Shown here piece after piece: positions 1-64,000 of a stretch of DNA of 64,000 nucleotides. The notes under the pieces were generated by a model. The model saw only the letters and a program-made list of their open reading frames with translations. It did not search any database and was not told where the DNA came from. Position numbers and translations under genes: made by a program. Positions within the stretch are counted from its first letter, which is position 1; each line of letters opens with the position of its first letter. Location of the stretch: the IMG/VR virus record IMGVR_UViG_3300020473_000023, positions 42,285-106,284 of that record. One strand, written 5' to 3'. Source of the stretch: a virus.

Positions 1-80
1 ATTTGCTCGACAATTTGAACCGGTGCTATTTTTTGGCTTTTGTTAATTAAGAGATATAAAATTTGACCAACATCATACAC
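1..80 (-). CDS. hypothetical protein, 5' part only (runs off window start)
   Basis: GTG at 80 preceded by GGAG; reads MYDVGQILYLLINKSQKIAPVQIVEQ open to base 1. Confidence 0.55.
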   Translation of the reverse strand, partial: MYDVGQILYLLINKSQKIAPVQIVEQ

Positions 81-127
81 TTGAATTCTCCGACTAGAAA
101 AGATACACTACAGAACAGAAAAAGTAT

Positions 128-156
128 AAAAAAATAGGAGACCTTTCGGCCTCCTA
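128..156 (-). terminator. rho-independent terminator
   Basis: minus strand TAGGAGGCC-GAAA-GGTCTCCTA hairpin followed by T7, just after the 180..377 stop. Confidence 0.85.
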
Positions 157-179
157 GTTTTAAACTATAGAAAAATAAA

Positions 180-377
180 TCACCGCTTTAAGCTATTGAG
201 ATATTCTTCTATATCACCCGTAAGGACAAGAAAGGTCTCCTTCCCGCCGGATTGTTTTGTATATGGTGATAAGTTAAGTCTCATTAACTCATCTCTTAGG
301 CGATGCTCTTCTCTGTATCCGCCATATGTGGTATAAATCTGTACTAACCGCTCAATAACGGAAGGATGTAGCTGCAT
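180..377 (-). CDS. hypothetical protein
   Basis: 65 aa ORF with AGGAG RBS, packed in operon. Confidence 0.7.
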   Translation of the reverse strand: MQLHPSVIERLVQIYTTYGGYREEHRLRDELMRLNLSPYTKQSGGKETFLVLTGDIEEYLNSLKR

Positions 378-389
378 TATTTCTCCTGG

Positions 390-998
390 CTATTTAAACC
401 CGATTCCAAGTCCCGCAACAGCAACCTGTCCAGGCTTGCTGTGTTGAGGCTTATTATCACCGTACATCCAGTTTCTTGTAGTGTATAGGCCGCCGTCACC
501 CATTTCTTCAACTATGCTACCAATCTCTTTTCTAATGGCATCTCTAAGTTGATTTTCTTCCTGCAACCTCTTGCTTGACAAGTTGTTTCGCTTAGCTCGC
601 TCTTTCTTCATTCTAGAAATCTCTCTTCGAAGCATAGACTCATTAATCTCAACCATCTCTTCCATCGGGCCGCCAAGCTCTTCATCGGTGATGGCGTCAT
701 AGTCCTGCTCCTCAACTGGGGCGAGCGAATCGAGGGCTTCCGCGTCTTCATCACTCATCGTCATCTCATCACCGCCTCCTGGAGGATCATCAAGTTCTCC
801 CATGGCGAATGGGTTGTTATCTTCATCGCCGCCCTCTGGAGGCTCGTCAAGCTCATTCAGGTCTCCTGAATACCAATCAACTCCCTCATCATGGCCCTCA
901 TCATGTCGGCTTTGATTTCCTGACTCATTTAGTGATCTTCTGTCTGAAGAAGTAGAAATTCCAGCAAGCTTTGCTAGTCTATTGGCATTGAAACGCAT
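390..998 (-). CDS. acidic hypothetical protein, probable virion head/internal protein
   Basis: AGGAG RBS; RLAKLAGI N-terminus, D/E-rich middle, INESMLRREI and EENQLRDAIRKEI motifs; ATATTTAA upstream. Confidence 0.75.
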   Translation of the reverse strand: MRFNANRLAKLAGISTSSDRRSLNESGNQSRHDEGHDEGVDWYSGDLNELDEPPEGGDEDNNPFAMGELDDPPGGGDEMTMSDEDAEALDSLAPVEEQDYDAITDEELGGPMEEMVEINESMLRREISRMKKERAKRNNLSSKRLQEENQLRDAIRKEIGSIVEEMGDGGLYTTRNWMYGDNKPQHSKPGQVAVAGLGIGFK

Positions 999-1020
999 GA
1001 TAAATCTCCTATACGCTGAA

Positions 1021-1028
1021 TTAAATAT
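1021..1028 (-). promoter_or_regulatory. putative late promoter ATANTTA(T/A)
   Basis: ATATTTAA upstream of 390..998; same motif recurs before other structural-like genes. Confidence 0.5.
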
Positions 1029-1046
1029 TTCACAACTTTAGAAAAT

Positions 1047-1433
1047 TCAATCAACTTTTATATGTTCTTGCTCTGTAGTTTCAGCTTCTAGGTTATTTCT
1101 AACCCTCCCGGTTATTGCAGAACCCTTTGCGGCAGCAACTCCAAGCGGCTCTAATCCCAGAGCGCCTCTAACAATATCGTAAATTGAAGGAGAAAGCTTA
1201 TCTTTAAGAACAGCCATGTCTGCGTATTGGTGAAGATCCCACTCATATACGGGAACCTCTTCGCCCTCCAGCCCCGGTTCGTAATTTCCACTAGCACGAC
1301 TTTCAAATATAAATAGCATTCTGGGCATATCTTCACCCAGTGGAACCATTATAAAGGGTATCTGGGAAGATACACCCTCCTGAGACTCTTCATACATGAT
1401 CTCAGGAAACCAATTAGAAACTTTTTCTGTCAT
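1047..1433 (-). CDS. hypothetical protein
   Basis: 128 aa ORF with GGAGG RBS. Confidence 0.75.
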   Translation of the reverse strand: MTEKVSNWFPEIMYEESQEGVSSQIPFIMVPLGEDMPRMLFIFESRASGNYEPGLEGEEVPVYEWDLHQYADMAVLKDKLSPSIYDIVRGALGLEPLGVAAAKGSAITGRVRNNLEAETTEQEHIKVD

Positions 1434-1497
1434 AGCAAACCTCCGCTAATATGTGTATTATGCCACAATTAAATCCAAAAGTTTATATTATATTTCT

Positions 1498-2667
1498 CTA
1501 TAAAGCCGGCTCTGCTTCAAGGGGTCGAATTTGCTGCAGTGTTTCTTCATAGATTGGCTTTATTGCTACTAGGATTGCCTCTTGGACTTCGGGTGAATCA
1601 GAGGAAGTCTCGCTTACAATTCTATCAAGAGACCCCCCGATAACACCAGAAAAAATATCTGGAATTAAAACCCTTATTTGAGAAAATAAATCCTCAGACC
1701 CTGCCTGAATATCTTCGACAGTAACGTTTTCTCCAGTAATCTTTTTCACTCTTTGAGCAAGGACTTGCGGGGTAAAAGACCCTGATTCTCCGGGTTTTCC
1801 CATAAGAGAAGAAAGGCTTATAGCAAGTGAATTTAAATCTTGAGAAGACATGGCATCACGATACATTACCAATAGATTGTCCATGTCTAATCTGGCAGAA
1901 TTTGACAATTCAGAAACTACTTCTGGAACCTGTGACACATCAATCTGTGGCAGCACTTCTTGAGCTGGGTCAGGAAGTTCACCCAATCCATCATCAGGCT
2001 CTTGAAGGTCATCAATCTCTGGATCAACCTCAACGACTTCAGGATCTATTTGACTCTGATCAATGGGCTCTAGATCGACAAGAGGCTCATCTTCTAAGGG
2101 TGTAGCCAAGATAGTTTCTTGTGCCTCTTCCTCTTCCTCTGCAGCCGCCTCAATCGCATCGTCAACTATTTTATCTGCCTCTGCCTCTTCTCCAGCCCTA
2201 GCCTCATCTGCCTCTAATAAAAAATCAAGCGACATATTTTCAAGACTGAACGTATCAAGTGAATAGTGAATGCTTTCTGTTGCAAGGCCAGTTGTCTGAA
2301 GAATTCCTGGACGCTGCTGCGTACGCCCGAGAAAACCTCGTGCCTTTCTAAGTGTTGTAGCTTGATTGGTCACGATGCTTTCATAATCCGGAGTCCCACC
2401 CCCAAGAAGTCCCTTCATCCCTTCAGCACCTATCTTAAATACTGATTCAGCTCCCTTGTAGGCAGCAACACCAGCGTAAGCAAGAGATGAGACAACACCT
2501 ATGGCATGCCCTATTATCTTCTTAACAGAACCTATCCACCCAATAACGTCAGGCATAGTACCCACACCGACAGACTGACCGGCACGTCGGACGTCTCCTC
2601 GATCTTTTCGTTCAGCAATTAAAGACTCTCTAATAAACTGACGGATTAATTTTTCATTTGAGCTCAC
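1498..2667 (-). CDS. acidic hypothetical protein, probable virion protein
   Basis: long ORF; probable GTG start at 2667 after GGGAG; EKLIRQFIRESL motif; E/D/P-rich centre. Confidence 0.75.
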   Translation of the reverse strand: MSSNEKLIRQFIRESLIAERKDRGDVRRAGQSVGVGTMPDVIGWIGSVKKIIGHAIGVVSSLAYAGVAAYKGAESVFKIGAEGMKGLLGGGTPDYESIVTNQATTLRKARGFLGRTQQRPGILQTTGLATESIHYSLDTFSLENMSLDFLLEADEARAGEEAEADKIVDDAIEAAAEEEEEAQETILATPLEDEPLVDLEPIDQSQIDPEVVEVDPEIDDLQEPDDGLGELPDPAQEVLPQIDVSQVPEVVSELSNSARLDMDNLLVMYRDAMSSQDLNSLAISLSSLMGKPGESGSFTPQVLAQRVKKITGENVTVEDIQAGSEDLFSQIRVLIPDIFSGVIGGSLDRIVSETSSDSPEVQEAILVAIKPIYEETLQQIRPLEAEPAL

Positions 2668-2923
2668 CAAACAACTCCCTTCTCTCAGCAAGTGTTCTTA
2701 GGACAAGCCTAACACCTGTTAGATCATGATAATAATTAATCAGCTCCTGCTCAAAATTATTAAGCCACTGCTCCTTTGTCTTAGGGTCTCTGGTGGAAAA
2801 ATTCTTTCTAAGCCCTGAGGGTATTCCAAGCATGATCTGCTTCTTAATCATAACCCAGTCATCCATGTCGCCCGCGTAAGATGACACAAATTCAACTTGC
2901 TCCCTGATCCTGTCAGGAATCAT
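2654..2923 (-). CDS. hypothetical protein
   Basis: 89 aa ORF with ATGA overlap with the upstream gene. Confidence 0.7.
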   Translation of the reverse strand: MIPDRIREQVEFVSSYAGDMDDWVMIKKQIMLGIPSGLRKNFSTRDPKTKEQWLNNFEQELINYYHDLTGVRLVLRTLAERRELFGELK

Positions 2924-4395
2924 CTATTCATTCCCAGCAAGAGCATCTCTCTGACGAACTCTCTTAGGAGCGATTCCCGAATCTTATCATACATGACAAA
3001 TCCACTTTCTTGCCCTTGGGGCGACATCTGAACATCTCCAATTGTAATATCTTCCTTGTTAACAGCCCTAGCTGGATCAAGCATAACAGCAGCTTTTGCC
3101 CTATCTGCTATCACGATTTGAAATCTAAGGCCCATTATCGGCTTGACGGGAGATGATTCCGAGTCTCCAGCGGGAGGTGAAAGATATTTCTTAGGCCTTC
3201 CTGCAGAACCGGTTATAATTACTGTAGGTTTCTCATTTGGAGAGAGGTCATCAATAGAAGAGTAGACAGATCCAGGTATAGTGAGTGTTTTTGTGGATGG
3301 GTCCCATTCTCCTACGGGCTCATCGGCGTAATAGTCTCCTTTAAGGACAAGGTCTGCTCTATTTTCTCCAGACCCAAAGACAGCATGCTCCATAAACTCA
3401 GGACCCAAATACTCATCTGGAACTGTAAAGTTGGTTCTAATCTGTTGACCATCCTTTTCAACAACCATCTTAGAGCCCGCTTGATTTGGACCTGCTCCAA
3501 CTATCTTTGCTATTCCCCCACCGTCAACCTCGACTCCAGAACCTTCCAGGGCCTGAAGGAGCGGGCTTAGCAGGGGAAAGGACATGTCCGCAGAGAGCCA
3601 GTGACCAGCATTTATCATTTTCATGCTGACACCTATCTCACTCTCACCTCCGTTGTACACAATGTCGACATCACTCTTTGAGGTAACTCCGCCCTTCTTT
3701 TCTGTTCCGGCAGCCTTGGCGCTAATAACTCCCTTAAGTGACGTATTATTCTTGCCTTTCCGATCCAGAAAGACAACAGTTAAAGGATAATCTCGACCGA
3801 GATCCGACTCATACGGGGGAAGCCCTTGCACAGCAAGATTTATGTCATCAGTGACTCTTTCTTCGCTTATAATCCCTAGAGACTTCGAGCCTCCTGCCCC
3901 TTGGACCTTAAATGCAAGTTTTTGATGAGGTGTAATGTCATCTTTCCCTGTCTTTGTAAACTGGCCAAGAGATTTAACAAACTCAATTGGACCAAGGCCC
4001 TGTGGGCCTTGCATGACCTGAACTTTTATTCCTTGATTTTTCACCATTTTCTGGAGAGCCTGAGCCCCTGACTCTCTCTGCTCCTGGTCTTTTCCAGAAA
4101 TTAGTGAGAGGTTCTCAAGAAATGTAATTATCTCTCGATTGTGTGGATCATCTTTGAGAATTATACCTTGAATAAATTCTTCTGGATAAAGATCTCCGTC
4201 AATGGAAGCTTCTTTGCGAACGCTAATTGTAAAGTAGTCGCCTGTTCGGATCTTCTCCAGCATTATTAAAAATCTATCAGGCCTACCGGCACTGCTCTTT
4301 GGCTTTGATAGCTCTCCAGCAGTCAGCCCGACCCGATTGGCTTCTAGAAAAAGCTCTCTTATGTACTGTCTAAGAAGTGACTCAGAAATCATCAT
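2920..4395 (-). CDS. hypothetical protein with possible PD-(D/E)xK (K-x-D...S-x-K) nuclease-like motif
   Basis: 491 aa; SKSDVDIV...GVSMKM; ESLLRxxIRE-type motif at both termini. Confidence 0.6.
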   Translation of the reverse strand: MMISESLLRQYIRELFLEANRVGLTAGELSKPKSSAGRPDRFLIMLEKIRTGDYFTISVRKEASIDGDLYPEEFIQGIILKDDPHNREIITFLENLSLISGKDQEQRESGAQALQKMVKNQGIKVQVMQGPQGLGPIEFVKSLGQFTKTGKDDITPHQKLAFKVQGAGGSKSLGIISEERVTDDINLAVQGLPPYESDLGRDYPLTVVFLDRKGKNNTSLKGVISAKAAGTEKKGGVTSKSDVDIVYNGGESEIGVSMKMINAGHWLSADMSFPLLSPLLQALEGSGVEVDGGGIAKIVGAGPNQAGSKMVVEKDGQQIRTNFTVPDEYLGPEFMEHAVFGSGENRADLVLKGDYYADEPVGEWDPSTKTLTIPGSVYSSIDDLSPNEKPTVIITGSAGRPKKYLSPPAGDSESSPVKPIMGLRFQIVIADRAKAAVMLDPARAVNKEDITIGDVQMSPQGQESGFVMYDKIRESLLREFVREMLLLGMNR

Positions 4396-4431
4396 TATTG
4401 TATACCTGATTATCTAGTATACATATTCACT

Positions 4432-5241
4432 CTAAGACGTTCTTAATAGCGACTCATTAATATAGTTAGTCGCCCGTAGAGCCTCTCTGGGCATCTTTGA
4501 CTCATAGTCTGCAATGTAATTCATGCCCGTTGCACCTGTGACTCTGTCGCTGAATTCACGCAAAACAGGCCTAATTCGTGCGTCCTTTACACAGTAGTTA
4601 ACGAGACCCTTAAAGGTTCGGACATCTTCAGGTTGCGCCTTAAGCTTAAGGACCTTCATGATGTGCCGTGGACAGGTGATTCTACGCTCTAGAATCGGAC
4701 CCCTGCCTCGCTTAATCATCATCCCACCTGGATAGGCTATGGTAATCTTAACATCCTCTCCTGAAGATTCAGTAATCTCTCTAGATCGATCCTTAGCAAT
4801 CAGGCTAAGTAGAAGGTTTCTAAAGACACCCTTTACCTGGCCTCCCGACATAAGCCACGCAGTTCCGGAAGGATCTTGGCTTGTCATCACATCTATCTGA
4901 ACATGTTCATTTAATTGGGTGCCTCTAATTGGGTACCTGACTGAGACAATTGATCCAACCTTCTTAACTTGGTCTAGACCGAGAGACTCAGATAGATATT
5001 CAAACACCTCATGCTTAAAGTATTTTGGATCTAGATCTCCGCAGCCTACGACCACATCCATGTCACCCAGAAGCTGTGATGTTGATCTACTGTCTGTGCT
5101 TCCCAGTGGGTGGCACTCAGTTATTCCAAGCTGACTAAGGTAGTCATCCCTAAATGAGCATAGCGTCTCTTCAACGTTCTCTCGCCTAATCATTGTAACA
5201 GTTGGATTTCCAAAAGCGTCCCTAAAAACCTTACCACCCAT
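4432..5241 (-). CDS. DNA polymerase beta-superfamily nucleotidyltransferase
   Basis: LGS...GDMDVVV and VQIDVM acidic triad; start re-called at ATG 5241 (MGGKVF) with GAGGA RBS. Confidence 0.75.
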   Translation of the reverse strand: MGGKVFRDAFGNPTVTMIRRENVEETLCSFRDDYLSQLGITECHPLGSTDSRSTSQLLGDMDVVVGCGDLDPKYFKHEVFEYLSESLGLDQVKKVGSIVSVRYPIRGTQLNEHVQIDVMTSQDPSGTAWLMSGGQVKGVFRNLLLSLIAKDRSREITESSGEDVKITIAYPGGMMIKRGRGPILERRITCPRHIMKVLKLKAQPEDVRTFKGLVNYCVKDARIRPVLREFSDRVTGATGMNYIADYESKMPREALRATNYINESLLRTS

Positions 5242-6466
5242 GCCAGTAATCCTCTTCAAAAAATGTCTTTGTCCAGTAGGTCTTCTTGGCAAAAGTTATG
5301 GGATCTTTGCCATAGGAAAATAGGGCATTCAATCTATTGACCGGTGTGAACATGCCTACAAGTTTGGTCTCCCTTCCCTTCCACTCAAATACAAAACCCT
5401 CTGTGGATTTTTCAATTAAATCCTCATTGGTCTCAATGCACTTAAGAAGAATTCTAACCTCATCTATCTGATCAACTGTTCCTATCAGGCGACTATTAAC
5501 GAATGCCTCTCTGATAATTGTCATCCCTTTCTTAATCTGATCTGGGGGGTATGCTTCCAGCTTAAAGTCAATGGGTCTAAGAGTGATAGCGCCTATCTTC
5601 TGAATGGCATTATCAAATGGGATTCGGGCCTCTGCGACAATAAGCCTTCCTTTCTTTTGTAATTTTTTAAACTGATCCCAGGAGCCTGGCCTGCCATACT
5701 GCTTAAACTTTCCAGCAATCGGACCCTTGTTAAAGACGAGTCTTTTCGCTGCATCTCTTCTGATCTCAGGTGGAATAAAGGCGTACTTGGAGATGTGGGA
5801 CTCAACTAGAGAAACCACAAGATCTCCAATTGTGTGGTCGTCATTCAAATTATGCTCGACAAGAATCCCGCCGAGTTCGTCACAAATATCTATAATTTCT
5901 TGAAAAGATACGTCGGGCTTTTTAAGATCGACCTTATGTGGATGTCTAATGGGTATTGTTGTAGACGTTCTTGCGGCATCGGAGAGAAGCGCCCTATAGT
6001 TGTCATTGTCAACCTTGGCATCTCTCTCAAGATCCCACCCTTGAATAAAGTAAATTCCCGAGTCCTTATAGGGAATAGTGTTCATATTTTTTGGATCTAT
6101 TAGTGCAGTCTCAACAACAACAGTTCCATCTTTAAAGAATCCAGCGTGCCTCCTTGCAACATCTTTTAGGGAGGAATATGCATTTAGATACGCACGCCTT
6201 ACGCTTTCTTTCTCTTCAATATCGTATTTTTCACAAATCCCGCGCTCATTAAGGCCACCTGACCTGATCGAGGAGAGAGTCACGCCCTTGAAGAAAAACC
6301 TGAGTTCACCGTTTATGACGGTGAATGTAAGGTTTTGTCCATCCATTTTTTCAACTGGATTCTTAATCAACCGGGTGTCTGCAGTAAAAAATGCATCAAT
6401 CATTTCAAACAAATCACCAATTGGAAGATCTGTAAGCTCATAAATATTTTTAATATGTCCTCTCAT
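5231..6466 (-). CDS. RNA-ligase-like covalent nucleotidyltransferase
   Basis: motif I EKMDGQN, motif IV EGFV, motif V KLVG. Confidence 0.7.
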   Translation of the reverse strand: MRGHIKNIYELTDLPIGDLFEMIDAFFTADTRLIKNPVEKMDGQNLTFTVINGELRFFFKGVTLSSIRSGGLNERGICEKYDIEEKESVRRAYLNAYSSLKDVARRHAGFFKDGTVVVETALIDPKNMNTIPYKDSGIYFIQGWDLERDAKVDNDNYRALLSDAARTSTTIPIRHPHKVDLKKPDVSFQEIIDICDELGGILVEHNLNDDHTIGDLVVSLVESHISKYAFIPPEIRRDAAKRLVFNKGPIAGKFKQYGRPGSWDQFKKLQKKGRLIVAEARIPFDNAIQKIGAITLRPIDFKLEAYPPDQIKKGMTIIREAFVNSRLIGTVDQIDEVRILLKCIETNEDLIEKSTEGFVFEWKGRETKLVGMFTPVNRLNALFSYGKDPITFAKKTYWTKTFFEEDYWHGW

Positions 6467-7117
6467 CTAACCTCCGCAAAGCACTTTTAAAAATTCATCA
6501 GAAGACCTAATTCCATTATAATTAGTTTCAAACAGGAATGAAGGTACATAGTTTTTAACTGATTCTACATCTTTTTTAAGAACAGCCCTTCTTATAGCTG
6601 AGCCCCTGACCTTTACAAGATCTTCTATTTTCTTATTAGACAGAGTAGGGTAAAAATTTTTCATTGACATGGTCAATCTTTCAATATCTCCAGATGTAAA
6701 GAAAAGTCTATTATCCGACACAAGATTTCCAAAATACTTCTCTTCAAGGGGAGTTCCAATATATTTGGTAAACCTATGCTCATCATCCTCACCTGAATAT
6801 ACAGTTAACAGGTCGTTGCTATTTTTATCATTTTTAATTCTTTCAATTAGAAAAAATATCTCAACGAGAGGATTGGGAACACCTTTCTTAACAATGATCC
6901 TGTCTCCAAACATTTCATCTAATGAAGACTTAACAATATTAAAGATTCTCTCAGCCATCTCTTCTGTATAGAGAAAGTCCGAGTTTTTCTTTCTAGGTGA
7001 AACACCATAAAATAAATAAGTTATATCATTGTCATCCAGAGATAAAGATATTTTTGAAAAATGACCCGTTGTGAAAGGCTTGAACCCGCCTCCAAAGACA
7101 CCTATTTTCATTTTCAC
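6467..7117 (-). CDS. HIGH-superfamily cytidylyl/adenylyltransferase-like protein
   Basis: IGVFGGGFKPFTTGH N-terminal motif and VRGSAIR (SSTxIR-like) motif. Confidence 0.8.
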   Translation of the reverse strand: MKMKIGVFGGGFKPFTTGHFSKISLSLDDNDITYLFYGVSPRKKNSDFLYTEEMAERIFNIVKSSLDEMFGDRIIVKKGVPNPLVEIFFLIERIKNDKNSNDLLTVYSGEDDEHRFTKYIGTPLEEKYFGNLVSDNRLFFTSGDIERLTMSMKNFYPTLSNKKIEDLVKVRGSAIRRAVLKKDVESVKNYVPSFLFETNYNGIRSSDEFLKVLCGG

Positions 7118-7128
7118 ACCAGTATTTA

Positions 7129-7347
7129 TTAATCGTTCTTTTCTTCCAGCTCTCTTTCTGCCTTGTCAATTGCGCCCTTAAAAGAAGAATAGACAAATGA
7201 CCTTAGTTCATCATCTGTTATCTCTCTAAACTCAGAGATCTTCATTGACTTTCTAACAATATTATAAAATTCAGGCGTGCAATCTATCTCAAGATTTCCG
7301 CCATTTCGTAGCTTAATAGTTCTTTTTTCCATAAGCTTATTATACAA
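7129..7347 (-). CDS. hypothetical protein
   Basis: short ORF; true start probably MEKRTI downstream of the promoter. Confidence 0.65.
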   Translation of the reverse strand: MYNKLMEKRTIKLRNGGNLEIDCTPEFYNIVRKSMKISEFREITDDELRSFVYSSFKGAIDKAERELEEKND

Positions 7348-7366
7348 TATACTGTGCTATTTTACA
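7339..7366 (-). promoter_or_regulatory. putative sigma70-like early/middle promoter
   Basis: TGTAAA-N16-TATAAT. Confidence 0.6.
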
Positions 7367-7384
7367 TGAGTACGGCTTATAAAC

Positions 7385-8083
7385 CTAATTTCTCATCAGC
7401 TGCTTCAGCCGAGATCTAACTTCTGAAAGGTCTTGGCCGGCGCCCGCTTTAATTGGTGGAGATGTATCTTCTTCTCCCGGGGCAGGCTCTTCTTCTCTCC
7501 GATCTTCTTCGGGCTCTTCTTCAGATCCATCTGATTCTCCGCTAGATACATCAATAGAGGCTGGGGGTTCGGAGGGATCCTGGGCTTCTGTTCCTGAAAC
7601 TTGACTTCGCATGAGTTGGTCAACTGTAGCTAGATATCCGAGAAGAAGCTCTTTCTCACTATCATCTAGTCGGTCAAGCCACGCTTCCATGTCCTGCTTT
7701 ACTTCCTTTCCTTTGAGAGAGGGTGCAGCTCGAATATCATTAATCTGATCTCTGATCTTGTAATATGTTACGTCTGGAGATGTTTCAATCTGTTCTTCCT
7801 CGTCGCCTGCGGGCTCGGGTTCTCCCCCTTCTTCATCTCCTTCAGGCTCGGAGAGATCTGAGCCTTCTTCGTCAGCGGGAGGGTCTTCCCCTTCATCTTC
7901 TTCACCCGCTTCCTCTTCTTCCTGCTCTGATATCTCTCCGTACTTTCTAAGATCGTCTTGGATTCTTTTTGACATCGCCTCTTGGCGCTGTTTGAGAACA
8001 CCCTCCCTGCCTTCGCTCTCTTCTTGAAGAATTGTTAAGAAACTCTCAAGTTGAGATGCATTCCCTATTCTAAAGATGCTCAC
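7385..8083 (-). CDS. very acidic hypothetical protein (scaffold/internal-protein-like)
   Basis: 232 aa with long E/D/G/P tracts; GTGA overlap with the upstream gene. Confidence 0.75.
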   Translation of the reverse strand: MSIFRIGNASQLESFLTILQEESEGREGVLKQRQEAMSKRIQDDLRKYGEISEQEEEEAGEEDEGEDPPADEEGSDLSEPEGDEEGGEPEPAGDEEEQIETSPDVTYYKIRDQINDIRAAPSLKGKEVKQDMEAWLDRLDDSEKELLLGYLATVDQLMRSQVSGTEAQDPSEPPASIDVSSGESDGSEEEPEEDRREEEPAPGEEDTSPPIKAGAGQDLSEVRSRLKQLMRN

Positions 8084-8274
8084 TTCTTTCTCCCATACTT
8101 AATGGTATTTTGCCATCTCTCCCTATAGAGCTTATTATACCTTCTCTGGGGTGTTTCCTCAATTTTTTCAAGATCTTCCTTTGGCATTTGCTTAGCAGCA
8201 TTTTCTCTCTTAACGATATCCTTGATAAACTTATCAAACTTAAACTTGCTCATTTTTTCTGCCCTCCAAGACAT
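8080..8274 (-). CDS. hypothetical protein
   Basis: short basic ORF; start possibly at 8253 (MSKFKF) after GGAGG. Confidence 0.6.
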   Translation of the reverse strand: MSWRAEKMSKFKFDKFIKDIVKRENAAKQMPKEDLEKIEETPQRRYNKLYRERWQNTIKYGRKK

Positions 8275-8285
8275 TATTAACTATT

Positions 8286-8639
8286 TCAATCAAGACAAAT
8301 AGTCAACTCAACATTGTGATCATATGAAGATAAATTTACCTTAACGCCTGTGTTTTCTAAATTAATTTTCTCAAAGCTTAGCAAATTTAAGTCACCATGC
8401 TTAACGTACAGTGATCCTTTAAGATTGCCTCTCACAAGAAGCTTAACAAGCTCTGTTGTTGAATTAAATGAAATTTTAACTTTTTTTTCTGCTCTTGCAA
8501 ATTCATTAATTTCAAATGAAAATGCTCTGTTGTCAATAAAGATCTGACCAATGAACAAAGTGCTAGCGTCAGTTGCATCTCCAGATAAACATCTTGGATC
8601 AATCTTTCCTACAAGAGAGTCGCTCATCATAACAGTCAT
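8286..8639 (-). CDS. hypothetical protein
   Basis: 117 aa ORF, ATGA coupling with the upstream gene, GAGGA RBS. Confidence 0.7.
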   Translation of the reverse strand: MTVMMSDSLVGKIDPRCLSGDATDASTLFIGQIFIDNRAFSFEINEFARAEKKVKISFNSTTELVKLLVRGNLKGSLYVKHGDLNLLSFEKINLENTGVKVNLSSYDHNVELTICLD

Positions 8640-9064
8640 AGCTGATCCTCACCTTGCTGGTCGGAAATATAAAAGTCTTGAATATCTCTGTATAAATTGT
8701 CACAAAAGCCAGCCAGCTCTTTATCCAGCTCTGTAACCTCATTAACATTATGTGTATAAGTTTCAATCTTAACATCGCTACCTTCGATAATAATTCTGGC
8801 ATGATGTCCCATTTCCTCTTGCTCAAAGATTAAGTGTGTCACAAAATCTTTTACCATTCTAGGATCGTTAAAGGAAAACACCCGAGTTAATCTTTCAACC
8901 TCGCCGTCGCTTACAACCATCCACTCAGACCTGCTAACAGCAACAGGAAGCTCTCCGATCACACCGGGAGAAAGATTTCCTAAAATTGAATCTATTCCTT
9001 TCATTTTCATATCACTCTCCTCCTGCAAGATTGACCTTCCAACAACTTCTAAGAGTGACTGCAT
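8636..9064 (-). CDS. phhB: pterin-4-alpha-carbinolamine dehydratase with N-terminal extension
   Basis: LTRVFSF...EEMGHHA...YTHNVNEVTELDKELA matches the PCD signature. Confidence 0.8.
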   Translation of the reverse strand: MQSLLEVVGRSILQEESDMKMKGIDSILGNLSPGVIGELPVAVSRSEWMVVSDGEVERLTRVFSFNDPRMVKDFVTHLIFEQEEMGHHARIIIEGSDVKIETYTHNVNEVTELDKELAGFCDNLYRDIQDFYISDQQGEDQL

Positions 9065-9089
9065 TAGAATATCCCCTGTAGTATTATAC

Positions 9090-10784
9090 TCAAACTTCCG
9101 GATTACTTAAAGCTTTTTGAATGGAATTCTTAACCTTGGCTGGTTCCTCAATCCTTTGAGCGTACTGTTGAGCAAGCGCGGTAGAATTAGCTGGATCAGC
9201 CGACCAAGCTCGAGCTCTTTCTAGTGCTTGTGAGAATTGAATCGGTGTCATTCCAGCTGCAATCTTTGCCTTAGCAGATTTTGAATTTGGACTAGTCTCT
9301 CCAATTAGCATCTTTGCAAATACTTGCTTGGGGTCTTGAATTCCCATTTCTGAGAGTATGACTCCCGCCTGTACCTTCCACGCCTTTAAGAAATCATTGA
9401 CAAAGGGTTGAAAGAATATTAGTTTAAAGTAAGTCCTAAAGTGATCGCCCGACATCTCAGGAGCTATTCTTGATGACCTAACAATCTGATTGACCTGATT
9501 TCTATCAACTCCCAAACTAAAAGATCTCATTCCTCGCTTAAACGTTTGAAGAGCTCTTCCTTTAATTGTTTCCATGACGTCAGGAGGAATTGCCATACTT
9601 TCAAGATAATACTTAATCATCGGCTTAAAGGCAAACTGTCTAGCACCTGCTGCTGATGCAAACCCCTCTTCCTTTGCTATTTGCGTCCAGAGATCTGATA
9701 GATCTTTTGGTGCAGCAACGACTTCTTCTTCCTCTGCAGCATCTTGAGCTCGAAGGGCTTGAATTTCCCTTTCTGATTCTCTTCTTGCTCTAAGTTCTTC
9801 AGCTGCACCCGATTTAGATAAGATCATCTGTGCCATTTCTTGATATGCATTAATCATATTCTGGTCTGTCTCAGATTCAGATCTTCTAACTAGTTCAGCG
9901 GCAACGTCTTCTTGTGTGGCTGGCGGCGCCATCCACTCACCTGTTTGTGAGTCTTTTTCACCCTTGAGCATCCTAAGAGCTATCTGATCAACAGCTTTAT
10001 TTGCATCAAGCTGCTCTTGACTCCAGTCAGTGGGAGGGGGCTCTGACTGTACCGGTGTCACGGACTTCATAACAGCCTGTGTCACTCCGTGCCTAACCAT
10101 ATCAATTTGATCTGGTGTAAGATTGTATCTGCTAAAAATTTGAGAAACCGCAGGATCAACATCGGCAGGACCTATCTTTTGACGGAGCTGGATTTGCATC
10201 ATATCGGGTGACTGAGGCCTTTGTCCGGTTCCTCCTAGAACTTTTCCGACTGTTGTGTATCCAAAGTTTATGGATCTTAAATGGTCTAATACACCTTGAA
10301 TAGCATCTTCAACAGAGGGAGCATCATCCTGCTCTGCAAGAAGCCTACGAATTGACTCTCTTATCTGATCTTCGGCTGACTTCTTTTCAAACTTTTCTAA
10401 ATCAGGGCTATAGTCTATAAGCCTTACACCGCTGCTCCCGTCAAGATCTCCTCGAAGTCTGGCTTCCTCTCTATCTAGTGCCTTATCAAGAAGCTTATGA
10501 AGCTGCCTATAGTAGTACTCAATCTGGTGAGAAGGAACTTCTCTTGCAATAACAGAGGCTGAATTTCCAAGCTCAACTGATGAAGCGGGGATAAATTCTG
10601 GGTCTTCAACCGGTGGTTCGTCAACAGAAAGCTGAACTGCCATCTGCTCTCTTGGGACTATTGGTTCGTCTTCATCGTCTTTGGCAGGAATTTCAGAAAT
10701 ATTTGCAGTATGAAAACTTCTTTCTTCATTAACCATTGACTTAATAAAGTCTTCTAGAGCCCTTCTATCAATAATTACATTCAT
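9090..10784 (-). CDS. hypothetical protein, probable virion protein
   Basis: 564 aa; RRALEDFIKSMV and QIRESIRRLLAE motifs; ATATTTAT upstream. Confidence 0.75.
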   Translation of the reverse strand: MNVIIDRRALEDFIKSMVNEERSFHTANISEIPAKDDEDEPIVPREQMAVQLSVDEPPVEDPEFIPASSVELGNSASVIAREVPSHQIEYYYRQLHKLLDKALDREEARLRGDLDGSSGVRLIDYSPDLEKFEKKSAEDQIRESIRRLLAEQDDAPSVEDAIQGVLDHLRSINFGYTTVGKVLGGTGQRPQSPDMMQIQLRQKIGPADVDPAVSQIFSRYNLTPDQIDMVRHGVTQAVMKSVTPVQSEPPPTDWSQEQLDANKAVDQIALRMLKGEKDSQTGEWMAPPATQEDVAAELVRRSESETDQNMINAYQEMAQMILSKSGAAEELRARRESEREIQALRAQDAAEEEEVVAAPKDLSDLWTQIAKEEGFASAAGARQFAFKPMIKYYLESMAIPPDVMETIKGRALQTFKRGMRSFSLGVDRNQVNQIVRSSRIAPEMSGDHFRTYFKLIFFQPFVNDFLKAWKVQAGVILSEMGIQDPKQVFAKMLIGETSPNSKSAKAKIAAGMTPIQFSQALERARAWSADPANSTALAQQYAQRIEEPAKVKNSIQKALSNPEV

Positions 10785-10801
10785 ATTCTAACCCTCAAAG
10801 G

Positions 10802-10809
10802 ATAAATAT
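10802..10809 (-). promoter_or_regulatory. putative late promoter
   Basis: ATATTTAT upstream of 9090..10784. Confidence 0.5.
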
Positions 10810-10820
10810 GGACCAATGGT

Positions 10821-11282
10821 TTAATTTGCTGACGAAGAGATTGAATTTAAAATCCAAACTGATAGTGCAGTCATCCCTATCCCAGCTGCTGTCCCGACGC
10901 CGAACCAAACAGCGTTCTTATTTCCCGAAGCTCTCCTCAGTCTATCATATAAAAAGTTCACTTCTTCACGCTTGATATTCATGTGCATATCATATCTTTC
11001 CTGACATGCATTGGAAGAGATCTCTGACCTTTCTATTTGAAGATTTAGCTCAGCCTCCCTTAGCCCGACCTCTCTATCGATCCTTATCTGGCATGCAGCA
11101 TCTTGATTTTCTAACTGAACAAGTATGTCAGCTGCTGCCCTTGTGCTAAAAAGTGTACCATCAAAGGGTGCAACCTCACCCTCTTCAATTGACACTATGA
11201 CTGCCCCTACTTCGTCATCTGCCTGTGCGGTTGAAGAGAAGATCCCAAGTGAAAGAAGAACCATCAGAGATCTTAATAACAT
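10821..11282 (-). CDS. exported membrane protein, spanin-like candidate
   Basis: signal peptide ending AQA, coiled-coil centre, C-terminal Gly-rich hydrophobic helix. Confidence 0.55.
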   Translation of the reverse strand: MLLRSLMVLLSLGIFSSTAQADDEVGAVIVSIEEGEVAPFDGTLFSTRAAADILVQLENQDAACQIRIDREVGLREAELNLQIERSEISSNACQERYDMHMNIKREEVNFLYDRLRRASGNKNAVWFGVGTAAGIGMTALSVWILNSISSSAN

Positions 11283-11285
11283 TTT

Positions 11286-11723
11286 TTACTCCACATGAAT
11301 TTCAAATCCAGTAAGCTCAGAGAGTCTTCTCGTAATTTCATCTGGATCTTTTTTATTTTTCTTGACTAGAGACTCTATTTCCTTCTTCTTCTTTTCATCG
11401 AGTTCTTGATTTGATTTCTCATATTCCTCCTCGACTTTTTTCATAGTCTCAATCATTCTATCTTCTGCTTTCTTGAGCTCTTCTTTTTCATTTTCATGTA
11501 TATCCTGTAACGCTTTCATCTCTTGTTCATGAAGCTTTCTAGAATTTTCCAGAACCTTTGACATTGAAGATGTCTTTGCTCTCTGCGTCGCATACACAAA
11601 AATGACCAGAATGGCGCCTAGAACAAGCTCCCAATGTGCTTTAATCCATATCCAAGATTTCTTAAGATAGTATTTTAGCCTTAACCATGTCAGCATTTCT
11701 AACCATTCTTTCCATGCTTCCAT
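11286..11723 (-). CDS. N-terminal TM plus coiled-coil protein, i-spanin-like candidate
   Basis: LVLGAILVIFVYA TM followed by a long K/E heptad helix. Confidence 0.55.
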   Translation of the reverse strand: MEAWKEWLEMLTWLRLKYYLKKSWIWIKAHWELVLGAILVIFVYATQRAKTSSMSKVLENSRKLHEQEMKALQDIHENEKEELKKAEDRMIETMKKVEEEYEKSNQELDEKKKKEIESLVKKNKKDPDEITRRLSELTGFEIHVE

Positions 11724-11944
11724 GAAATCGCAGCGTCAATAACTGTTTGACCGCCAATATAGATCATTGCAATCATACCCCAAGAGTCAGCATCTAAAAA
11801 ATTATAAACAAGTAATCCTGTGGCTGCTAAAAACACAAAGAACTTTCTTGAGATTAGTCGTCCCATTATCCTATCCAGAAAGCCAAGTTTTTCACCTTCT
11901 GCTATCGCCTTAACTTCTCTCATGACAATTTCATCATCACCCAT
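11699..11944 (-). CDS. holin-like protein
   Basis: 81 aa, two TM segments (SRKFFVFLAATGLL; WGMIAMIYIGGQ), basic C-terminus. Confidence 0.6.
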   Translation of the reverse strand: MGDDEIVMREVKAIAEGEKLGFLDRIMGRLISRKFFVFLAATGLLVYNFLDADSWGMIAMIYIGGQTVIDAAISWKHGKNG

Positions 11945-11955
11945 AGTATCTCTCC

Positions 11956-12282
11956 TTAATGAAATATATCATCATCGTCAACTTTGTGAAATGAATAATC
12001 ACTTTCCATATCTTCTATGGATATTTCTGTTAGGTCTGAATTGCTAAAATTCTTTATTCTATCTACCTCTAGGGTAAGCTCTTTTTGAACTGAAGTTAAT
12101 CCGTACTGATTGACAGCGACCTGCTGAATGACTTCACTGTGGATGTCTTGAATCTTAGAAATTTTTACTATAATTTCTGAAATTGAATCTATGTGACTGG
12201 AGTCTTCAATAATCTTTGAGAACTTCTTTGGCTTCATTGAAAAAAGCTTCCATAAATTTCTTAAAAAATAAAAAAGTCTCAT
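11956..12282 (-). CDS. hypothetical protein
   Basis: 108 aa ORF in packed operon. Confidence 0.65.
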   Translation of the reverse strand: MRLFYFLRNLWKLFSMKPKKFSKIIEDSSHIDSISEIIVKISKIQDIHSEVIQQVAVNQYGLTSVQKELTLEVDRIKNFSNSDLTEISIEDMESDYSFHKVDDDDIFH

Positions 12283-12285
12283 ACA

Positions 12286-12573
12286 CTACTCCGAAGACAG
12301 AGGGTTGTCTGTCTCAATCACACTAAATATTGACTCTGCATCAGTGTCAGAAAGCCTTCCAATTGCCTTATCTCTCTTCTTTTTTTGAATTTCTTCAAGT
12401 ATGTCAATCATATCTGGATTTGCCACTGCAATTCTTTGAACTATCTCTTCAAGAACCTCTTGCATTGAAAGGCTATGCTTAAAGCATGCAATTCTAAAAT
12501 GCGAATGGGTCTCTCGCAACAGGGAAAAGTGAACTGACTTCTTTGTTTCAAAATCAATAAGCTTATCATTCAT
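12286..12573 (-). CDS. hypothetical protein, possible ribbon-helix-helix DNA-binding protein
   Basis: KSVHFSL strand followed by two helices (LSMQEVLEEIV). Confidence 0.55.
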   Translation of the reverse strand: MNDKLIDFETKKSVHFSLLRETHSHFRIACFKHSLSMQEVLEEIVQRIAVANPDMIDILEEIQKKKRDKAIGRLSDTDAESIFSVIETDNPLSSE

Positions 12574-12582
12574 CTCAAGTCA

Positions 12583-13191
12583 CTAGTCTCCGCCAGTAGC
12601 GGGCAAGCCTTCAGGGTCACCAATAGCACCGATTCCTGGCTCTCTCCCACCAGCAAGTGCAGAAGCAGGTTCTCTAATAGGGGCTATATTGAAATCAAAG
12701 TTTGTATCTAGAATATTTTTAAATTCATCTATATAACCTTGGTCATAATTTTCGTCTAAGAAGTTAATAGCTCTATTTATTATAACAGTAGGGATATCTA
12801 GTCTAGCTCGGTATCCCAAGGCTAGTTGGGCAACTTTTTTAGTAAAAGAGTCAATATTCATTGCAGGACGCTTGGCAGGCTCTACAGGAGCAGATACATC
12901 GATATCTTCGCTTCCGACGGGATCTTCAACTCCTGGGTCTTCCGGGGCTAGATTTTCATCTTGCTCAAATAGAAATGCTGATAGATTAAGATTGCTCAAT
13001 GACTCAGTGACAAGATCATCTGAGCTGACTATTGAACTAGCCTCGAAGTCAATCATGTGTGAGTCAATTTGATCGTCAACTGAATCCATAGACAGCCTGA
13101 CTTTTGTCGAAGCATCTGCCATTGAAACAGGTTGATTTTCTTCATCCTGCTCTAGGATCATCTTCCTAAGATCATTAATTGAAATTTTCAT
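12583..13191 (-). CDS. acidic hypothetical protein, probable virion protein
   Basis: MKISINDLRKMILEQ N-terminal motif. Confidence 0.7.
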   Translation of the reverse strand: MKISINDLRKMILEQDEENQPVSMADASTKVRLSMDSVDDQIDSHMIDFEASSIVSSDDLVTESLSNLNLSAFLFEQDENLAPEDPGVEDPVGSEDIDVSAPVEPAKRPAMNIDSFTKKVAQLALGYRARLDIPTVIINRAINFLDENYDQGYIDEFKNILDTNFDFNIAPIREPASALAGGREPGIGAIGDPEGLPATGGD

Positions 13192-13919
13192 GAGAACCTC
13201 AGTGCTTGTGCAATCTTTTCTGCTCTTTCAAACCTTGACTCAATTACAGGCCAGTTGAGCTGTTTCATCATTCCATAGGTATATGTCTTAGCATCCTTAA
13301 GATAATCTCTATAATATGCATGCTGCCAAACGTCCATCACTATAATCGGATATCCGCCAAATGGAACATTTAGACTGTGAAGGTCAACAATAGTATTGAC
13401 ATACCTTTGCAAGTATGTATTAAAATAGGTCACAGCCCAGCCGCAGCGAGATGCCATACAGCAAGCTATAAAATCTTTTTGCCAGGCATCGAACGTTCCA
13501 AAGTCACGCTCCAGCCTCATATATGCCAAAGAGTCCATTCCGATTTGACTGTGTAGATCGCTAATATTTGCAAAATAAAGCTCATGCAAATAAATGGCAT
13601 TCATGTTATATGTTTCATCAATCTTAAGTGCTCTGTACTGAGAATGATTTGAGCTTACCTCTTCTCTATTTGCTGAGTCCAGCTGAGCACTGATTTTATT
13701 GAAATCATCAATGTATTGCTCGTAAAGCTCAAGATGGTTTGTCTTATTTTGCTTACTTAAAAGCTCAGTGGGCAAATTAAACACCTTGTCTTGAGCGACA
13801 TATGCTTCTTTGACTAAATTATTTCCCGGAATATCAGTCTCAGCATCAGTAGTGGGTTCTTCTTTATCAATTCCCAGGGTTTCTCTTATGTTCTTAATGA
13901 TTTCTTCTTCTGTGATCAT
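13188..13919 (-). CDS. Fe/Mn superoxide dismutase with N-terminal extension
   Basis: NHLELY, NAIYLHELYF, DFGTFDAW, GWAV, DVWQHAYY; all four metal ligands present. Confidence 0.9.
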   Translation of the reverse strand: MITEEEIIKNIRETLGIDKEEPTTDAETDIPGNNLVKEAYVAQDKVFNLPTELLSKQNKTNHLELYEQYIDDFNKISAQLDSANREEVSSNHSQYRALKIDETYNMNAIYLHELYFANISDLHSQIGMDSLAYMRLERDFGTFDAWQKDFIACCMASRCGWAVTYFNTYLQRYVNTIVDLHSLNVPFGGYPIIVMDVWQHAYYRDYLKDAKTYTYGMMKQLNWPVIESRFERAEKIAQALRFS

Positions 13920-13924
13920 TGAAA

Positions 13925-14221
13925 CTACATCCTTTCATATTTAGAAATATCTGATGAAGGTATGGCATAATAGTCACCGTTTTCATCATCTTTAACTATT
14001 AAGACAGCCCCATCGGGTCGATCCAATAGCTTAACACAGGTGTAAGTATATCCTGAGTCTTTGTTTCGTATCTTAAACCCCTTGCTTATTAGGGAGGTTC
14101 TATCGTCTCCCACACCTGCAAATAGGGAAATACCATCCCCTTCGGAGATATCAGAGTCTTTCTTCTTTCTTTCAGACTCTATTATTTTTAAAATATTGCT
14201 TTTAGACAAGACAGTTGTCAC
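13925..14221 (-). CDS. hypothetical protein
   Basis: GTG start with GGAG; LSKSNILKIIESE motif. Confidence 0.7.
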   Translation of the reverse strand: MTTVLSKSNILKIIESERKKKDSDISEGDGISLFAGVGDDRTSLISKGFKIRNKDSGYTYTCVKLLDRPDGAVLIVKDDENGDYYAIPSSDISKYERM

Positions 14222-14242
14222 CTAAATTCTCCAAGATATAAA

Positions 14243-14662
14243 TTAATTATCATCCTTAGAGATAAACTTAACTACTTCTATCTCAGCATCTCTTAAGATT
14301 TCTAAAGAAGTTAAGTCCCTATAGTCTTCTGAATATACCACAGTAGAGATTCCTGAGTTGACAATTGCTTTTGCGCACATCCTGCACGGGCTTAGGGTGA
14401 CATACATAATCTTCTTTTTAGGGTTGTTATAATCCATCTTAAGAAGGGCGTTAATTTCAGCATGAATCATTCCCGACTCTCCTGGAGAAGATGACTCTAC
14501 TTCATTCGGGCCCCCCATATAGTTTCCATTATATCCGACAGCAAGAACTTGAGTATTATCATCTGTCACAACAACAGCCCCCACTTGGTGCCTTTGATCA
14601 ACCGATCTTCTTGCTATTGAATAGGAAAAATCCATCCATATCTGGTGCCACGTAGGTCTCAT
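14243..14662 (-). CDS. dCMP deaminase (ComEB-like)
   Basis: RPTW, VGAVVV, GYNG, HAEINA, SPCRMC; start re-called at MRPTW (14662). Confidence 0.92.
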   Translation of the reverse strand: MRPTWHQIWMDFSYSIARRSVDQRHQVGAVVVTDDNTQVLAVGYNGNYMGGPNEVESSSPGESGMIHAEINALLKMDYNNPKKKIMYVTLSPCRMCAKAIVNSGISTVVYSEDYRDLTSLEILRDAEIEVVKFISKDDN

Positions 14663-14675
14663 TTGTCTTCCCTCT

Positions 14676-15350
14676 CTACAGTAAGTTAGAATAAATTGTA
14701 GAATAGCTTTTATTGTATTTAAATTTTTCAAAATCCTTTTCATAAAATTTTAAAAATTCACTGAGCACATTTGGAAATCTTTCCCACGGAACTCTAATAT
14801 CTGGAACGTCCTTAAGCGACACGTTCTCCCGAGGGAGAGAAGTTGATGGAGATATTATTTTTCTTCTCTGCAACTCAGACAAAAGTTCAGGTATTTGATC
14901 TTCTATCCTATACCAGTCTGTTCCTTCTCCGATAAATTCAAATTGGCTTCTAAAGTGATTATCATCTACCCCGGGTCCATTTTTAGGAATTACATTTTTA
15001 AAAAGATCTGTTACCCAGTCAATAAATCCCAGTGGGTGGGGATATTCAATTCCAAACTCTTTTGCCTGCTGCTTTGCTTTAGAAAATATTCTATCGTATG
15101 GGTTTCTAACAATAGTAAATTCATACTCCCACGTTCTATCCCAAAGATCCCTTAGGGCTCTATGCTGATGCTTGGACCGCTTATTGTCAGATACTTGAAT
15201 CTCTCTAGACATTCTAGTCGGAAGAGGTCTATCTTTTTCAGCAATCTTCCACCCCTGGCTTTCGATCATCTTTCTAACAGAGCTTCCGCCAGCCTTTGGA
15301 ATGTGAACAAATAAAATTCTTCTTCCTTCACGTTCGTATATTGATGACAT
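14676..15350 (-). CDS. sulfotransferase family 2 protein
   Basis: FVHIPKAGGSS 5'-PSB loop, VRNPYDR 3'-PB motif, HFRSQ. Confidence 0.85.
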   Translation of the reverse strand: MSSIYEREGRRILFVHIPKAGGSSVRKMIESQGWKIAEKDRPLPTRMSREIQVSDNKRSKHQHRALRDLWDRTWEYEFTIVRNPYDRIFSKAKQQAKEFGIEYPHPLGFIDWVTDLFKNVIPKNGPGVDDNHFRSQFEFIGEGTDWYRIEDQIPELLSELQRRKIISPSTSLPRENVSLKDVPDIRVPWERFPNVLSEFLKFYEKDFEKFKYNKSYSTIYSNLL

Positions 15351-16339
15351 TATTCCTCATCTTTAGATGACTCAATTTTATCTAAGATCTCTTCAACCTT
15401 GGCAACTGCCTCCTTGTCGCTCTCTTCTGCTAGAGCACTCTGAATTTTCTTAAGCTCTTCGCGAGCAGCTGAGGTGTCAACAGGCTCCTCTTCGACAGGC
15501 TCCTCTTCGGGGTCAAAGATATCATCAACACAAAGCTCGCCGCTTATCTGAAATCCTGCAGCTTTTTTGTGACCACCGCCTCCAAAACTCTTTGCAATCT
15601 CAGAAACATCAACTGCATCATGAAAAGCCCTTAGGCTTACCTTGTTGATTCTATCCTCATGATCATAATACCATATAACAGCAAAGTCGCAATCAGGTGC
15701 AAGCCTAGCTCCGATCTCAGACATCCAGTGAGAAGAATTAACTACTATGACCTTCATTCCCTTATATTTTCTTACAACTGCCTTTTCACAAACCTTTTTA
15801 ATGACTGTTTTACTATAAGCAAGTATGTAAGATCCACGCTTAACAGCATCATCAAACACAGAATCATCTTCAAACTTCTCAAACTCTTCAAACTCGAATG
15901 GCACCATGTCAAATGCAGCACTAAACTCTTTTGAATAATCAAGCTCCCACTTCCAAAGATCTCGATCCTGAATATACTTGATAAACTTCGGCGGCTCTTT
16001 TCCTGGGTGAAACCACTCCCATGCAAGCATTGCTCCGGATTTTGTCATATCAAAATGTGTGTTCGATATATCGTGAAGCTCTACCATCGCAGACTTATGG
16101 TGATCAATGACCAGCAATGAGTTTGCTTCATCAATCATCTTCTTTGTCGTGGCATTGTCAAAGGAAAAATCTAAGATTACCACATTTTTTCCTTTGACAT
16201 CTGGTGGAGGTGTGCCATGTTTGCAAGCGTAGTATTCTGTTCTATTTCCTAAAAACTTCCAGGCTGAATAAGCCGCACCGAATCCGTCAGTACAGTTTGC
16301 ATGGTAAATTACACAATTCACACTGCTTGGTTCAATCAT
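15350..16339 (-). CDS. DHH/DHHA1 phosphoesterase (NrnB-like)
   Basis: YHANCTDG, LDFS, IDHH, SLR, GGGGHKKAAG; acidic tail. Confidence 0.9.
   Translation of the reverse strand: MIEPSSVNCVIYHANCTDGFGAAYSAWKFLGNRTEYYACKHGTPPPDVKGKNVVILDFSFDNATTKKMIDEANSLLVIDHHKSAMVELHDISNTHFDMTKSGAMLAWEWFHPGKEPPKFIKYIQDRDLWKWELDYSKEFSAAFDMVPFEFEEFEKFEDDSVFDDAVKRGSYILAYSKTVIKKVCEKAVVRKYKGMKVIVVNSSHWMSEIGARLAPDCDFAVIWYYDHEDRINKVSLRAFHDAVDVSEIAKSFGGGGHKKAAGFQISGELCVDDIFDPEEEPVEEEPVDTSAAREELKKIQSALAEESDKEAVAKVEEILDKIESSKDEE
15480..15509. repeat. 15-bp tandem duplication within the DHH gene tail
   Basis: acaggctcctcttcg x2, encoding EEEPV twice. Confidence 0.9.
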
Positions 16340-16374
16340 TTTTTACCCACCTGAAACAATAAGTTCATCAATAT

Positions 16375-16932
16375 CTATTTTGACTGATTCATAAAACTGT
16401 GATGAAACCAGGATCTTGGCTCATAGAGCTCAGAGCCACCGACAGTAATTTCATCAAGACCAGAAAGCTTTCTGTGTGTATAGTACGCATCCTGCCCGGA
16501 AATTGGACACACAGCGGGACAAACCTCAATCTTTGTTGCCCATGGCATCATGTCTCTAATTTCCTCAAAAACATTTCCACTAGCAGAAAGCTGAAGTGAA
16601 GATACTACAACAGTCTTTCCCTCTCTAAAGAGGGAGAGAAGTGCTGATGCAGAACCATCTATCATAAAAGCCTCATCTACGGCAATAACATGAATATTTT
16701 CTTTATCCTGTAGATATTTTAATATATCTTCACCAGTTTTTACACATGTGGCTGAAATCTTTCCCCCTGAATGTGTACAGATCTCACCTAAAGAATACCT
16801 GTCGTCCATTGCAGGCTTAAAGCAGACAATATTTCTATTTTGATATCTAAATCGATCTAGAGTTGCCATAAGCCTGGTCGTCTTAGATCCAAACATGGGA
16901 CCAGTAAAAATTATAAATTCAGGAATTCTCAA
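16375..16932 (-). CDS. tdk: thymidine kinase
   Basis: GPMFGSKTT P-loop, FKPAMDDRY, VDEA, VGGSELYEP. Confidence 0.9.
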   Translation of the reverse strand: MRIPEFIIFTGPMFGSKTTRLMATLDRFRYQNRNIVCFKPAMDDRYSLGEICTHSGGKISATCVKTGEDILKYLQDKENIHVIAVDEAFMIDGSASALLSLFREGKTVVVSSLQLSASGNVFEEIRDMMPWATKIEVCPAVCPISGQDAYYTHRKLSGLDEITVGGSELYEPRSWFHHSFMNQSK

Positions 16933-17350
16933 CTATAACCTCCGCAAGGTGTGCAAATGACTTATCCTCTCTTCCATAGTCGTCAATAATTCTAATTACA
17001 CTATGATTTCTAGTGTCCCCTATTTCAAATATTATTGAATCTACTTCGGCTGTTATTCTATATGGACACTCAGATTGAATATTTAAGCACTCACCTTGAG
17101 ACAGCGTCATCTTTCTCATTGGATGATTTGAAGGGTCTTCAAAAAATCCCTGATCTGCACAGTCAACAGAAACTCTCCCTTGAACGACAAATAAAGTTTC
17201 TGTCTTAACTTTATTCATTTTAAAACTTAGCCTCTTTCCAGCTTCAATGGTTAGAATTTTTCCATAAGCATTTGGTGCTGTCCATGAAACCTCTGTGCCC
17301 CACGGCTTTACGTGATTGTTGGAGACACCTCCCCATATTGCCTTACTCAT
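16919..17350 (-). CDS. cupin protein (type II mannose-6-phosphate isomerase C-terminal-like)
   Basis: KPWG...KRLS...KTETLFVVQG...IRIIDDYGR; start re-called at MSKAIW. Confidence 0.7.
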   Translation of the reverse strand: MSKAIWGGVSNNHVKPWGTEVSWTAPNAYGKILTIEAGKRLSFKMNKVKTETLFVVQGRVSVDCADQGFFEDPSNHPMRKMTLSQGECLNIQSECPYRITAEVDSIIFEIGDTRNHSVIRIIDDYGREDKSFAHLAEVIVENS

Positions 17351-18347
17351 CTTTAAGACCCCACCACTCAACTGTTCTTTCTAGTCCCTCCCAAATTCTC
17401 ACAACAGGCTCATACCCAAAATCTTCTCTAGCATTTGTAATATCTGCCTGAGTGTGCATAACGTCACCCGGCCTCCACGGTGCGTCAGTCACCTCTATAT
17501 TAGGAAATTTATCTCTGAAGAAATCTAAGATTTGATTGTTTGTTGTTCTATCTCCGCAGGCAATATTATAATACTGTCCCTCAAAATCATCATCTCGACT
17601 TGCTACTAAAATATTAGCCTGAACAACGTTGTCAATATAGCAAAGGTCCCTTGACTGTGTTCCATCTCCATCACTCCTTAGGGGAAGGCCTCTAAGGACA
17701 GCATTGCACCATGCAGAAACAGCTGTTGAATACGGAGAATCTCCATACTGCCCTGGGCCAAATACATTAAAATATCTTAGGCACACAATATCAATATTAT
17801 AAAGATTGCAAAAAACATTTGCGAGGTCTTCAATTGAAGATTTCTGCCAAGCATATGGAGATTTGGGGTCCTTTGGGTGATCTTCTGAAGTAGGCATTAA
17901 ATCTGCCCCTCCGTAAACAGAAGAGGATGATGCCCAGACAATTCTTCTAACGTTTCCAACACATGCTTCAAATAACCTGACAGTAGATCCAATATTTGTA
18001 TTTGTTGTTATAGAGGGATTTTCAACAGAAAACAAGACTCTGGGTATTGCTGCCTGATGAAATACAACATCATATTTTCTCTGAGATATTTGATAAATTA
18101 TTCCATCGGCAGCGAAGTCATCCTGAATAACCACAACAGTTTCCTGACCCCTTCCTGACTGTTTGTTAAATTCCGGGAGAAACTCTGAACTCGGAATTAC
18201 TCTAAAGCTTAGCCCTTCTAAAAGCTCTAGATGGCCGTTTGACATATCGTCTACGATGTCAACTGTCCAGCCTTGACTGACAAGCTCTTTTGTTAGATTT
18301 GATCCGATGAATCCACATCCGCCTGTAACTAGTGCTCTTTTTTCCAT
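17343..18347 (-). CDS. NAD-dependent nucleotide-sugar epimerase/dehydratase
   Basis: TGGCGFIG, SSSSVYG, YAWQK (YxxxK), RYFNVFGP, GDGTQSRD; start MEKRAL after GAGG. Confidence 0.92.
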   Translation of the reverse strand: MEKRALVTGGCGFIGSNLTKELVSQGWTVDIVDDMSNGHLELLEGLSFRVIPSSEFLPEFNKQSGRGQETVVVIQDDFAADGIIYQISQRKYDVVFHQAAIPRVLFSVENPSITTNTNIGSTVRLFEACVGNVRRIVWASSSSVYGGADLMPTSEDHPKDPKSPYAWQKSSIEDLANVFCNLYNIDIVCLRYFNVFGPGQYGDSPYSTAVSAWCNAVLRGLPLRSDGDGTQSRDLCYIDNVVQANILVASRDDDFEGQYYNIACGDRTTNNQILDFFRDKFPNIEVTDAPWRPGDVMHTQADITNAREDFGYEPVVRIWEGLERTVEWWGLKDE

Positions 18348-18366
18348 ATTTCTACCTCGGTATATC

Positions 18367-19275
18367 TTACTCAAGAATGTGTGCAGAGTTTAAAGTGAAA
18401 TGCATTCTACAAAAATTACATCCTTCACCAAGCAGGCTCCAGCATTCTGAAGCTATAAAGTATAGAAACTTTAAATCGTGCTGAAACTTGTTATTAATAT
18501 CTGTTGATCTACAGACAAATCTGATATCTAGGACTCCGCCTCTGTTGAGAATGTGAATCATTGAGATGCAGGTATCTTCTGTGAACACGTACCTTCTAGA
18601 GCCTATACCTTCTTTTCTTTCATACGGATTATTTCCTGCTTGCTCATCATCTATTTTATTCATCAGTGTGTTGTAGATGTGACAATAGTATTCTTTCTCT
18701 GACTCCTCACTCATAGAAGATATATCTGACTCTTTAAATTCACCATCGTCATGAAGTGTAAAGGTTAGTTGATTGCACTCCTTGTTTGGAAAGTGTTTGA
18801 CAAAATTCCCAATCTGGCCGTAGATCTCTTTTAAGCTTAGATTCTTTTCAATGCAATTATGATAGTCAACAACCATGCTTGCAAGACGCCCTGATGCTCC
18901 ATTCATAATGCCATAGACGTTTGAGAGTGCAGGCCATCTGGCAAACTCTTTGTAAAAGTAATCATACGAATCCTTAAGAGATTCAATTGTGTGAATTTCA
19001 TCTCCCCGGTGATTGTACCTTTCTCTAAGGACCTCAAATGTAGGCATCATAAAAACATATCTGTTGTTAAGATTGCTAACCTCTTCATAGAATTCTCTAG
19101 TTGCTTGATCGACATCTCTGTTATACATCTTAGAAAATACCATTCTTGATAGCTTCGACCTATCCATTAGATGCCATCGGTAGTCAGTCTTTTTGTGAAT
19201 GTCACTAATAAGTGTTGTCTTTCCAGAAAGGTCTGGCCCTTCAATGGAGATCATATTGATTGGAAAAGTTAGCAT
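18367..19275 (-). CDS. dNMP (thymidylate-type) kinase fused to a minimal thymidylate-synthase/dCMP-hydroxymethylase-like domain
   Basis: N-term EGPDLSGKTT and DR; C-term SRR, C-x19-RSTD-x7-D, SAHI. Confidence 0.75.
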   Translation of the reverse strand: MLTFPINMISIEGPDLSGKTTLISDIHKKTDYRWHLMDRSKLSRMVFSKMYNRDVDQATREFYEEVSNLNNRYVFMMPTFEVLRERYNHRGDEIHTIESLKDSYDYFYKEFARWPALSNVYGIMNGASGRLASMVVDYHNCIEKNLSLKEIYGQIGNFVKHFPNKECNQLTFTLHDDGEFKESDISSMSEESEKEYYCHIYNTLMNKIDDEQAGNNPYERKEGIGSRRYVFTEDTCISMIHILNRGGVLDIRFVCRSTDINNKFQHDLKFLYFIASECWSLLGEGCNFCRMHFTLNSAHILE

Positions 19276-19284
19276 TATCCTACC

Positions 19285-22200
19285 TCACACATTAATCTTT
19301 CTCATCTTGTAGGAAGATGTACTACATCCCCAAGATTCAGTTGATGCAACTTCAGCAATCCATATTGTATATGGATCAGGAACTTCTTTAAACTTTGTCC
19401 AGACTCTAAGCCAGCAGCTTTCAGAATTGTTATCGCAAACTCTCATTCTATAGAATATCTTTCCATTCTTGGTCTTCTTCTCAATAATTTCCTGAATGCA
19501 GAACCAGACTACATCTTTTGTCTTTCCAGAGAGTGCAGTAATCGGCTTAAGTTCAGACTTCTTAATCTTTTCCATTATCTTGGGAGGAAAGACAAGCGTC
19601 TCGTCAGCTCCTGACATTAAGTCAACACTGAACCCGATCTTTAGGGTTCGAGACCAGTCAGCAGACCCGTAGTTGTCAACAATAAGCTTAGGAACAAATT
19701 CCTCAACAGTTGCCTGTGTCTTGAGGAGGCGCTTATGTGCAGTCTTTGTCATCCCATACCTACCTTTCTTCAATTGATCATAGTTTCCAACAATTATATC
19801 ATGAAGCTGTCTGTGATTTTGAATTTCTCCTTGGGATATTTCTGCTATACTTCCAAACGCCTCTACCTTACAAAGAGAATCAAAGGCTGTTTTATTTAGC
19901 TTGGAAGGCTTCCACTTCCCATCTTCTGTAAATAAAATATCATCAAGGGTGCTATATGGTCTATTTTCCATAATCTCAGTAACAGCAGATCCTCCAACAC
20001 CTTTGATAGCAGTAAGCGGTGGTACGAACCCTTGCCTTTCTTCACTATACACCCAGACGTCTGAAGAAGCATTGATATCGGGTTGAAGGATTTTATATCC
20101 TAGTGACTTGATCTCTGCTATGATCTTTGCAAACTTTGGAGATCCGTTCCACGTCTGAAGGCATGTAGCGAGCCATTCCTTTTCATGGTATGTGTGTAAC
20201 CATGCAGAATAATATGAATCAACAGCGTAGGCGACCGCATGTGACTTATTGAAGCCATAGGCAGAGAACGCCTCAATTGTCTCGTAGAGCTTGGTTGCTT
20301 TGTCTTCTGCCATGCCAGATAGTTTAACGGCACCTCCAATAAACTTCTCTCTAAGGTCAGCCCTCTCTTTTGCCTTTTTGTCATTCATGTCAAGAGACTT
20401 CTTGACAAGAGTCTTTCTCATCTTATCTGAAGCGCCTTTGTCGAATCCGCACAGCTTTTGTGCAATAAGCATGAACTGCTCCTGAAAGACGACGAATCCA
20501 CGGCTTTCGCTTAGGAGATCTTCAAGGACAGGGTGGTCGTATGTAATGCTTTCAATGTTTTCACCGGCCCGAACATATTTCCTATGAACGTTAGCTGCAA
20601 GGGGTCCTGGTCGATAGATTGCTGTAATGGTTGCAAGGTCTTCAATAGATCTAGGCTTGGCAGCCACACAGAAGTTTCTAGCACCTGTATTTGTGAACTG
20701 AAATACTTGGACGAATCTCCCATCGTGATAAACGTATTCCCAAACCTTTTGATCATCCATCTTGTGAAATCTACTATTTAGATTTGCATCAAAGAATTCA
20801 TTAATATCGTCAAACGTAGGATTTTCTACGCCTTGGTTTCTTAGGATGAGTCTGATAGAATCTTCCACCATTTTAAGAGTTGCTAGCCCAAGAAAGTCAA
20901 ATTTAAGAAATCCATTCTCTTCAAGGTGCCTCCAGTTCATTCCTTCTGACCACGGTGTTTGAAGCTCACCCCTAACTTTAATGACAGGCATACTGCTCTC
21001 AAGATCTGGGCAGACTAATACACCGCCAGCATGGCGACCGATCGATCTAGGCTCCATAAAGAGAGATTGAACGTGCTCTGCAATCTTAGGGTTATCGTTC
21101 ATAAATTCCCGATAGGGTTCGCTGTATTTCATGCAGTCCTCATGAGAAAGAACATATGTTGACTTTTCCTCATGATCACCCATGGCTCTTGGCATTACCT
21201 CTCTTTCCAGCGGACCTGTTAGAGCGTTTATCTTATCAAAAGGAATTCCATAAAACTTAGAAACGTCCTTAACAAGTGACCTTAACTTTAAAGTGTTAAA
21301 GTTGGAGACAGGTATGACAGAGTCTTCGCCAAAGAGCTCTCGAGAGACATCGATGAGTACATCTCTATCACCTACGTCAGAATCAATATCAGGCCAAGAA
21401 GCCTTGTGAATGCCAAGAAATCTCTCGAACAGAAGCCCATATTGAATAGGGTCAATGTGGGTAATCCCAAGGACATAGTTTACTAAGCTTCCGCCACCAG
21501 AACCTCGACCCGGACCGAGTAGAGTTCTATGCTGAGACTTCTCAAACACCTTAGTTAGAGTCAAGAAGTAATTTTCAAAGCCTAGCTGCTTAATAACAGA
21601 CATTTCCTCCCTAATCCGATTGACGTACTCGAGATTGTCATGAAGCCCTTCTTTGATCATTCCCTGCTTTACCTGTTCAACAAGCTGAGTAAACGCAGGC
21701 TTCTCAGGTGTTCCGAAGTTTGGAAGCTTTGCTGATCCGTCAAACCAGACTTCTTCGCAGAGGTCCCAGGCAATTCCATGAGATCTCTCAATTGCTTCTC
21801 GAACAGCTGTCTCACTTCCCTTATAGAAATCATATTTATCATAGCTCTTTCCAAATTCATCCCACATCTGCTGTGCATTCTTAGGATAGAGCTCACACTT
21901 TAAATCCTCCTTCTGGGGAAGTTTAGGCATTTCATCGCCTCTTGCACCCATTCTTCCAAGCATCTTATACATCTCTCTTGCCTCCCACATGTCTGGATTG
22001 CAATAGTGAGAATCAGCTGTGGCAAGAAGTGGGACTCCTGTCTTTTCAGAAAGCTTGATCAAGCACCTATTGGCAAGGTTTTGTGCAACAAGATCATTAA
22101 ACTGTATTTCAAGAAAAAAGTTTTCTTCGCCTACGGCATCTACAAATCTGTCTGTCATATTCTCAAGCTTTCTCATGATCTGATTAAGGACAACAGGATC

Positions 22201-22869
22201 GTCTACAAGATCGGGTGTCAGCTCATCAAACCTCTTTCCTTCAAAGTGCTGAAAGATATGGCCCGAAGGACGCCCACCAACACACGCTGTGGACACAGCA
22301 AGCCCTTCAGAGTGTTCCTTAAGCATCTTGTAGTCAATACGGGGAAACCTATAGAACCCCTCCTTGTATGATCTCTTGACCAATCTAAAGAGGTTCTGCA
22401 ACCCTTTGTAATTCTTAGCGAGAACTACAAGATGGTACCGCTTTTTCCAGGAGGGATAGGTTCCCCTCTCTGCCTTGGATTCATCTTCGTTTTCAATAAC
22501 CAAGCCATCGTTCTCATCCCCCTCAGAAACCTCACTCTTTGACTTCTTCTGAAGTTCTTTCTCAAGCCTGACCTGCTCTCTATATTGATTATAGTCTGTT
22601 TGCCATTCGTCTAAGTCATCTACAAAGTAGCACTCACAGCCATAGATGTGTCGATATCCCACCCCTTTGTTCTTTAGCTTTTTAGCATAGTTGTGAGCAT
22701 GAGCAGCAGAGTTCATGTGCCCATGATTTGTTAATGCAAAAGCATCCATTCCATTTTCAAGAACAAAGTCAATATGCTCGTTAGGGTATCCAAGGCCATC
22801 ATATACAGAGCTTCCATCGTGAGCATGAAGACCTACAAATCTTTTAGGTATGGTAAAATTATTAAACAC
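19285..22869 (-). CDS. dnaE: DNA polymerase III alpha subunit (family C)
   Basis: PHP domain (LHAH, GCE, ADSH), GRGSGGGSL, LFERFL, PDIDSD, KFDFLGL, YGFNKSHA. Confidence 0.97.
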   Translation of the reverse strand: MFNNFTIPKRFVGLHAHDGSSVYDGLGYPNEHIDFVLENGMDAFALTNHGHMNSAAHAHNYAKKLKNKGVGYRHIYGCECYFVDDLDEWQTDYNQYREQVRLEKELQKKSKSEVSEGDENDGLVIENEDESKAERGTYPSWKKRYHLVVLAKNYKGLQNLFRLVKRSYKEGFYRFPRIDYKMLKEHSEGLAVSTACVGGRPSGHIFQHFEGKRFDELTPDLVDDPVVLNQIMRKLENMTDRFVDAVGEENFFLEIQFNDLVAQNLANRCLIKLSEKTGVPLLATADSHYCNPDMWEAREMYKMLGRMGARGDEMPKLPQKEDLKCELYPKNAQQMWDEFGKSYDKYDFYKGSETAVREAIERSHGIAWDLCEEVWFDGSAKLPNFGTPEKPAFTQLVEQVKQGMIKEGLHDNLEYVNRIREEMSVIKQLGFENYFLTLTKVFEKSQHRTLLGPGRGSGGGSLVNYVLGITHIDPIQYGLLFERFLGIHKASWPDIDSDVGDRDVLIDVSRELFGEDSVIPVSNFNTLKLRSLVKDVSKFYGIPFDKINALTGPLEREVMPRAMGDHEEKSTYVLSHEDCMKYSEPYREFMNDNPKIAEHVQSLFMEPRSIGRHAGGVLVCPDLESSMPVIKVRGELQTPWSEGMNWRHLEENGFLKFDFLGLATLKMVEDSIRLILRNQGVENPTFDDINEFFDANLNSRFHKMDDQKVWEYVYHDGRFVQVFQFTNTGARNFCVAAKPRSIEDLATITAIYRPGPLAANVHRKYVRAGENIESITYDHPVLEDLLSESRGFVVFQEQFMLIAQKLCGFDKGASDKMRKTLVKKSLDMNDKKAKERADLREKFIGGAVKLSGMAEDKATKLYETIEAFSAYGFNKSHAVAYAVDSYYSAWLHTYHEKEWLATCLQTWNGSPKFAKIIAEIKSLGYKILQPDINASSDVWVYSEERQGFVPPLTAIKGVGGSAVTEIMENRPYSTLDDILFTEDGKWKPSKLNKTAFDSLCKVEAFGSIAEISQGEIQNHRQLHDIIVGNYDQLKKGRYGMTKTAHKRLLKTQATVEEFVPKLIVDNYGSADWSRTLKIGFSVDLMSGADETLVFPPKIMEKIKKSELKPITALSGKTKDVVWFCIQEIIEKKTKNGKIFYRMRVCDNNSESCWLRVWTKFKEVPDPYTIWIAEVASTESWGCSTSSYKMRKINV

Positions 22870-22891
22870 TACTACTTGCCTCCTATGTTTA

Positions 22892-22919
22892 ATTGTAAAT
22901 CAAATAGGGAAAATTTACA
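22892..22919 (-). promoter_or_regulatory. putative early/middle promoter for dnaE
   Basis: TGTAAA-N16-TACAAT, then AGGAGG RBS. Confidence 0.6.
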
Positions 22920-22931
22920 TGAAAATAGAGA

Positions 22932-24002
22932 TCAATCTATAAATTTTCTTCTCAGCCTGAGGGACTCTAGCTTTTCAATAAGCTCTTTCTCTTCTGGGGA
23001 AGCGTCTGTCGGGATGCTTACAGTAACATGAACATTGTGAAATCCACGAATCTGAGCATTGATATCAACAGGAAGCCCTTCATTTGAAATTTGAATAATA
23101 TCACCTGGCTGAATTCCCGGTCTAATTTCTACAGAAAGAGTCTTATCTATTCCCCCTATATTAACCTTTGACCCAAGAACAGCTTCACTATAGGATATAG
23201 ATACGTGACTATGAATATCACTACCATCCCTATAGAGCTTCTGGTGATCTTTGACTACAATCTCTAAGAAAGCATCTCCGGCAATGTCCGCTGTGGCTTC
23301 TTTGTTTCCCATGCCCGAAAGCTTAAGAACATTTCCAGAATGGATTCCACTGGGTATCGAGACATTAATTTCCTTTTTCTTTCGTACAGACCCAGAACCG
23401 TGACAGCTAGAGCATGGGTTGGATATTGTAAATCCGTATCCTGAGCAGCTTCCACAAGAAGTTGCAAATGTTACAAACCCCCCGACACTTTGCTGAACCC
23501 TTCCTGTTCCGGCGCATGTCTTGCACCTAGACCTATCTGACTTATCTAAATAGCCATGCCCTGAACACGGTTCACATAGAACTATTTGATTGATATGAAT
23601 AGTCTTACTGCAACCTGTTAGGACTTCTTCAAGGTCTATTTCAATCGTATTCTTAGTGTCTGATCCCTTTCTCTTAACATCACGCTGTCTTCTTCCACCA
23701 AAAAAGTGATCAAATCCTGAGAACATATTTTCAAAATGTCCGAATATATCTCTTGGATCGAACTGAGAAGAGAAGCTAGAAGAGACACCCTCGTGTCCAA
23801 ATCTATCATAATTTACACGCTTTTCAGGATCAGAAAGCACTGAATAAGCCTCGGCTGCTTCTTTAAATTTTAGCTCAGCATCCGGATCATCTGGATTCTT
23901 ATCAGGATGATATTTCATAGCCTGCTTTCGATAAGCTTTCTTTATATCACCCTCAGAAGAGTCTTTTTTAACTCCTAGTATTTCATAATAGTCTCTTTTC
24001 AA
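22932..24002 (-). CDS. dnaJ: chaperone DnaJ
   Basis: DYYEILGV...HPD J-domain, G/F region, four CxxCxGxG repeats, C-terminal domain. Confidence 0.97.
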
Positions 24003-24247
24003 ATATCTTTCTCGTAATAGTTTCTAGTTACAATCATTTCAGATTTCTCACCGTCTACAGAGTATTTAATCTCCATTTCCCAAGAAGGCTCTTTGACATT
24101 GTTTAAGAATCTTTCCTGAATATAGAATAGCTCGTCTCTTCGCTTAACTTTTTCTACTTCTTCTTTTGCAGACTCCCAAGAAGAGAAAATTCCAACCAAG
24201 GAAGTTGAAATATTTCTACATCGGATAAGGGCATATACTTTATTCAA
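23999..24247 (-). CDS. hypothetical protein
   Basis: fills the gap between NDT and dnaJ; probable TTG start overlapping the NDT stop. Confidence 0.55.
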
Positions 24248-24680
24248 TACTTCCATAGTAAGGCTCATGAAGAAGCATGCTGAGATCTGAGCATCGAGAA
24301 AGATAATCATCAAGCTCATCAAACGAGGTGCAGACCTTGGCCCCCGATTGTGCTAGCATTAGATTAAATGTAGCTCCTTCTGGAAGCCCTGCACAAAAAT
24401 AAACTATAGGTGTATCAGATTGAAAGGCAACGCCTGCTTCAAAAATACTTCCCATATCTTTATCGCGAGTATTGCAAATTACAAAGTCATTTCCAAGAAT
24501 GTGTTCAACATTTCCCTCAAACGTCTCTCTTTGTGTCTTAAGATCAGCTGTTGGCGGACATACAAAGAAGTCTTTTGGTGAAAAATAGTCAAATCCATTT
24601 TTTGTAAGAAGTGATTTAATAGTTTCAACCTCCTCAAAGGCAGTCGGTGTAAACCAAGAGCTTGCAATATACGCTTTCAT
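24240..24680 (-). CDS. nucleoside 2-deoxyribosyltransferase / nucleotide N-glycosidase family protein
   Basis: YIASSWF, FSP, DMGSIFEAGVA, PIVYF, NLML. Confidence 0.85.
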   Translation of the reverse strand: MKAYIASSWFTPTAFEEVETIKSLLTKNGFDYFSPKDFFVCPPTADLKTQRETFEGNVEHILGNDFVICNTRDKDMGSIFEAGVAFQSDTPIVYFCAGLPEGATFNLMLAQSGAKVCTSFDELDDYLSRCSDLSMLLHEPYYGSIE

Positions 24681-24690
24681 TAACTTTCTC

Positions 24691-25680
24691 CTATTTGTTA
24701 TTGTTCATATAGTTTGCGTATTCATCTTTCATTTCTTGAATTTCTTCAAGAGTTGAAGTCCAAATTTTCTCAAAAATAGTTGGACCGTCATTAGGAACTG
24801 TTCCCTTAATATCTTCTCGACGAGATTGATAAATTGAATCATCAGGGTGATATTCAAACAGATCGTTCTTTGGCTCCGGCCAGTATAGATTTGTTCCCCT
24901 TGAGGTGAAGCCACCTTGTCCATCGGAAACTCTAAAAGTCTTTACATAGTGCATATCAGGCTTGTCAAAGTTAATTCTAGAAGAGGCTTCTGGGAGAACC
25001 TTGATTAGCTCCTTAGCCATATAGGCTGCCAGCAAATTGTCTGCAGCTGGTTGAATTTGCATATCTTGCCTCTGGGCGATGAAGCCTAAAAGATCTTTGA
25101 GATTAAGTCTCATCAGATAAAAAGATGTCATGCACTTTGGAAGAATCATTCTAGCATCCATCATAGAGACATCTTTTGAATCTGTCATGTCTGCATAGAG
25201 CTGCTTTGCCTCCCTTGTTAGTGTAATCCACCTATCTAAAAATTCAGGAGAGTTTTCAACAGCCTCAGGAATAACAGCAGGATCATCACGAAGATCTCGA
25301 TCGCCGGTGCACTGGGCGGCAAAAGAACCGGCTCGGTGTCGAATAATATGCGTGACTTCCTGGAATGACAAGCCGCTTAATTTAAAAGTAAACCCAAAAC
25401 ATTCCATTGGTGTTGGTAGTGCCCTAAAGCAGAGGACGTCTTCCAGATTAGAGGACATTTCTTGCGGTGTGGCTGTTGTAGGATTTGTGTCATCAGGGTT
25501 GTCTGCCCAGGTGGCTTTTACGTACTGCCAGGCAACGTTTAATGCCTGATCCCGAGTTGGATAGTCAACAAGCTCAACCTTTAAGGCTGACAAGTTGTTA
25601 AAAAATTCTGTAGTAGGCTCCTGTCCGAACTTTAGGTCCATTGGGAGACTGATTGGCTTAAGATTATGATTGACTGGCAT
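24691..25680 (-). CDS. thyX: flavin-dependent thymidylate synthase-like protein (Ser-to-Cys variant)
   Basis: TPME...F, RHRAGSFAAQC, DARMILP, NLKDLLGFIAQR. Confidence 0.75.
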   Translation of the reverse strand: MPVNHNLKPISLPMDLKFGQEPTTEFFNNLSALKVELVDYPTRDQALNVAWQYVKATWADNPDDTNPTTATPQEMSSNLEDVLCFRALPTPMECFGFTFKLSGLSFQEVTHIIRHRAGSFAAQCTGDRDLRDDPAVIPEAVENSPEFLDRWITLTREAKQLYADMTDSKDVSMMDARMILPKCMTSFYLMRLNLKDLLGFIAQRQDMQIQPAADNLLAAYMAKELIKVLPEASSRINFDKPDMHYVKTFRVSDGQGGFTSRGTNLYWPEPKNDLFEYHPDDSIYQSRREDIKGTVPNDGPTIFEKIWTSTLEEIQEMKDEYANYMNNNK

Positions 25681-25736
25681 TTATCTTCCTTTCATATTGA
25701 TTGTTACACGAAGGTGACACTTTGTTCACCTCTTTT

Positions 25737-26690
25737 TCACATAAAATTATTCTTCATTAAAAGAGCGTCGATGAGAACTCTTAGCTGGCTCGGGCCATAA
25801 TACATCTTGACGCCTTCAACACTTTCAAGCTCTGAATTGTATGAAGTAACGGGAGAAAGAGTTGAAACTCCGTGCTTGGCATATTCAGCGCTATGTTTGG
25901 CAGAATCATCAATAGCACATACAATTTTTCCAGAGTCAAAATATTCAGACTTAGTTAGCCATCTATACTTCTCAGCGCTAAAATCAACTCTGTGAAATTT
26001 TAACCCTGATTTGCTTAGCCACCTGTATGTATCATACTTACATTGAAGAACATCTCCTGGCCGAGCTGTTAAGAGTTGAATCCAGCATCCGCTATCATAA
26101 AAGTGATTTATAGTCTGTACGACACCTGTATCTACTGTGAGAGTTCTAAGCTTTCTTTCTGCCAAAAAGTCATCAAATACTTCTTCAGGATTTAGTCCGG
26201 CATCTCTAACTTCTGATGTAGTATAATACTCAGTAGACTCTCTGTCGACTAAAACGCCTCTCTCGGATTCAAGCCAGTCAATAAAGTTAGATCTAAAATG
26301 TGCAATCACATCATCAATATCAAATACAAGGACAGGCTGGCCCTCCCAGGCCTGAGATTCGATATGATATCTCATATGAAGAAACATGTCCTTATCTTCA
26401 AATGCGTCAGATAGAGATCCTGGGTCTATGTTCCAAAGATTTAAAATTGCAAGAAGATATCTAAAAACATCAACTGATTCGTATAGAATCTTTGAAGGAT
26501 CAGCAACGCTCCTAAGTCGTCTATGATCTTTAAAGTTAACTGCGCTTATTAGTTCAGAAACTTCGGCATGAAGAGCCAGGGCAAAAGATTTTGTCATCTC
26601 TTCTCTTTCACTATCTGACATATTTTCAGGTTTAAAAAAAAGATCAGAAAATTTATTTTGACGATTAAAGAAATAGTCTAAGTCTCTCAT
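25737..26690 (-). CDS. dimeric dUTPase/MazG-like domain fused to HAD 5'(3')-nucleotidase
   Basis: EVSEL...FKDH...YESVDVFRY N-term; FDIDDV, LTAR, K, IDD HAD motifs C-term. Confidence 0.8.
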   Translation of the reverse strand: MRDLDYFFNRQNKFSDLFFKPENMSDSEREEMTKSFALALHAEVSELISAVNFKDHRRLRSVADPSKILYESVDVFRYLLAILNLWNIDPGSLSDAFEDKDMFLHMRYHIESQAWEGQPVLVFDIDDVIAHFRSNFIDWLESERGVLVDRESTEYYTTSEVRDAGLNPEEVFDDFLAERKLRTLTVDTGVVQTINHFYDSGCWIQLLTARPGDVLQCKYDTYRWLSKSGLKFHRVDFSAEKYRWLTKSEYFDSGKIVCAIDDSAKHSAEYAKHGVSTLSPVTSYNSELESVEGVKMYYGPSQLRVLIDALLMKNNFM

Positions 26691-26706
26691 ATTTCCTCCT
26701 AGTTCA

Positions 26707-26734
26707 ATTATAACTTAGAAAGAAATAAAGTACA
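26707..26734 (-). promoter_or_regulatory. putative early/middle promoter
   Basis: TGTACT-N16-TATAAT, then AGGAGG RBS. Confidence 0.65.
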
Positions 26735-26741
26735 TGAGATA

Positions 26742-27113
26742 CTAATATCCTTCTGTCAACCTTTTGTGAATTACTTCGTCCTTTCTAGTATACTCTCTAA
26801 ACAAATCATCTGAGCTAAATCCTGTCATAATGAGAAGAGAGAAAAAGTAATTAAAGGCATCAACCATCTCTTCAAGAAACTTCTCTCTATCGAACCCAGA
26901 GATCTCAGTGACTCTATGCGGTTTCCAGTTTTTAAGATGCTGAAGGGCTTCGAACATTTCTTCGACACCCCTTAGAGCGACATCCCTGCAAATCTGCTGA
27001 TCCTCTTTTTTACTTAGGTCTAGAGGGGCGGTTGGAGTTGATCCGGGAATTTTTTCACCCAAAGATCTCATAAACAGCTCCCTCAGTTCAAACATAGAAT
27101 CAAGCTTGTCCAT
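26742..27113 (-). CDS. dimeric all-alpha dUTPase/dCTPase (T4 gp56-like)
   Basis: EEMFE...WKPH...EEMVD. Confidence 0.8.
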   Translation of the reverse strand: MDKLDSMFELRELFMRSLGEKIPGSTPTAPLDLSKKEDQQICRDVALRGVEEMFEALQHLKNWKPHRVTEISGFDREKFLEEMVDAFNYFFSLLIMTGFSSDDLFREYTRKDEVIHKRLTEGY

Positions 27114-27121
27114 CTAAAATA

Positions 27122-27361
27122 TCAACTCTCAACTAGAAGAGAGTCAACTGCGAGTGCTTCCGCGTCATCAAGCATTTTCTGAACTTGACCGTCTGATATT
27201 TCCCTATATTCACTTGTTAAAACAAGCTCCTCGTCATTCTCTTCAGAGGTGGTAACCTTAATCATTCTAAGGTGATCAACTACGTCTGTTCCGCTTAGGA
27301 TGGCCATTTGCAAAAGTTTTGCTACGTGGCTGATGACTTCATTTGAAAGTGTATAATTCAT
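27122..27361 (-). CDS. hypothetical protein
   Basis: 79 aa ORF, AGGAG RBS. Confidence 0.7.
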   Translation of the reverse strand: MNYTLSNEVISHVAKLLQMAILSGTDVVDHLRMIKVTTSEENDEELVLTSEYREISDGQVQKMLDDAEALAVDSLLVES

Positions 27362-27363
27362 AT

Positions 27364-28170
27364 TTACTCCTGTACTTCTGGAACCCAGTGGGTGGTTCTT
27401 CCATCTTTTGTTTTTTCTTTTATGACAGTGTTTCCGTGCGGATCTGTCTTTTGATTATAAACCAAAAACCTTTGACTGTATTCTCCTATCTCTCCTTCAA
27501 ATCCAGAATATGTACTAATTGTAGCACCTCCTGTATCATAGGACGCCCTTATTGTCTTCTTGATGCTTTCATTTAAAAGAATGATCTCTTGATCTGAGAG
27601 AGATTTGCATGCCCTGTGGGGTGAGATTTTTGAAATGTAAAGAGATTCTGCTTTAAGATAGTTTCCAACCCCGGATATCACAGACTGATCCATTACAGCT
27701 TGGGCAATTGTCTTTTTATTGCACGCTCTAATTCTTCTTAAAAAGTCATCATTCTTAACATCGTCATTTAGCATGTCAGGCCCTAGAGAGTTTAACTTAT
27801 TAATTAAAAGATCTTTTCCCCTTACAATCTTTAAAGTTCCAAAGTTTCTAATATCGTTAAAAAAAATAGACTCTCCGCCTAGACAAATCTTGACCCTTGA
27901 GTGCTTGTTGCGGGTTCCCGACCACGTCCCAGACATTCCCAGTGTATTCCAAATAGCCCATTCATTTTCAAGAATTATAAAGATAAACTTTCCATGACAC
28001 CCAGCACCTGCAATTTTCAATGGAAGTTCATGTAAAATACTATCAAAACCGTCGGGCGGACCGTGATTCTTATATCTACCAGATAAAATCTCAATGCCAT
28101 CTAGAGATTTCCCCCCAACTCTTTCAGCAAGAGATTCAGCAATTCTTCTAACTTCTGGGCCTTCTGGAAT
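27364..28170 (-). CDS. mutM: Fpg/Nei DNA glycosylase/AP lyase, ATT start codon
   Basis: ORF extends 50 codons upstream of the track call to ATT-CCA-GAA-GGC-CCA-GAA (PEGPE); GK, LGMSG, DIRNFG, H2TH GVGNYLKAE, GRTTHW. Confidence 0.92.
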   Translation of the reverse strand: MPEGPEVRRIAESLAERVGGKSLDGIEILSGRYKNHGPPDGFDSILHELPLKIAGAGCHGKFIFIILENEWAIWNTLGMSGTWSGTRNKHSRVKICLGGESIFFNDIRNFGTLKIVRGKDLLINKLNSLGPDMLNDDVKNDDFLRRIRACNKKTIAQAVMDQSVISGVGNYLKAESLYISKISPHRACKSLSDQEIILLNESIKKTIRASYDTGGATISTYSGFEGEIGEYSQRFLVYNQKTDPHGNTVIKEKTKDGRTTHWVPEVQE

Positions 28171-28189
28171 GACACACCTCCTACTTAGT

Positions 28190-28217
28190 AGTATAATTTA
28201 TATCAGGAGCTTGTTCA
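28190..28217 (-). promoter_or_regulatory. putative promoter for fpg, overlapping a divergent plus-strand TATAAT
   Basis: TGAACA-N16-TATACT on minus; TATAAT at 28192-28197 on plus. Confidence 0.55.
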
Positions 28218-28877
28218 ATGAAAAGAATCATAGTTTCGGACACACACATAGGGACTAGATTCTATAAGTCTGAAGAGCTTTTAAAGTTTCTTAAAACAGA
28301 GGAGTTTGATCAGCTCATACTTGCAGGCGATATCATAGACTTTATTAAGATACCGACATTTACTGAGAGGTGTATGGAGATCTTGGAGGCAATTGGAAAA
28401 AACAAGGAAATCATATACGTCGTAGGAAATCATGATGAAAGCCTGGTTGGATTAATTGGTAGGCAATTTTTTAATATTAAATTTGTTAAGAAGTATGAGT
28501 TTCAAGAGGGAAAGAGAAAGTTTAGAATAGAGCACGGAGATGACTATGACAAGGGTGTAATTCACAATAGAGTCTTTATTAAGCTCCTATCAGTTATTCA
28601 AAATATGCTAGAATTTGCATTTAACTTTGACTTCACAACGTGGTGGACGTCGATTCAAATTAAAAGGCATAAGCTGAGGAGTGTTATTCATATCCTTAGA
28701 CATCACCCAAATATTGATGTATTTATAATGGGACATACACACATACCTGAAGCAGTTATCTGGATAGACGAAGATCAAAATATTAAAACATATATCAATG
28801 CAGGTGACTGGGTTACACACCAGACATATGTTACAGTAGTTAACGGCGTGTCTAGACTAAGAAAGTTTGAATCTTAG
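28218..28877 (+). CDS. calcineurin-like metallophosphoesterase (LpxH/YbbF-like)
   Basis: SDTH, GDIID, GNHD, HGD, GHTH, NAGDW; AGGAG RBS. Confidence 0.9.
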   Translation: MKRIIVSDTHIGTRFYKSEELLKFLKTEEFDQLILAGDIIDFIKIPTFTERCMEILEAIGKNKEIIYVVGNHDESLVGLIGRQFFNIKFVKKYEFQEGKRKFRIEHGDDYDKGVIHNRVFIKLLSVIQNMLEFAFNFDFTTWWTSIQIKRHKLRSVIHILRHHPNIDVFIMGHTHIPEAVIWIDEDQNIKTYINAGDWVTHQTYVTVVNGVSRLRKFES

Positions 28878-29304
28878 ATTTTTCTTCATTCTCTCTAAGC
28901 CAGCCGTGATAGTCGTTAAGGGCGTGGTCTCTTGGCTCAACATTTCTCCAGTCACCTAAGCAAAATATCCTGTAAGCATCAGAAGCATACTTTCCTATTC
29001 CATACAGAACTTCTGGACTATTTCTCCAGTCTTTTGTTAGGTAATCATTAGACATTCTAATAAGTGTCTTAGATCGTCTCTGAGACAATCCGAGCGGTTG
29101 AATCATATTCTGCAATTTTTTTTGATTTGCACATGCTGCCTTTTCAGGGGTAGGGTAAAGATCAAAAAACTTCCACATATAAGGTTCCGATTCAACCCTT
29201 TTTGTTAGATTGCAGAATATACAGGCTACAAATATCTTCCAGGGGTCTTTCCAGAGACTCTCTTGAATTAAGTTATACGGTGACTTCGGGGGCATCCATG
29301 TCAT
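28852..29304 (-). CDS. MBD4-like HhH DNA glycosylase (G:T/G:U mismatch type)
   Basis: WMPPKSPYNLIQE...DPW, GIGKYASDAYRIFC, PRDHALNDYHGWL; start MTWMPP after GGAG. Confidence 0.85.
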   Translation of the reverse strand: MTWMPPKSPYNLIQESLWKDPWKIFVACIFCNLTKRVESEPYMWKFFDLYPTPEKAACANQKKLQNMIQPLGLSQRRSKTLIRMSNDYLTKDWRNSPEVLYGIGKYASDAYRIFCLGDWRNVEPRDHALNDYHGWLRENEEKSKIQTFLV

Positions 29305-29482
29305 TGTCATCTCCAGTATTATCATACTGAAGCAGATCTCTGTTGTTCAAGCTCTTCTTTTGAACTATCCTGTCTGAAATAGCACATGCTAGTTCGAGAA
29401 ATGTGTTTCCAATAAAATTTATGACTAGAGATAGAATCACCATAAAGACAATTACGATAATTATCGACGGAATCTGTGTCAT
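29273..29482 (-). CDS. small membrane protein
   Basis: GAGGA RBS; N-terminal hydrophobic helix. Confidence 0.5.
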   Translation of the reverse strand: MTQIPSIIIVIVFMVILSLVINFIGNTFLELACAISDRIVQKKSLNNRDLLQYDNTGDDNDMDAPEVTV

Positions 29483-29484
29483 TT

Positions 29485-30219
29485 TTAATCTTCCTCTTTA
29501 TCATGACTAGGTATGTCGGAAACATTCTTAAATTTTTTTCTCGCCCATGCGATTGACTTCCCTGGGTGCTTTCTGGATCTCTTCTTTCCCTTTTTTCGAT
29601 TAGCTTCAGACCCTGTCCACCCTCTCATGTCAATAAACTTCTTTAAAATTGACTGTCTCATGTCATCATCAGCGTGTGCCCACTGCCAATACAGACTATT
29701 TTTTATTGTGACAATTTCACCCTTTGTGAATTTAATTTTAGCCTTTATGACAGATATCTGATCTTCATCAATGTCTCCTACTTCTATCCCAAGTTGAAAA
29801 GCTGTCTCAAGAAGGCCAGAATACGATTTTTTATTATATGACTCAACAGTCTTTTCATAGATGTCTTTTAAATTTTTCTTTCTAGATTCTCTTAGATTTT
29901 TTGGAAAATGATCTGGGTGTGTTTCTTTGACAATTTCTCTAAAAATCTTTTTTGCCCAGGCAGGATGCGCCGTCTTATCAGAAGTACATGCGGCTTCTTG
30001 AACTGTGGGAGTGCTATCGTGATCACTAGTCTGTGGAGGGCTATCTGTATTTTTATCTAATGCGCTATCAAAAACGTTTAAATCGTAGTGAAGCTGTCGA
30101 ATTGCATTATTAAATTCTAATTTTGCCTTCTCAAAAATAGAGCTACATTCACTAAGCTCCTCTTCAAGATACTTCATTTGGAACAAGAGCTTTCTTGCTG
30201 TTCTTTCTGGAGATCTCAC
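29485..30219 (-). CDS. coiled-coil protein with internal J-domain (HPD)
   Basis: KKIFREIVKETHPD...YEKTVESY; basic C-terminus. Confidence 0.7.
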   Translation of the reverse strand: MRSPERTARKLLFQMKYLEEELSECSSIFEKAKLEFNNAIRQLHYDLNVFDSALDKNTDSPPQTSDHDSTPTVQEAACTSDKTAHPAWAKKIFREIVKETHPDHFPKNLRESRKKNLKDIYEKTVESYNKKSYSGLLETAFQLGIEVGDIDEDQISVIKAKIKFTKGEIVTIKNSLYWQWAHADDDMRQSILKKFIDMRGWTGSEANRKKGKKRSRKHPGKSIAWARKKFKNVSDIPSHDKEED

Positions 30220-30227
30220 CTATGATC

Positions 30228-30467
30228 TCATTTTAAAGATCTTAAAGCATGTGAGACAGTGATTAAATCTTCATATAGCAAATAAGGCCACACAGGGCTT
30301 AACAAAAGATGTCTTCTGGCTCTAAGCTGCCTATCTTTTGATAATAACTTTAAATCTCTTGACTTAGAAGTTTCTAGAATGTGATGATAATCAACTATCT
30401 CTCTAATTGAAGCTAAAAGATAAAAAAATGCAATAAAAAAATAAACAATTAACATTGACTGTATCAT
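30228..30467 (-). CDS. small membrane protein
   Basis: N-terminal TM; GGAGGAG RBS. Confidence 0.65.
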   Translation of the reverse strand: MIQSMLIVYFFIAFFYLLASIREIVDYHHILETSKSRDLKLLSKDRQLRARRHLLLSPVWPYLLYEDLITVSHALRSLK

Positions 30468-30489
30468 AGACTCGCTCCTCCGAATACAA

Positions 30490-31059
30490 TTATTTAATCA
30501 TATTTCTAATTAGATTTCTTATCTGATTTTCAGATAAATCTTTCATACTAACTTCATCACGCTTAGAAGCGTTTTTCCTTTCAGCCAGCTTCTCTCTTTT
30601 TTGAGAAGGAGGTGGTTTAACGACCTTGACGACAGGAGGATGACTTCCTGTCTCACTTATTAGGCTTCCAGCTGTGGGTGACTTCCCTCCTTTCCTTACT
30701 GTGGTTCCAATAAGCTGAGCCGACGCAGATCTAACGGGTCTTTTCTTTCTACTAACTGCTTCAGCTGTCACCCTTACTGACTTTTCAAAGTTAACTTCAA
30801 GCTCAAGTGGGACAAAGACTCGGTCATCAACTATAACTTCTAATCCAGAATTATAAGAGCCCTCTCTTAAAACTTTTTCAAGCGGGGGTACAGTAACATT
30901 GACTGTGCCGTCTCTCTCTATTTCTCCTGGAAAGGCAAAAGACATTTCTTGACCTTCAATCAAAAATCTGCAGGATGGATGAGCGGGAGAGCTCCCCTCG
31001 ATATTTACCTGAAATGTTATTTCATTATTGTTGTCTAAAGATAGATCTATGGAGCTCAT
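30490..31059 (-). CDS. hypothetical protein, probable virion protein
   Basis: beta-rich N-terminus; C-terminal LSENQIRNLIRNMIK motif; ATAGTTAT upstream. Confidence 0.7.
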   Translation of the reverse strand: MSSIDLSLDNNNEITFQVNIEGSSPAHPSCRFLIEGQEMSFAFPGEIERDGTVNVTVPPLEKVLREGSYNSGLEVIVDDRVFVPLELEVNFEKSVRVTAEAVSRKKRPVRSASAQLIGTTVRKGGKSPTAGSLISETGSHPPVVKVVKPPPSQKREKLAERKNASKRDEVSMKDLSENQIRNLIRNMIK

Positions 31060-31060
31060 T

Positions 31061-31417
31061 TTATATTATTCCTTTTGCAACATTTAGTACGTTTATAACT
31101 ATCTTATAGGCGGGCTTATAGACATTAGAAACTGCAAAGTTATTGATAGAGACCATGATTTCTTTGCTTCTATTTATTGAACCCCTTTTTGTACTTGTTA
31201 CAGGATAGATGAATTCTTCACCATTTACAGATATTAAAGAGACAGTCACCTTGTAGGTATCGACTACCTCACCGGCGAATCGGATCGATTCACGGGTAGC
31301 TTTTTTAACAGTCTGCGCTGTGTATGTGGCAATCGCCTCAACAGCCCGGATGACTACACCCTGGCCTCTGGTTATTAACCCTCCGCCTTCACCGAAACCA
31401 CGGGAGAGAATGGACAT
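31061..31417 (-). CDS. hypothetical protein
   Basis: 118 aa; SRGFG/TRGQG repeat. Confidence 0.7.
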   Translation of the reverse strand: MSILSRGFGEGGGLITRGQGVVIRAVEAIATYTAQTVKKATRESIRFAGEVVDTYKVTVSLISVNGEEFIYPVTSTKRGSINRSKEIMVSINNFAVSNVYKPAYKIVINVLNVAKGII

Positions 31418-31422
31418 TTAGA

Positions 31423-31854
31423 CTAGTCCAGTCTATTTCTTTCAAAAACGTTCTCAACAGAAGGAGATCCGTCACTTCCTGACATTCCGAATTGCGCAAC
31501 TACAGTTTGATTATCATCTGCATAAAAAGTCATAACCTTTGTAGTCTTATCCAGCTTCCACTTTCCCCCTTCAATGTTCTTAATAAAGTTTATCTGTTCA
31601 GGCTGAGGATTGTACTCTTCAGTTGCGTAAACAGGAGAATCTCCCCCTGTATCCCATAGAATTGATCCCTTAAAGTCAGCAGAAAAATATACACTTGCGC
31701 TATAGATTCCCGTACCTGCAAGAATTTCACCGACACCAGATGTCACCCTAGAGCCGCTTAGTGCTCCAGTAGAGCTAAACAGCCTATACCCAACTGTGGT
31801 AAGTCCTGTTAGACCTGATCCAAAATTAACATTTTTGACTAAAGTAATGGGCAT
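31423..31854 (-). CDS. hypothetical protein, probable virion protein
   Basis: 143 aa G/S/T-rich beta protein. Confidence 0.7.
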   Translation of the reverse strand: MPITLVKNVNFGSGLTGLTTVGYRLFSSTGALSGSRVTSGVGEILAGTGIYSASVYFSADFKGSILWDTGGDSPVYATEEYNPQPEQINFIKNIEGGKWKLDKTTKVMTFYADDNQTVVAQFGMSGSDGSPSVENVFERNRLD

Positions 31855-31977
31855 ATAATTTCACATCTTTAAAATAGACAACGACTTCTTACTCATGTGC
31901 TGTAATATTTTCAACTTCAGAATTTCTAACTGTCTTTATGCGTTGAGGTTTTTCACCTATCTTTCTTATTTTTTTTT

Positions 31978-32406
31978 TTAGGAAGTGCCTGCCCTTGCCA
32001 TTCTGGCTGTTGGAGAAACACTCTCTTCCTTTTCTTTCTCTGCCTCTTGTTGTGCCTTTATCAAAATATCTTCTCTCTTAGCAGCAGCCTCTAAGATCAT
32101 CTCATCAAGAACTTCTACCTGGCATTCGACCTTCATGAGATAATCATTCTCATTAGACTTTAAATCTATCAAGACAGTTAAGATGTTGTTTGAAAATGTC
32201 TCGACATACTTGGCAAGGTCTTCATTGGTCTCTTTAACTCTTAAAACCTCTTCAACACAAGCTGTCTTCACACTCTCAAATGCTGTCTCAAGGCCAGCAA
32301 TAGAAGTTCTAGAACTAGATAGTTCTCTTTTACTATCTCTATTTTCAACTAATTCTGAGATTAATCTCTCAAGATACTTACTTTCGAATTCCACTTTGCA
32401 CCTCAA
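31978..32406 (-). CDS. hypothetical coiled-coil protein
   Basis: helical, E/K-rich ORF. Confidence 0.65.
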   Translation of the reverse strand: MRCKVEFESKYLERLISELVENRDSKRELSSSRTSIAGLETAFESVKTACVEEVLRVKETNEDLAKYVETFSNNILTVLIDLKSNENDYLMKVECQVEVLDEMILEAAAKREDILIKAQQEAEKEKEESVSPTARMARAGTS

Positions 32407-32471
32407 TTATTTGCTGGAATGTACATAGAATATTACTGCAGCTTATTATTAAATTAAACCCAAACTTAAAC

Positions 32472-32504
32472 AAAAAATGGGGGACCCCAAAAAGAGGTCC
32501 CCCA
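32472..32504 (-). terminator. rho-independent terminator
   Basis: 9-bp stem TGGGGGACC/GGTCCCCCA followed on minus by T6, just after the 32530 stop. Confidence 0.88.
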
Positions 32505-32529
32505 AAAATATCTTCTAGCCTAGTTTAGA

Positions 32530-35500
32530 TCATGCCCAGACGACGAATGTAAGAATATCATCTGCCTGAACAGCGAATTCAAACTTAACTCTACCGGCTG
32601 AACCACCTGGGTACCAGTCACCGTTAGAAGCAGCGTCGTTTCCGGCAGTCATAAGCTGACCGTTGACATAAACTTCCTTAGCGGCTATACCAGCATTTGT
32701 CCAAGTTGCACCGAGACCTGTATTGACGTCTGCGTTAGCACTTGCTGCTGTACCGGAAAGAATAGCCTTCTGCCTCTTAGAGATGACGTACGTTGCCATG
32801 TCTGATGCCGGCTGAAGCTTGGATGTTCCACCATCATTGACGAAGATACCATCACCATCAGCAAGTGTGATTGAACCACCAACTGAAGTTCCTCCATCTA
32901 GAAGGTTGATTTCTCCAGCAGTTGAAGTGATAACAGTTCCGCCGTAAGAAAGCTTAGCAGCAGTGAAATCAGCTACGTGGCTAGAGTCGATGGTGAAAGC
33001 AGTTGTTGAACCATGAGCAGCACCGAGACCAAACTCGAGCTTATCTGTTCCATCATCAAGTCCGATACGATAGTCCTGAGCGTTTCCGTCAAAGACCAGC
33101 ATTGTATCTTCAGCACCAGCATCACCGAGTACAAGCTTTGGATTTGTACCAGCAATAACAACACCAGCAGCAGGCTGATGAATGCGAAGCTGATCTGTTC
33201 CATTCTCATCATACTCAATGCCGGCATCACCAGCGTCACCAAACTCAATCTTGACATCATCGCTGATTCTTAGACTAGCACCGGCATAAAGAAGAACATC
33301 GTTACCGTCTTCATCGTACTCGAATGAAGCATCATTTCCGTTACCGAAGACAAGCTTCTTATCATCAGCAATGTTAATACCTGTTGCATTCATAGCGTAG
33401 AGGTCATTTCCGCCAAGCTCGAATGTAATAGTATCATCCGCTGAAGCGCGAATTGATGTGTCATCATCAGCATCAAGATCAATACGACCTGTTCCACCCA
33501 TGCTGATTGAACCCTGACCGTTTAGATCAATTGCATCAACATATAGGTTGGCCCAAGCTGTACCAGAAGCACCAAGTGAATCAGCTGAATCGCTGTTTGG
33601 AACGACATTACCGTCAACCTTTAGCTCACCACCTGCAGGGTCAATAACAACATCAGCACCGGCAATGATCTTAAGATCAGTGTCAACGTCGATGTAATCA
33701 CTAGCGCTATCAATCTCAAGACGATCAACTCGTGTGTTACCACCGGCGGCAACGAGAAGGTTGTTTGTCTGTGTAAGAGTAAAGTCGCCATTATCCCAAT
33801 TAATAACACCACCTTCCGCGAGATAGAGATCTGACCATCTCTCATTAGCATCACCAAGAGTAGCACCATCATCGCTTATTGGCTTGAGGTGACCGGTCTT
33901 GAGGGGAACACCTGCCTGAGGTGCGCCCATTGATCCTGATGAAGGAGATGCTGCGAAAGTTCCAAATTCAAACTCTGAATTTGAAGCATCATAATTGATA
34001 GCAGGAAGGAATGAATGGACCGCTGCTCCTCTTGCGAAGATGATAGCTCTATCGCCAGTATTGTTCCAGTCTTCATTTAGTGATCCTGAGACACCGAGTC
34101 CGATGATTGAGTCCTGGAATACTGTGTTGGATGACGAAACTGTCGTTGTTGAACCCTGAACAATGAAGTCACCTTGAACAGTTAGATTTCCACTAATGTC
34201 TGCAGCACCGTTGATGTCAATAAGAGTAGAATCAAGATTGATCTCATCTGTAGCAGCAACAGTTAGCTGGGCAGCTGTGTTTCCATGAATGTACTGAGTA
34301 GCATCATTAAATTCAATCTTCTTGGTTGAAGCCATGAGTAGTGAATCAGCAGAGCCATCAAGTCTGAAGATTTCTGTCCCGCCTGCATCCTTAACAATAA
34401 GATCTCCACCGGCTGACATATCAAGTGACCCGTGAAGGGTACCAGCCTTCTTGAAGTCAATCATGTCTCCACCAGCATCGATAATAATATCATCACTAGC
34501 GTCAAGAACGATGTCACCACCACCGACGGCGATTGTCATATCTGTTCCATCTGAGGAGATCTTGTCATCGTGACCTGTTCCATCGAATGCTAGAGGAATA
34601 TTAGCAGGAACCTCAACGAAACCACCAGCTGTCAGCTTAATATCTGTACCACCGGCAATTGTGAGGTCAGTTCCATCACTCTGAAGATATTCACCACCTT
34701 CGTCATATAGGAACATCTTACCGCGTGTAGCTGACAGACGAATTTGCTCTTGCCCAGCTTGATTTTGGAAGACGAGGTCGTCTGAGGCAACCTGAAGCTT
34801 TACAATGATCTCACCAGCTGTTCCATCCATGTCAAGAGCAAGCTGTGCTGTTCCGCCATCTTCAAATGAGATATCACCAGAGTCAGAATCGATCTTAACA
34901 GTCGTAGCAGCATCAAGCTCAATTGTTCCATCTGACCCAGCTAGAAGTCTAGCATCTGCTGGCTGATGAACGAATGTGCCTGTGTCACCGACATGAAGCT
35001 TCATTGTGCTGTTGAGTGTAACACCGGCATTGTGAACGTGCGTCAGTGTGACATCAGAATCATCACCCATCTTAAGAATGACACCATCATCCTGAAGATC
35101 GAGAACAGGTGAGTCAACAATGACAGAGCCATCAGCTTCAATTTCAAGATTTGAATCTGAAACTTGCTTGATGTGTGTAGCAGAGTCACCGAACTGAAGC
35201 TGACGTGATGAGTTCAGAAGAACACCTGTATCAGCAACGTGAGTTAGCTTGACATCCTGATCTGCACCAAGATTGACAACACCTCCATCAGCGAGGAAGA
35301 GGTCTGACCACTCCTTGTCTGCAGCACCGAGAGCAGCACCGTTTGCTGATGCTGGGAATATGCTTGTTGAAAATGCTCCAGAGGCTGCTGAAGTAAATGT
35401 TGCAGCGCCGTGAATTCTCTTAATAGAGGAAGCCATGTGATTTAGAATATCACCTAGATCATCTAGAGCAAGACTTGTAGAAGCTGCAGCTGATTCGGAG

Positions 35501-35556
35501 TCGGTTGGAATAGACCCTGAGATCTGACCCAACCTTACTTTTGTTTTTAAAGCCAT
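32530..35556 (-). CDS. large repetitive virion fibre-like structural protein
   Basis: 1008 aa G/A/D/T-rich with internal repeats (P.S..GA.LG....WSDL; DD.K..FG...DA..EYDE.G.D); VYVNGQL C-terminal module. Confidence 0.75.
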   Translation of the reverse strand: MALKTKVRLGQISGSIPTDSESAAASTSLALDDLGDILNHMASSIKRIHGAATFTSAASGAFSTSIFPASANGAALGAADKEWSDLFLADGGVVNLGADQDVKLTHVADTGVLLNSSRQLQFGDSATHIKQVSDSNLEIEADGSVIVDSPVLDLQDDGVILKMGDDSDVTLTHVHNAGVTLNSTMKLHVGDTGTFVHQPADARLLAGSDGTIELDAATTVKIDSDSGDISFEDGGTAQLALDMDGTAGEIIVKLQVASDDLVFQNQAGQEQIRLSATRGKMFLYDEGGEYLQSDGTDLTIAGGTDIKLTAGGFVEVPANIPLAFDGTGHDDKISSDGTDMTIAVGGGDIVLDASDDIIIDAGGDMIDFKKAGTLHGSLDMSAGGDLIVKDAGGTEIFRLDGSADSLLMASTKKIEFNDATQYIHGNTAAQLTVAATDEINLDSTLIDINGAADISGNLTVQGDFIVQGSTTTVSSSNTVFQDSIIGLGVSGSLNEDWNNTGDRAIIFARGAAVHSFLPAINYDASNSEFEFGTFAASPSSGSMGAPQAGVPLKTGHLKPISDDGATLGDANERWSDLYLAEGGVINWDNGDFTLTQTNNLLVAAGGNTRVDRLEIDSASDYIDVDTDLKIIAGADVVIDPAGGELKVDGNVVPNSDSADSLGASGTAWANLYVDAIDLNGQGSISMGGTGRIDLDADDDTSIRASADDTITFELGGNDLYAMNATGINIADDKKLVFGNGNDASFEYDEDGNDVLLYAGASLRISDDVKIEFGDAGDAGIEYDENGTDQLRIHQPAAGVVIAGTNPKLVLGDAGAEDTMLVFDGNAQDYRIGLDDGTDKLEFGLGAAHGSTTAFTIDSSHVADFTAAKLSYGGTVITSTAGEINLLDGGTSVGGSITLADGDGIFVNDGGTSKLQPASDMATYVISKRQKAILSGTAASANADVNTGLGATWTNAGIAAKEVYVNGQLMTAGNDAASNGDWYPGGSAGRVKFEFAVQADDILTFVVWA

Positions 35557-35697
35557 TATAGTTTTCCTTTGTTTGTAGATTATTGGCTTTGTCAGTTTGC
35601 AACGTGCAAATCTGACACATAACCTAACGTGCCTTTAACGAAACGTGACTATAACATTAACGAAAACTAACTTAATATTGAGACTCTAAAAGAGCCA

Positions 35698-35919
35698 TCA
35701 CCTACTATATATCATCCTCTTCAAGTTCCTGACGTGATTATCGTAGTCAGAAAACTCAGAATTAAGAAACTCTAATGATAGATTTTGACACTTCTGATCG
35801 GGATCAGCAAATGTAAAATTAAATTTTCCCGACTTCAGTCTTTCCGCCCTAATAAGCTTTACACCCTTCATTAATAAAAAGGCAGCAATAGAGAGGTCTG
35901 GGGTTGAATATTCTTTCAT
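35698..35919 (-). CDS. DUF5659-like small protein
   Basis: YSTPDLSIAAFLLMKG...F.F pattern. Confidence 0.6.
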   Translation of the reverse strand: MKEYSTPDLSIAAFLLMKGVKLIRAERLKSGKFNFTFADPDQKCQNLSLEFLNSEFSDYDNHVRNLKRMIYSR

Positions 35920-35954
35920 CTAGTTAAATTCCAAGGTTGAGTGATATCTCACAA

Positions 35955-35962
35955 ATAAGTAT
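35955..35962 (-). promoter_or_regulatory. putative late promoter
   Basis: ATACTTAT upstream of 35919. Confidence 0.45.
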
Positions 35963-36028
35963 CATTCAACACAATAACTTCAAAAATGAAAGAAAGATTT
36001 TCGATAAAAATAAACGTGGTTCACATAG

Positions 36029-37282
36029 CTATGTGGTCGGTGCATTTGTTGAATAGTTTGCAAAAATGACGCTCCCAGACTCAGGAAGAGAGCCAGTTGT
36101 GAAGTACATATTTGATCCTGTTACTGAGTAATCTTGATATCCTGCACTGGTAATCGACGTTGCTGGAGCTTGGAAAATACCGTTAACAAAAACAGAGACG
36201 TTCTTTACATTGTCGGGTTGATAATTCAATGTAAATTTTGTATTGGAGCCATTGCTCATTCCAAGATACTCACTAAACACATAGCTTGGTGATGATATTG
36301 TAATTGACCCACCAGTTCCAGAAGAAACAGAGGCAGCGCCTGCAGACCTAATATAGCTTGTCCCATCAGATAGCTTTGTAATAGACCCAGTTATTTGAGA
36401 AGACTTTACAGGACCAGAAAATACTGAACCTGTAAGAGTTGCAATAACAGAATTATTTACAGACAGCGTTAAATTTCCATTCGCACCTGAGTCTGCAGAG
36501 CTTAATCCGGTTCCTGCAACTAGAGCTCTTTCTGCGCTTAGAGACCCAGTCGCTGTCTTGACAAGATACGTTGCATTTGGATCTCCGTCTCCGCCACCGC
36601 TGCTGCCACTAGAGACAACTTCATCAAGCATTTTTCCGACATAGGCAAAAGCTTTTGCATATGCTGGTATCTTACCTGAATCATAGTCCTGTAAGAATAA
36701 TATTCCATTATAATAGTCTACATTCCAGTCAATATTGTCCAAAAGGGGGATCTCATCGCCAACAGACCCGCTATCATCTTCAAAAATTTTCACTATATAC
36801 GGATTTGGTGAGTCCTGTGAAAAGAACGGAGGAATTAGCTGAAGCGAGCCAAGTGTTTCATGAACGATCTTGTTATTGTTAAACGTTCCATTTCCCTCTC
36901 TGGAATTGCTAGAGTTTGACACATAGTCGGAAGGCATTACAAACTTATAACAGTGCGGACCAGACGACTGAGATGACTCTCCAGAATCTGATCCAGCACC
37001 ACCGCCAGAAGAGTCAGCATCGTATGTAGTTCCAGTTAGTACTGTGAGGGCAAATTGAATATATTCAACAGTTGCCGGAGCACCGTTTGAAGCACTTTGA
37101 AGCAGATAGAGCGTCTGACTTGGGCCCGTAGGTATCTCTTCTCCAAATATAAGCTTTGATGAAGCTTGGATGTTTGATCCAATAACTTCCTCACCGTCAA
37201 CTTTTAGATTTGATGTGTGAGCTTTCCCAAGTAGCTTCTTCTGTGCGAAGAAAGTTGCTGAAGTGTTACTTTTTCCTGCCAT
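36029..37282 (-). CDS. virion structural protein
   Basis: 417 aa S/G/T-rich; WNVDYYNGILF; C-terminal NGSNTKFTL...VFVNGIFQ...DY module typical of tail/baseplate appendages. Confidence 0.7.
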   Translation of the reverse strand: MAGKSNTSATFFAQKKLLGKAHTSNLKVDGEEVIGSNIQASSKLIFGEEIPTGPSQTLYLLQSASNGAPATVEYIQFALTVLTGTTYDADSSGGGAGSDSGESSQSSGPHCYKFVMPSDYVSNSSNSREGNGTFNNNKIVHETLGSLQLIPPFFSQDSPNPYIVKIFEDDSGSVGDEIPLLDNIDWNVDYYNGILFLQDYDSGKIPAYAKAFAYVGKMLDEVVSSGSSGGGDGDPNATYLVKTATGSLSAERALVAGTGLSSADSGANGNLTLSVNNSVIATLTGSVFSGPVKSSQITGSITKLSDGTSYIRSAGAASVSSGTGGSITISSPSYVFSEYLGMSNGSNTKFTLNYQPDNVKNVSVFVNGIFQAPATSITSAGYQDYSVTGSNMYFTTGSLPESGSVIFANYSTNAPTT

Positions 37283-37283
37283 A

Positions 37284-40200
37284 CTAGCTCCAAGCCACGC
37301 TTACTTGTGACACATATCCGGTCCAGCTTTTATGAGCAGATATCTTTATTACGAGATATTCTTGACCTGATACAGTTCCATCTACTGTAGATCCATTAAA
37401 CGTGCACGAGTTTGCTGCACCACCACCATCGACAGTTGCATCGAGGTCTCCGCTTAGGCAGCCATCTCCAGCACTAATGTTTCCTGCTCCGGCAGAAGGC
37501 TTACCTAGATCTAAAAATCCCGTCTTTCCTGGAACATTAACTTCAATAAAGATATTTTTATTAGCACCTAGAGAAGCAGCATTTCCCCCTGTCTTTCCTA
37601 CAATTGTAGCATCTCCATATACTGTAATTGTCACACTGGGTCTATCGTTTGCTGTGTTATTTAAAAATCCTCTGTAATATTCTCTAGTTGCAACACCAAG
37701 AGAGCTGTAGTTTACGTTGCTTATCGGACCATCAAGAACACCTCCCTCACTATATCTTCTAAAGTCTCCGCTATTGCCGCCCTTTAGTGGGCTTATTAGT
37801 TTTCCATCGTATAGCATAAGGCCTGTGTAATATCCAGAAAAATTACTATTATCATTGATTGACCCTGTAGATGACCAGTTATAAGCAACAGCAGTGACAT
37901 TTGCCTGTGCAGAAAAACTCCCACTCTGAATTCTAAATACCTCTCCATTAAAGTACTCAGTGGTATTTGCATTTGAATTATCGCTTGCAGAGTAGACATG
38001 AAGAATTGATGATGTCACAACAGACGTTGTTAGATTTGTCTTGAGTGGGTGATCAAAAACTAAAGATCCAGATGCACTATATGAAGTTGAAAAAGATCCG
38101 CTTAGCGATGATGATCGAGAAAACTGTATAGATCCTGTAATATGAACATCAGCATTTTGAGAATTTGTAGATGTGCTTAGTGTTTGAAGGCTGTCTGTAG
38201 AAGAGTTAGTTGACTTTGTCGAGGAAAGTCCGGTACCGGCCTGAACTATCTTTACACCTGTTGCATTTGTCAGATTTGTAAATGATATTGCTGAATTACT
38301 GTCTGAGTAAACGTTTTTATAGAGGTTTGACACCCTGGCTTCGATGCTTCCGCTCGGCTGTACAAAGTATTTTACACCGCTTAGGTAGAATAGATTGTCG
38401 TCTCCAAAGGGTTGCAGAATTAACCCAGCAGCACTTAGTGCGTTTGAATCATTGTCATTTACCCATTCAACATAATTTGTAGTTCGTGTCCCCCAGCTTC
38501 CAACATGCTTTACTCTTGCATAATTCCATCCATTTCTCTGATGCCCTGTATGCACTCTATACTTTCCTGTTCTATGTGTCTCAAGGTAGTAGGGAACTTC
38601 ATTATCCCACTCTGCAGGTCTCCAGACGCTTAGGTCAAAAAATCCACTATTGCTAGTAAAAGATGTGCCTGTTCCTGAGCCTGGCTCTCCGGCACCGACG
38701 TTATTATATGCACCTGCTAAGCTAACTGTATGAACATCAGAGCCATTTACCTCTAAGACTAATGATCCGCTACTTGCATCAGAGAATGAATTAGCAACAT
38801 AGTCTGGAGAATTTGCAGAAACATCTTCGTTTAAGTCTCCTTCAACGATCGTATTAAGTGCAAACACAGAGCGCCTAAGGTTGTTAGAAGAGGCAGCAGT
38901 CTGATATTTTCCATTAACATCTACAGCAGAAAATCCAGCAGCAGTCCCTACATCTGTATATCCCGATATTGACTTTGAAGATCCAAAAGAAAGATTACAA
39001 TCTGTACCATCATCATTGCAGTCAATATCATCTAGATCTGGAATAGCGGTTATTGTACCTGTTCCTGCTCCAAATGTAACAGTAATTTGGCTTATATAGC
39101 CTGTCCAACCAGTGTCTGCCTCAATTCTTAGTCCAATATATTCATCATCTCCGACTCCAACTGTACCAAGCGTAACATAGTTTGTAGCGTTTAAGCTGCT
39201 ATCAAAGCTTAGTGCGCCATTGGCTGTGTGTGCACCATCATTATCATCATAGTCATCAAGTACAAACTCAGTTGCTAGATCAAGCCAGCCAGTCTCCCTA
39301 GTTCCATCTGACGGGAATTTAACAAAGACTCTAATTCTCCCACTATTAAGTGCTGTCGCTGCTGTGACAATCGTTGTTCCCGATCCGTTAATTGCAATCG
39401 TTAGATCGTACTTTGTTGATCCAGTTTCATTTTTAAACCATCTATAGAATGTTCTCTGTCCGGACTCTCCAGAATAATTTGGATTTCCCGGTGGAGAATT
39501 ATCTAGCTTTCCGCTCTCTGAGGAGTCTCTAAAGTCACCCGATCTTAATGTACTAGTTGGCGAATAAAGTCTTGAGTTATAGAATTGCAACCCATTGCTA
39601 TGCCCACCGTTTGAGGATGTTATATGCTTCTCAGAATCCCAATTATTTGCAGAGTTGATTAAAGAAGCCTGTGTACTATAAGCCCCGCTAGTAATCCTAT
39701 ATTCTTCTCTTCTAAAGGTTTCTGACTGAGCTGTTGATGTATTTGACAAGTTATACATCAATATTCCTGTGGTGGATGCTTGACCACTATTTGAAAGATT
39801 GGACTTAAGTGGGTGTGTAACGTTTATACCGGCTGTTAGTGCTCCACTTATAAAGTAATTTGAAGTTACAGCCCCTGATCCAGTTATATGAAGAACCTTT
39901 GTGTGTGTTTCGCCTGCTCCTATGGAAGGCTTTGACTGTGCACTTATTGAGAATGATGGGCTTGAGCTCTCTGCAGCACTATTTGAAGTTGTAAAAGTTA
40001 TATTAGTACTATCATAAACATACTTGTATGCATTCGTGACCCTGGCAGCATACGTTGCTGTTCCGCTTTGAAAGTATTCAATTCCAGACAAATGGATGCT
40101 ACCGGAGCCTACAAATGATAATTCATTTCCTGCAGCAGCCAGGGCATCGGGATTGTCATCATTGACCCATTCAATATAATTTGTATTTGAGGTTGTTCCT

Positions 40201-41066
40201 GTCATAACATGTGAAACTCTAGCATAGTTCCATCCACGCCTTTGACTTCCTGATGCTATAACAAATTGACCTGTTCTGTGCTTAAAGGATGCAAAAGAAT
40301 TTCCATTTGAAAGTGTCCCTGTTGACTCAGTAGAAAAGAAATTAAAGCCGGAGCCATTTGCATCAAGATAGGAGCCCGTTCCAAGCCCAGATGTCCCACT
40401 TCCGATGATTGCAGTAGTTAGATCAATCTCCTTAATTGTAGACCCATTAACCTCAAGTCGAAGAACACCCGTCTCACCGTTTCCAAAGGAAAATTCAGGA
40501 TAATTTTGTACGCTATTTCCCTGGCTATTAGATCCTACGTCAGCATTTAAGACACCGCTTATGTGTGCATCACCATCAAAGACCCCAAGCCGTATATTAT
40601 TACTACTAGTCGTTACTGTATAAGATCCGTTTACATCAACAGCAGAAAGCCCAGCAGAAGTTGAAACACTAATATATGCAGGGGACCCAGAAGACTGGTT
40701 GTTGCTAGACCCAAAAGAAAGAATTGAAGCTGTCCCAGTATTTTTAGAGCTTATGTCATCTAGGTCCGGAGCGGGATCAGGCGCAAGTGCCTTAAGAACT
40801 TCATTAAATTTATCAATAGCTGTACCTATTGCTGTCGAAGAAGTAAAGCTAGAAAATAATCCGTCTGTGTAGTCACTATCTTCTGCGGTCCCAATTGTAG
40901 ATCCTGCTGATATTGATGCTGATATTGCAAAGGAACCAGATCCCATATCAGCTATTGTAATATTGTCTCCAGCCTTCAGAGTACCAGATAGAAATCCGCC
41001 AAATCCGTCAGCAATTTGAATAGACCCAACAGACCCTGAGGATTCAGTAACTCTAGTGGCTGTCAT
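37284..41066 (-). CDS. large virion structural protein with tandem domain duplication
   Basis: 1260 aa S/G/T/N-rich; two copies of PDLDDI...LEVNGS...HRTG...GWNYARV...NY.EWVND. Confidence 0.75.
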   Translation of the reverse strand: MTATRVTESSGSVGSIQIADGFGGFLSGTLKAGDNITIADMGSGSFAISASISAGSTIGTAEDSDYTDGLFSSFTSSTAIGTAIDKFNEVLKALAPDPAPDLDDISSKNTGTASILSFGSSNNQSSGSPAYISVSTSAGLSAVDVNGSYTVTTSSNNIRLGVFDGDAHISGVLNADVGSNSQGNSVQNYPEFSFGNGETGVLRLEVNGSTIKEIDLTTAIIGSGTSGLGTGSYLDANGSGFNFFSTESTGTLSNGNSFASFKHRTGQFVIASGSQRRGWNYARVSHVMTGTTSNTNYIEWVNDDNPDALAAAGNELSFVGSGSIHLSGIEYFQSGTATYAARVTNAYKYVYDSTNITFTTSNSAAESSSPSFSISAQSKPSIGAGETHTKVLHITGSGAVTSNYFISGALTAGINVTHPLKSNLSNSGQASTTGILMYNLSNTSTAQSETFRREEYRITSGAYSTQASLINSANNWDSEKHITSSNGGHSNGLQFYNSRLYSPTSTLRSGDFRDSSESGKLDNSPPGNPNYSGESGQRTFYRWFKNETGSTKYDLTIAINGSGTTIVTAATALNSGRIRVFVKFPSDGTRETGWLDLATEFVLDDYDDNDGAHTANGALSFDSSLNATNYVTLGTVGVGDDEYIGLRIEADTGWTGYISQITVTFGAGTGTITAIPDLDDIDCNDDGTDCNLSFGSSKSISGYTDVGTAAGFSAVDVNGKYQTAASSNNLRRSVFALNTIVEGDLNEDVSANSPDYVANSFSDASSGSLVLEVNGSDVHTVSLAGAYNNVGAGEPGSGTGTSFTSNSGFFDLSVWRPAEWDNEVPYYLETHRTGKYRVHTGHQRNGWNYARVKHVGSWGTRTTNYVEWVNDNDSNALSAAGLILQPFGDDNLFYLSGVKYFVQPSGSIEARVSNLYKNVYSDSNSAISFTNLTNATGVKIVQAGTGLSSTKSTNSSTDSLQTLSTSTNSQNADVHITGSIQFSRSSSLSGSFSTSYSASGSLVFDHPLKTNLTTSVVTSSILHVYSASDNSNANTTEYFNGEVFRIQSGSFSAQANVTAVAYNWSSTGSINDNSNFSGYYTGLMLYDGKLISPLKGGNSGDFRRYSEGGVLDGPISNVNYSSLGVATREYYRGFLNNTANDRPSVTITVYGDATIVGKTGGNAASLGANKNIFIEVNVPGKTGFLDLGKPSAGAGNISAGDGCLSGDLDATVDGGGAANSCTFNGSTVDGTVSGQEYLVIKISAHKSWTGYVSQVSVAWS

Positions 41067-41144
41067 TTTTTACCCCGAGATGATAACAAAAAGATCACAG
41101 ATGTTTCATAAAAGTACCATCTCTATGATCTATTGTTAAAAAGC

Positions 41145-41561
41145 TTACCGTTCCTTTTCAGTCCGCCTATCCTGATAGTCAGACCGAATAGTTTTAATTG
41201 GAACAGGCTCACCATCTCCATCTATTCTGACAAAAACCATATCAACAGAAACAACATTTCTCTGTGACCCATTGTAGACACTATGCCTTCTAGCTTCTAG
41301 CCTAATTGTAATTGATGAAGTTCCGATTCTTATAACATCAGCGTATATCTTAATAATCTGTCCAGCCCTAACAGGTTTCTGAAAGACTACTTCAGAAATT
41401 GACTTAGTAACCATTTTTGGTGTACCACACACTTGGGCTGTGAACGCAGCTCCTGCTTCATCAAGCCACGAAAGCATTACGCCTCCGAACAAGTTTCCAT
41501 GCATCCCTAAGTTCTGGGTCTTGCAAATGTGCGTTGATACAAGTTCCATTTTATGTCTCAC
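41145..41561 (-). CDS. acyl-CoA thioesterase (hotdog fold, YciA-like)
   Basis: HGNLFGGVMLSWLDEAG, VFQKPV, GTSSI, FVRID. Confidence 0.88.
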   Translation of the reverse strand: MRHKMELVSTHICKTQNLGMHGNLFGGVMLSWLDEAGAAFTAQVCGTPKMVTKSISEVVFQKPVRAGQIIKIYADVIRIGTSSITIRLEARRHSVYNGSQRNVVSVDMVFVRIDGDGEPVPIKTIRSDYQDRRTEKER

Positions 41562-41565
41562 AAAG

Positions 41566-42486
41566 CTATAGACAATACATAGGAGACTGTCTCACGATTT
41601 GAAGGTTTGATTCGAGATCAAATCCAGCGCAGTCAATCTTTCTCCTTGTCAGGTGAAAGTGATGAATAAAACCCTCAAACTTTCCCTTAGAAGCCTCTGG
41701 TGACACACCAGTTGACATCTCACCATTTTTCATTGGACAGGCTAATGGGATTCCGTATCCGATATGGATTGCTTTCCACAGCGCTCTGGCTGCCTCAATC
41801 TGTATTGGATAAAATCCGAGATGAGGCTTATGCTTGCTCCCATGGGTCCATGAATCCTCCAAAATTGGTCTAGCTCCCAGGCCATTTTTTTCATACCAGC
41901 TCTGATACTTTGTATAATACGCATTTGATATCTCCACACCAATAGATTTTTGATTCCACTTTTGACCACCGGCGTGCCAGGCACCGTGCTGAGTGTCTAG
42001 CAGCTGATAAATTGTACCATCATTATCAATACAAAAGTGAACAGAGGCACCTCTCTTCTTTAGTACATTTGCACATGAATCTGATGACAGGCAGACATCC
42101 CAGTGATTAACGAAGAATGTTGGCTTTCTTTCTGGCTTTCCTGAATAGTCGTAGTAGTTTCCCTTCTTTGTTTCTAGCCCTCCGTGCTCATCCCAAAGAA
42201 CAACCTTTTTCCACTCAATTGGAATGAACTTTCCATTATGAACTATCCATCTATTAGAGTCAAATCGCCTATTAGCTGGTTTAAAGCTAGATATTTCTGA
42301 CTCTCTTTCAGTCCAGATTCTTCTGTATGTGGTGGGCCCAACCAGGCCGTCAGCTGTTAGACCATTCTCTCTTTGCCACTTTCTAACTGCTGATGTTAAA
42401 GTATCGTCAAAATAATCACATCCAAACCATCCAGGCTCCCACCCAAGATTTGAGGCAGAAGATCTATTATAAAATACTTTATCCAT
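41566..42486 (-). CDS. endolysin: peptidoglycan-binding domain plus N-acetylmuramoyl-L-alanine amidase
   Basis: AVRKWQRENGLTADGLVGPTT; VNHW, SVHF, AWHAG, SIGVE, HH...KIDC. Confidence 0.9.
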   Translation of the reverse strand: MDKVFYNRSSASNLGWEPGWFGCDYFDDTLTSAVRKWQRENGLTADGLVGPTTYRRIWTERESEISSFKPANRRFDSNRWIVHNGKFIPIEWKKVVLWDEHGGLETKKGNYYDYSGKPERKPTFFVNHWDVCLSSDSCANVLKKRGASVHFCIDNDGTIYQLLDTQHGAWHAGGQKWNQKSIGVEISNAYYTKYQSWYEKNGLGARPILEDSWTHGSKHKPHLGFYPIQIEAARALWKAIHIGYGIPLACPMKNGEMSTGVSPEASKGKFEGFIHHFHLTRRKIDCAGFDLESNLQIVRQSPMYCL

Positions 42487-42489
42487 ATC

Positions 42490-43092
42490 TCACTCAAAAT
42501 CTATGTCAACTGAGACGTTAATGTTAAACTTGGGAACTCTTAGCTGATTTGCCATTCCATGCTTTTTAGCCTCAGTTGCATCTAGAAACCAATCAGCATG
42601 ACCCTTCCTGTGGACAATCTTAAGAAAATAATCATCTTTCTTTCCACAATTACGAGCCATCATTGAATATACTTTTTGATTTAGTCTGTCTGTCTCTTCC
42701 GCACTGACCTTGACTTCTTCAACCTTCCCCCACGCCATACTTGAAACGTCGTGAATCATCACAGTGGCATCAGGATCCATAAACCTCATTCCCTGCTCAC
42801 CAAAGGAAAAAAGTATGGCGCCGCAAGACATCGCTTTTCCTTCAACGATTGTAGCTATGGGAAGCTCTGAATGACTTATGGCACTAATCATGGACATCAA
42901 ACTGTAGACCTGTCCGCCATACGAGTCTATAACAACAGGAACTACCTTTTGTCCTGTATTGTGAGCTTGGGCCATTTGCTGCTGAAACTCTTTTGCAGAT
43001 TTTTCATCAAACTTATTTACAGTAATTATTACTGGATTTTTTCTTAGCTCCACTTCCTTAATAAGCGGAGACATACTAGTCGTCCATTTCAT
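42490..43092 (-). CDS. clpP: ClpP-family serine protease
   Basis: IDSYGG, AMSCGA, MIHD, DWFL...EAKKHG. Confidence 0.85.
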   Translation of the reverse strand: MKWTTSMSPLIKEVELRKNPVIITVNKFDEKSAKEFQQQMAQAHNTGQKVVPVVIDSYGGQVYSLMSMISAISHSELPIATIVEGKAMSCGAILFSFGEQGMRFMDPDATVMIHDVSSMAWGKVEEVKVSAEETDRLNQKVYSMMARNCGKKDDYFLKIVHRKGHADWFLDATEAKKHGMANQLRVPKFNINVSVDIDFE

Positions 43093-43108
43093 TGTATATA
43101 CTATTCCT

Positions 43109-45571
43109 TTAAGAGCACTTTGACCAGCCGCAAGACATGCATGTCACACAGCCTTCTTGATATCTTAGTGAATCCACTGCATCACAGCTTTCACAAATAT
43201 TTTTTCCTGGAGAGGTTCCATCCTGGATGTAAGTTTTTAGGACTCTTGCAATCACTCTGGAGAATGAAAACATATCCATTTCTCTATCTTTTTGAAGCTG
43301 TTCAACAACATAATTGATAGGTGCTCCGTGTCTCAATGCAAGAGAGATAGTCCTTGTAAATCCAGCGTGATTTGGATTATCAAACACATCAACAATATCT
43401 TTTATAAGAATTTCGTCTTCAGGGACACCAATTCTAAGATCATATCTAGAATTCTTCGTCTTATAGTGGTGCTTGATAATCGTGCCTTTTCTATACTTCT
43501 TAGGGATCTCTATATACTTCTGGAGACCTCCCATGACCTCATAGGGCCTTCCACCCATTAGGCCAACAAGAATAGTCCAGGCCTCACCCTTGATGGTTGC
43601 ATGGTGTATAGAGCACTCTAGCTCGAAGGGCCTGAAGGGTGCCTCGTGCGTCTTAAAGGCCTGGTCCTCTTCTTTTTCTTCTCCGATCAAGACGCCAGTT
43701 CTACATCCGTCTCTGTATACAGTTAAGCCCTTACAGCCTAACTCCCAACCTGCCTCATAAATCTTTTTTACCTCATCGACAGTCACATCACTGGGAAGGT
43801 TAATGGTAGAGGATATCCCGTGATCAATCCATCTTTGTGCCGCAGCCTGAAGCTTGACTCTTGATTTCCAGTTAATTTCACTTGCTGTTGACATGTGATA
43901 CGGAGAGTCTTCAATTTCGGAAAGACCAGTTTTATCCATCCAGTCTTTAAATCCATGATGATACACTTCATACTCCTTCCAGGAGTCTCCGAGATCATCT
44001 ATAAAGTCTGCCTCTACACCTTCAGTTGTCTGACTTATCTTTCTTCTTCTTGTGTATTTTAACATAAATGCTGGTTCAATTCCACTTGAGGTCTGTGTTA
44101 AAGTTGAGACAGATCCAGCAGGTGCAGTTGTTAAAATTGAAATATTTCTTCTTCCTGTGCTCTTGCTCATTTTAAGTGTCTGATTGCATGAATCCCAGAT
44201 TCTCTCTAGAAATGGGTGCCCGACCTCTCTATCATGATTGTGAATGGGGAAGGCCCCTCTTTCAGATGCCATAATACATGAAGACTTGTACGCAGAGACA
44301 GCAAGAGTTTTATATATTTCTTCAACTATGGTAATAGACTTTTCACTTCCGTATCTTATTCCAAGAGAGGCAAGTGTGTCTCCTACAGCAGTAACTCCCA
44401 GCCCCGTTCTTCTTCCATTTAGTGCCTTTTTTCTAATTGTCTCCCATAGATCCTTTTCAATCTTCTTGACTTCTTTGGCTTCCGGATCCCTCTTAATTTT
44501 TCTTAAAATCTTGTCTATTTGTTCAACTTCAAGATCAATCATGTCGTCCATTAGCCTTTGTGCCTTGACGGCACAGTCACCAAATCTTTCAAAATCAAAC
44601 GAAGCTGACTCAGTAAATGGATCATCAACAAAAGAAATAAGATTAACAAGCATCAGTCGACACGAATCATAGGGAGCAAGAGGTAGCTCAGAACAGGGAT
44701 TGGTAGAGGTTGTTCCATACCCCTCTTCTCCATAGACATCAGCAGGAGAATTTCTAATAACTGAATCCCAAAAAATTAAACCCGGCTCAGCAGAATCATG
44801 AGCAGCATCAATTATTTCATCCCAGATCTCTCTTGCATCAACCCAGCTTTCAACAATGTGATCTGCATCTTTCTCAACTGGAAACCTGAGGTGTAGATTT
44901 TCATTATTCTTAACAGCCGTTAAAAATTCATCAGAAAGCCTAATTGAAATATTTGCGCCTGTTACCTTCTTTCTGTCTCTTTTAATGTTGATATAGTCAC
45001 TAATCTGAGGATGATGGACAGAGATAGTAAGCATTAGGGCACCTCTTCTGCCTCCTTGTGCCACCTCTCTTGTAGAGTTGGAAAATCTCTCCATAAAGAC
45101 TTCTATTCCATCTGTAGTTCTAGCTGCATTTCCAGTCGGCAAACCTTTCGGCCTTAGGGTAGAAATATCAAATCCAACTCCTCCACGACGCTTGGCAATC
45201 TGAACAAGCTCTTGATCCGACTTTAGTATTCCTCCATAAGAATCTCTAGGCGATTCAATGACAAAGCAATTAGAAATAGACTGTATCTGATTATTGTTTC
45301 CAATTCCCGCCATGGGCGACCCTTGTGGGACTACGTATTTAAACTCTCTAAAGAGCTCGTAGATCTCATCTTCTGAAAGTGGGTTGGGATACTTTGATTC
45401 AATTCTAGAAAACTCTTTAGCAAGCCTCCTGTGCATATCATCAGGGGTTCTCTCTTGGTATCCTCCGGCACGATCACAAAGAGCATACTTGGTCGCAAAG
45501 ACACTGGCTGCCAAATCATCACCATTGAAGTATTCAGTCGAAGAACTGATCACATCTTCAAGTTTATGCAT
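43109..45571 (-). CDS. nrdJ: class II (adenosylcobalamin-dependent) ribonucleotide reductase
   Basis: SNCFV, GGRRGALM, TNPCSEL, APAGS, SSGIEP, SSTINLP, YRDG, C-terminal Cys cluster; no beta subunit nearby. Confidence 0.92.
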   Translation of the reverse strand: MHKLEDVISSSTEYFNGDDLAASVFATKYALCDRAGGYQERTPDDMHRRLAKEFSRIESKYPNPLSEDEIYELFREFKYVVPQGSPMAGIGNNNQIQSISNCFVIESPRDSYGGILKSDQELVQIAKRRGGVGFDISTLRPKGLPTGNAARTTDGIEVFMERFSNSTREVAQGGRRGALMLTISVHHPQISDYINIKRDRKKVTGANISIRLSDEFLTAVKNNENLHLRFPVEKDADHIVESWVDAREIWDEIIDAAHDSAEPGLIFWDSVIRNSPADVYGEEGYGTTSTNPCSELPLAPYDSCRLMLVNLISFVDDPFTESASFDFERFGDCAVKAQRLMDDMIDLEVEQIDKILRKIKRDPEAKEVKKIEKDLWETIRKKALNGRRTGLGVTAVGDTLASLGIRYGSEKSITIVEEIYKTLAVSAYKSSCIMASERGAFPIHNHDREVGHPFLERIWDSCNQTLKMSKSTGRRNISILTTAPAGSVSTLTQTSSGIEPAFMLKYTRRRKISQTTEGVEADFIDDLGDSWKEYEVYHHGFKDWMDKTGLSEIEDSPYHMSTASEINWKSRVKLQAAAQRWIDHGISSTINLPSDVTVDEVKKIYEAGWELGCKGLTVYRDGCRTGVLIGEEKEEDQAFKTHEAPFRPFELECSIHHATIKGEAWTILVGLMGGRPYEVMGGLQKYIEIPKKYRKGTIIKHHYKTKNSRYDLRIGVPEDEILIKDIVDVFDNPNHAGFTRTISLALRHGAPINYVVEQLQKDREMDMFSFSRVIARVLKTYIQDGTSPGKNICESCDAVDSLRYQEGCVTCMSCGWSKCS

Positions 45572-45608
45572 ATTTTAATCTCTCCAAGATTTTTAAAATT
45601 ACAGCAGA

Positions 45609-47018
45609 CTAACTATTACTGTTAATCTCCTTCCACTTATTCTTCAGTATGGTTTTCATGTCATTATTATCTGACCTTAAAGCCTCGCTCAGTGTCATTT
45701 CATCGTCATTGTCGACAACAAGGATTTTTGACCTAGCAGTGTCCATCCTCATTGGAAATAAAACACCGTCTCTTCCTGCTCTATTTTTTGCAATAAATAT
45801 TCTACCAAGGCCGCTGGACTTTTCTGTCGGCTTTCTAGAAAGTGAAACCACAACATCGGCAACCATCGCTTTTCCATATGCTTCTGACATATTTTCAAGA
45901 CCAACAATGTCTGAATTAGCAGAATCTCTATTGGCTTGAGAAGCGGTCCAGACAGGAATATTCATATCCATTGCTAGATTTCTTAATTCTTCATAGATCA
46001 GCTTGAGTTCATGCCTAAGCGAATCATACTTCCTAGAAGATCTCATGATATCAGCGTAATCAATTACAATTAAGCTTGGAACGAATCCCTTTAAGGATAG
46101 CTTTTCCATGTGGTTCCTAATCATCATTACTGTAGCTGATCCTGTCGGATATTCCTTAATAATCAGTCTTCCAAGATCCATATCATTATACTTCTTAAGT
46201 ACTTCATCCTTTCTATCAATAACTTCATTGCTTGGAATGTCACAAAAATTAGAATCGTATCTTAAGCCGACAGCAGTTTCTGAAAGTTCGAAAGTGTAGT
46301 GAACGACATTCTTTCCACGCCTTAAAGCTTCAGCACCCACACTAACGAGGAAGTGACTCTTTCCGACACCCGTATTGGCTGTCACAACTCCAATCTCACC
46401 TCGACCAAGTCCGCCGTTTAATATGTCTTTCTTATCAAGCTGAGGGATTCCAGTAGGGCATGCACATCTACTAATGTGAACAAACCGAGCTTCAGCGTCT
46501 TCCATAAAGTCATGGCCAATTGAAGCGGGCATTCCTACAGATAGTGCGTGTCTCATAAGATCCATCACAGACTCTAGCTTACCACCTGAAATTCTTTCAA
46601 CTGCCTCTTCCAGGGCTTCTTTCATTGCTTGCTGCTTACAGAAATCAAGCGTCTTTTCTTTGACAAACTTAAGATCCCCCACATCAGGGTTCATCCTAAT
46701 TCTATGCAAGAATTCAACTATTTGATCTCTAAGAATTATGTCCTTTCCCTCTCTTAGATCGTCACGAACTATCGTGATCAAGAGAGGGAGTGTGGGAAAG
46801 TCCTTGTACTTAAGATAGTAAGAAAAGTACTTGTCTGAGAGATATCTCAAATACTTTAAATCAAAGTACGTCGGAGTCATAACCTCCGACATCTGTGTAG
46901 ACCAATTCTTGTCAGTGATTAGGCACTGAAAGATTTTCTCCTGAAAGGACTTGCCATATTGCTTAAAGTGTGCAGTCCCTTCAGAAGCATACTCATTTAT
47001 CATTACTACGTTTTCCAA
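45609..47018 (-). CDS. dnaB: DnaB/gp41-like replicative helicase
   Basis: ANTGVGKS Walker A, TFEL, IDYAD, WTASQANR, AKNRAG. Confidence 0.92.
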   Translation of the reverse strand: MENVVMINEYASEGTAHFKQYGKSFQEKIFQCLITDKNWSTQMSEVMTPTYFDLKYLRYLSDKYFSYYLKYKDFPTLPLLITIVRDDLREGKDIILRDQIVEFLHRIRMNPDVGDLKFVKEKTLDFCKQQAMKEALEEAVERISGGKLESVMDLMRHALSVGMPASIGHDFMEDAEARFVHISRCACPTGIPQLDKKDILNGGLGRGEIGVVTANTGVGKSHFLVSVGAEALRRGKNVVHYTFELSETAVGLRYDSNFCDIPSNEVIDRKDEVLKKYNDMDLGRLIIKEYPTGSATVMMIRNHMEKLSLKGFVPSLIVIDYADIMRSSRKYDSLRHELKLIYEELRNLAMDMNIPVWTASQANRDSANSDIVGLENMSEAYGKAMVADVVVSLSRKPTEKSSGLGRIFIAKNRAGRDGVLFPMRMDTARSKILVVDNDDEMTLSEALRSDNNDMKTILKNKWKEINSNS

Positions 47019-47970
47019 TGTTCCTCATTGATAGAAAAAGGTGATCGATGTCAAGATTTTGAATTCCATTCTTTATCATCATCCTGATTAGTGATATTTT
47101 ATTTGGTGCGGGGCTAAAAGTATCAATTGAACTTTCAATCTTTTTAATTTGTTCGGGAGATAGGTTTGAAGTATCTAAGTAAGTCAATTTCCAGTTGGTT
47201 CTAATTAGGTTCTCACTATCAGCTATTTCTTTAAAAATCTTAGGTGATCTCTTCTCTTGGGCTCTTTCTTTAGCCTCTGATATTATGTCTAATATTGTGC
47301 AGTCGTCCTCTGATGATAGCACTGGAAATCTTTTTGATATGGTCTTAAACCCAGCCCCCTTTACACCCTTTATATTGTCAGAGGGATCGCCGCATATGGA
47401 TTTTGCTAAGCAAAAATTATTTGGGCTTATTCCAAACTTTCCTACAACCTCTCTCTTGTTGACAAATTTTTTCCATGTAGGAGAGTAAATGACTGTCTTG
47501 TCATCTAGAAGCTGGTAGTAATCTCTATCAGAAGAGATAATCACCTTTTTATCATTTCTAAATTTGTACCTAGAAAGATATCCTATAACATCATCTGCCT
47601 CACAGCTGTCAACATAAACTTGAATTACAGGTAGCTTTTTTAATGAACTTATCAAGAAAGAAACTTGATCATTTCTATTCTCAATTGTGTTGGGAATATC
47701 TTCATCTTCATAAAATCGATTTAGCTTTTGAGGCCTTCTTCTCATCTTATAGGCAGGAAGAACATCCCTTCTCTTTTTAGACCCGCCACCTTCCCATACT
47801 ACGACAACAGACGTGGGAGACATTTCAAGACATATCTTTTTTAGGCCGTTTAAAAATCCAACTATGCCCCCTACGTGGTAGCCTTGATCGCTCATTGCTG
47901 GATGAGCAACATAGTGACGCATAAAAAGATTAAATGCATCAACTAAGACTACAGGTCTTATCTTGTTCAA
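46993..47970 (-). CDS. 5'-3' flap exonuclease (T4 RNase H / Pol I N-terminal type)
   Basis: VDAFNL, YK..R, EADDVI, SSDRDY.QL, GDPSDNIKGVKGAG. Confidence 0.92.
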   Translation of the reverse strand: MNKIRPVVLVDAFNLFMRHYVAHPAMSDQGYHVGGIVGFLNGLKKICLEMSPTSVVVVWEGGGSKKRRDVLPAYKMRRRPQKLNRFYEDEDIPNTIENRNDQVSFLISSLKKLPVIQVYVDSCEADDVIGYLSRYKFRNDKKVIISSDRDYYQLLDDKTVIYSPTWKKFVNKREVVGKFGISPNNFCLAKSICGDPSDNIKGVKGAGFKTISKRFPVLSSEDDCTILDIISEAKERAQEKRSPKIFKEIADSENLIRTNWKLTYLDTSNLSPEQIKKIESSIDTFSPAPNKISLIRMMIKNGIQNLDIDHLFLSMRNIGKRSNDK

Positions 47971-47976
47971 TTGATC

Positions 47977-49128
47977 TCACTCGATCTCAAGGGCTATAGA
48001 TCTTACTTCCTCATATGACTCAATATCAATATCGGGATCTTCACTAAACTTCTTAACCATTGCTGCTTCTAAAAGATCATCAATATATTTTGAGTATTCT
48101 GGATCTTTTAATATCTCATCAAATTTTGGCTTATGAAACTTCTTTTCAATCATCACTTCCCCTGTTTTAACATTGGTTACAGTAAAACACTTCCATGCAC
48201 CTGTTCCAGAAATCGTGACTTCATTCCCGTTAATAACTTCTGGACCATGCTTTCTTAGAATATCAAATACCTGCTCATGCTCTTTGATTCCAACGCCGAA
48301 GTGAATTTCAAAATTAATCTTTCTGAAGGGTGGGGCAACCTTATTTTTAATAGTCTTAGCAGAGACGTGAATTCCTATAACATCGTCTCCGTCCTTAATT
48401 TGCTGACCCGCACCTAGCTTTATTCTGGTAGACGAGTGAAATGGAATTGCCTTTCCGCCGGGAGTAGTGTCTGGATCTCCATACATGACACCAATCTTGG
48501 TTCGGATCTGATTGAGAATTACAAATAATACATTTTGATTTGCAATGACACCAGTAATCTTACGCATTCCCTTAGAGATGGCTCGTGCTTGGAGCCCGAT
48601 CGACTCTTTGTCGTAATCTCCGAGAAGTTCTGCCTTTGGAGAAGAAGCAGCAACAGAGTCCCATACAATCGTTACAGGGATGTTTTTATCCATCGCCTTT
48701 GCCTTCATAATTGTCGCCTCAGCGATTGAGAGAACCTCCTCTGTGCAATGTGTATCAACATACACAAACCGCTTGGCCACGTCTACTCCAAGCATCTTTA
48801 AATTCTCAACAGACGTAGCGTTCTCTGTGTCAATATACACAACAATGCCTCCCATTCGCTGAGTCGTTCTTGCAATCTGTGTTGCAATGTGGGACTTTCC
48901 AATAGAAGGAGGCCCAAATACCTCTACAATTCTACCCTCTGGAAGGCCTCCATCCCGCCTATTTGAACAGATGTAGTCAAGAAGCTTTGATCCTGTGCTA
49001 ATCCATCGATTAACATGAGTAGGAGATTCATCTTGGCTCAGGTTATATGCTACACGGCTCCCATGCTCCTTATTAAGAGACTTAATTAATTCACTAGTAA
49101 AATCAGCTGTCTTTGGCAAACTATCCAC
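47977..49128 (-). CDS. recA: RecA recombinase
   Basis: ISTGS, GRIVEVFGPPSIGKS, IDTE, DSVA, GLQAR, NQIR.KIGVMYG, TPGGKA. Confidence 0.95.
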   Translation of the reverse strand: MDSLPKTADFTSELIKSLNKEHGSRVAYNLSQDESPTHVNRWISTGSKLLDYICSNRRDGGLPEGRIVEVFGPPSIGKSHIATQIARTTQRMGGIVVYIDTENATSVENLKMLGVDVAKRFVYVDTHCTEEVLSIAEATIMKAKAMDKNIPVTIVWDSVAASSPKAELLGDYDKESIGLQARAISKGMRKITGVIANQNVLFVILNQIRTKIGVMYGDPDTTPGGKAIPFHSSTRIKLGAGQQIKDGDDVIGIHVSAKTIKNKVAPPFRKINFEIHFGVGIKEHEQVFDILRKHGPEVINGNEVTISGTGAWKCFTVTNVKTGEVMIEKKFHKPKFDEILKDPEYSKYIDDLLEAAMVKKFSEDPDIDIESYEEVRSIALEIE

Positions 49129-49139
49129 CCTTCATATCT

Positions 49140-49171
49140 AAAAAAGAGTGAGGGAGGGGAAACTCCCTCAC
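49140..49171 (-). terminator. rho-independent terminator after ssb
   Basis: 9-bp stem GTGAGGGAG/CTCCCTCAC followed on minus by TCTTTTTT. Confidence 0.85.
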
Positions 49172-49182
49172 CCAATATTCAA

Positions 49183-49974
49183 CTATTCCATCAAATCTGC
49201 AAAAGCATCATCAAGAGACTTATAGCCAGACCCATCAGAGGTAGAGCTTGTACTTTCAGATGTGCTGGTTCCAGTATTTGAAGATCCGCCCATGGAGGTC
49301 CCCATAGAGTCATCATCTGTATCTGAGTTTAGCCAGTCATTGATGATCTTGGTAAGCTCGTCATGCGACTTGCACTCGTACATCTTAGTAGGGTCTGGAA
49401 TATCTGACATCCACTCAGAAGCCTGAGACTTGTTTGTAGAAAGAGCAGTCTCCTTTCCTCGGGGTCGAACTGTAGTTGTTGCCCACTTTCTTCCCGCTTC
49501 TCGAGTGCAAGTAACCTTGACGTCTCTTCCTTCAAGTGGGTCTGTAATATCTCCATAATCCTCATCAAGCATAATGTTAAGAAGGGACTGATAAACCATC
49601 TTTCCAAATCCCCAGATCTGGACGCCTTTTTCCTCTTCTCCTCGAACAATGATGGGTGCATAAACGCGCATCTTTGGATAGAGCTTCTTGGCTAGCTCGT
49701 ATGATTCACGGGCGTCATCCCCTCGAAGCTTTGTAATCAAATCCTGGATAGGGTCTGGATCTCCGAACTGATAGGGGGCCAGAAGGCCGGGATTGTTTCC
49801 AATATTATAGTAAAACCACAGCTCCTTAAAGGGCTGTCCGTCATTATCTGGAAAAGAAATAAGCCTAATTGTGGAGTCTTCACCCTCAGTAGGTCTCCAA
49901 GTTGAAGACTTCTTCCTTCTATTTCCACTTAGTGCATCGAGCCTTCGCTGTAATGCCTCTCTGTCAAATGCCAT
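49183..49974 (-). CDS. T4 gp32-like single-stranded DNA-binding protein
   Basis: WRP...IRLI, DPI, W.FGK.VY, YGDITDP.EGRD; acidic C-terminal LDDAFADLME. Confidence 0.85.
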   Translation of the reverse strand: MAFDREALQRRLDALSGNRRKKSSTWRPTEGEDSTIRLISFPDNDGQPFKELWFYYNIGNNPGLLAPYQFGDPDPIQDLITKLRGDDARESYELAKKLYPKMRVYAPIIVRGEEEKGVQIWGFGKMVYQSLLNIMLDEDYGDITDPLEGRDVKVTCTREAGRKWATTTVRPRGKETALSTNKSQASEWMSDIPDPTKMYECKSHDELTKIINDWLNSDTDDDSMGTSMGGSSNTGTSTSESTSSTSDGSGYKSLDDAFADLME

Positions 49975-50044
49975 GTTAACCTCCTAGATTTTTAAACTGG
50001 TAAATTGGCAATATATTTTTGTGATATAATGATATCACAATTTA

Positions 50045-50072
50045 AACATACAGTCAAAAAATAGGTTGTTCA
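50045..50072 (-). promoter_or_regulatory. putative promoter for ssb
   Basis: TGAACA-N16-TATGTT, followed by a 9-bp inverted repeat at 50019-50040. Confidence 0.5.
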
Positions 50073-50076
50073 ACAA

Positions 50077-51879
50077 TTAATAGCTTTTTACCGGATAGGT
50101 CATCCAAGCCTTAGATCTCTTACCGCCTCCGAAGCCTCTCTCATTTGCATAGATCGACCTTTCTCGAGCTTGATGGTCGTGATCTATTCCTGCATCAGGG
50201 CCAGTTCCAAGGGGAGTTACAGGTCCACCTCCACCTGCTGCTGCACCGCTTGCCTCTTCTACCTCATCGTCATCTTTTTTTTTTAATTTCTTTGAATCAT
50301 CTTTTGCATCAAGAATTTTCTTCGCCTCCTCGCGAATAATTCTTCTAAGCGCCTGCTCCTCAAGACTTCCGGGAATTGTCCTCACGGGCCTGGCAGAATA
50401 AGCCGAATAGCCGTCGTCTCCCTTGTAGGAGACAATATATTCATCTGATATATCTTCTCTCTCTTCTTGCTCTTCAGAAGATATGTACTCTTGACCATAA
50501 GGTAGGACGTCACTAGGAAGATATCCTGGACCGCCGTGTCTGCTTGGAAGCTCTTCTGTAACCTCTTCTTCCTTTGCTTCTCTAATCATCTCTCTGATAA
50601 AAGTTCTCAATGTTGATTCTGACATTCCTAAATTCCTCATTATCATATTATATCTATTCTCAAGAAGCTGAAACCTTGCTTCTGAAATTGGGCAAGCACA
50701 CCCCTCTGCCTCCGGAAAGCTCACCTCATCACCTGGCATCACCGGGACAGCCGGCTCTATGCCTCCTTCAGCATCAGGATTGTCTGCTTCTAGATCGGGC
50801 TCATCTTCCTCTATTTCTGCCCTTGCTTCATCAGAAATCGGCAACTCTTCAACGATACAAAGTGAAGTATCTCCATCCAGTGCAGTGTATAGAGAGCCTA
50901 GCCTTGAAAGTGAAAGAGAGGGCATTTGCCTAACAGCAGAAAAAACCGGACCAAACCCAGACTCTAGTCGACTCATCGCCTCTCCAAACTTTGGAGAGAC
51001 TGATTCAATATTCTGTGACACCTCTAATGCTCCAGAAAGCATCTGTGCTAATCTTGAAGATAGGCTAAATATAAGACGCTCTATTGGAAGTGTTCGAACA
51101 AAAAATCCAGAAAGTCCTGAGATGAAATTCACTGCAGGAAGAGTTGCGGGTTCATCGCCGGGTATGGGAATTGCAACTAGTGCAAATACGGAGTCGTATG
51201 CTTGAACTATTGTTACAATTGCATCTTTAAGGGCAGTTAGGAATTCTCTAAAGCGAGATCTTGACTCGAGTCTGATTGCTGGATCCAGGTTGCAAATATT
51301 CTGAATTATCTGGATCATCGGTCCATCTGACGGCTCTATCAATGATGATGAAAGGATTTCTGGATCGACACCTATTAAATCACACATCTCTTCAATGGCA
51401 ACTCTTCCAGCCTCTGCCTCCCTATCTAGAATCATCTTTCCAAGAAGGAGGTCAACGCCTGGAACCGAAAGCCCGAGGCTTTTTGCTGCATCTTCGACAA
51501 ATCCTGGTAAAAATCCCTCCTTCAGCGGGTTAAGTTTTTCCTGTCTTCGTCTAGGTCTCATTCCCAGTGAATAGAGAGGGAGCTTTCCTGTCCTTAAAAA
51601 GAAATCATCATCTTCAAAGTCTTCATCGTCAACCTGGGTTGGAAACATCGGTTCTGCACATGAATCGTCTTCAAACCCCCTGTTGACTCTTCCAATCCCA
51701 TCGATAGAAGAAAATCCACTATCAGCGCTCATTGAAGGTTGACCTGATGATCCTGTATATTTGTATCTTCGAGGTCTTCCAAGATATTGAGATCCGTCAG
51801 ATGTAGCAGAGGGTCCTGATGGAACCTTTATTCCGTGACTAGAATAGTACCCAGTCTTACTCTCGCCATTATCTTTCAC
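50077..51879 (-). CDS. hypothetical protein, probable virion protein
   Basis: 600 aa; SESTLRTFIREMI and EEQALRRIIREE motifs; ATATTTAT immediately upstream. Confidence 0.75.
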   Translation of the reverse strand: MKDNGESKTGYYSSHGIKVPSGPSATSDGSQYLGRPRRYKYTGSSGQPSMSADSGFSSIDGIGRVNRGFEDDSCAEPMFPTQVDDEDFEDDDFFLRTGKLPLYSLGMRPRRRQEKLNPLKEGFLPGFVEDAAKSLGLSVPGVDLLLGKMILDREAEAGRVAIEEMCDLIGVDPEILSSSLIEPSDGPMIQIIQNICNLDPAIRLESRSRFREFLTALKDAIVTIVQAYDSVFALVAIPIPGDEPATLPAVNFISGLSGFFVRTLPIERLIFSLSSRLAQMLSGALEVSQNIESVSPKFGEAMSRLESGFGPVFSAVRQMPSLSLSRLGSLYTALDGDTSLCIVEELPISDEARAEIEEDEPDLEADNPDAEGGIEPAVPVMPGDEVSFPEAEGCACPISEARFQLLENRYNMIMRNLGMSESTLRTFIREMIREAKEEEVTEELPSRHGGPGYLPSDVLPYGQEYISSEEQEEREDISDEYIVSYKGDDGYSAYSARPVRTIPGSLEEQALRRIIREEAKKILDAKDDSKKLKKKDDDEVEEASGAAAGGGGPVTPLGTGPDAGIDHDHQARERSIYANERGFGGGKRSKAWMTYPVKSY

Positions 51880-51883
51880 ATAG

Positions 51884-51891
51884 ATAAATAT
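51884..51891 (-). promoter_or_regulatory. putative late promoter
   Basis: ATATTTAT. Confidence 0.5.
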
Positions 51892-51900
51892 TCACAGCAA

Positions 51901-52494
51901 CTAGCTATTGCTAGTCTTGGATTTGTGAATTACCATAGCTTTAGCACTTTGCAAAGCAAGGGCAAGAGTGGGCTCGTGTCCCACATAGAACCTATTTTCT
52001 TCAAAATGACTTCCAGAAGCTATTTGAATAGCAATCCATTCTTCGGGCTCTAGTGTAATCCCAAACTGCTGTATCAGACAGAGTGATCTGTGAGAGACTG
52101 ACATTCTACTTAGATTTTCGTTAAATTTAAACATCTGGCCAAGCTTCTCTCTATGCCAGTCTGAATCTTGCAAGATAAAATAGTCTTGATCTGTGGAGCC
52201 TACTTTTCCAATATCATGAAGCAACCCGACCCTAAGAATTGAAGAAGTTGACAGCCCAAGATCATGAGACTCGTTTATCTTTCTCATCGTAGAAGTAACG
52301 TCGAGAGAGTGCTGAATCAACCCTCCGGGAAAGGCTGAATACTGATCAAGTCTTGAGCTAGCTGGGCAGGTAGAAAGTCTTTCTCCCAGAGATTCTAGCA
52401 TGTGATTTAAATTATGATCAGAAAGCCTTCCGCAAAGCTTTTCAAACACACTCCAATTATTTTCAATATTCTCTATAGATGGATTCATAGTCAC
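51901..52494 (-). CDS. HD-domain phosphohydrolase (YhaM-like HD domain)
   Basis: CPAS, GGLIQHS, LLHDIGK. Confidence 0.8.
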   Translation of the reverse strand: MTMNPSIENIENNWSVFEKLCGRLSDHNLNHMLESLGERLSTCPASSRLDQYSAFPGGLIQHSLDVTSTMRKINESHDLGLSTSSILRVGLLHDIGKVGSTDQDYFILQDSDWHREKLGQMFKFNENLSRMSVSHRSLCLIQQFGITLEPEEWIAIQIASGSHFEENRFYVGHEPTLALALQSAKAMVIHKSKTSNS

Positions 52495-52504
52495 CTCTTA
52501 TAGA

Positions 52505-52532
52505 ATTATATTTTAGCAGACAGCAGTGTACA
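52505..52532 (-). promoter_or_regulatory. putative early/middle promoter
   Basis: TGTACA-N16-TATAAT. Confidence 0.7.
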
Positions 52533-53153
52533 CTAAAGTCTTACTATCATCATCAGTGATTTTTGTGCCCTGTCTTTAAAGCCGCATGGGTTGATTGCGT
52601 ATCTTTCAGCCGGGTTTATCTTATTGTCAAGTAAGTTTCTTAGGGCACATGCTATTTGCTGATCAGTTGCAATTCTTTTTTCAGGTTTTTGAAGATAGAC
52701 AGCAATCTCACCTCGGCGGATGTCTGTTTCAATCTTTTCAATATCGTTTCTTAGTGGGTGAGATCCACCTGAGACGAGGGAGCTAAGCTGGCCTCCGACA
52801 GATTGGACAGACAGTTGAGACTTTTTAAGAGGCTTTGGTTCTTCTGGAACTTGTAGGGCTTTCAGCTTTCTCTTTTTTGAAACGGGCTTTCTTAGACTTT
52901 GATCAGGATTTGCCTCTATATTATACAGACGCATCAGCCAGTAAGCTGAATCAGGGCTAATTTCATTAAATGACTGACCTTTTGAAAGAATTAATTTACC
53001 CTTTTTAGGCTCGAAAAGATCACTAGAAATAGGCTCATCAGGAGAACCTATGATCTTCTGAATGATGTACCCAAATTGGCCTACATTTCTAATATTTAAA
53101 ATTTCAATCTCCTCTCTTATGATCCGAGAAAGATTTTTTCTGCTTATCTTCAT
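52533..53153 (-). CDS. hypothetical protein, probable virion protein
   Basis: start MKISRKNLSRIIREEI after GAGGGG; ATACTTAT upstream. Confidence 0.7.
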   Translation of the reverse strand: MKISRKNLSRIIREEIEILNIRNVGQFGYIIQKIIGSPDEPISSDLFEPKKGKLILSKGQSFNEISPDSAYWLMRLYNIEANPDQSLRKPVSKKRKLKALQVPEEPKPLKKSQLSVQSVGGQLSSLVSGGSHPLRNDIEKIETDIRRGEIAVYLQKPEKRIATDQQIACALRNLLDNKINPAERYAINPCGFKDRAQKSLMMIVRL

Positions 53154-53183
53154 TACGCCCCTCATAGGATAAGTATTTCGAAA

Positions 53184-54395
53184 CTATGCTATGATCTCAG
53201 TCGCAACGGGGAAAGATCCATCAATTCCCGGGATAGAGAGTGGGTTTGAGATAATCTTTAAAAATTCTCTCATGCTTGAATCTGGAACATCAACAATTAC
53301 AGCATCGTGAATAACGAAGACAGGATCTATATCTAGCCCCCGGTCTGAAAAGTCATCCATTAGTTTTGAAAAACCTAAAAGTGCCCCATCAGCTGCAGTT
53401 GACTGAATAAATCTATTTACTAAAATATGTTTGGGAGCATTTTCAACTGATAGTTGTCGACCATAGTGATTTTTAACTGTCTGATCTTTCTCTGCTTCTT
53501 TTTTTAATCTTCCCTCGAGGGCACTTATTTTAAAATATTTTCTAATTTTTTCAAGAATCTTTTTTGCCTCCGATGGCTCACAATCTCCAATAAGCTTTGC
53601 GAGTTTTCTAGGAGACATCCCATATAGAGAGCTGATGGTTGCAATCTTTGCAACATCCCTGTTGACTGAGGACTCTAGGGCGTTGGATCTTACTATTTCA
53701 TAGACATCACTGCAAGTATTATTTCCTGAGATAGAGAGTGCTATTCTAGGCTCAAGTGAAACAAAATCAATCTGAACAAGCTTAGACTTCTTCCGGGCAG
53801 ATCTAAGAAGAGATCTTCTATCTTTTCTCAAGGTTAGAATTGAGGGTCCGGACGTAATGGTGAGCCTTCCGCTGCAAGATGAAATCTGGCTATACGTCGT
53901 AGCGGGAAGAAGTCCACTATCCAGCGGAATGAAAGTTTTTAGTGCCCCAGTTCTTTCATCTTCACTATTGATTATCCTGTAGAGCTCTTTCTTATTAATT
54001 GAGCACTGCACTAGACCCTGCAGGAACTGCCGTATTGTCACGAACTCTTTTGCATGATAGGAATCACCATACGTCTCAAGAAGATCGCTAGACTGTCTTA
54101 TAAGCCGCTTCAAGTAAGCTTGAAAGTCAGCCCCCTTAAGTGCGTAACGAAGTGGCACATCTTTTATCCCACTTTCTCTCAATGCAGACCACATTGTCAC
54201 ATGCGATTCGCCCGGAGTTGTTTGAAGTGTTGAGTCTGTGGCAGCAGCAAGCAAGTCTAGGCTTCTACTATATTTTTCAGAAAACCCACAGACCCAAGCA
54301 CCATCCGGAACACTATCTGACCACCTGAACATCTGATCTTCACTGACTAGGTGCAAGTCACTTCCGATCAATCTTTTATTAATGCATATAGCCAC
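53184..54395 (-). CDS. polA: family A DNA polymerase, polymerase domain only
   Basis: SGRL, motif A DFVSLEPR, motif B RDVAK...YG, YGR, N..IQSTAAD, motif C IHDA. Confidence 0.85.
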   Translation of the reverse strand: MAICINKRLIGSDLHLVSEDQMFRWSDSVPDGAWVCGFSEKYSRSLDLLAAATDSTLQTTPGESHVTMWSALRESGIKDVPLRYALKGADFQAYLKRLIRQSSDLLETYGDSYHAKEFVTIRQFLQGLVQCSINKKELYRIINSEDERTGALKTFIPLDSGLLPATTYSQISSCSGRLTITSGPSILTLRKDRRSLLRSARKKSKLVQIDFVSLEPRIALSISGNNTCSDVYEIVRSNALESSVNRDVAKIATISSLYGMSPRKLAKLIGDCEPSEAKKILEKIRKYFKISALEGRLKKEAEKDQTVKNHYGRQLSVENAPKHILVNRFIQSTAADGALLGFSKLMDDFSDRGLDIDPVFVIHDAVIVDVPDSSMREFLKIISNPLSIPGIDGSFPVATEIIA

Positions 54396-54401
54396 AATAT
54401 T

Positions 54402-54429
54402 ATTTTAAATAAATGTCAGCATGTGTACA
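54402..54429 (-). promoter_or_regulatory. putative early/middle promoter for polA-like gene
   Basis: TGTACA-N16-TAAAAT. Confidence 0.6.
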
Positions 54430-54450
54430 CATTTTAGATTGCAGTGCCTA

Positions 54451-57400
54451 TCAATCGCCCACGTAGGCTGGCTCCTCCATTCCCTCGAGACTTCGCTCGA
54501 CATGAGGAGCTTCACTCGCCACAATGGTGCTGTAGTTATCGTGCCAATCATCATAGGTGGGAAGGCTTTCAGAGTCGGGAAAGAAGGCACGAAGAAGTGC
54601 TTCATCATTCTGGACCATCCAGTCGTACTGTTGTCGTGTTGTTAGACCTCTTCCAAAAAGGTCATTAAACACGACGACGCCATCCATCGGGTCGGTGGCT
54701 ACTTCTGGTTCAGTAATGGTTGAGCTTGCGCCGGCTTCCTGGAGACGCCACTCATCCTCGAGGAAGGAGCCGTCATTCTCCACAGTCACACCGTTTGCGG
54801 CAAGAATAGCGTCCATTCCAGCTCTCCTCGATTCTTGGGTCGATGCTTGGCTGCCAGCCTCTTCTCGCCTGGCCTCACGGGATAAGCGCTCATTTCCGAC
54901 ATGAAGCTTGCCCTGAGCCTGCTCAATGAGGTGCCCGACGACGGATGAGCCAAAGAGGCCATGATCGAGGAGAGATTCTTGATCGTCAGGCACGGGTCTC
55001 CGAAGCGGGTTATTATCACCATCTCTACCCTCGAATGAGTCAAGAAGATTTAAGGTGCTAATCGTATTGGTTCTAATGGAGTCAACTGTAGCTTGCTGTC
55101 CCGAGGGATAGAAGGATAGGTCAGTTGTAAACTTTCCTGGGCCAATGTTATGTGTAACATCTCTAACAGTAAAGATATTATCAGCTGTAGTTCCTGTCTT
55201 AAGGTCTAGGTAGAATTGCTGGCCATAGTGAAACATTGGATTTCCCAATCCTGAGACTTTGGCAGTTGCAGGAACTACAGTCACCTCGTCTATTGACGAC
55301 GCTGCGCTCGTCGATGTTTGATTATCCTCGGGCTCTCTAAAGGTTCGGGATAGCAGGGCATTAAAAAGAGCTCCGCTTGACATTCCTGATATCGTTACGT
55401 TTGAAAATGGGCTATTGGAGGTGCCAAATGGGATATACGGAACACGAGATTTAATGTAGTTGTGAATAAAATCTCTATCCATGTCAGTCAAAAAAGTTTC
55501 CAATGCATCGAACTGATTAAAAGAATCAGTGCCGTTTAAGTAGGAGTGGAAAGCGCCCTCGTATGCGCTGTTCGGATCTTCTAGGAATTCGGATCGGAAC
55601 TGAGTCGTGCGATCAAAGACTACCCCTGCACGCTCTCGAAGGCCCTGAATGGCTGAATTAAATGAACTAGCTGCTCCGGAACGTGCGTCGGGGTCCCTGC
55701 CCTGGAAGAATGATGGTGCGATTCTTCCGGTAATGCAGTCCAATATGAGCTGCTCTCCAATGTGGGTAGATGCATTCTGATCCATTAAGTGAATTCTCAA
55801 CAGGGTCTTTGAAATGTCTCTGCTGCCATCAGGTCTCATAAATGGAACGGCCTCATAGATAATCTTAAGGCGTGGAATTTTAAATCTTGGCCTAAAGAGG
55901 CCCATTTCCCACATTCTTTCAGACAGTTTTTCATTAAGATTAAAAGTAGGACCGAGGTCGCGAGCAGCCCTCTGCTGGGGAGTCTCTTGGTCATCAGACG
56001 GGGTCCCTGAAGTTGCGGCAGCAGCTTGTTCAGCTGCGGCAGCGTTTGCTTCAGCCTCTCTCTCAAGCGCATCATCATAACCACGATATACATCTTTAAA
56101 GCCATATGCCTGATGTGATCCATTTCCGATCATCGATGAAAATATGGACTCGAGCCTGCCCGTTGTTAGATTTGAATTTTGAGAAATTGCATCTTGAATC
56201 AGCTGATTAAAATGATAAAATCTTATTGGGAAGGCCGATATCGGCCTTCCAGCGAGGGCACCTGCACACTCATTAAAGGTGTAAAACAACATCTGGACTT
56301 CATCATACCTTCCCGTTCGTGACATGGGGTAGCCCATAAACTCTACTGCAACCTTTCCAAGAGAGACCCAGTCACCGTGACCTTCACCAAGATCAGGCTC
56401 TACATCCTCAAGACCGCTCGAATCATCACTAGTAGCCTCATCTGACTCATCAGATGTACCAGAGCCTGCCTGACCGTCTGTAGGATACAGGGGATTTCGG
56501 GGATCTAATGATAGCTGAGCAAATCTAAGCTCATACATTAATCGACCGGTCGACCGAAGTGCCAGGTGGAAGTTTCTAATAAACGGATCATCAGAGGCCA
56601 TTAGTGCTGGATTGATATTGTCTAGCTTTGAGCCTAAAAGTGCTTGAACAGTATTTGTCGAGCCAATTACCTGACTTTGGAGCTCGCTGCTAGTGGTCCC
56701 ACCCAGGACCAGCAGCGCTGCCCTAAGGGTTTCTTTGACCTCGGTGGACCTTGCACCTCCGGAATGGATCATGTCTTTTGCTCTAAGGAGGGAATCATAG
56801 AGGGCTCTCTCGATCATCTCATTTGACGAACTCTCAGGAGGGCTAAGGTGCTGAATATCAAAAACTTCTTCAGAAATTACCCCTCCTGCAGCGGCGGTCC
56901 GCCTAAGAAGTGCACAGACCTCTCTAATAAGACTTGTAACAACGGAAATGTGAACATAGTCTCCCGTACAGACGTGTGTTGTCTTAGTGTCCTCTCCTCC
57001 AGTTGTTCCCATCTCTAGTGTAATTTTAACCTGACCGTTTTGGTCCATGTTGTAATTTCCCTTGATAAGCCTGTATTTTTGAACTGACCTAAGAGAGTTT
57101 AAAAATATTCCCCAGGGAGATCCTGTCGCTGGGTCACTGTTGGGATGAGACCATCCAAACTCTAGAAAAGCTTCAGTTAGACCAAAAGTTCTAGGTGCTA
57201 TAAACTGTGCAATTTCACCAAGCCTGGATCTGTCATGAAGTGTTATGTTGACCGTCGCCTTCTTGAATCCTATCAGACCGTATCCGGAAGAGTATTCTTT
57301 AATTGTAACTCCATCTAGAGACATAAAGGGAGCAGCAGGATCAATAACAGGCGTCGTTCTCTCTCTGTTAATGTCCATATTGACAAGCGTCTGGGGGGAT

Positions 57401-59190
57401 GTGAAAAGCTCCATTCCTGTGCGCCTATGCCTTGATGCAACTCGTGTTGAGACAAAGTTAATACCCCACTGGTCGACTCTCTCTTCTGATCCATCGAGAG
57501 ATTCAATAAATTCTTCCGTGCTACTGTGGGCTTCGTTTCTGAAGGCTTTCTCTATCACGTCTTTACTTTCTGCGGATATCCTATTTGCAATGTGCCAGTT
57601 AGGTGAATCCATCTCAACTGATCCGTCACTTAAGAATGAAATTATGTTTCCATGGGTCTTCCCTCTATCATCTATGGCGGGGGTGTCGACTTTAAATTGA
57701 AGATTGATAAAGGGTGTGCAAAGTGACATTTCTATTGTGGGGATTCCAGATGAGAAGAGGCTTGCCTGAAGAACATGTCTCGTGTTTGGGTTGCAATAAA
57801 TCTTTGGAAGCACTAAGACGCCTAGTGTCGGTGAGATGATTCGATCTGGATTCGCTGGATCTTCATTGACCCCTGTATACACATTGTAGGTTCGAGGAGT
57901 TCTTGGAACTCTAATATTAGCTGCAGACCACATAGAGGGACCTCCAGCCTTTTGGATAATTTCCTCTGTGAGCCTCTCGATAACATCTCGAGCAAGGTCG
58001 TCAATCTCTAAGTCACCCATTTCGGCAACTTCTCCGGCAAAAGAGAAGTCGTCTGCGTTGGCTTCAGCGCGAACCGTGATTTGTGATTTGATCTCCAGGA
58101 GAAAGTCATTCTCAGAAGCACCGGTGTCATCTCTCCCACCAGCAATAAGCTCACTGATAAGAGTGCCTCCGACAGTGACTCCCCAAGCAATTCGTTCCCT
58201 TCCAGATGACGATGGCCTATTTTCAAGGGCTATCACATATGGTTGAACATCGAACCCATCTCTGTCGCGTCGACTCCCACCGAGTCCGGCATATCGGTCA
58301 GGTGGGCTGAGAGCTCTCCTATACTGATCTCGTAGCGCGGTCACTTTTGCTCCATCGCTGAAATTCATTTCCCATCCAATCTGGGTGGGGCTTGATTCTA
58401 AATTCCATGGACTGCGAGGTGAGAACCCCCCCGTGTCGAGCCCAGCGGCTTCAGCCATATCTCTCATGTCTGTGCTAGAAAAACCGAGTAGATCGTGATA
58501 GTGCAGACAGACTGCAACAAGACGGTCGACAGCATTTCGAGCGTCTGTGCTAGAATTAGTGATCACCTCTGAAGCTCCAACCATCTTAGAGATGCTTATG
58601 GGCAAGGCAGCAGAAGGTGGCATGTCAAATGTTGCGTTGTAAGAGTATCTCAAGGTCCGCGGATCAGCACCTGGGAGAGCTGAAGCAGCGTTACCCAGGC
58701 CGTAAGTCGCACCGGTATCTTCAGCAATTGTAGCTGCTCGTGTCTCAGCATCTTCATTGGATATTTGATATCGAGCTGCAACATCAAATGTGAATGAGCT
58801 AGGCTGAATTGCGCCTAAGTTGGAGTCTAGCTGACCATCTGATTTCCCCTGTATGGGCTCAAAGTAAATCATCATATCCTCAGAGAGACCGTCAGGTAGG
58901 TCGCTTCCTGCTGCATAAAAGGATCTTGAATAATCAATGAGATCACACAGGGGAATGCCTCCGGAGCTTACATCAAGAACTGATTCCATCAACTGGGTGG
59001 CACTCGTGTCGCCTACTAACAAGGTAAATCCACCGAAATTGAGGTGTTCTCGTCCTAGTGCATCACGCTCACCTCCACCCGTTTCTTCGGCGCCAAAGGA
59101 AGTGAAGTTATCTCTAATCTGAAACTGTGTAAGAGACAAAAGATCCATAGTGGCATTGTAAGCTGTATTTGGTGGGTACTTTTTTGCCAT
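54451..59190 (-). CDS. large baseplate hub-like tail protein
   Basis: 1579 aa; LEFGWS and GNP...GQQFY...F.V..V.H.I..GKFTT motifs typical of myophage hub proteins; adjacent to a LysM-like baseplate gene. Confidence 0.6.
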   Translation of the reverse strand: MAKKYPPNTAYNATMDLLSLTQFQIRDNFTSFGAEETGGGERDALGREHLNFGGFTLLVGDTSATQLMESVLDVSSGGIPLCDLIDYSRSFYAAGSDLPDGLSEDMMIYFEPIQGKSDGQLDSNLGAIQPSSFTFDVAARYQISNEDAETRAATIAEDTGATYGLGNAASALPGADPRTLRYSYNATFDMPPSAALPISISKMVGASEVITNSSTDARNAVDRLVAVCLHYHDLLGFSSTDMRDMAEAAGLDTGGFSPRSPWNLESSPTQIGWEMNFSDGAKVTALRDQYRRALSPPDRYAGLGGSRRDRDGFDVQPYVIALENRPSSSGRERIAWGVTVGGTLISELIAGGRDDTGASENDFLLEIKSQITVRAEANADDFSFAGEVAEMGDLEIDDLARDVIERLTEEIIQKAGGPSMWSAANIRVPRTPRTYNVYTGVNEDPANPDRIISPTLGVLVLPKIYCNPNTRHVLQASLFSSGIPTIEMSLCTPFINLQFKVDTPAIDDRGKTHGNIISFLSDGSVEMDSPNWHIANRISAESKDVIEKAFRNEAHSSTEEFIESLDGSEERVDQWGINFVSTRVASRHRRTGMELFTSPQTLVNMDINRERTTPVIDPAAPFMSLDGVTIKEYSSGYGLIGFKKATVNITLHDRSRLGEIAQFIAPRTFGLTEAFLEFGWSHPNSDPATGSPWGIFLNSLRSVQKYRLIKGNYNMDQNGQVKITLEMGTTGGEDTKTTHVCTGDYVHISVVTSLIREVCALLRRTAAAGGVISEEVFDIQHLSPPESSSNEMIERALYDSLLRAKDMIHSGGARSTEVKETLRAALLVLGGTTSSELQSQVIGSTNTVQALLGSKLDNINPALMASDDPFIRNFHLALRSTGRLMYELRFAQLSLDPRNPLYPTDGQAGSGTSDESDEATSDDSSGLEDVEPDLGEGHGDWVSLGKVAVEFMGYPMSRTGRYDEVQMLFYTFNECAGALAGRPISAFPIRFYHFNQLIQDAISQNSNLTTGRLESIFSSMIGNGSHQAYGFKDVYRGYDDALEREAEANAAAAEQAAAATSGTPSDDQETPQQRAARDLGPTFNLNEKLSERMWEMGLFRPRFKIPRLKIIYEAVPFMRPDGSRDISKTLLRIHLMDQNASTHIGEQLILDCITGRIAPSFFQGRDPDARSGAASSFNSAIQGLRERAGVVFDRTTQFRSEFLEDPNSAYEGAFHSYLNGTDSFNQFDALETFLTDMDRDFIHNYIKSRVPYIPFGTSNSPFSNVTISGMSSGALFNALLSRTFREPEDNQTSTSAASSIDEVTVVPATAKVSGLGNPMFHYGQQFYLDLKTGTTADNIFTVRDVTHNIGPGKFTTDLSFYPSGQQATVDSIRTNTISTLNLLDSFEGRDGDNNPLRRPVPDDQESLLDHGLFGSSVVGHLIEQAQGKLHVGNERLSREARREEAGSQASTQESRRAGMDAILAANGVTVENDGSFLEDEWRLQEAGASSTITEPEVATDPMDGVVVFNDLFGRGLTTRQQYDWMVQNDEALLRAFFPDSESLPTYDDWHDNYSTIVASEAPHVERSLEGMEEPAYVGD

Positions 59191-59201
59191 GCCTTAATGT
59201 C

Positions 59202-59498
59202 CTAGACCATTCTTAAAGCAGCACCGGGGCTACTGGGTATTGATAAAATTGTCCCAGCTGGGACTTGGAGACCCCATCCGATTCCAGATGCTGCTGCAAT
59301 AATCCACCACAGGCTGGACCTTCCATAAACTTGACCGGCAATGGTGTCAAGCCTCTGGGATTCAGATAGCTGAATGGTTGTATAGCTTAGTGCACCTGAT
59401 ATAATTGCACTTCGTATTCTTGTAGATGCTCCAGAGGCTGGAATGCCCCTTCCACTATCGATTGGAATCATATTTGAATATCTTGAACTAAAAGACAT
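59202..59498 (-). CDS. LysM-like baseplate protein (tail X / gp53-like)
   Basis: RLDTIAGQVYGRSSLWWIIA...G..L.IP. Confidence 0.8.
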   Translation of the reverse strand: MSFSSRYSNMIPIDSGRGIPASGASTRIRSAIISGALSYTTIQLSESQRLDTIAGQVYGRSSLWWIIAAASGIGWGLQVPAGTILSIPSSPGAALRMV

Positions 59499-59503
59499 GG
59501 CAG

Positions 59504-62500
59504 CTACTCATTTTTAAAAGTTTTTCTATGCTCAAACTCATAGGTTTCTCTTGATGACTGGCCTCCGTCGTCGTAGACGTCTCCAGACATTGCTCCAGCA
59601 GCTTTTCCAACATTATAAATTGGAGCTCTGTTGAAGCCCTCTCTGTCGATACCCGGAGGAATATCGTGAATGGGTGTAAATCCAATAGAGACTCGGCACA
59701 TCTTCGGTGCCCTGCTTCCCCAGTTGATCTCCCACGTTGTCTCTTCTGTCATCCAGTCAAATTTTATATTCTTAATAACGCCCGCAAGACCTCGACCACG
59801 TGTGCTTTCAAACCCGCGGGTAATGACATTTCTTTCACTACTCATAAACCCCTGAGGGCCGCTTAAAAACTGAGAAAGCTCGCTTGAATCAACACCAAGG
59901 GCAGCTGCACCTTTGTTAACCAAATTTTTAACTCCTGCTACAAGAGCTTCAGCTGGATTTAGCAAGGGCATCATAAATCTATTAAAGATAATGTTTGGAT
60001 CATGAATGATATCGGAATGATTTATCGTAATGTGGCATCCAAAAAAATCTTTAGGGACATTAAGATCTATAATAGCAACCCTGTAGACTGTACGTCGTCG
60101 AGCCTTGTCATTGGCATTGTCAGACCTGCCCGAAACACCCTCTGTATATCTTGATAAAATAACTCCTAGAACAGGCCTATTGAACCTGACTTTTTCAACA
60201 GTTGAAAGATCATTTCCAGCGGAATCGGCAACGACACGATACGGCTTAGACTGGCTGGCTTTAATAAAAACTCGATTTCCTGCAACCTGTCGCATTGCTG
60301 GTCCGGATAATGCAGCTGATGTTGGCCTATACCCAGAATTAGAATTATCAACCTTAGACTGTAAAGCAGCCCCGGCATTTGCGGTTAAGTTTCCCTTGGT
60401 TGAGATTACTGATGTTGGATCACCATCGGGATCAGAATACTGTCCCAAAATTAATCCTAAGATTGGGTTAGCAAATCCATTCTCCAGTAATTTTGATGCT
60501 GCTAGCTGAAGTGTAGGATTGGCCATGGCAGATCCGAGCATAGAGGCCCCACCTCGATCTGAACCGATTAATTTGCCAGATGCAGCGTTAAGTGTCGATA
60601 TTGGACTTCCCATAACACCCAAGAAGATCTTGAGCATTAGCTCGTCTGCGGCATTTGTAAGCCGATTAGAGATAGCAGCAGCAAAACCCTCACCAGGACG
60701 GCTTCCCATCGTATGATGAATGAGATCCATATTATGTAACTGATTTCCGACACCAAAAATTCTTGAAAGATTAAATTTAGAATAGTTGCTCTTAATAACA
60801 TCTCCCACCCTAAGCCTAATGAGGGGTGTGGCACCTATGACCTGGCTGAAAGGTTGTGTAAAGGTGGCATCCGAACTTCCGAGACTCCGATAAGTCCCCA
60901 CAGAGTCTCCTGCAGACCACTGGGGATAGACAAGCGTCACAAGCTTGTTGATCTTAAACCACATCTCATCAAAATCTTCTTCAGACGTTGAAGCAATTGT
61001 AAATGAAAGACCGATGTCCCGCTTGGTGCTATTGTAGATTTGAACGTTATCCATTCTCCCATACCCGCCAGTATCACTAAAGCTGGCTGTATAGGAATCA
61101 CTTAAAGTATCTAAAAATGCATGGAATGAAATTATCTCATTGGTCCGGATGTCGTGAAAATAGAATGGAACATACTCTGAATCCAATAGATCTTCGAGTC
61201 TCCGAACAACGGTGGAGGGAATTCTTTTTCCATTTTCAATATCTAGCCCTGCATACATTTTCTTTCCCATGGGTGAGGCTAAAAGCTTAGCGGGATTTAC
61301 ATCCTGCTCACCCATTCCCATTCTCACAACTGATCGAAACACACCAGCAGGAAGAATGTATGCAGAAGGTGTAGCACTTGTTCTCATGGAAAGTGAACCG
61401 GCATTAAATCCATCTGATGTCCTGCTCTTCGAAACACGTGTCGAAGGACCATCAGGTAAGTCGTCAACTGACCATGGGTGAGAACCCCTGGGGATTCCAA
61501 ATTTTCCTGATTTTGATTTTTTGATTTTTAGCCTAATGTCTCCCACTATTGCCAGAGAGTTTAATATTCCAAAAACCCTGCTATCACCCACCCTATTAAT
61601 TAATCTTTCTGCATCGTCAGGATCGAACCCCTCTCTTGTAGATTTCGATATTAGCTGATTTGCAACGTGGACTGATCTAAGAATCGATCTTGCCAGGACT
61701 AAAGAAAAACCCGGAGACGTCTTCACGATCTTTGAACTACCGATCTTTTGTCCCTCAAGCGCTGCTACAGAGTCAATATTAGAAAGAGCCTTATCTAGCC
61801 CAAGCATAAATTTTGCACCAGCATTGACACAATTTAGATAGGGCCTGTCTGTTGGAACAAGAATGGAGTTCATAATAACAGACATCCTTGATCTTGCATA
61901 AAAGCTTCCCTCACCGCTGAGAAGTATTCCTCGAGATGTGTCTATTTTTGAATTTGGCCCAGCTGAAGCTTTTAGCGCTATTTTCTTAAAGGATTCGATA
62001 GCAACCAGGGCAGATTTTAAAGCTATAACTGCTCTTGCCTTGAGAAAGGCGGTTGAAGATGGGTCAAAAGACTGCTCGTCTGGACCTGTCATTGCTCCAA
62101 ATGAATTAGAAGATTCTGTGGGATCAGCAGATAAAAACTCACCCCTTCCTGCCCGAATTGAGGACTTGTCCTCGATTTTTTGATCGATTCCTCTGGTTGG
62201 AAACCCTTCAGCGTTCTTGGCTCGGAGGTCAAATGGAGATATTTTTTCAACTGGGTTTGAGGAGCCAAGCCCGGACTCGGGTGGGCTTTCATCATTTCCT
62301 GTCCACCTAATGGACTGATTAATTAAAGATTCACCAATCTTTGCCAGAGAGGTGAGGTTAACTTTTACAGAGTGCCTATCATACTCACCGAATTCTCTCT
62401 GGGTCGATAGAACATCCTCTTCTTCAAATTCTTCCTCTAGCTTTCCCCTTTCAACGAAAGCATCTCCCACAGCATCGCCGGCAGGAGAAAATCTATTATT

Positions 62501-63079
62501 GTTTCTCAATATATTAACAGAGGCATTTATCAGTTCTTTCTCCTTGTCACCGGCAGGAGATGATGGAAACACTCTCGGAACAGTCACAGAAAGCTGTCCA
62601 TCGGAACCGATATCTTTTCCTGAAACAGTGGAGAGAAGATCGTGCCCATCTTTTCCGGATTCCTTGTCTATGAGGGATCCAAGGGTCACTGTCTCTTGGT
62701 CAAATTTTCCACTATTTGAATACTCAACAAGAGACACAGAGAGCGGAGAGGAGCTACTTGTATCAACAAAGGGTCGATCGACCCCAGAATTTGATGGAGT
62801 GAGGGGTGAACCCCTAACAGGAGAGATTGCCTCTGTGCTTCCTGGGCTTACATTGAAGATGACGTCATGGTTATCTTGAATAAAATTGACGTAATCCCCC
62901 AGAAGCCCTGTGGCGTTGTCAGAGAAGTCAATAAGCTCCTTTCCTGTGTTCGGATCGACACCAAGATCATCTCCCTCTCCAAAACTTCCATCGCCAGTGT
63001 CATCTCTCAATCGATAAGATATTGAGTCTGCACCACTTCCAAGGGATGTCAAAAAATCTTTCAGCGTTTCTCTGGCCAA
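59504..63079 (-). CDS. large tail protein with tube-initiator-like domain
   Basis: 1191 aa; F.AFL..LSDSY...YGR.D.V..Y..T.R.I.L.F...L..L.YP...P.IRLRVGD. Confidence 0.6.
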   Translation of the reverse strand: MARETLKDFLTSLGSGADSISYRLRDDTGDGSFGEGDDLGVDPNTGKELIDFSDNATGLLGDYVNFIQDNHDVIFNVSPGSTEAISPVRGSPLTPSNSGVDRPFVDTSSSSPLSVSLVEYSNSGKFDQETVTLGSLIDKESGKDGHDLLSTVSGKDIGSDGQLSVTVPRVFPSSPAGDKEKELINASVNILRNNNRFSPAGDAVGDAFVERGKLEEEFEEEDVLSTQREFGEYDRHSVKVNLTSLAKIGESLINQSIRWTGNDESPPESGLGSSNPVEKISPFDLRAKNAEGFPTRGIDQKIEDKSSIRAGRGEFLSADPTESSNSFGAMTGPDEQSFDPSSTAFLKARAVIALKSALVAIESFKKIALKASAGPNSKIDTSRGILLSGEGSFYARSRMSVIMNSILVPTDRPYLNCVNAGAKFMLGLDKALSNIDSVAALEGQKIGSSKIVKTSPGFSLVLARSILRSVHVANQLISKSTREGFDPDDAERLINRVGDSRVFGILNSLAIVGDIRLKIKKSKSGKFGIPRGSHPWSVDDLPDGPSTRVSKSRTSDGFNAGSLSMRTSATPSAYILPAGVFRSVVRMGMGEQDVNPAKLLASPMGKKMYAGLDIENGKRIPSTVVRRLEDLLDSEYVPFYFHDIRTNEIISFHAFLDTLSDSYTASFSDTGGYGRMDNVQIYNSTKRDIGLSFTIASTSEEDFDEMWFKINKLVTLVYPQWSAGDSVGTYRSLGSSDATFTQPFSQVIGATPLIRLRVGDVIKSNYSKFNLSRIFGVGNQLHNMDLIHHTMGSRPGEGFAAAISNRLTNAADELMLKIFLGVMGSPISTLNAASGKLIGSDRGGASMLGSAMANPTLQLAASKLLENGFANPILGLILGQYSDPDGDPTSVISTKGNLTANAGAALQSKVDNSNSGYRPTSAALSGPAMRQVAGNRVFIKASQSKPYRVVADSAGNDLSTVEKVRFNRPVLGVILSRYTEGVSGRSDNANDKARRRTVYRVAIIDLNVPKDFFGCHITINHSDIIHDPNIIFNRFMMPLLNPAEALVAGVKNLVNKGAAALGVDSSELSQFLSGPQGFMSSERNVITRGFESTRGRGLAGVIKNIKFDWMTEETTWEINWGSRAPKMCRVSIGFTPIHDIPPGIDREGFNRAPIYNVGKAAGAMSGDVYDDGGQSSRETYEFEHRKTFKNE

Positions 63080-63330
63080 TCTATTGTCTCCGAACCAATG
63101 TTTTCATTTATGTTACTCATACTTATTGACTTCCCAAGAGTGTCAATAAATTTAATAACAGAATCCTCATCTACTAGAATACTCGCAAGCAACTGAAGAG
63201 AATTGTTGAGGCCGTTGGATATCTCCTTCATCTCTAATATGATCTGACTCTTCTGGTCTTCTGTCAGCGTGCTCAGAAGATCCTGAACTTCGGGATCGGA
63301 CTCTAGCTGTAAAAATAAATCTTTCATCAC
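63061..63330 (-). CDS. hypothetical protein
   Basis: 89 aa ORF coupled to neighbours. Confidence 0.6.
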   Translation of the reverse strand: MMKDLFLQLESDPEVQDLLSTLTEDQKSQIILEMKEISNGLNNSLQLLASILVDEDSVIKFIDTLGKSISMSNINENIGSETIDWPEKR

Positions 63331-63998
63331 ACCCTATCTACGACAAAGTCATAATCTCCGGTTGCTGACGATTCAACTAGCTGTTGCTTAAAGTCAGCAA
63401 GGGTGACACCGCCAAGACTGACTTGTAGGTTAAGATTAACAGGGCGGTCAGCTGTAGCTGCTGTGCCAGTCTCAGCACCAGCAGCTGGAGATGGGAGAGC
63501 TCTACCCGCTTGAGGGGTTGCCCTAGGGGGAGACGCCATTCGGGTCATCCCAGTCAGCTCATCAAGTTCTGCAAGAACAGGGTGAATATCAGCTGCCGCT
63601 TCGGTCCTCTCCAGATCTTCTACAGACATTCCAAGCTGTTGTGCCATAGCATTTCTCTCTAGCATGGTGCCCTCGGCACCTATTTCTTGGAGCATGTCGG
63701 CAACTCCAGGACCGAAGACCGCCTGATCTCCTGGATTAATTGTCTTTTGAATAGAGCCGAATCCCAGGTTCAGCTCGGCACCAGGTCCAAGTTCACCAAA
63801 CAGGGCATCATTTACACCACCGGTTTCTGCAGGTGCAATCTCCCCAGTCGCCTCGTAGCTAAATGTAATTGCCTGACCATCAACACCCTCCTGGACGTAG
63901 TCGACTATCTGACGACCTCCATCATTTAGTATCTGCTGGGAGGCTGGATCTCTAAGACCGACTAAAACGTTCTCGGGAACACTAAGACCTATATCCCC
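63327..63998 (-). CDS. 3' end of a large tail-region protein (possibly tape measure), truncated by window edge
   Basis: frame of 63327..63695 stays open to the window end (GDIGLSVPEN...); C-terminal VNLNLQVSLGG. Confidence 0.6.
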   Translation of the reverse strand, partial: GDIGLSVPENVLVGLRDPASQQILNDGGRQIVDYVQEGVDGQAITFSYEATGEIAPAETGGVNDALFGELGPGAELNLGFGSIQKTINPGDQAVFGPGVADMLQEIGAEGTMLERNAMAQQLGMSVEDLERTEAAADIHPVLAELDELTGMTRMASPPRATPQAGRALPSPAAGAETGTAATADRPVNLNLQVSLGGVTLADFKQQLVESSATGDYDFVVDRV

Positions 63999-64000
63999 AG

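What the first reader, a model, noticed from the sequence alone, without database searches (positions are those of the whole stretch)
4432..7117. Operon of three nucleotidyltransferases from three unrelated folds (HIGH, ligase-type KxDG, Pol-beta)
Seen: three translationally coupled genes downstream of one promoter (7339-7366). They are a HIGH-like cytidylyltransferase (FKPFTTGH), a covalent ligase-like NTase (EKMDG/EGFV/KLVG) with a long helical insertion, and a Pol-beta NTase (GS, DMD, QID). Known: Pol-beta NTases include CCA-adding enzymes and cyclic-oligonucleotide synthases, Rnl ligases seal broken tRNA, and HIGH enzymes make NAD/CoA/CDP-activated metabolites. Inference: a dedicated relay, for example anti-anticodon-nuclease RNA repair, NAD rebuilding against NAD-depleting defences, or synthesis of a decoy signalling nucleotide. 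I know of no assigned function for this combination.
Basis: partly seen in the sequence, partly recalled or inferred. Interest (0 to 1): 0.82.

Follow-up and report, generated by a model that had tools for sequence, protein, structure and literature searches.

The report
Phage nucleotidyltransferase, ligase, mini-polymerase X trio
Three coupled genes of an uncultured marine giant phage encode a cytidylyltransferase-type enzyme, an RNA-ligase-shaped enzyme and a miniature DNA-polymerase-X-like enzyme; many other phages carry them as neighbours or as one fused protein, so they probably form an uncharacterised kit that fills and seals broken nucleic acid.

Summary
On the minus strand lie g1 (6467-7111, 214 aa), g2 (5231-6466, 411 aa) and g3 (4432-5241, 269 aa). 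g1 is a HIGH/cytidylyltransferase-like nucleotidyltransferase. g2 has an OB-less RNA-ligase fold, with KxDG, EGxV and K motifs and a roughly 190-residue helical insertion. g3 is a palm-plus-thumb enzyme closest to family X DNA polymerases; it is not closest to CCA-adding enzymes or cyclic-oligonucleotide synthases.

The g1 stop abuts the g2 start, and g2 and g3 overlap by 11 nt. The claimed promoter belongs to a recurring phage promoter class, RTGTAA-N17-TATAAT. That motif occurs 11 times on the coding strand of the contig against 0.125 expected.

The refutation test failed in the finding's favour. In relatives the three parts are adjacent or fused as g1+g2, g2+g3, g1+g2+g3 and g2+g1. The g2 family is distantly related to Pfam DUF6267, which sits beside a 'cytidylyltransferase' gene in cyanomyoviruses.

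I read the trio as a fill-and-seal unit for nucleic-acid ends. The role of g1 is unresolved. Relatives carry T4-like head-targeting helices at the module boundaries; g1 and g2 here do not.

No function is assigned in the literature I could search. This scan has already found the same module in at least seven other genomes.

The parts
7339..7367 (-). Phage promoter of the class RTGTAA-N17-TATAAT (ATGTAA...TATAAT). The ATG of the next ORF lies 6 nt after the TATAAT.
   Evidence: The 106-kb contig has 11 such sites on the coding strand and none on the other strand, against 0.125 expected by chance. The sequence itself was read. The generic sigma-70 scan did not flag this site.
7129..7332 (-). Small conserved ORF (67 aa from ATG 7332), the first gene after the promoter. 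Function unknown.
   Evidence: Homologues stand at the same position just upstream of g1 in 6 related loci. No Pfam or PHROG family matched.
6467..7111 (-). g1: HIGH-motif, cytidylyltransferase-like nucleotidyltransferase (214 aa). Motifs are GGFKPFTTGH and RGSxxR.
   Evidence: The invariant columns are listed. In the ESM Atlas, feature scores of 0.95 and TM-scores of 0.73-0.83 point to viral CTP_transf_like and Citrate_ly_lig clusters. Sequence hits to NaMNAT, PPAT and NMNAT at the HIGH motif are only weak. The family has 439 representatives at E<=1e-3.
5231..6466 (-). g2: OB-less ATP-dependent RNA-ligase-type nucleotidyltransferase (411 aa). It has motif I (EKMDG, K40), motif IV (EGFVF) and motif V (K368). 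An all-alpha insertion spans about residues 155-350.
   Evidence: The AF2 model has pLDDT 86.8. Foldseek ranks RNA ligases first at probability 1.0. VIA-align gives Z 9.0 to NgrRnl and to T4 Rnl1 over 173-187 residues. PF09414 matches 8 of 13 family members, best E 3e-6. The whole fold matches 714-944-aa viral 'cytidyltransferase-like' fusion proteins at TM 0.69-0.73.
4432..5241 (-). g3: minimal family-X-like polymerase (269 aa) with palm and thumb only. Motifs are GS...GDMD and QID. The C-terminus ends in ESLLRTS, a truncated copy of the terminal helix tag.
   Evidence: The AF2 model has pLDDT 88. Foldseek ranks Pol beta and Pol lambda first, E 1.5e-6, TM 0.5. The VIA-align wide search gives Pol beta Z 11.9 over 181 aa, Thermus PolX 11.0, TdT 10.6 and ASFV Pol X 10.0 over 162 of 176 aa. 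D60, D62 and D117 are invariant in 18 domains.
2920..4395 (-). Downstream tagged protein (491 aa) carrying the LLRxxIRE helix at both ends. It occupies the variable slot that in relatives holds a C-terminal extension of the fused enzyme. A nuclease identity is only a lead.
   Evidence: The tags were found. The only homologue is in the closest locus, L009. The ESM Atlas points to the HaeIII, MspI and HinP1I families only at 0.86-0.87, below the tool's 0.9 bar. No Pfam, PHROG or PDB sequence match was found.
1498..2691 (-). Second downstream tagged protein (397 aa; the N-terminus contains EKLIRQFIRESL). Function unknown.
   Evidence: The tag was found. No family matched. The only homologue is in L009.

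Best explanation
The three genes encode one conserved, phage-specific multi-enzyme unit that works on broken nucleic-acid ends, most likely nicked or gapped duplex, with the phage's own DNA as my first guess.

Proposed steps:
- g3, a palm-plus-thumb family-X-like polymerase, adds the missing nucleotide or nucleotides to a 3'-OH.
- g2, a ligase-type enzyme with the lysine nucleophile, is adenylylated, activates the 5'-phosphate as AppN and seals the nick. Its helical insertion stands in for the missing OB or C-terminal clamp domain.
- g1, a HIGH-motif transferase, performs the same chemistry as NMN adenylyltransferase, moving an NMP from an NTP onto a phosphate. I infer that it serves the ligase step, either by making or regenerating a dinucleotide-type AMP donor, or by forming or reversing 5'-adenylylated ends.

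What is shown: the folds, the intact catalytic residues, the coupling, the promoter, and the adjacency and fusion in relatives.

What is inferred: the substrate, the order of steps and the role of g1.

In relatives the modules are bounded by T4-capsid-targeting-like helices, so there the enzymes may be carried in the head and delivered with the DNA. In this phage g1 and g2 lack such helices, and the operon sits behind a promoter class shared with other non-structural genes.
For: Folds:
- g2 matches RNA ligases.
- g3 matches family X polymerases over palm and thumb.
- g1 matches viral cytidylyltransferase-like clusters.

Catalytic residues are invariant across homologues down to about 30% identity.

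Fusions:
- g2+g3 in P0013-P0017.
- g1+g2+g3 in L004 (933 aa), L015-L017 and six representatives.
- g1+g2 in 10 of the 174 g1-family proteins checked, also in loci L013/L014.
- The reversed order g2+g1 in one.
- Microcystis phage Mel-JY01 fuses a PF01467 domain to a g2-like domain.

Conservation:
- Synteny holds across 11 or more IMG/VR loci.
- S-SZBM1 gp141 is DUF6267 (E 3.7e-130). It carries KWDG and EGFV...KLV motifs, aligns to the g2 family around motif I (hhalign E 2.8e-4), and abuts the cytidylyltransferase gp140.
- DUF6267 occurs in 464 phage records.

Precedents:
- RNA ligases working with Pol-beta-fold RlaP enzymes that restore lost nucleotides (PMC12776372, PMC7824862).
- From my own knowledge, ASFV Pol X working with the ASFV ligase, and bacterial LigD.

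No other ATP- or NAD-dependent DNA ligase domain was found in the 106-kb fragment that holds dnaE, dnaB and the ribonucleotide reductase (RNR) gene.
Against: - No activity has been measured for any member.
- g3 lacks the 8-kDa lyase and fingers parts of cellular family X enzymes, and it has no sequence-level match to them.
- The nearest structural relatives of g2 are RNA ligases, not DNA ligases, and it lacks an OB domain.
- Known polymerase-ligase repair systems need no HIGH transferase, so the role of g1 is a guess.
- End-healing enzymes (kinase, phosphatase, AP endonuclease) were not recognised beside the trio.
- The genome record is only about 40% complete, so the absence of another ligase proves nothing.
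Confidence: 0.5

Rival explanations
1. RNA repair. The unit restores host or phage tRNA or mRNA cut by anticodon nucleases or other RNase defences. g3 would act like RlaP, adding back one or two lost nucleotides to the RNA 3' end. g2 would join the RNA ends as T4 Rnl1 does. g1 would modify or activate an RNA end.
For: - The closest solved structures to g2 are RNA ligases: Rnl5, Rnl1, Rnl2, Rnl3 and Trl1.
- PF09414 matches relatives of g2.
- The pairing of an RNA ligase with a Pol-beta-fold NTase is a described theme in jumbo phages and bacteria (PMC7824862). RlaP has been shown to add 1-2 NMPs to damaged RNA (PMC12776372).
Against: - g3 does not match RlaP (PF10127) in Pfam.
- g3 is structurally closest to templated family X DNA polymerases, including their thumb.
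- No polynucleotide kinase, phosphatase or 2H phosphoesterase was recognised in the operon or in the fused proteins.
- The window holds no tRNA genes.
Confidence: 0.25
2. Small-molecule pathway. The three enzymes build or rebuild a nucleotide metabolite and act on no polynucleotide. Candidates are NAD+ rebuilt against NAD-depleting defences, or another dinucleotide or signalling or decoy molecule.
For: - g1 resembles NMNAT, NaMNAT and PPAT at the HIGH motif.
- The ESM Atlas lists a NadD-HD cluster at TM 0.60.
- One of 30 scanned g1-like proteins matches the Thoeris-inhibitor (Tad3) family.
- Phage NAD+ reconstitution pathways exist (Osterman 2024, cited in PMC12801897).
Against: - Ligase-fold and family-X-fold enzymes characteristically act on polynucleotide ends.
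- The thumb of g3 and the large helical insertion of g2 look like nucleic-acid-binding additions.
- None of the known NARP1 or NARP2 enzymes (Adps, Namat, Nampt) is present.
- The matches of g1 to NMNAT are not significant (E 0.04-0.1).
Confidence: 0.1
3. The genes are unrelated neighbours or decayed enzymes, and their adjacency here has no functional meaning.
For: None of the three window proteins reaches a Pfam gathering score.
Against: - Catalytic residues are invariant.
- The parts are fused repeatedly and in different orders.
- Synteny is conserved.
- The AF2 models are confident.
Confidence: 0.02

Closest known systems
Cyanomyovirus gene pair DUF6267 (PF19782) + 'cytidylyltransferase' (for example Synechococcus phage S-SZBM1 gp141 and gp140)
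   Same: - A ligase-motif protein (KWDG, EGFV, KLV) sits next to, or is fused with, a PF01467 HIGH transferase.
- The pair is found only in phages and has no assigned function.
- hhalign links gp141 to the g2 family around motif I and the NTIxY strand.
- gp140 was detected in purified virions (PMC9146016), and its N-terminus MRFRQFIIEA resembles the tag seen here.
   Different: - g2 and its 12 aligned relatives do not match the DUF6267 model, so g2 belongs to a sister family.
- The cyanophage set has no recognisable family-X-like partner. gp142 lacks the GS...DxD motif.
RNA ligase + RlaP (RNA-ligase-associated Pol-beta NTase, PF10127) RNA repair systems, including T4 Rnl and NrdC.11
   Same: A covalent-lysine RNA-ligase-fold enzyme is genomically coupled to a Pol-beta-fold enzyme that can restore missing nucleotides before sealing (PMC12776372, PMC7824862).
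   Different: - g3 is not a PF10127 member and is closest to family X polymerases with a thumb.
- Here the two parts are fused in relatives, and a HIGH transferase is an obligatory third part.
- No kinase or phosphatase partner is present.
African swine fever virus Pol X (174 aa) with the ASFV DNA ligase (viral base-excision repair)
   Same: - Both have a minimal palm-plus-thumb family X polymerase without the lyase domain. The g3 model aligns to 162 of 176 residues of 5hr9 at Z 10.0.
- That polymerase is paired with a virus-encoded ligase. ASFV ligase chains also appear among the g2 matches at Z 6.5-7.1.
   Different: - The ASFV ligase is a DNA ligase with an OB domain, whereas g2 is OB-less and RNA-ligase-like.
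- ASFV has no HIGH transferase partner and no gene fusion.
- The hosts are eukaryotic.
Bacterial LigD (ligase, polymerase and phosphoesterase in one NHEJ protein)
   Same: Polymerase and ligase domains are fused in one polypeptide for fill-and-seal repair of broken ends. This comparison rests on my own knowledge.
   Different: - The LigD polymerase has the archaeo-eukaryotic primase fold, not family X.
- The LigD ligase has an OB domain.
- LigD has no HIGH transferase.
T4 capsid targeting sequence of internal proteins (MKTYQEFIAE, cleaved after Glu by gp21)
   Same: Relatives of g1, g2 and g3, and the two genes just downstream here, carry terminal helices of the type LLRQYIRE, LIRQFIRE or LREYVRE. 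These often end in I/V-R-E. The comparison with T4 is from my own knowledge.
   Different: - The tag occurs at C-termini and at domain junctions as well as at N-termini.
- g1 and g2 of this window have none.
- Neither packaging nor cleavage has been measured for this lineage.

Membership tests
Covalent nucleotidyltransferases / ATP-dependent RNA ligases (Rnl, PF09414) | Motif I KxDG with the lysine nucleophile | tested here: met
   EKMDGQN is present. K40, D42 and G43 are invariant in 13 sequences down to 30% identity.
Covalent nucleotidyltransferases / ATP-dependent RNA ligases (Rnl, PF09414) | Motifs IV (EGxx) and V (lysine) on the C-terminal strands of the NTase core | tested here: met
   E356, G357, V359, F360 and K368 are invariant. 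In the model they lie on strands 357-362 and 365-370.
Covalent nucleotidyltransferases / ATP-dependent RNA ligases (Rnl, PF09414) | Nucleotidyltransferase fold shared with solved ligases | tested here: met
   Foldseek gives probability 1.0 to 2vug, T4 Rnl1 and NgrRnl. VIA-align gives Z 9.0, rmsd 3.5-4.2, over 173-187 residues. Z is moderate because of the insertion.
Covalent nucleotidyltransferases / ATP-dependent RNA ligases (Rnl, PF09414) | Score over Pfam's gathering cut-off | tested here: not met
   The window protein has no Pfam hit at E<=1. A search of its own genome gives 12.6 bits against a cut-off of 27. Eight of 13 relatives match with a best E of 3e-6.
Covalent nucleotidyltransferases / ATP-dependent RNA ligases (Rnl, PF09414) | Formation of enzyme-AMP and sealing of 3'-OH/5'-P ends | not testable with these tools
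   This needs biochemistry.
DUF6267 (PF19782) | Match to the family model | tested here: not met
   No PF19782 hit for g2 or for any of its 12 aligned relatives. S-SZBM1 gp141 matches at 3.7e-130.
DUF6267 (PF19782) | Detectable homology to a bona fide member | tested here: inconclusive
   hhalign of gp141 against the g2 alignment gives E 2.8e-4 and probability 41% over 111 columns that include KxDG and NTIxY. The motif IV and V strings are shared.
DUF6267 (PF19782) | Adjacency or fusion to a PF01467 HIGH transferase | tested here: met
Family X DNA polymerases | GS...DxD plus a third carboxylate on the palm | tested here: met
   D60, D62 and D117 are invariant and G47 is nearly so. From memory, the local string resembles the GS...SGDMD segment of Pol beta.
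Family X DNA polymerases | Palm plus thumb architecture | tested here: met
   The wide VIA-align search gives Pol beta Z 11.9 over 181 aa (chain residues 139-338), Thermus PolX 11.0, TdT 10.6, Pol lambda 10.6 and ASFV Pol X 10.0 over 162 aa. Other Pol-beta-fold families align over only about 100 aa.
Family X DNA polymerases | 8-kDa lyase domain and helix-hairpin-helix fingers | tested here: not met
   The model is 269 aa and aligns from Pol beta residue about 139 onward. ASFV Pol X also lacks these parts.
Family X DNA polymerases | Sequence-level family match (PF14792 or PDB profile search) | tested here: not met
   There is no Pfam hit. One relative matches PF14792 at E 0.076. The profile search against PDB sequences gave only spurious repeat hits.
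HIGH / cytidylyltransferase-like nucleotidyltransferases (PF01467, PF08218) | (H/T)xGH motif after the first strand | tested here: met
   The string is GGFKPFTTGH, with G10-H19 invariant or nearly so.
HIGH / cytidylyltransferase-like nucleotidyltransferases (PF01467, PF08218) | C-terminal ISxxxxR-type motif | tested here: met
   The string is VRGSAIRR. G172 and R176 are invariant and R171 is nearly invariant. Calling this equivalent to ISSTxxR is my inference.
HIGH / cytidylyltransferase-like nucleotidyltransferases (PF01467, PF08218) | Rossmann-like fold of the family | tested here: inconclusive
The ESM Atlas's own model (pTM 0.85) matches viral PF01467 and PF08218 clusters at TM 0.73-0.83, with feature scores of 0.95.
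HIGH / cytidylyltransferase-like nucleotidyltransferases (PF01467, PF08218) | Score over Pfam's gathering cut-off | tested here: not met
   The only hit is PF08218 at E 0.096, 12.8 bits against a cut-off of 20.9. Among more distant g1-family proteins, 12 of 30 match PF08218 and 6 of 30 match PF01467.
RlaP (PF10127) | Match to the family model | tested here: not met
   g3 has no hit at E<=1.
   CdnE, CdnD and CCA enzyme chains align at Z 6.5-9.2. The alignments are either only about 100 residues long or have rmsd above 7 A, and they rank below eight family X entries.
T4-type capsid-targeted (head-packaged) proteins | Terminal targeting helix on g1, g2 and g3 of this window | tested here: not met
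   The termini of g1 and g2 carry no such motif. g3 ends in a truncated ESLLRTS. Relatives and the downstream ORFs do carry the motif.

The most novel reading that the evidence does not exclude
The module is a self-contained repair machine. In many phages it would travel in the capsid and act on the incoming genome. In this reading the HIGH transferase is mechanistically coupled to the ligase. It could either hand the ligase a dinucleotide AMP donor or directly form or reverse 5'-adenylylated ends. That coupling would make sealing independent of host ligase and of the host NAD+/ATP state, and so would counter host defences that nick DNA, excise bases or deplete NAD+. For cyanomyoviruses, the DUF6267-type enzyme would then be their long-missing ligase.
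Probability: 0.15. Interest if true: 0.85.

Novelty: new variant of a known kind. Interest (0 to 1): 0.62.

Why it matters
A ligase-like gene beside a cytidylyltransferase-like gene is a very common uncharacterised pair in marine phages. DUF6267 alone occurs in 464 deposited phage genomes, mostly cyanomyoviruses.

This window shows the pair with a third partner, a polymerase-X-like enzyme. Natural fusions tie all three together. That turns a vague 'auxiliary metabolic gene' annotation (glycerol-3-phosphate cytidylyltransferase, cell-wall synthesis) into a concrete, testable hypothesis about repair of nucleic-acid ends.

If confirmed, it would add three things:
- a new class of OB-less ligase carrying an internal helical domain;
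- a bacterial-virus counterpart of the ASFV Pol X and ligase system;
- an unprecedented role for a HIGH-family transferase in polynucleotide repair.

The natural single-chain fusions would also be attractive as compact fill-and-seal enzymes.

Tried and rejected
Searches that gave nothing useful:
- Pfam and PHROGs on the three proteins and six neighbours gave nothing significant.
- PDB sequence searches with single sequences and with profiles gave only sub-threshold HIGH-motif hits for g1. They gave nothing for g2, and spurious matches to designed PPR repeat proteins for the g3 profile.
- blastn of the region against deposited phages found no match.
- tblastn of g1 and g3 against deposited phages found no match.
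- A scan of 185,579 prokaryotic species genomes for g2 relatives found only two short MAG fragments, so no cellular context was gained.
- Literature searches for 'DUF6267' and for a phage RNA ligase/polymerase X fusion found nothing. One further search was unproductive.

Ideas tested and not supported:
- Mel-JY01's 212-aa gene downstream of its fusion is not g3-like.
- S-SZBM1 gp139 and gp142 are not convincingly g2-like or g3-like.
- ORF491 shows no similarity to S-SZBM1 gp142 or to any PDB sequence. Iterated searches did not link it to the C-terminal extensions of the fused enzymes. Its nuclease identity therefore stays an untested lead.

Other points:
- The generic sigma-70 scan found promoter-like sites only at chance level and missed the real promoter class.
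- The metatranscriptome evidence is two 151-nt contigs inside g2 in one RNA library. This does not establish transcription, because DNA carry-over is possible.
- I considered a programmed frameshift joining g2 and g3 and set it aside. The shift needed is +1 or -2, there is no slippery site that I could see, and the split with separate starts is conserved in many 411-aa and 269-aa homologues.

Full report
WHAT IS THERE

The window is part of a 106-kb fragment of an uncultured marine phage, about 40% complete by CheckV. Nearly all genes lie on the minus strand. They include a DnaE-type polymerase, a DnaB helicase and a ribonucleotide reductase.

The finding covers three minus-strand genes:
- g1: 6467-7111, 214 aa. 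The true start is ATG 7111, by comparison with homologues.
- g2: 5231-6466, 411 aa.
- g3: 4432-5241, 269 aa. The true start is ATG 5241.

The g1 stop and the g2 start abut as TAGATG, preceded by GGAGG. The g3 start lies 11 nt inside the end of g2. Contigs from other marine metagenome samples cross that overlap without a single difference, so the split is real.

THE PROMOTER

A generic sigma-70 scan did not pick it out. However, the pattern RTGTA[AC]-N15-19-TATAAT occurs 11 times on the coding strand of the 106-kb contig, always with a 17-nt spacer. It never occurs on the other strand, and 0.125 sites are expected by chance. Each site is followed within a few to about 25 nt by a start codon. 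It is therefore a genuine phage promoter class.

A conserved 67-aa ORF (7332-7129) lies between the promoter and g1. No terminator-like site separates g3 from the next genes.

WHAT THE THREE PROTEINS ARE

None of them reaches a Pfam or PHROG threshold.

g1:
- It carries GGFKPFTTGH and RGSxxR, both invariant in its family.
- The ESM Atlas holds the protein with a confident model (pTM 0.85). It places g1 by features (0.95) and by structure (TM 0.73-0.83) among viral cytidylyltransferase-like and citrate-lyase-ligase-like clusters.
- Sequence matches to NaMNAT, PPAT and NMNAT are limited to the HIGH motif and are not significant.

g2:
- The model is confident (pLDDT 86.8).
- Its best matches are ATP-dependent RNA ligases. 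Foldseek gives probability 1.0 to an archaeal Rnl3 and to T4 Rnl1. VIA-align gives Z 9.0 to Naegleria NgrRnl and to T4 Rnl1 over 173-187 residues.
- Eight of 13 family members match PF09414, with a best E of 3e-6.
- Motif I (K40), EGxVF (E356, G357) and K368 are invariant.
- Residues about 155-350 form an all-alpha insertion inside the nucleotidyltransferase core. There is no OB domain.

g3:
- The model is confident (pLDDT 88).
- Every one of the first 50 Foldseek matches is Pol beta or Pol lambda (E about 1e-6, TM about 0.5).
- In a Foldseek-independent search of 48,161 chains, the first eight entries are all family X polymerases: Pol beta Z 11.9 over 181 residues, Thermus PolX 11.0, TdT 10.6, Pol lambda 10.6 and ASFV Pol X 10.0 over 162 of its 176 residues.
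- TUTases, CD-NTases, poly(A) polymerases and CCA-adding enzymes share only the core of about 100 residues.
- The three carboxylates (D60, D62, D117) are invariant in 18 divergent domains.
- g3 is thus a palm-plus-thumb mini-polymerase of the ASFV Pol X type. It has no lyase or fingers part and no sequence-level family match.

DO THEY BELONG TOGETHER?

The result is the opposite.

- Distant homologues of g2 (653-719 aa) contain g3 as their C-terminal half, at 38-41% identity.
- Of 35 IMG/VR loci that encode a g2 relative, the architectures include:
  - a 933-aa g1+g2+g3 fusion (L004);
  - 1365-1562-aa proteins with all three parts plus a further extension (L015-L017);
  - g1+g2 followed by a separate g3 (L013, L014);
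  - a separate g1 followed by g2+g3 plus an extension (L003, L010);
  - all three parts separate (L005-L007, L009).
- A profile search with g1 against 1.84 billion representative proteins found a small family: 439 at E<=1e-3 and 48 at E<=1e-30.
- Among the 174 g1-family proteins then checked locally, six are g1+g2+g3 fusions, ten are g1+g2, one is g2+g1 and one is g1+DUF6267.
- More distant large proteins (1100-1430 aa) again combine a g2-like domain with a PF01467 domain in varying order.
- The cultured Microcystis phage Mel-JY01 has a 639-aa 'cytidylyltransferase like protein'. It consists of a PF01467 domain followed by a g2-like domain.
- The whole g2 fold, insertion included, matches viral 'cytidyltransferase-like' proteins of 714-944 aa at TM 0.69-0.73.
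- No relative was found in 185,579 prokaryotic species genomes apart from two MAG fragments. The family appears to be viral.

LINK TO A KNOWN BUT UNCHARACTERISED PAIR

In Synechococcus phage S-SZBM1 the annotated cytidylyltransferase gp140 (PF01467) is preceded by gp141. gp141 is a full-length DUF6267 protein (E 3.7e-130). It has KWDG and EGFV...KLV strings. It aligns to the g2 family over the motif I region and the NTIxY strand (hhalign E 2.8e-4, probability 41%).

DUF6267 occurs in 464 deposited phage genomes, mainly cyanomyoviruses, and is often annotated next to a 'cytidyltransferase'. g2 itself does not match the DUF6267 model. I therefore treat it as a sister family. Published cyanophage papers call the HIGH gene a glycerol-3-phosphate cytidylyltransferase with an unclear role (PMC9146016, PMC6918029).

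TERMINAL HELICES

Relatives carry a short amphipathic motif exactly at the module boundaries:
- at the C-terminus of g1 (for example ...LRRAIRAMIMVG);
- at the N-terminus of g2 (MMIRQLIREMLML);
- at the C-terminus of g3;
- at the g1|g2 junction and the C-terminus of the L004 fusion;
- at the junction between g3 and the extension in L010 and L015.

In this genome the same motif sits on several other proteins:
- both ends of the 491-aa protein just downstream of g3;
- the N-terminus of the next large protein (397 aa);
- the N-termini of two proteins upstream of the window;
- the C-terminus of a 189-aa protein;
- an internal site in a 600-aa protein.

Typical forms are LLRQYIRE, LIRQFIRE and LREYVRE. 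From my own knowledge these resemble the T4 capsid targeting sequence MKTYQEFIAE, with its L/I-x-E cleavage site. S-SZBM1 gp140 begins MRFRQFIIEA and was detected in purified virions by mass spectrometry (PMC9146016).

This suggests that in many phages the module is loaded into the head. In this window g1 and g2 have no such helix and g3 keeps only ESLLRTS, so I do not claim packaging here.

The slot after g3 is variable. It holds ORF491 and ORF397 here, and unrelated C-terminal extensions elsewhere.

MECHANISM

A family-X-like polymerase fused to a ligase is the logic of fill-and-seal repair. Precedents are ASFV Pol X with the ASFV ligase, bacterial LigD, and RNA ligase with RlaP (PMC12776372, PMC7824862).

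I therefore commit, at about 0.5, to a unit that extends a 3'-OH and seals the resulting nick. Duplex DNA is my first guess because g3 has a thumb like templated polymerases. In addition, the 106-kb fragment holding the replication genes shows no other ligase domain. That last point is weak, because the genome is incomplete.

RNA repair is the main rival, at 0.25, because the nearest solved relatives of g2 are RNA ligases.

The HIGH transferase is the unexplained part. Its family transfers an NMP onto a phosphate, and the A-pp-N product is chemically the same linkage as the ligase's AppN intermediate. I infer that it supports the ligase step through donor synthesis, or through adenylylation or de-adenylylation of ends. 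Nothing here tests that.

A purely metabolic role such as NAD+ rebuilding is possible but less likely, at 0.1.

OCCURRENCE

The stretch is present at 99-100% identity in marine metagenomes of several studies. It is present in diverged form in runs up to 2025. One metatranscriptome holds two short contigs inside g2, which is not proof of transcription.

EARLIER NOTES OF THIS SCAN

After I had reached the reading above, a look-up showed that this scan has met the same module in at least seven other genomes. Follow-up agents there reached similar readings: a PolX, DUF6267-type ligase and NMNAT-like trio, and head-loading tags. These are unchecked AI notes and not independent evidence. My own tests agree with them.

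Noticed in passing
window 2920-4395, 1498-2691, 30490-31059, 50077-51879; genome C1:25231-26130 and 26653-27450 (L037): A shared amphipathic motif of the type L[LI]R[EQ][YF][IV]RE sits at the N- or C-termini of at least six otherwise unrelated, unannotated proteins, and once at an internal position. It resembles the T4 capsid targeting sequence and its L/I-x-E cleavage site. It may mark head-packaged proteins or a common docking helix.
   Followed up: partly
window 7367-7339, 26735-26707, 52533-52505 and eight sites upstream of the window (genome C1:3989-39021): A phage-specific promoter class, RTGTA[AC]-N17-TATAAT. It has 11 sites, all on the coding strand, against 0.125 expected. Each site lies just upstream of a start codon, and some have leaders of only 6 nt. 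Its temporal class and the sigma factor that reads it are unknown.
   Followed up: partly
window 2920-4395: The 491-aa protein downstream of g3 has the tag helix at both ends. The ESM Atlas gives a weak lead (0.86-0.87, below the tool's 0.9 bar) to MspI, HinP1I and HaeIII-type restriction nucleases. It contains a D...SxK string. No sequence or structure test supported the nuclease reading.
   Followed up: partly
alignment A6 (30 g1-like proteins): One g1-like HIGH transferase protein also matches PF25185 (Tad3, an inhibitor of the Thoeris sensor ThsB) at E 3.9e-32, and another matches a Toprim domain.
   Followed up: no
window 7385-8083: A highly acidic 232-aa protein, with long runs of E, D and G. 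It is conserved at this position, two genes upstream of g1, in 11 related loci. Function unknown.
   Followed up: no
window 8636-9064: A 142-aa protein with a pterin-4a-carbinolamine dehydratase domain (PF01329, E 5e-14). It is conserved in 11 related loci upstream of the module.
   Followed up: no
L002-L017 versus window 1498-4395: The position right after g3 and before a conserved 89-aa ORF (window 2654-2923) is a variable slot. It holds unrelated C-terminal extensions of 300-600 aa in the fused enzymes of other phages, and two lineage-specific tagged proteins here.
   Followed up: partly
window 1047-1433: A 128-aa protein that is unusually well conserved (56-73% identity) across 11 otherwise divergent loci. 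It has no Pfam or PHROG family.
   Followed up: no

Follow-up and report, generated by a model that had tools for sequence, protein, structure and literature searches.

A dNMP kinase fused to a minimal thymidylate synthase-like domain suggests cytosine modification in uncultured marine giant phages

Does the replication region of this virus encode its own route to an altered cytosine? A sequence-only reading of the window (the whole 64-kb stretch of DNA analysed, GC ~40%) had proposed an undescribed cytosine-modification pathway around the dnaE gene. Based on ORF calls and on Pfam, PHROGs and NCBIfam searches of the window, all genes named in that reading are present in their places on the minus strand. 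The genes for DHH/DHHA1, DnaJ and metallophosphoesterase proteins were unmentioned in it. The window is best explained as the core region for replication and pyrimidine nucleotides in an uncultured clade of marine jumbo phages, with the following genes:

14243..14743, minus strand: dCMP deaminase (Pfam PF00383, E 2.5e-22; zinc motif HAE...PCxxC)
14676..15350, minus strand: sulfotransferase (Pfam Sulfotransfer_2, 7.6e-6; PHROG 3347, 2.3e-18)
15350..16339, minus strand: DHH/DHHA1 phosphoesterase, RecJ/NrnA-like (Pfam DHHA1 3.7e-8, DHH 3e-5)
16375..16932, minus strand: thymidine kinase, TK (Pfam TK, E 6.9e-31)
16919..17371, minus strand: small cupin (PHROG 7851, 1.4e-10; weak Pfam match)
17343..18374, minus strand: extended-SDR NDP-sugar 4-epimerase/dehydratase-like protein (Pfam Epimerase, 7.9e-45; best NCBIfam match TviC-like, 5.9e-52, below cut-off)
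18367..19275, minus strand: dNMP kinase::TS-like fusion (AF2 fold and structural matches; no Pfam match)
19285..22869, minus strand: DnaE-type (family C) DNA polymerase (Pfam PHP, DNA_pol3_alpha, finger, HHH_6)
22932..24002: DnaJ
24240..24680, minus strand: nucleoside 2-deoxyribosyltransferase-family protein, NDT (Pfam PF05014, 3.9e-11)
24691..25680, minus strand: variant ThyX-fold flavoprotein (Pfam Thy1, 64.6 bits; NCBIfam thyX, 39 bits against a cut-off of 87.9)
25737..26690, minus strand: MazG-like NTP pyrophosphatase-like N-domain plus HAD (Pfam dUTPase_2, 0.0049; PHROG 415, 7.5e-11)
26742..27113, minus strand: gp56-family MazG-like NTP pyrophosphatase (Pfam dUTPase_2, 4.8e-6; PHROG 12184, 2.7e-17)
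27122..27361, minus strand: 79-aa conserved protein, function not assigned (tblastn)
27364..28170, minus strand: Fpg/Nei-family glycosylase, 268 aa (Pfam H2TH and Fapy domains; NCBIfam fpg, 1.4e-42)
28218..28877, plus strand: metallophosphoesterase
28852..29325, minus strand: MBD4-type HhH-GPD mismatch glycosylase (phmmer to MBD4 structures, E 1.6e-48)

The AF2 model of the fusion protein (pLDDT 94.6), its structural matches and its residue conservation confirm a genuine kinase::TS-like fusion with a dCMP-type Asp. The N-terminal part (residues 1 to ~150) adopts a dNK/TMK fold, residues 3–155 matching YorR at VIA Z 13.9 and TMK at Z ~12, and contains a TMK-like P-loop, E-G-x-D-x-x-G-K-T; its PHROG annotation is ‘thymidylate kinase’. 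Residues 146–302 form a TS fold of ~155 residues, closest to MilA (VIA Z 11.9), AfhB (Z 11.8) and S. aureus TS (Z 10.8). With the profile of the fusion, YorR scored E 4e-7 and T4 gp42 E 0.15, hhalign against T4 gp42 gave 66%, and the protein-language-model neighbours are TS/dCMP-hydroxymethylase clusters. The Pfam TS profile PF00303 did not match the fusion. We found its family neither in Pfam nor among cultured phages.

Throughout 81 fusion sequences, the P-loop G-K, D-R, R-G-D, E193, R227, C236, R256, S257, D267 and H299 are invariant. The mini-TS domain thereby keeps the catalytic Cys, the Arg pair, Arg-Ser and Glu, whereas the position of the uracil-selecting Asn in ThyA is occupied by an invariant Asp. 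In HMMER and hhalign alignments, its residues correspond to C148, R168-S169, D171 and D179 of T4 gp42, and the motif E-x-E-Y-Y is the counterpart of T4 E60-L-E-W-Y. According to published work, N177D confers selection of dCMP, and TS homologs together with a dNMP kinase are enough to load DNA with modified C (PMC13326640; bioRxiv 2024.12.05.627091). These residues suggest that the mini-TS domain is built for cytosine nucleotides. On the other hand, the domain is ~90–110 residues shorter than any characterised TS homolog; the W80/W83 segment and the C-terminal tail, which hold folate in TS, are both missing, so that its catalysis is only predicted. The D169-equivalent varies in the family (N in 38, D in 32, E in 10), as does the L143-equivalent, and the published product-predicting signatures therefore disagree.

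The same gene order recurs in 80 independent IMG/VR loci: DnaE, fusion, (SDR), TK, (DHH), dCMP deaminase. DnaE lies directly upstream of the fusion gene and adjoins it in 80/80 loci; the fusion gene is tightly packed between DnaE and the SDR gene, whose start overlaps the fusion stop. Also present are dCMP deaminase (69/80), TK (67/80), DHH/DHHA1 (50/80), NDT (48/80) and the MazG-like plus HAD protein (27/80). The 79-aa protein, with tblastn matches in 17/80 loci and in a sister clade, travels with the MazG gene. This clustering is far above chance; the fusion comes immediately behind the DNA polymerase gene throughout a large, uncultured group of marine giant phages.

The sister clade, with DnaE 41–43% identical, shares this gene order. 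At the fusion's place downstream of DnaE (directly in most loci), it encodes a full-length PF00303 TS homolog (E 1e-19 to 1e-35) with an invariant Asp at the N177 position, as well as at the L143 and D169 positions, and bears the signature of T4 gp42. The fusion profile matches this homolog directly (E 6e-4), an hhalign comparison of the two families gave 86%, and no fusion gene was found in five sister genomes. The fusion and the gp42-like homolog are positionally equivalent.

Pool control had been proposed around the fusion, and a gp56-family NTPase, dCMP deaminase and TK do accompany it. The NTPase at 26742–27113, of the dimeric dUTPase/dCTPase, MazG-like type, has intact ExxE...EExxD metal motifs and matches T4 gp56 in hhalign (95.3%, E 2e-8). 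The second NTPase, missing from many fusion-family members, combines an all-alpha pyrophosphatase-like N-domain with a HAD 5'(3')-deoxyribonucleotidase-like C-domain (motif D-I-D-D-V; profile matches to PDB 3bwv at 5e-4 and 1w2y at 0.011). The dCMP deaminase, whose likely start is an internal Met near 14665, is 32% identical to XP12 gp58. NDT has the catalytic Glu motif D-x-G-S-x-x-E-x-G and is closest to nucleoside deoxyribosyltransferases (PDB 6evs, E 1e-4), and Geobacillus phage GR1 encodes an NDT with 39% identity to it. Hydrolysis of nucleotides in the manner of MilB or DNPH1 is only a candidate role for this protein. Phages with ordinary DNA also commonly encode dCMP deaminase, TK, ThyX, MazG and NDT.

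The repair partners are real but accessory. The MBD4-like glycosylase, ~49% identical to mammalian MBD4 with the catalytic Asp kept, occurs in 6/11 large relatives, and its own relatives are encoded in 472 IMG/VR stretches. Characterised MBD4-type homologues act on T, U or 5hmU opposite G. Among cultured phages, this glycosylase is practically confined to XP12-type phages and their 5-methylcytosine module (36% identity to XP12 gp61, E 4e-23), which links the fusion module to known cytosine-substituted phages. The Fpg/Nei protein is full length only from an ATT start at 28170, following an AGGAGG Shine-Dalgarno, with the N-terminus P-E-G-P-E-V; the TTG ORF covers positions 52–276 of the NCBIfam fpg profile, and relatives start ATG-PEGPEV, matching the upstream reading frame. 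Fpg lies within 10 kb in 12/80 loci, and both glycosylases are missing from many fusion-family members. We found no phage C5-DNA methyltransferase in five genomes.

We consider it somewhat better than an even bet that the module modifies dCMP at C5 before replication, with the kinase built into the same protein. In this mechanism, Cys236 of the mini-TS would attack C6 of dCMP, with Asp267 selecting the base, Arg227/Arg228 and Arg256/Ser257 holding the phosphate, and Glu193 serving as general acid/base, and a substituent would be installed at C5. The modified product would be taken to the diphosphate by the fused N-terminal YorR/TMK-like kinase, before incorporation by the phage DnaE. Such use of a family C polymerase had been thought unusual; however, in published assays the E. 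coli replicative polymerase incorporates 5hm-dCTP, and 5ho-dC and 5m-dC enter E. coli plasmid DNA (PMC13326640; bioRxiv 2024.12.05.627091). Meanwhile, the gp56-family NTPase(s) would break canonical dCTP/dUTP back down to the monophosphate, or as far as the nucleoside where the HAD domain acts, and dTTP would come from dCMP deaminase, TK, NDT and a canonical ThyX whose gene lies elsewhere. Where present, the MBD4-like and Nei-like glycosylases may remove deaminated or oxidised pyrimidines from DNA. For the C5 substituent, hydroxymethyl or methyl is favoured by the gp42-type signature of the sister clade and the MBD4/XP12 link; hydroxyl is possible, as AfhB ties as the best structural match and many members have the D169N signature.

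Alternatively, the DNA may be canonical, with the module serving only to raise dTTP because the genome is rich in AT. In that case the fusion would act in essence as a kinase of thymidylate (or of dNMPs in general), whose TS-derived domain makes a transient intermediate or merely binds and presents a pyrimidine nucleotide. One example of an intermediate is 5-methyl-dCMP, deaminated to dTMP by the neighbouring deaminase as proposed for XP12-type phages. The TMK-like features of the kinase domain, the core neighbours TK and dCMP deaminase, the GC content, the lost folate-binding elements and a proposed deaminase-after-methylase route to dTTP (bioRxiv 2024.12.05.627091) fit this idea. However, relatives already hold canonical ThyX and TK, making a second dTMP route redundant, and the sister clade has kept a complete gp42-type enzyme in addition to ThyX. 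The invariance of Cys, Arg, Asp and Glu favours catalysis over mere binding, and an MBD4-type T:G/hmU:G glycosylase fits best with C5-substituted cytosine DNA. We regard this alternative as unlikely, at about one chance in four.

The variant ThyX had been taken as the dTMP source together with TK. It is a genuine variant, a divergent paralogue (AF2 pLDDT 81; Foldseek to ThyX and PolB at E ~1e-9), but this role is not obvious: alignment with the canonical ThyX that relatives encode elsewhere shows RHR kept and the SxRY segment, a nucleotide loop that makes up half of the ThyX motif, deleted. Given the canonical enzyme, the mini-TS is not needed for dTMP either. The variant could instead be the real or obligatory second modifier, as a flavin-dependent C5-methylase/hydroxymethylase on a non-dUMP substrate or as a donor of a one-carbon/flavin species to the mini-TS, which has no folate site. 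The ARxxLP Arg, the R-x-D-x-Q-I-Q segment and a ~100-aa C-terminal extension are conserved; the variant occurs in 11/11 large fusion-clade genomes, while none was detected in five sister-clade records (26–78% complete), which have the full-length TS homolog instead. In GR1, the single TS-type gene encodes a 46% identical protein; close to it lie genes for NDT, a flavin reductase of the nitroreductase type, a glycosyltransferase and DnaE. Yet the co-occurrence comes from few, incomplete genomes, such a relay has no precedent, the retained Arg that reads uracil O4 in ThyX fits a uracil rather than a cytosine ring, and an unrelated methylase of RNA or nucleotides is another possible identity for the variant. 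We find this explanation improbable.

A further reading adds a sugar, perhaps a sulfated one, to the modified cytosine, with the neighbouring SDR, cupin and sulfotransferase genes as its source; we consider it very improbable. The SDR follows the fusion in 54/80 loci, and in known 5hoC and 5hmC phages TS homologs go together with NDP-sugar genes, but the SDR is missing in the most distant fusion-family members, and the three genes are not conserved together (cupin 23/80, sulfotransferase 4/80). Targeted GT2 and GT1/GT4 scans of the 106-kb contig, and Pfam searches of a set of its ORFs, revealed no glycosyltransferase, and none is conserved across five large genomes, two of which have GT2/GT4 clusters that lie >100 kb from the module and look like polysaccharide clusters. 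The cupin is probably a sugar-related accessory and the sulfotransferase a rare accessory outside the module, in which the SDR has only a putative role.

The complete conservation of Cys, Arg, Ser, Asp, His and Glu in the 81 sequences argues for C5 modification of dCMP. Our findings suggest, on the evidence of the fusion and of the pool-control and repair genes around it, that the DNA of this phage clade may carry an altered cytosine.

The minus-strand gene at 18367-19275 encodes a fusion protein of two domains, and its AlphaFold model has a pLDDT of 94.6 (49-sequence alignment). Residues 3-155 form a kinase of the dNK/TMK type, with Z scores of 12.4-13.9 to YorR, dAK and TMK (VIA). The best match is YorR of B. 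subtilis SPbeta (Z 13.9; profile E 4e-7; PDB 3kb2/2axp). YorR belongs to a phage replication module of the DnaE type and stands alone, with no TS domain, but it shares the E-G-P-D-C-x-x-K P-loop and the D-R motif. The Walker A G-K-T, the D-R motif and the lid Arg are present, and G18, K19, D38, R39, R86 and R90 are invariant. By fold and motifs, the N-terminal domain is a P-loop kinase of the dNMP/dN type, with deoxynucleotides or deoxynucleosides as putative substrates.

Residues 146-302 adopt the TS fold (Foldseek probability 1.00). This domain of about 155 residues, referred to as the mini-TS, aligns over 141-146 residues with MilA (Z 11.9), AfhB (Z 11.8) and ordinary TS (Z 10.8) (VIA). HMMER and hhalign place C236, R256-S257, D259 and D267 on C148, R168-S169, D171 and D179 of T4 gp42, with D267 aligned gap-free to D179, and the E-x-E-Y-Y motif of the fusion mirrors E60-L-E-W-Y of gp42. 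In the 81 aligned sequences of the fusion family, E193, R227, C236, R256, S257, D267 and H299 are unchanged. C236, R227/R228, R256/S257 and H299, all invariant or nearly so, map both to gp42 and to a TS homolog of a sister clade described below. Asp occupies the ThyA Asn177 position in 80/80 ungapped family sequences, as it does in the dCMP-specific TS homologs (T4 gp42, MilA, the XP12 TS and the 5hodCMP synthases).

Meanwhile, the elements that contact folate in TS enzymes (the W80/W83 segment and the C-terminal tail) are missing. No Trp-containing segment separates the Glu helix from the Tyr loop, and the protein terminates 2-3 residues past the S-A-H motif. The fusion has no Pfam hit, and PF00303 was absent from both the protein and a six-frame scan of the contig; against stand-alone relatives of the mini-TS, the best PF00303 E value is only 0.029.

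A close precedent is the hmC pathway of T4 and its T-even relatives, with the dCMP hydroxymethylase gp42, the dNMP kinase gp1 and the dCTPase gp56. Both systems have a TS-fold enzyme whose Cys nucleophile is accompanied by an Arg pair, R-S-x-D and Asp at N177, a dNMP kinase (here a putative one) for the product, a gp56-family NTPase, and dCMP deaminase and TK in the same phage. In contrast to T4, one polypeptide contains both the kinase and the TS domain. Compared with gp42, this TS domain is some 90 residues shorter, is without the Trp segment that contacts folate and without the C-terminal tail, and has no PF00303 match. Moreover, dTMP most likely comes from ThyX rather than Td/Frd, the polymerase belongs to family C, and conserved glucosyltransferases are absent. 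The sequence-only reading regarded a family C polymerase handling modified dCTP as unusual, which is not borne out by published in vivo assays: the replicative polymerase of E. coli is described there as incorporating 5hm-dCTP, and in such assays 5ho-dC and 5m-dC likewise turn up in plasmid DNA (PMC13326640; bioRxiv 2024.12.05.627091).

The flavin-dependent 5-hydroxy-dCMP synthases (HY126 AfhB, PDB 9iqu/9iqc; RB69 gp48; DLP3 gp80) are likewise shortened, dCMP-acting TS homologs that have abandoned folate and carry the N177D signature. AfhB is the best Foldseek match and the tied best VIA match to the mini-TS. Two positions, D169 and L143, predict the product, and Asn at D169 is diagnostic of the flavin-dependent 5hodCMP synthases (Lee et al., PMC13326640). 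At the D169 equivalent, the fusion family has Asn in 38 of 81 members, Asp in 32 and Glu in 10. The protein of the window lacks the diagnostic Asn of AfhB and RB69 gp48 and has Asp (D259) instead. At the L143 position (Cys minus 3), where gp42-type hydroxymethylases have an acidic residue and whose equivalence is uncertain because the loop is 12 residues shorter, the window protein has E233, and the family has D 42, S 14, Q 8, N 6, G 5 and E 3, mostly acidic and not fixed. The mini-TS further differs from AfhB in being about 60 residues shorter and fused to a kinase. Unlike in the AfhB group, arabinose/NDP-sugar activation genes and DNA glycosyltransferases are absent here, and the Nei-type glycosylase of the module would be expected to attack 5-hydroxycytosine.

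The window covers bases 42285-106284 of a 106-kb IMG/VR viral contig. CheckV estimates the contig as about 40% complete, and the whole genome would thus be that of a jumbo phage of some 250 kb. The GC content is about 40%, and the minus strand carries almost all genes. By megablast, the 15-kb stretch around dnaE has no nucleotide match among deposited phages, and its DnaE is less than 30% identical to every cultured phage polymerase. Scans with Pfam, PHROG and NCBIfam recovered every gene named in the sequence-only reading, namely dCMP deaminase, a sulfotransferase, TK, a small cupin, DnaE, NDT-family, Thy1-family, Fpg/Nei and HhH-GPD proteins, two all-alpha NTP-pyrophosphatase-like proteins (one with a HAD domain), and an extended-SDR epimerase/dehydratase whose nearest match, to TviC-type 4-epimerases, falls short of the cut-off. 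The observation of that reading therefore stands, and its interpretation as a cytosine-modification pathway with matched pool control and repair is supported in part. A DHH/DHHA1 phosphoesterase, a DnaJ and a metallophosphoesterase, absent from its list, also lie inside the stretch. The features discussed by position are as follows.

8636-9064, minus strand: pterin-4a-carbinolamine dehydratase
13188-13919, minus strand: 243-aa protein with Fe/Mn superoxide dismutase C-terminal domain (SOD-like)
14676-16339, minus strand: sulfotransferase and adjoining DHH/DHHA1 protein
18367-19275, minus strand: fusion of kinase and mini-TS
24691-25680: variant ThyX
25737-26690: 317-aa NTP-pyrophosphatase-like protein with HAD domain (MazG-HAD)
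26742-27113: 123-aa gp56-family protein (MazG)
27364-28170, minus strand: Fpg/Nei glycosylase
28852-29325, minus strand: HhH-GPD protein, MBD4-like

Across 80 IMG/VR loci encoding the fusion, the genes keep a fixed order: (MazG, MazG-HAD, variant ThyX, NDT), DnaE, fusion, (SDR, cupin), TK, (DHH), dCMP deaminase, SOD-like. The minimal core of the module is DnaE, the fusion, TK and dCMP deaminase. The cupin and the sulfotransferase, both listed in the sequence-only reading, are sporadic.

Table. Genes within 10 kb of the fusion, as loci out of 80
DnaE: 80/80
dCMP deaminase: 69/80
TK: 67/80
SDR: 54/80
DHH: 50/80
NDT: 48/80
Variant ThyX: 40/80
MazG: 27/80
MazG-HAD: 27/80
Cupin: 23/80
Fpg: 12/80
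Sulfotransferase: 4/80
MBD4-like: 4/80

The SOD-like gene, present in 58/80 loci, belongs to the conserved block that follows dCMP deaminase. The sulfotransferase adjoins the DHH/DHHA1 protein, whose weak NCBIfam match is NrnA, a pAp phosphatase; the two could be a pair for PAPS use and pAp removal, with the sulfotransferase in only four loci. Positions 1-12600 of the window hold about 20 ORFs of 95-564 aa without a Pfam match at E 0.01. On the contig upstream of the window (loci L001, 11878-13540; L002, 5738-6337 and 9985-11489; L003, 7882-8616 and 10117-11727), a GMP reductase/IMPDH-family gene adjoins a PP-loop ATPase, and we also notice an MT-A70 adenine methyltransferase, two Methyltransf_24 genes, GroEL, and a sigma-70 factor whose region 4 is apparently short.

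An IMG/VR search with the MBD4-like protein, relatives of which are encoded by 472 stretches, revealed a sister clade of uncultured DnaE jumbo phages (for example loci L126, L129, L133 and L145) with DnaE 41-43% identical. The gene order, common to both clades, is MBD4-like, Fpg, orf79, MazG, DnaE, a slot, SDR, TK, DHH, dCMP deaminase and SOD-like. The slot downstream of DnaE holds a 274-343-aa PF00303 TS homolog (E 1e-19 to 1e-35) without a kinase domain, which adjoins DnaE in most loci and lies about 1.9 kb away in L133 (in L129 it occupies 8791-9612). This homolog keeps the invariant Cys, the Arg pair and R-S, and has Asp at the N177, L143 and D169 positions, which is the gp42 signature and would predict 5hm-dCMP as the product. 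The fusion profile matches it with E 6e-4 (hhalign 86%). In five sister genomes (records 26-78% complete), the fusion is absent and the variant ThyX was not detected, and a canonical ThyX was detected in two of the five; the 10-kb flanks carry no NDT or MazG-HAD block. The shared slot, the gene order and the profile matches argue that the mini-TS is the positional counterpart, and very probably the functional counterpart, of a predicted dCMP-modifying enzyme in phages already making dTMP via ThyX.

The source of dTMP needs a correction. The sequence-only reading took the local ThyX, with TK, as the supplier, a premise that needs revision on two grounds: the local protein has lost the S-x-R-Y nucleotide loop, and relatives keep a separate canonical ThyX. 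Its fold is that of ThyX, the motif reads RHRAGS-FAAQC instead of RHRxxSxxxxSxRY, a conserved C-terminal extension has been gained, and the NCBIfam equivalog score is 39 bits, below the cut-off of 87.9. ThyA is absent from all 11 large relatives. Nine of them encode a pair of Thy1-family genes: the 320-350-aa variant next to NDT and, at another place in the genome, a canonical ThyX of 224-267 aa that scores about 160 bits. The other two records have one Thy1 match each, consistent with the variant. Judged from these relatives, dTMP most likely comes from a canonical ThyX lying off the incomplete contig, and the local variant appears as a second non-canonical pyrimidine enzyme.

The sole cultured homolog of the variant ThyX (46% identity) is found in the thermophilic Geobacillus phage GR1 (L098, OK896991.1, 19752-38699), in which it is the only TS-type gene. 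It sits near an NDT (39% identical to that of the window), a flavin reductase-like nitroreductase, a glycosyltransferase, an HD protein and DnaE, the last also common to both phages. A literature search returned no DNA-modification data for GR1.

Turning to pool control, the 123-aa protein at 26742-27113 falls in the gp56 family (hhalign 95.3%), and E52, E55, E81, E82 and D85, the ExxE...ExxD metal ligands, are invariant. By homology and metal ligands, it is an all-alpha NTP pyrophosphatase of the T4 gp56 type, with predicted specificity for dCTP. The 317-aa protein at 25737-26690 combines a dimeric-dUTPase-like N-domain, matched weakly to the dUTPase family (Pfam 0.0049; PDB 1w2y 0.011), with a HAD domain similar to 5'(3')-deoxyribonucleotidases; against gp56 itself, hhalign gives this N-domain only 6%. 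The NDT protein (PF05014, 3.9e-11) aligns with PDB 6evs (E 1e-4), including the D-x-G-x-x-x-E-x-G motif. It is closest to true nucleoside deoxyribosyltransferases, and together with TK this looks like deoxynucleoside salvage rather than nucleotide hydrolysis.

Two glycosylases represent repair. The HhH-GPD protein matches the glycosylase domain of mammalian MBD4 over 144 residues (E 1.6e-48, about 49% identity) and keeps the G-K-Y-x-x-D-x-Y-R-I-F motif with the catalytic Asp. Six of the 11 large relatives carry it, and the copy of one of them (G001) contains an in-frame TGA. Among cultured phages, the glycosylase is almost confined to XP12-type Bradleyvirinae, the classic phages with 5-methylcytosine. 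The Fpg/Nei protein has all three Pfam domains of its family, H2TH and the C-terminal zinc finger included. Its gene appears to begin at ATT (28170), behind a strong AGGAGG Shine-Dalgarno at 7-nt spacing, and only this start yields the complete protein with the N-terminal Pro-Glu (P-E-G-P-E-V); in relatives, the codon is ATG. Read from TTG at 28020, as in the standard ORF call, the protein is without this catalytic Pro-Glu.

In XP12, the glycosylase gene comes first in a five-gene module and is followed by an NTP pyrophosphatase, a dCMP-modifying TS homolog, dCMP deaminase and DHFR. The likeness to the present module covers the MBD4-like glycosylase (36% identity), the deaminase, an NTP pyrophosphatase and a TS-superfamily enzyme with Asp at N177. 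On the other hand, the TS homolog of XP12 is full-length and folate-type and is accompanied by DHFR, whereas no DHFR was found here; XP12 is also a siphovirus with a 64-kb genome and a polymerase of family A. Apart from belonging to one superfamily, the NTPase of XP12 and the local MazG show no detectable homology, and their kinship was rejected (hhalign 1.5%, BLASTP E 0.29). Neither a C5 DNA methyltransferase (PF00145) nor DHFR (PF00186) was found in five genomes.

The sequence-only reading had cautioned that no glycosyltransferase is visible, and the caveat extends to the whole 106-kb contig (six-frame scans with PF00535 and PF00534; Pfam on about 65 ORFs). Of the five large relatives, two carry clusters of five GT2/GT4-type genes (G003:C1:125500-149100 and G002:C1:203600-213100). 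These lie over 100 kb from the module and probably represent polysaccharide-related auxiliary genes. Because these clusters are so restricted and distant, we reject DNA glycosylation as a conserved feature.

Members of the fusion family number in the hundreds and are confined to uncultured phages from aquatic sources. Marine metagenomes contribute about 213 clusters with homologs of roughly 300 aa, on contigs of up to 237 kb. An exhaustive profile search gave 438 representatives, mostly fusions, together with some stand-alone mini-TS proteins of 165-230 aa (P0234, P0248, P0241, P0251 and others), which keep the SR(R/K/Q), C-I-S, R-S-S-D, Asp and G-S-(A/L)-H motifs and have no Pfam family and no cultured host. 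Word-based searches gave neither longer nor shorter forms of the TS-like part. By tblastn, neither the fusion nor three stand-alone mini-TS proteins match any cultured phage, and we found no description of a kinase-TS fusion in the literature searched.

On the basis of these comparisons, we lean slightly towards a minimal TS enzyme that is coupled to its kinase and modifies dCMP at C5 before replication. Pool control would be gp56-like, accessory repair would be of the XP12 type, and the substituent may be methyl, hydroxymethyl, hydroxyl or something new. The main rival, a module that boosts dTTP while the DNA stays canonical, seems to us unlikely. A two-component system of the fusion and the variant ThyX, suggested by their co-occurrence, is improbable. 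It is a rather doubtful proposal that the mini-TS represents a new catalytic TS branch without direct use of folate and with another partner or cofactor, giving a cytosine derivative, perhaps undescribed, that replaces C in a cosmopolitan marine jumbo-phage clade. A candidate partner is the variant ThyX flavoprotein, which would carry an activated one-carbon or oxygen species. A candidate cofactor is unconjugated tetrahydropterin, which the pterin-4a-carbinolamine dehydratase, encoded at a distance of 9 kb, would recycle. In 25/80 loci, the dehydratase gene (Pfam 5e-14) is no more than 10 kb from the fusion, a hint that the phage may have pterin-dependent oxygenase chemistry in some part of its metabolism.

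Most of the known hypermodifications of phage DNA go back to TS homologs that modify pyrimidines before replication. To our knowledge, all characterised enzymes of this type are stand-alone, have at least 217 residues and use folate or flavin. The fusion has its catalytic core pared to about 155 residues and supplies its own kinase; if active, it would define a minimal TS active site and pose the question of which cofactor takes the place of folate. The tie between a close MBD4 homolog and cytosine-modifying modules may shed light on how the eukaryotic enzyme arose. If the fusion is active, an abundant marine jumbo-phage clade and its gp42-like sister clade would carry non-canonical cytosine, with consequences for restriction and CRISPR evasion, virome sequencing bias and enzyme discovery.

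What the first reader, a model, noticed from the sequence alone, without database searches (positions are those of the whole stretch)
18367..19275. dNMP kinase fused to a minimal thymidylate-synthase fold with the cytosine-specifying Asp
Seen: C-terminal SRR...TC-x19-RSTDINNKFQHD...SAHI. The spacing exactly matches E. coli TS C146, R166, S167, D169 and position 177, where Asp replaces Asn. Known: Asp at this site dictates dCMP over dUMP (T4 gp42; TS N177D mutant). The domain is only about 140 aa, the folate-proximal Gly173 is Lys and Tyr209 is Leu. Inference: a dCMP-directed enzyme with possibly folate-independent chemistry that channels product to the fused kinase, or a dCMP-sensing regulatory domain.
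Basis: partly seen in the sequence, partly recalled or inferred. Interest (0 to 1): 0.85.

Follow-up and report, generated by a model that had tools for sequence, protein, structure and literature searches.

The report
Nucleotide kinase fused to mini thymidylate-synthase
An uncultured marine giant phage encodes, right after its DNA polymerase gene, one protein joining a small nucleotide kinase to a stripped-down thymidylate-synthase-like domain built to grip and attack cytosine nucleotides, so this phage and hundreds of relatives probably make an altered cytosine for their DNA, by chemistry still unknown.

Summary
ORF 18367-19275 (-) encodes 302 aa. Residues 1-145 form a YorR/thymidylate-kinase-like P-loop kinase. 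Residues ~147-302 form a confidently predicted thymidylate-synthase (TS) fold of about 155 aa, not 140.

In 269 full-length relatives the Cys, Arg-Arg, Arg-Ser, Asp177-equivalent and His are 96-99% conserved.

The nearest solved relatives are the dCMP-specific TS homologues: flavin-dependent dCMP 5-hydroxylase AfhB, CMP hydroxymethylase MilA and T4 dCMP hydroxymethylase.

The domain lacks the TS segments that hold folate. It ends just after the SAH motif, as AfhB does.

The fusion is fixed in a large uncultured marine jumbo-phage clade and sits directly behind dnaE in 80 of 80 related loci. Published 5-hydroxycytosine gene clusters carry a separate YorR/TMPK-like kinase two or three genes from the TS homologue. 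Here the two are one chain.

Best reading (about 50%): a bifunctional enzyme that modifies dCMP at C5 and phosphorylates the product. The substituent, the cofactor and any sugar are undetermined.

This scan noted the same family earlier on other genomes. I found no paper describing it.

The parts
18367..19275 (-). Whole ORF, 302 aa plus stop: kinase fused to a TS-like domain
   Evidence: Over 200 full-length relatives. 266 representative clusters at E<1e-10.
18841..19275 (-). N-terminal P-loop nucleotide kinase domain (residues 1-145)
   Evidence: Profile hit to SPbeta YorR (2axp/3kb2), E 4.9e-7. VIA Z 13.0 to YorR and 11-11.7 to thymidylate kinases. PHROG 761 'thymidylate kinase', E 2.5e-9.
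19213..19242 (-). P-loop EGPDLSGKTT (residues 12-21)
   Evidence: E12, G13, D15, G18 and K19 are at least 95% conserved.
18370..18840 (-). C-terminal minimal thymidylate-synthase-fold domain (residues 146-302)
   Evidence: Domain model pLDDT 96.8. Foldseek top hit AfhB 9iqu, E 8.6e-7, TMq 0.61. VIA: MilA Z 12.2, AfhB Z 12.0, ThyA Z about 10.9.
18592..18600 (-). S226-R227-R228, counterpart of the TS R126/R127 phosphate-binding pair
   Evidence: R227 in 263 and R228 in 258 of 269 relatives. Aligned to the SRR of T4 gp42 and RB69 gp48.
18568..18570 (-). Cys236, counterpart of the TS catalytic nucleophile C146
   Evidence: 263 of 269. Aligned to C148 of T4 dCH and C159 of AfhB.
18499..18510 (-). 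R256-S257-T258-D259, counterpart of TS R166-S167-C168-D169
   Evidence: R and S each 263 of 269. Position 259 is D 135, N 104, E 22.
18475..18477 (-). Asp267 at the TS Asn177 (base-specificity) position
   Evidence: 265 of 269. Aligned to D179 of T4 dCH.
18379..18387 (-). S297-A298-H299 (TS H207 position). The protein ends 3 residues later.
   Evidence: H299 in 259 of 269. Aligned to SAH of AfhB/RB69 gp48 and SLH of T4 dCH.
18685..18699 (-). E193 and Y197 on the helix that follows the first strand. At least 95% conserved; role inferred (possible counterparts of TS E58/Y94).
   Evidence: The mapping to E58/Y94 is inference only.
19278..19286 (-). Shine-Dalgarno-like GAGGTAGGA between the dnaE stop codon and the ATG
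19285..22869 (-). DnaE-type DNA polymerase III alpha, immediately upstream (context)
   Evidence: Upstream neighbour in 80 of 80 related loci.
17343..18374 (-). NAD-dependent NDP-sugar epimerase/dehydratase-family gene, immediately downstream (context)
   Evidence: Present in 55 of 80 related loci.

Best explanation
The protein is a bifunctional enzyme of phage deoxynucleotide metabolism.

Proposed mechanism:
1. The C-terminal mini-TS domain binds dCMP. The 5'-phosphate sits in the Arg256/Ser257 plus Arg227/Arg228 cage, probably completed across a TS-like dimer. Asp267 reads N3/N4 of cytosine.
2. Cys236 adds to C6, which makes C5 nucleophilic.
3. A C5 substituent is installed. The most likely one is a hydroxyl from an O2-activated flavin or pterin, as in AfhB/RB69 gp48. 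Less likely is a one-carbon unit.
4. The N-terminal YorR/TMPK-like kinase phosphorylates the modified dCMP (and possibly dTMP) to the diphosphate.
5. Host NDP kinase and the phage DnaE polymerase then put the base into DNA.

Shown here: the fold, the conserved active-site residues, the fixed fusion and the fixed gene context.

Inferred: substrate, catalysis, cofactor, product, dimer, and the hand-over between the two sites.
For: 1. TS fold with high confidence. The full model has pLDDT 94.3 and pTM 0.90. The domain model has pLDDT 96.8. The listed Foldseek and VIA matches are all TS-superfamily entries, led by the dCMP/CMP-specific enzymes AfhB, MilA and T4 dCH.

2. Sequence-level homology to dCMP enzymes.

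3. Every residue of the TS-like domain conserved at 95% or more is a TS nucleotide-binding or catalytic position (R227, R228, C236, R256, S257, D267, H299), apart from E193, Y197 and R245. The domain is as conserved as the kinase: 35.7% against 37.7% mean pairwise identity.

4. Position 259 (TS D169, which contacts the cofactor ring in ThyA) is restricted to D, N or E in 261 of 269 members. This suggests that a ligand still stacks over the base.

5. The architecture is fixed. Searches found no stand-alone domain and no larger fusions.

6. Rosetta-stone argument. In the three experimentally studied 5-hydroxycytosine clusters, a YorR/TMPK-like 'nucleotide kinase' lies two or three genes from the 5hodCMP synthase: DLP3 gp78/gp80, RB69 gp45/gp48, RL38J1 gp214/gp216 (Table 1 of PMC13326640; RB69 layout). 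DLP3 gp78's top PDB match is YorR (3kb2), the same protein that tops my kinase-domain search.

7. A T4-like supporting cast lies in the same conserved module: dCMP deaminase, a MazG-like NTP pyrophosphatase, ThyX and TK.

8. Lee et al. found UV-visible incorporation of 5hodC into E. coli DNA only when a cognate phage dNMP kinase was co-expressed; the synthase alone gave a trace seen only by MS. That gives a rationale for the fusion.
Against: - No biochemical data exist for any member.
- About 55 residues that carry the folate contacts in ThyA (the W80/W83/Y94 region) are missing, as are 11-16 residues before the Cys. It is therefore unclear where any cofactor would bind.
- The residues at the start of the central helix that line the cofactor site in ThyA (262-266) are variable.
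- This protein has Asp, not Asn, at the D169 position. Asn there is the published signature of 5hodCMP synthases.
- Three diverged members have lost the Cys and Arg residues while keeping the kinase.
- The clade makes dTMP (ThyX, TK, dCMP deaminase) and shows no other TMPK or dNK hit in five large genomes. The kinase could simply be the phage's dTMP kinase.
- GT1/GT2 glycosyltransferases occur in only 2 of 5 large genomes, far from the module. No sugar decoration is implied.
Confidence: 0.5

Rival explanations
1. The kinase is the real enzyme: the phage's dTMP or general dNMP kinase. The TS-like domain is then a non-catalytic dCMP-binding module. It would act as an allosteric sensor of the dCMP/dTMP balance, and/or as the dimerisation domain through the TS beta-sheet.
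For: The gene sits in a dTTP-synthesis module with ThyX, TK and dCMP deaminase. No other TMPK or dNK hit appears in five large genomes, including one judged 100% complete. The cofactor-holding TS segments are absent, and the cofactor-side residues 262-266 vary. Three lineages keep the kinase while the TS motifs decay.
Against: The nucleophilic Cys is kept in 263 of 269 members, along with E193 and Y197. From the ThyA literature, binding alone does not need the Cys. The domain is as conserved as the kinase. The separate-gene counterparts in 5hoC clusters pair such a kinase with an active enzyme.
Confidence: 0.2
2. The TS-like domain is catalytic but needs no organic cofactor. After the Cys adds to C6, it would carry out a different reaction on a cytosine nucleotide. 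Candidates are hydrolytic deamination through the 5,6-dihydro adduct, C5 proton exchange, removal of a 5-substituent during salvage, or action on CMP rather than dCMP.
For: The nucleotide and nucleophile residues are conserved. No conserved cofactor-binding residues appear beyond position 259. The Tyr209 position, which contacts the deoxyribose 3'-OH in ThyA, is I, L or V. The ribonucleotide enzyme MilA is the top VIA match at Z 12.2.
Against: A zinc dCMP deaminase is already present in the same module in 69 of 80 loci. No precedent known to me exists for such reactions in the TS superfamily. The P-loop Asp15, typical of thymidylate kinases, argues for deoxynucleotides; this is inference from established TMPK structures.
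Confidence: 0.12
3. The TS-like part is an evolutionary remnant of a once full-length TS/dCMP hydroxymethylase that fused to a kinase. It is now only a structural appendage.
For: Heavy trimming relative to ThyA (about 155 aa against 264 aa). No Pfam or NCBIfam hit.
Against: Active-site residues are 96-99% conserved across members that share only about 36% identity. The fold is predicted with very high confidence. The fusion is retained in hundreds of lineages.
Confidence: 0.05

Closest known systems
Flavin/O2-dependent dCMP 5-hydroxylases (5hodCMP synthases): AfhB of phage HY126 (PDB 9iqu, 9iqc), RB69 gp48, DLP3 gp80, RL38J1 gp216
   Same: TS fold. Best Foldseek match (E 8.6e-7) and VIA Z 12.0. 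Cys nucleophile, SRR, RS-x-(D/N), Asp at the N177 position and the SAH motif. Both end shortly after SAH and so lack the ThyA C-terminal arm. Both are associated with a YorR/TMPK-like kinase, as a neighbouring gene there and as a fusion here.
   Different: About 55-75 residues shorter: the segment between the second helix and SRR, and 16 residues before the Cys, are missing. This protein has Asp, not the diagnostic Asn, at the D169 position; 39% of the family has Asn. No arabinose or UDP-sugar pathway and no conserved glycosyltransferase were found. Flavin binding is untested.
T4 gp42 dCMP hydroxymethylase (PDB 1b49, 1b5d, 6a9a)
   Same: Best sequence-profile relative: hmmsearch E 4.4e-4 and hhalign 94.9%. 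Asp at the specificity position, Asp at the D169 position, and an Arg-Asp hairpin after the Cys strand. T4 has the same logic of dCMP-modifying enzyme plus dNMP kinase plus dCMP deaminase plus NTP pyrophosphatase.
   Different: T4 gp42 is a full 246-aa, folate-dependent enzyme that retains the folate-binding segments. Its kinase (gp1) is a separate, unrelated-looking dNMP kinase.
ThyA thymidylate synthase (Pfam PF00303)
   Same: Core fold: VIA Z about 10-11 over 138-144 residues, E. coli residues 1-210. Same catalytic Cys, phosphate-binding Arg/Ser and His207.
   Different: Asp replaces Asn177. The W80/W83/Y94 segment and residues 211-264 are absent. The Pfam model is not matched.
YorR of Bacillus prophage SPbeta (PDB 2axp/3kb2) and thymidylate kinases
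   Same: The kinase domain gives profile E 4.9e-7 and VIA Z 13.0, rmsd 2.8 over 140 residues. It shares the GPDxxGKTT P-loop and the DRxxxS motif, which RB69 gp45 also has.
   Different: Here the kinase is fused to a TS-like domain. PF02223 does not reach its threshold. The substrate of YorR itself is, to my knowledge, uncharacterised.

Membership tests
Thymidylate synthase / dCMP hydroxymethylase superfamily (fold level) | TS alpha/beta fold with a central sheet and a long buried helix | tested here: met
   Foldseek gives 367 hits at E<=0.001; the 50 listed are all TS-superfamily entries. VIA Z is 10-12.2 over about 140 of 157 residues.
Thymidylate synthase / dCMP hydroxymethylase superfamily (fold level) | Catalytic Cys (E. 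coli C146) 20 residues before the Arg-Ser (R166-S167) | tested here: met
   C236 and R256-S257 are each present in 263 of 269 relatives and align to T4 C148/R168-S169.
Thymidylate synthase / dCMP hydroxymethylase superfamily (fold level) | Arg-Arg pair that binds the phosphate across the dimer (R126'/R127') | tested here: inconclusive
   SRR is present and conserved.
ThyA (Pfam PF00303 Thymidylat_synt) | Match to the curated family model above its gathering score | tested here: not met
   No hit for the protein. Two of 58 domain sequences hit at E 0.065 at best. No genome-level hit.
ThyA (Pfam PF00303 Thymidylat_synt) | Asn at position 177 (dUMP specificity) | tested here: not met
   Asp267, conserved in 265 of 269.
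ThyA (Pfam PF00303 Thymidylat_synt) | Folate-binding elements: the W80/W83 segment and the C-terminal arm (residues 211-264) | tested here: not met
   Only about 14 residues lie between the helix ending at 213 and R227, against about 60 in ThyA. The protein ends 3 residues after H299. Structure alignments stop at ThyA residue about 210.
dCMP-specific TS homologues (T4 gp42 type) | Asp at the N177 position | tested here: met
   D267 aligned to D179 of T4 dCH.
dCMP-specific TS homologues (T4 gp42 type) | Acidic or polar residue instead of Leu143 at the active-site entrance | tested here: inconclusive
   The residue 3 before the Cys is E233 here and D/S/N/Q/E/G across the family. An 11-16-residue deletion just upstream makes the structural equivalence uncertain.
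dCMP-specific TS homologues (T4 gp42 type) | Uses CH2-tetrahydrofolate and releases 5-hydroxymethyl-dCMP | not testable with these tools
   Needs an enzyme assay.
5hodCMP synthases (AfhB / RB69 gp48) | Asn at the D169 position (the diagnostic proposed in PMC13326640) | tested here: not met
   Asp259 in this protein. Across the family: D 135, N 104, E 22.
5hodCMP synthases (AfhB / RB69 gp48) | Bound flavin and O2-dependent hydroxylation | not testable with these tools
   Needs purified protein (UV-vis, LC-MS, 18O2).
5hodCMP synthases (AfhB / RB69 gp48) | Chain ends shortly after the SAH motif (no ThyA C-terminal arm) | tested here: met
   SAH lies at 297-299 of 302. In AfhB/RB69 gp48, SAH lies at about 220-226 of 234-238.
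Thymidylate kinase / YorR-like P-loop (d)NMP kinases | P-loop kinase fold with a GxxxxGK(T/S) Walker A motif | tested here: met
   EGPDLSGKTT. VIA Z 13.0 to YorR and 11-11.7 to TMPKs.
Thymidylate kinase / YorR-like P-loop (d)NMP kinases | Match to Pfam PF02223 above its threshold | tested here: not met
   Only weak P-loop matches.
Thymidylate kinase / YorR-like P-loop (d)NMP kinases | Phosphorylates a (modified) dNMP | not testable with these tools
   Needs a kinase assay.

The most novel reading that the evidence does not exclude
The mini-TS domain may be a new kind of pyrimidine oxygenase. It would have kept only the pterin-stacking core of thymidylate synthase and would use a reduced pterin (or a loosely held flavin) plus O2 to hydroxylate dCMP at C5.

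The 4a-carbinolamine by-product would then be recycled by the orphan pterin-4a-carbinolamine dehydratase. That gene is conserved about 10 kb downstream in 34 of 37 related phage genomes, while a conventional pterin-dependent hydroxylase occurs in only 1 of 37.

The fused kinase would commit the product to DNA. A cosmopolitan clade of marine jumbo phages would then carry 5-hydroxycytosine, or a derivative, made by a third cofactor solution within the TS fold.
Probability: 0.1. Interest if true: 0.88.

Novelty: new variant of a known kind. Interest (0 to 1): 0.64.

Why it matters
TS-fold enzymes supply the starting bases for most known phage DNA hypermodifications: 5-hmC, 5-hmU and, since 2025-26, 5-hydroxycytosine.

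This family is the smallest TS fold I found that keeps the full set of nucleotide and nucleophile residues, and the only one I found covalently joined to its kinase. It is a core gene next to the polymerase in a widespread, uncultured clade of marine phages with genomes up to about 284 kb.

If it is active, three things follow:
- It points to an unrecognised modified cytosine in abundant ocean viruses. That bears on host defence evasion, on sequencing and quantification of marine viral DNA, and on nucleotide turnover.
- It defines the minimal catalytic core of the TS fold.
- It may reveal a new cofactor solution.

If it is a sensor instead, it would be the first regulatory use of the TS fold that I know of.

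Tried and rejected
The TS-like dimer and shared active site remain untested.
- Pfam, NCBIfam and single-sequence PDB searches gave nothing significant for the C-terminal domain. A family profile was needed.
- tblastn against 50,697 phage records found no relative apart from a P-loop fragment. The nearest cultured DnaE is only about 29% identical. No isolate is available.
- Searches for stand-alone or larger fused forms found only the roughly 300-aa architecture and fragments from short contigs.
- I tested whether Asp or Asn at position 259 splits the family into subtypes with different neighbours or co-varying residues. There was no clear association.
- GT1 and GT2 glycosyltransferases were sought as a sign of DNA glycosylation. 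They occur in 2 of 5 large genomes, more than 100 kb from the module, and are absent from the 106-kb fragment parts that I scanned. This does not support sugar decoration. Other GT families were not searched.
- hhalign of the family against RB69 gp45 aligned only the P-loop. HMMER added the DRxxxS motif, but in a 12-protein database. That is suggestive only.
- A 150-nt identical contig inside the gene (18544-18693) occurs in a marine metatranscriptome library. DNA carry-over cannot be excluded, so I do not count it as expression.
- The ESM Atlas gave TS-named and short viral clusters at score 0.90. These are leads only.
- The paper by He et al. on AfhB is not in the library, so the flavin-contact residues could not be compared.
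- Model coordinates are not returned by the tools. The relative placement of the two active sites and the E58/Y94 equivalences could not be measured.

Full report
**What is in the sequence.** The ORF at 18367-19275 on the minus strand encodes 302 aa. It starts 9 nt after the stop of a 1194-aa DnaE-type polymerase gene. A GAGG/AGGA ribosome-binding motif lies in that gap, and no terminator-like site separates the two genes. The next gene downstream is an NDP-sugar epimerase/dehydratase-family SDR. It overlaps the ORF or follows it within about 20 nt, depending on its start codon.

**Is it more than chance.** Yes.
- A 37-sequence family profile hits SPbeta YorR with the N-terminal half (E 4.9e-7) and T4 dCMP hydroxymethylase weakly with the C-terminal half.
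- A 58-sequence profile of the C-terminal domain alone hits T4 dCH at E 4.4e-4 and AfhB at E 6.6e-3. No ThyA appears in the list. Cys, RS-x-D, Asp and S-x-H fall in register.
- hhalign gives 94.9% (E 4.4e-8) against T4 gp42 and 87.4% (E 3.7e-6) against RB69 gp48.

**Fold.** AlphaFold2 with the family alignment gives pLDDT 94.3 and pTM 0.90 for the whole chain, and pLDDT 96.8 for residues 146-302 alone.
- For the domain model, Foldseek returns 367 PDB hits at E<=0.001, and the 50 listed are all TS-superfamily entries. The top hit is phage HY126 dCMP hydroxylase AfhB (9iqu, E 8.6e-7, TMq 0.61).
- VIA-align gives MilA Z 12.2 (142 aligned, rmsd 3.0), AfhB Z 12.0, and ThyAs about 10-11, with E. coli ThyA residues 1-210 covered.
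- The N-terminal domain matches YorR at Z 13.0 (140 aligned, rmsd 2.8) and thymidylate kinases at Z 11-11.7.

The TS-like domain spans about 155 residues rather than 140.

**What has been trimmed.** I compared motif spacings and alignment ranges.
- Only about 14 residues lie between the long helix 194-213 and R227. ThyA has about 60 there; from established ThyA structures, these carry I79, W80, W83 and Y94.
- R228 and C236 are 8 residues apart. The distance is 19 in E. coli ThyA and 24 in T4 dCH and AfhB.
- The chain stops 3 residues after His299, so the whole ThyA C-terminal arm is absent.

AfhB and RB69 gp48 also end shortly after their SAH motif. That truncation is shared with the flavin-dependent hydroxylases. 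The two internal deletions are specific to this family.

**Conservation.** The family is large. There are 213 clusters at 90% identity with the whole protein, 482 with the domain profile, and 266 clusters at 50% identity at E<1e-10. Nearly all are about 295-312 aa and two-domain; the shorter ones are mostly from short contigs and look like fragments.

In 269 distinct full-length members:

| Residue | Count of 269 |
|---|---|
| C236 | 263 |
| D267 | 265 |
| R227 | 263 |
| R228 | 258 |
| R256 | 263 |
| S257 | 263 |
| H299 | 259 |
| E193 | 262 |
| Y197 | 259 |
| R245 | 257 |

- These are the only positions of the domain conserved at 95% or more. The kinase domain has its own set: E12, G13, D15, G18, K19, D38, R39, S43, R53, R86, R90, G91, D92.
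- The two domains are equally conserved, at 35.7% and 37.7% mean pairwise identity.
- The D169-equivalent (259) is D in 135 members, N in 104 and E in 22. It is always a carboxylate or carboxamide, but it is not fixed.
- The residues after it, which line the folate site in ThyA, vary.
- Three very diverged members have lost the Cys and Arg residues but keep the P-loop.

**Genomic context.** The window belongs to a 106-kb IMG/VR virus record judged about 40% complete. In 80 related viral loci, on contigs up to 284 kb, DnaE lies immediately upstream in all of them. The usual order is: (Fpg) (MazG-like NTP pyrophosphatase) (HAD-containing 317-aa protein) ThyX, NDT/DNPH1-like, (DnaJ), DnaE, kinase-TS, epimerase, (cupin), TK, DHH phosphoesterase, dCMP deaminase, SOD-like, and further on a PCD-like gene. 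The fusion is thus a core gene of the replication and nucleotide module, not part of a variable island.

Five large records, one of them judged 100% complete at 284 kb, show:
- no PF00303 hit;
- no PF02223 match above the family cut-off, only weak P-loop-range matches;
- no PF01712 match at E<=0.01.

GT1 and GT2 glycosyltransferases occur in only two of them, far from the module. The stretch recurs in marine metagenomes from 2014 and 2025.

**Link to what is known.** Lee et al. (NAR 2026, PMC13326640) and the AfhB structures show that some phage TS homologues are flavin/O2-dependent dCMP 5-hydroxylases. The product 5-hydroxy-dCMP is phosphorylated by a phage dNMP kinase, incorporated into DNA and then glycosylated. 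Their proposed signature is N177D, an acidic residue at L143, and D169N. Here the first is met. The second is plausible but uncertain because of the nearby deletion. The third is not met in this protein, though it is met in 39% of the family.

A point I have not seen made elsewhere concerns their Table 1. It lists a YorR/TMPK-like 'nucleotide kinase' two or three genes from the TS homologue in each of the three studied clusters: DLP3 gp78/gp80, RB69 gp45/gp48 and RL38J1 gp214/gp216.
- For DLP3 gp78 the top PDB match is YorR, the same top match as for the kinase domain here.
- RB69 gp45 shares the GPDxxGKTT and DRxxxS motifs.
- The marine protein therefore looks like a fusion of that recurrent gene pair. 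By Rosetta-stone logic, the kinase and the TS homologue would act on the same metabolite.

**Mechanism and its limits.** I commit to a bifunctional enzyme that modifies dCMP at C5 and phosphorylates the product, at about 50%. The substituent is open.
- Hydroxyl is favoured by the closest fold match, the shared C-terminal truncation and the missing folate-binding segments.
- Hydroxymethyl or methyl is favoured by Asp259 and the slightly better profile match to T4 gp42.
- The lack of a conserved cofactor-binding surface is the main weakness. It leaves room for a regulatory dCMP-binding role (about 20%) or a cofactor-free reaction (about 12%).

A speculative lead concerns a PCD-like protein with the catalytic His-His...His spacing. 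It is conserved in 34 of 37 related genomes, while a pterin-dependent hydroxylase is present in only 1 of 37. A reduced pterin could therefore be the oxygen-activating cofactor. All these genomes are kin, so this co-occurrence is not independent evidence.

**Earlier notes of this scan.** Look-ups showed the same family noted before on other genomes, with the same closest-known assignment. I re-derived the fold, conservation and synteny results independently here. New in this report are the neighbour-to-fusion argument, the family-wide residue counts, the PCD/PAH tally, and the absence of other TMPK, dNK or ThyA genes.

Noticed in passing
window 8636-9064 (-): Pterin-4a-carbinolamine dehydratase-like gene (Pfam E 5e-14). 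The His-His...His...Asp spacing is kept, but Pro is replaced by Ala and the aromatic residue by Gly. It is present in 34 of 37 related phage records, while an aromatic-amino-acid-hydroxylase-type partner (PF00351) is present in only 1 of 37. It is an orphan PCD in a phage nucleotide module.
   Followed up: partly
window 13188-13919 (-): 243-aa protein with an Fe/Mn superoxide dismutase C-terminal domain (E 1.8e-16). It is conserved in 57 of 80 related loci, just downstream of the dCMP deaminase.
   Followed up: no
window 24240-24680 (-) and 26742-27113 (-), 25737-26690 (-): Three genes upstream of dnaE, present in many relatives: a nucleoside 2-deoxyribosyltransferase/DNPH1-family protein, a MazG-like NTP pyrophosphohydrolase, and a 317-aa protein with HAD/PNK-phosphatase-like PHROG hits. 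They could act as pool-sanitising enzymes in a T4-like scheme that excludes canonical dCTP.
   Followed up: partly
window 24691-25680 (-): ThyX homologue that is unusually long (329 aa) and scores modestly (Pfam 64.6 bits; NCBIfam 39 bits against a cut-off of 88). It is a divergent flavin-dependent thymidylate synthase.
   Followed up: no
window 16919-17371 (-) and 17343-18374 (-): An extended-SDR NDP-sugar epimerase/dehydratase (best NCBIfam match TviC-like, far below cut-off) is followed by a small cupin that lacks the usual His-x-His metal motif and carries a PWG-x-E motif. The epimerase is in 55 of 80 relatives and the cupin in 23 of 80. No glycosyltransferase lies nearby.
   Followed up: partly
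window 14676-15350 (-): Sulfotransferase-family gene (PHROG 'galactose-3-O-sulfotransferase', E 2e-18) inserted between the DHH phosphoesterase and the dCMP deaminase. It occurs in only 4 of 80 related loci, so it is a strain-variable addition.
   Followed up: no
window 22932-24002 (-): Full-length DnaJ (J domain, zinc-finger and C-terminal domains) encoded directly upstream of dnaE. Present in 14 of 80 related loci.
   Followed up: no
L083:11878-13540 (same virus record, upstream of the window): A GMP reductase/IMPDH-family gene (E 3e-104) sits next to a PP-loop ATPase (ATP_bind_3). Two Methyltransf_24 genes lie at L084:8985-10489.
   Followed up: no
P0186, P0201, P0204 (distant family members): These members keep the kinase P-loop but have lost the TS-like Cys, the Arg-Arg pair and the Arg-Ser. 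This suggests secondary loss of the TS-domain function in a few lineages.
   Followed up: partly
window 18544-18693: A 150-nt contig identical to this part of the TS-like domain occurs in a marine metatranscriptome library (two runs of one sample). DNA carry-over is not excluded.
   Followed up: partly
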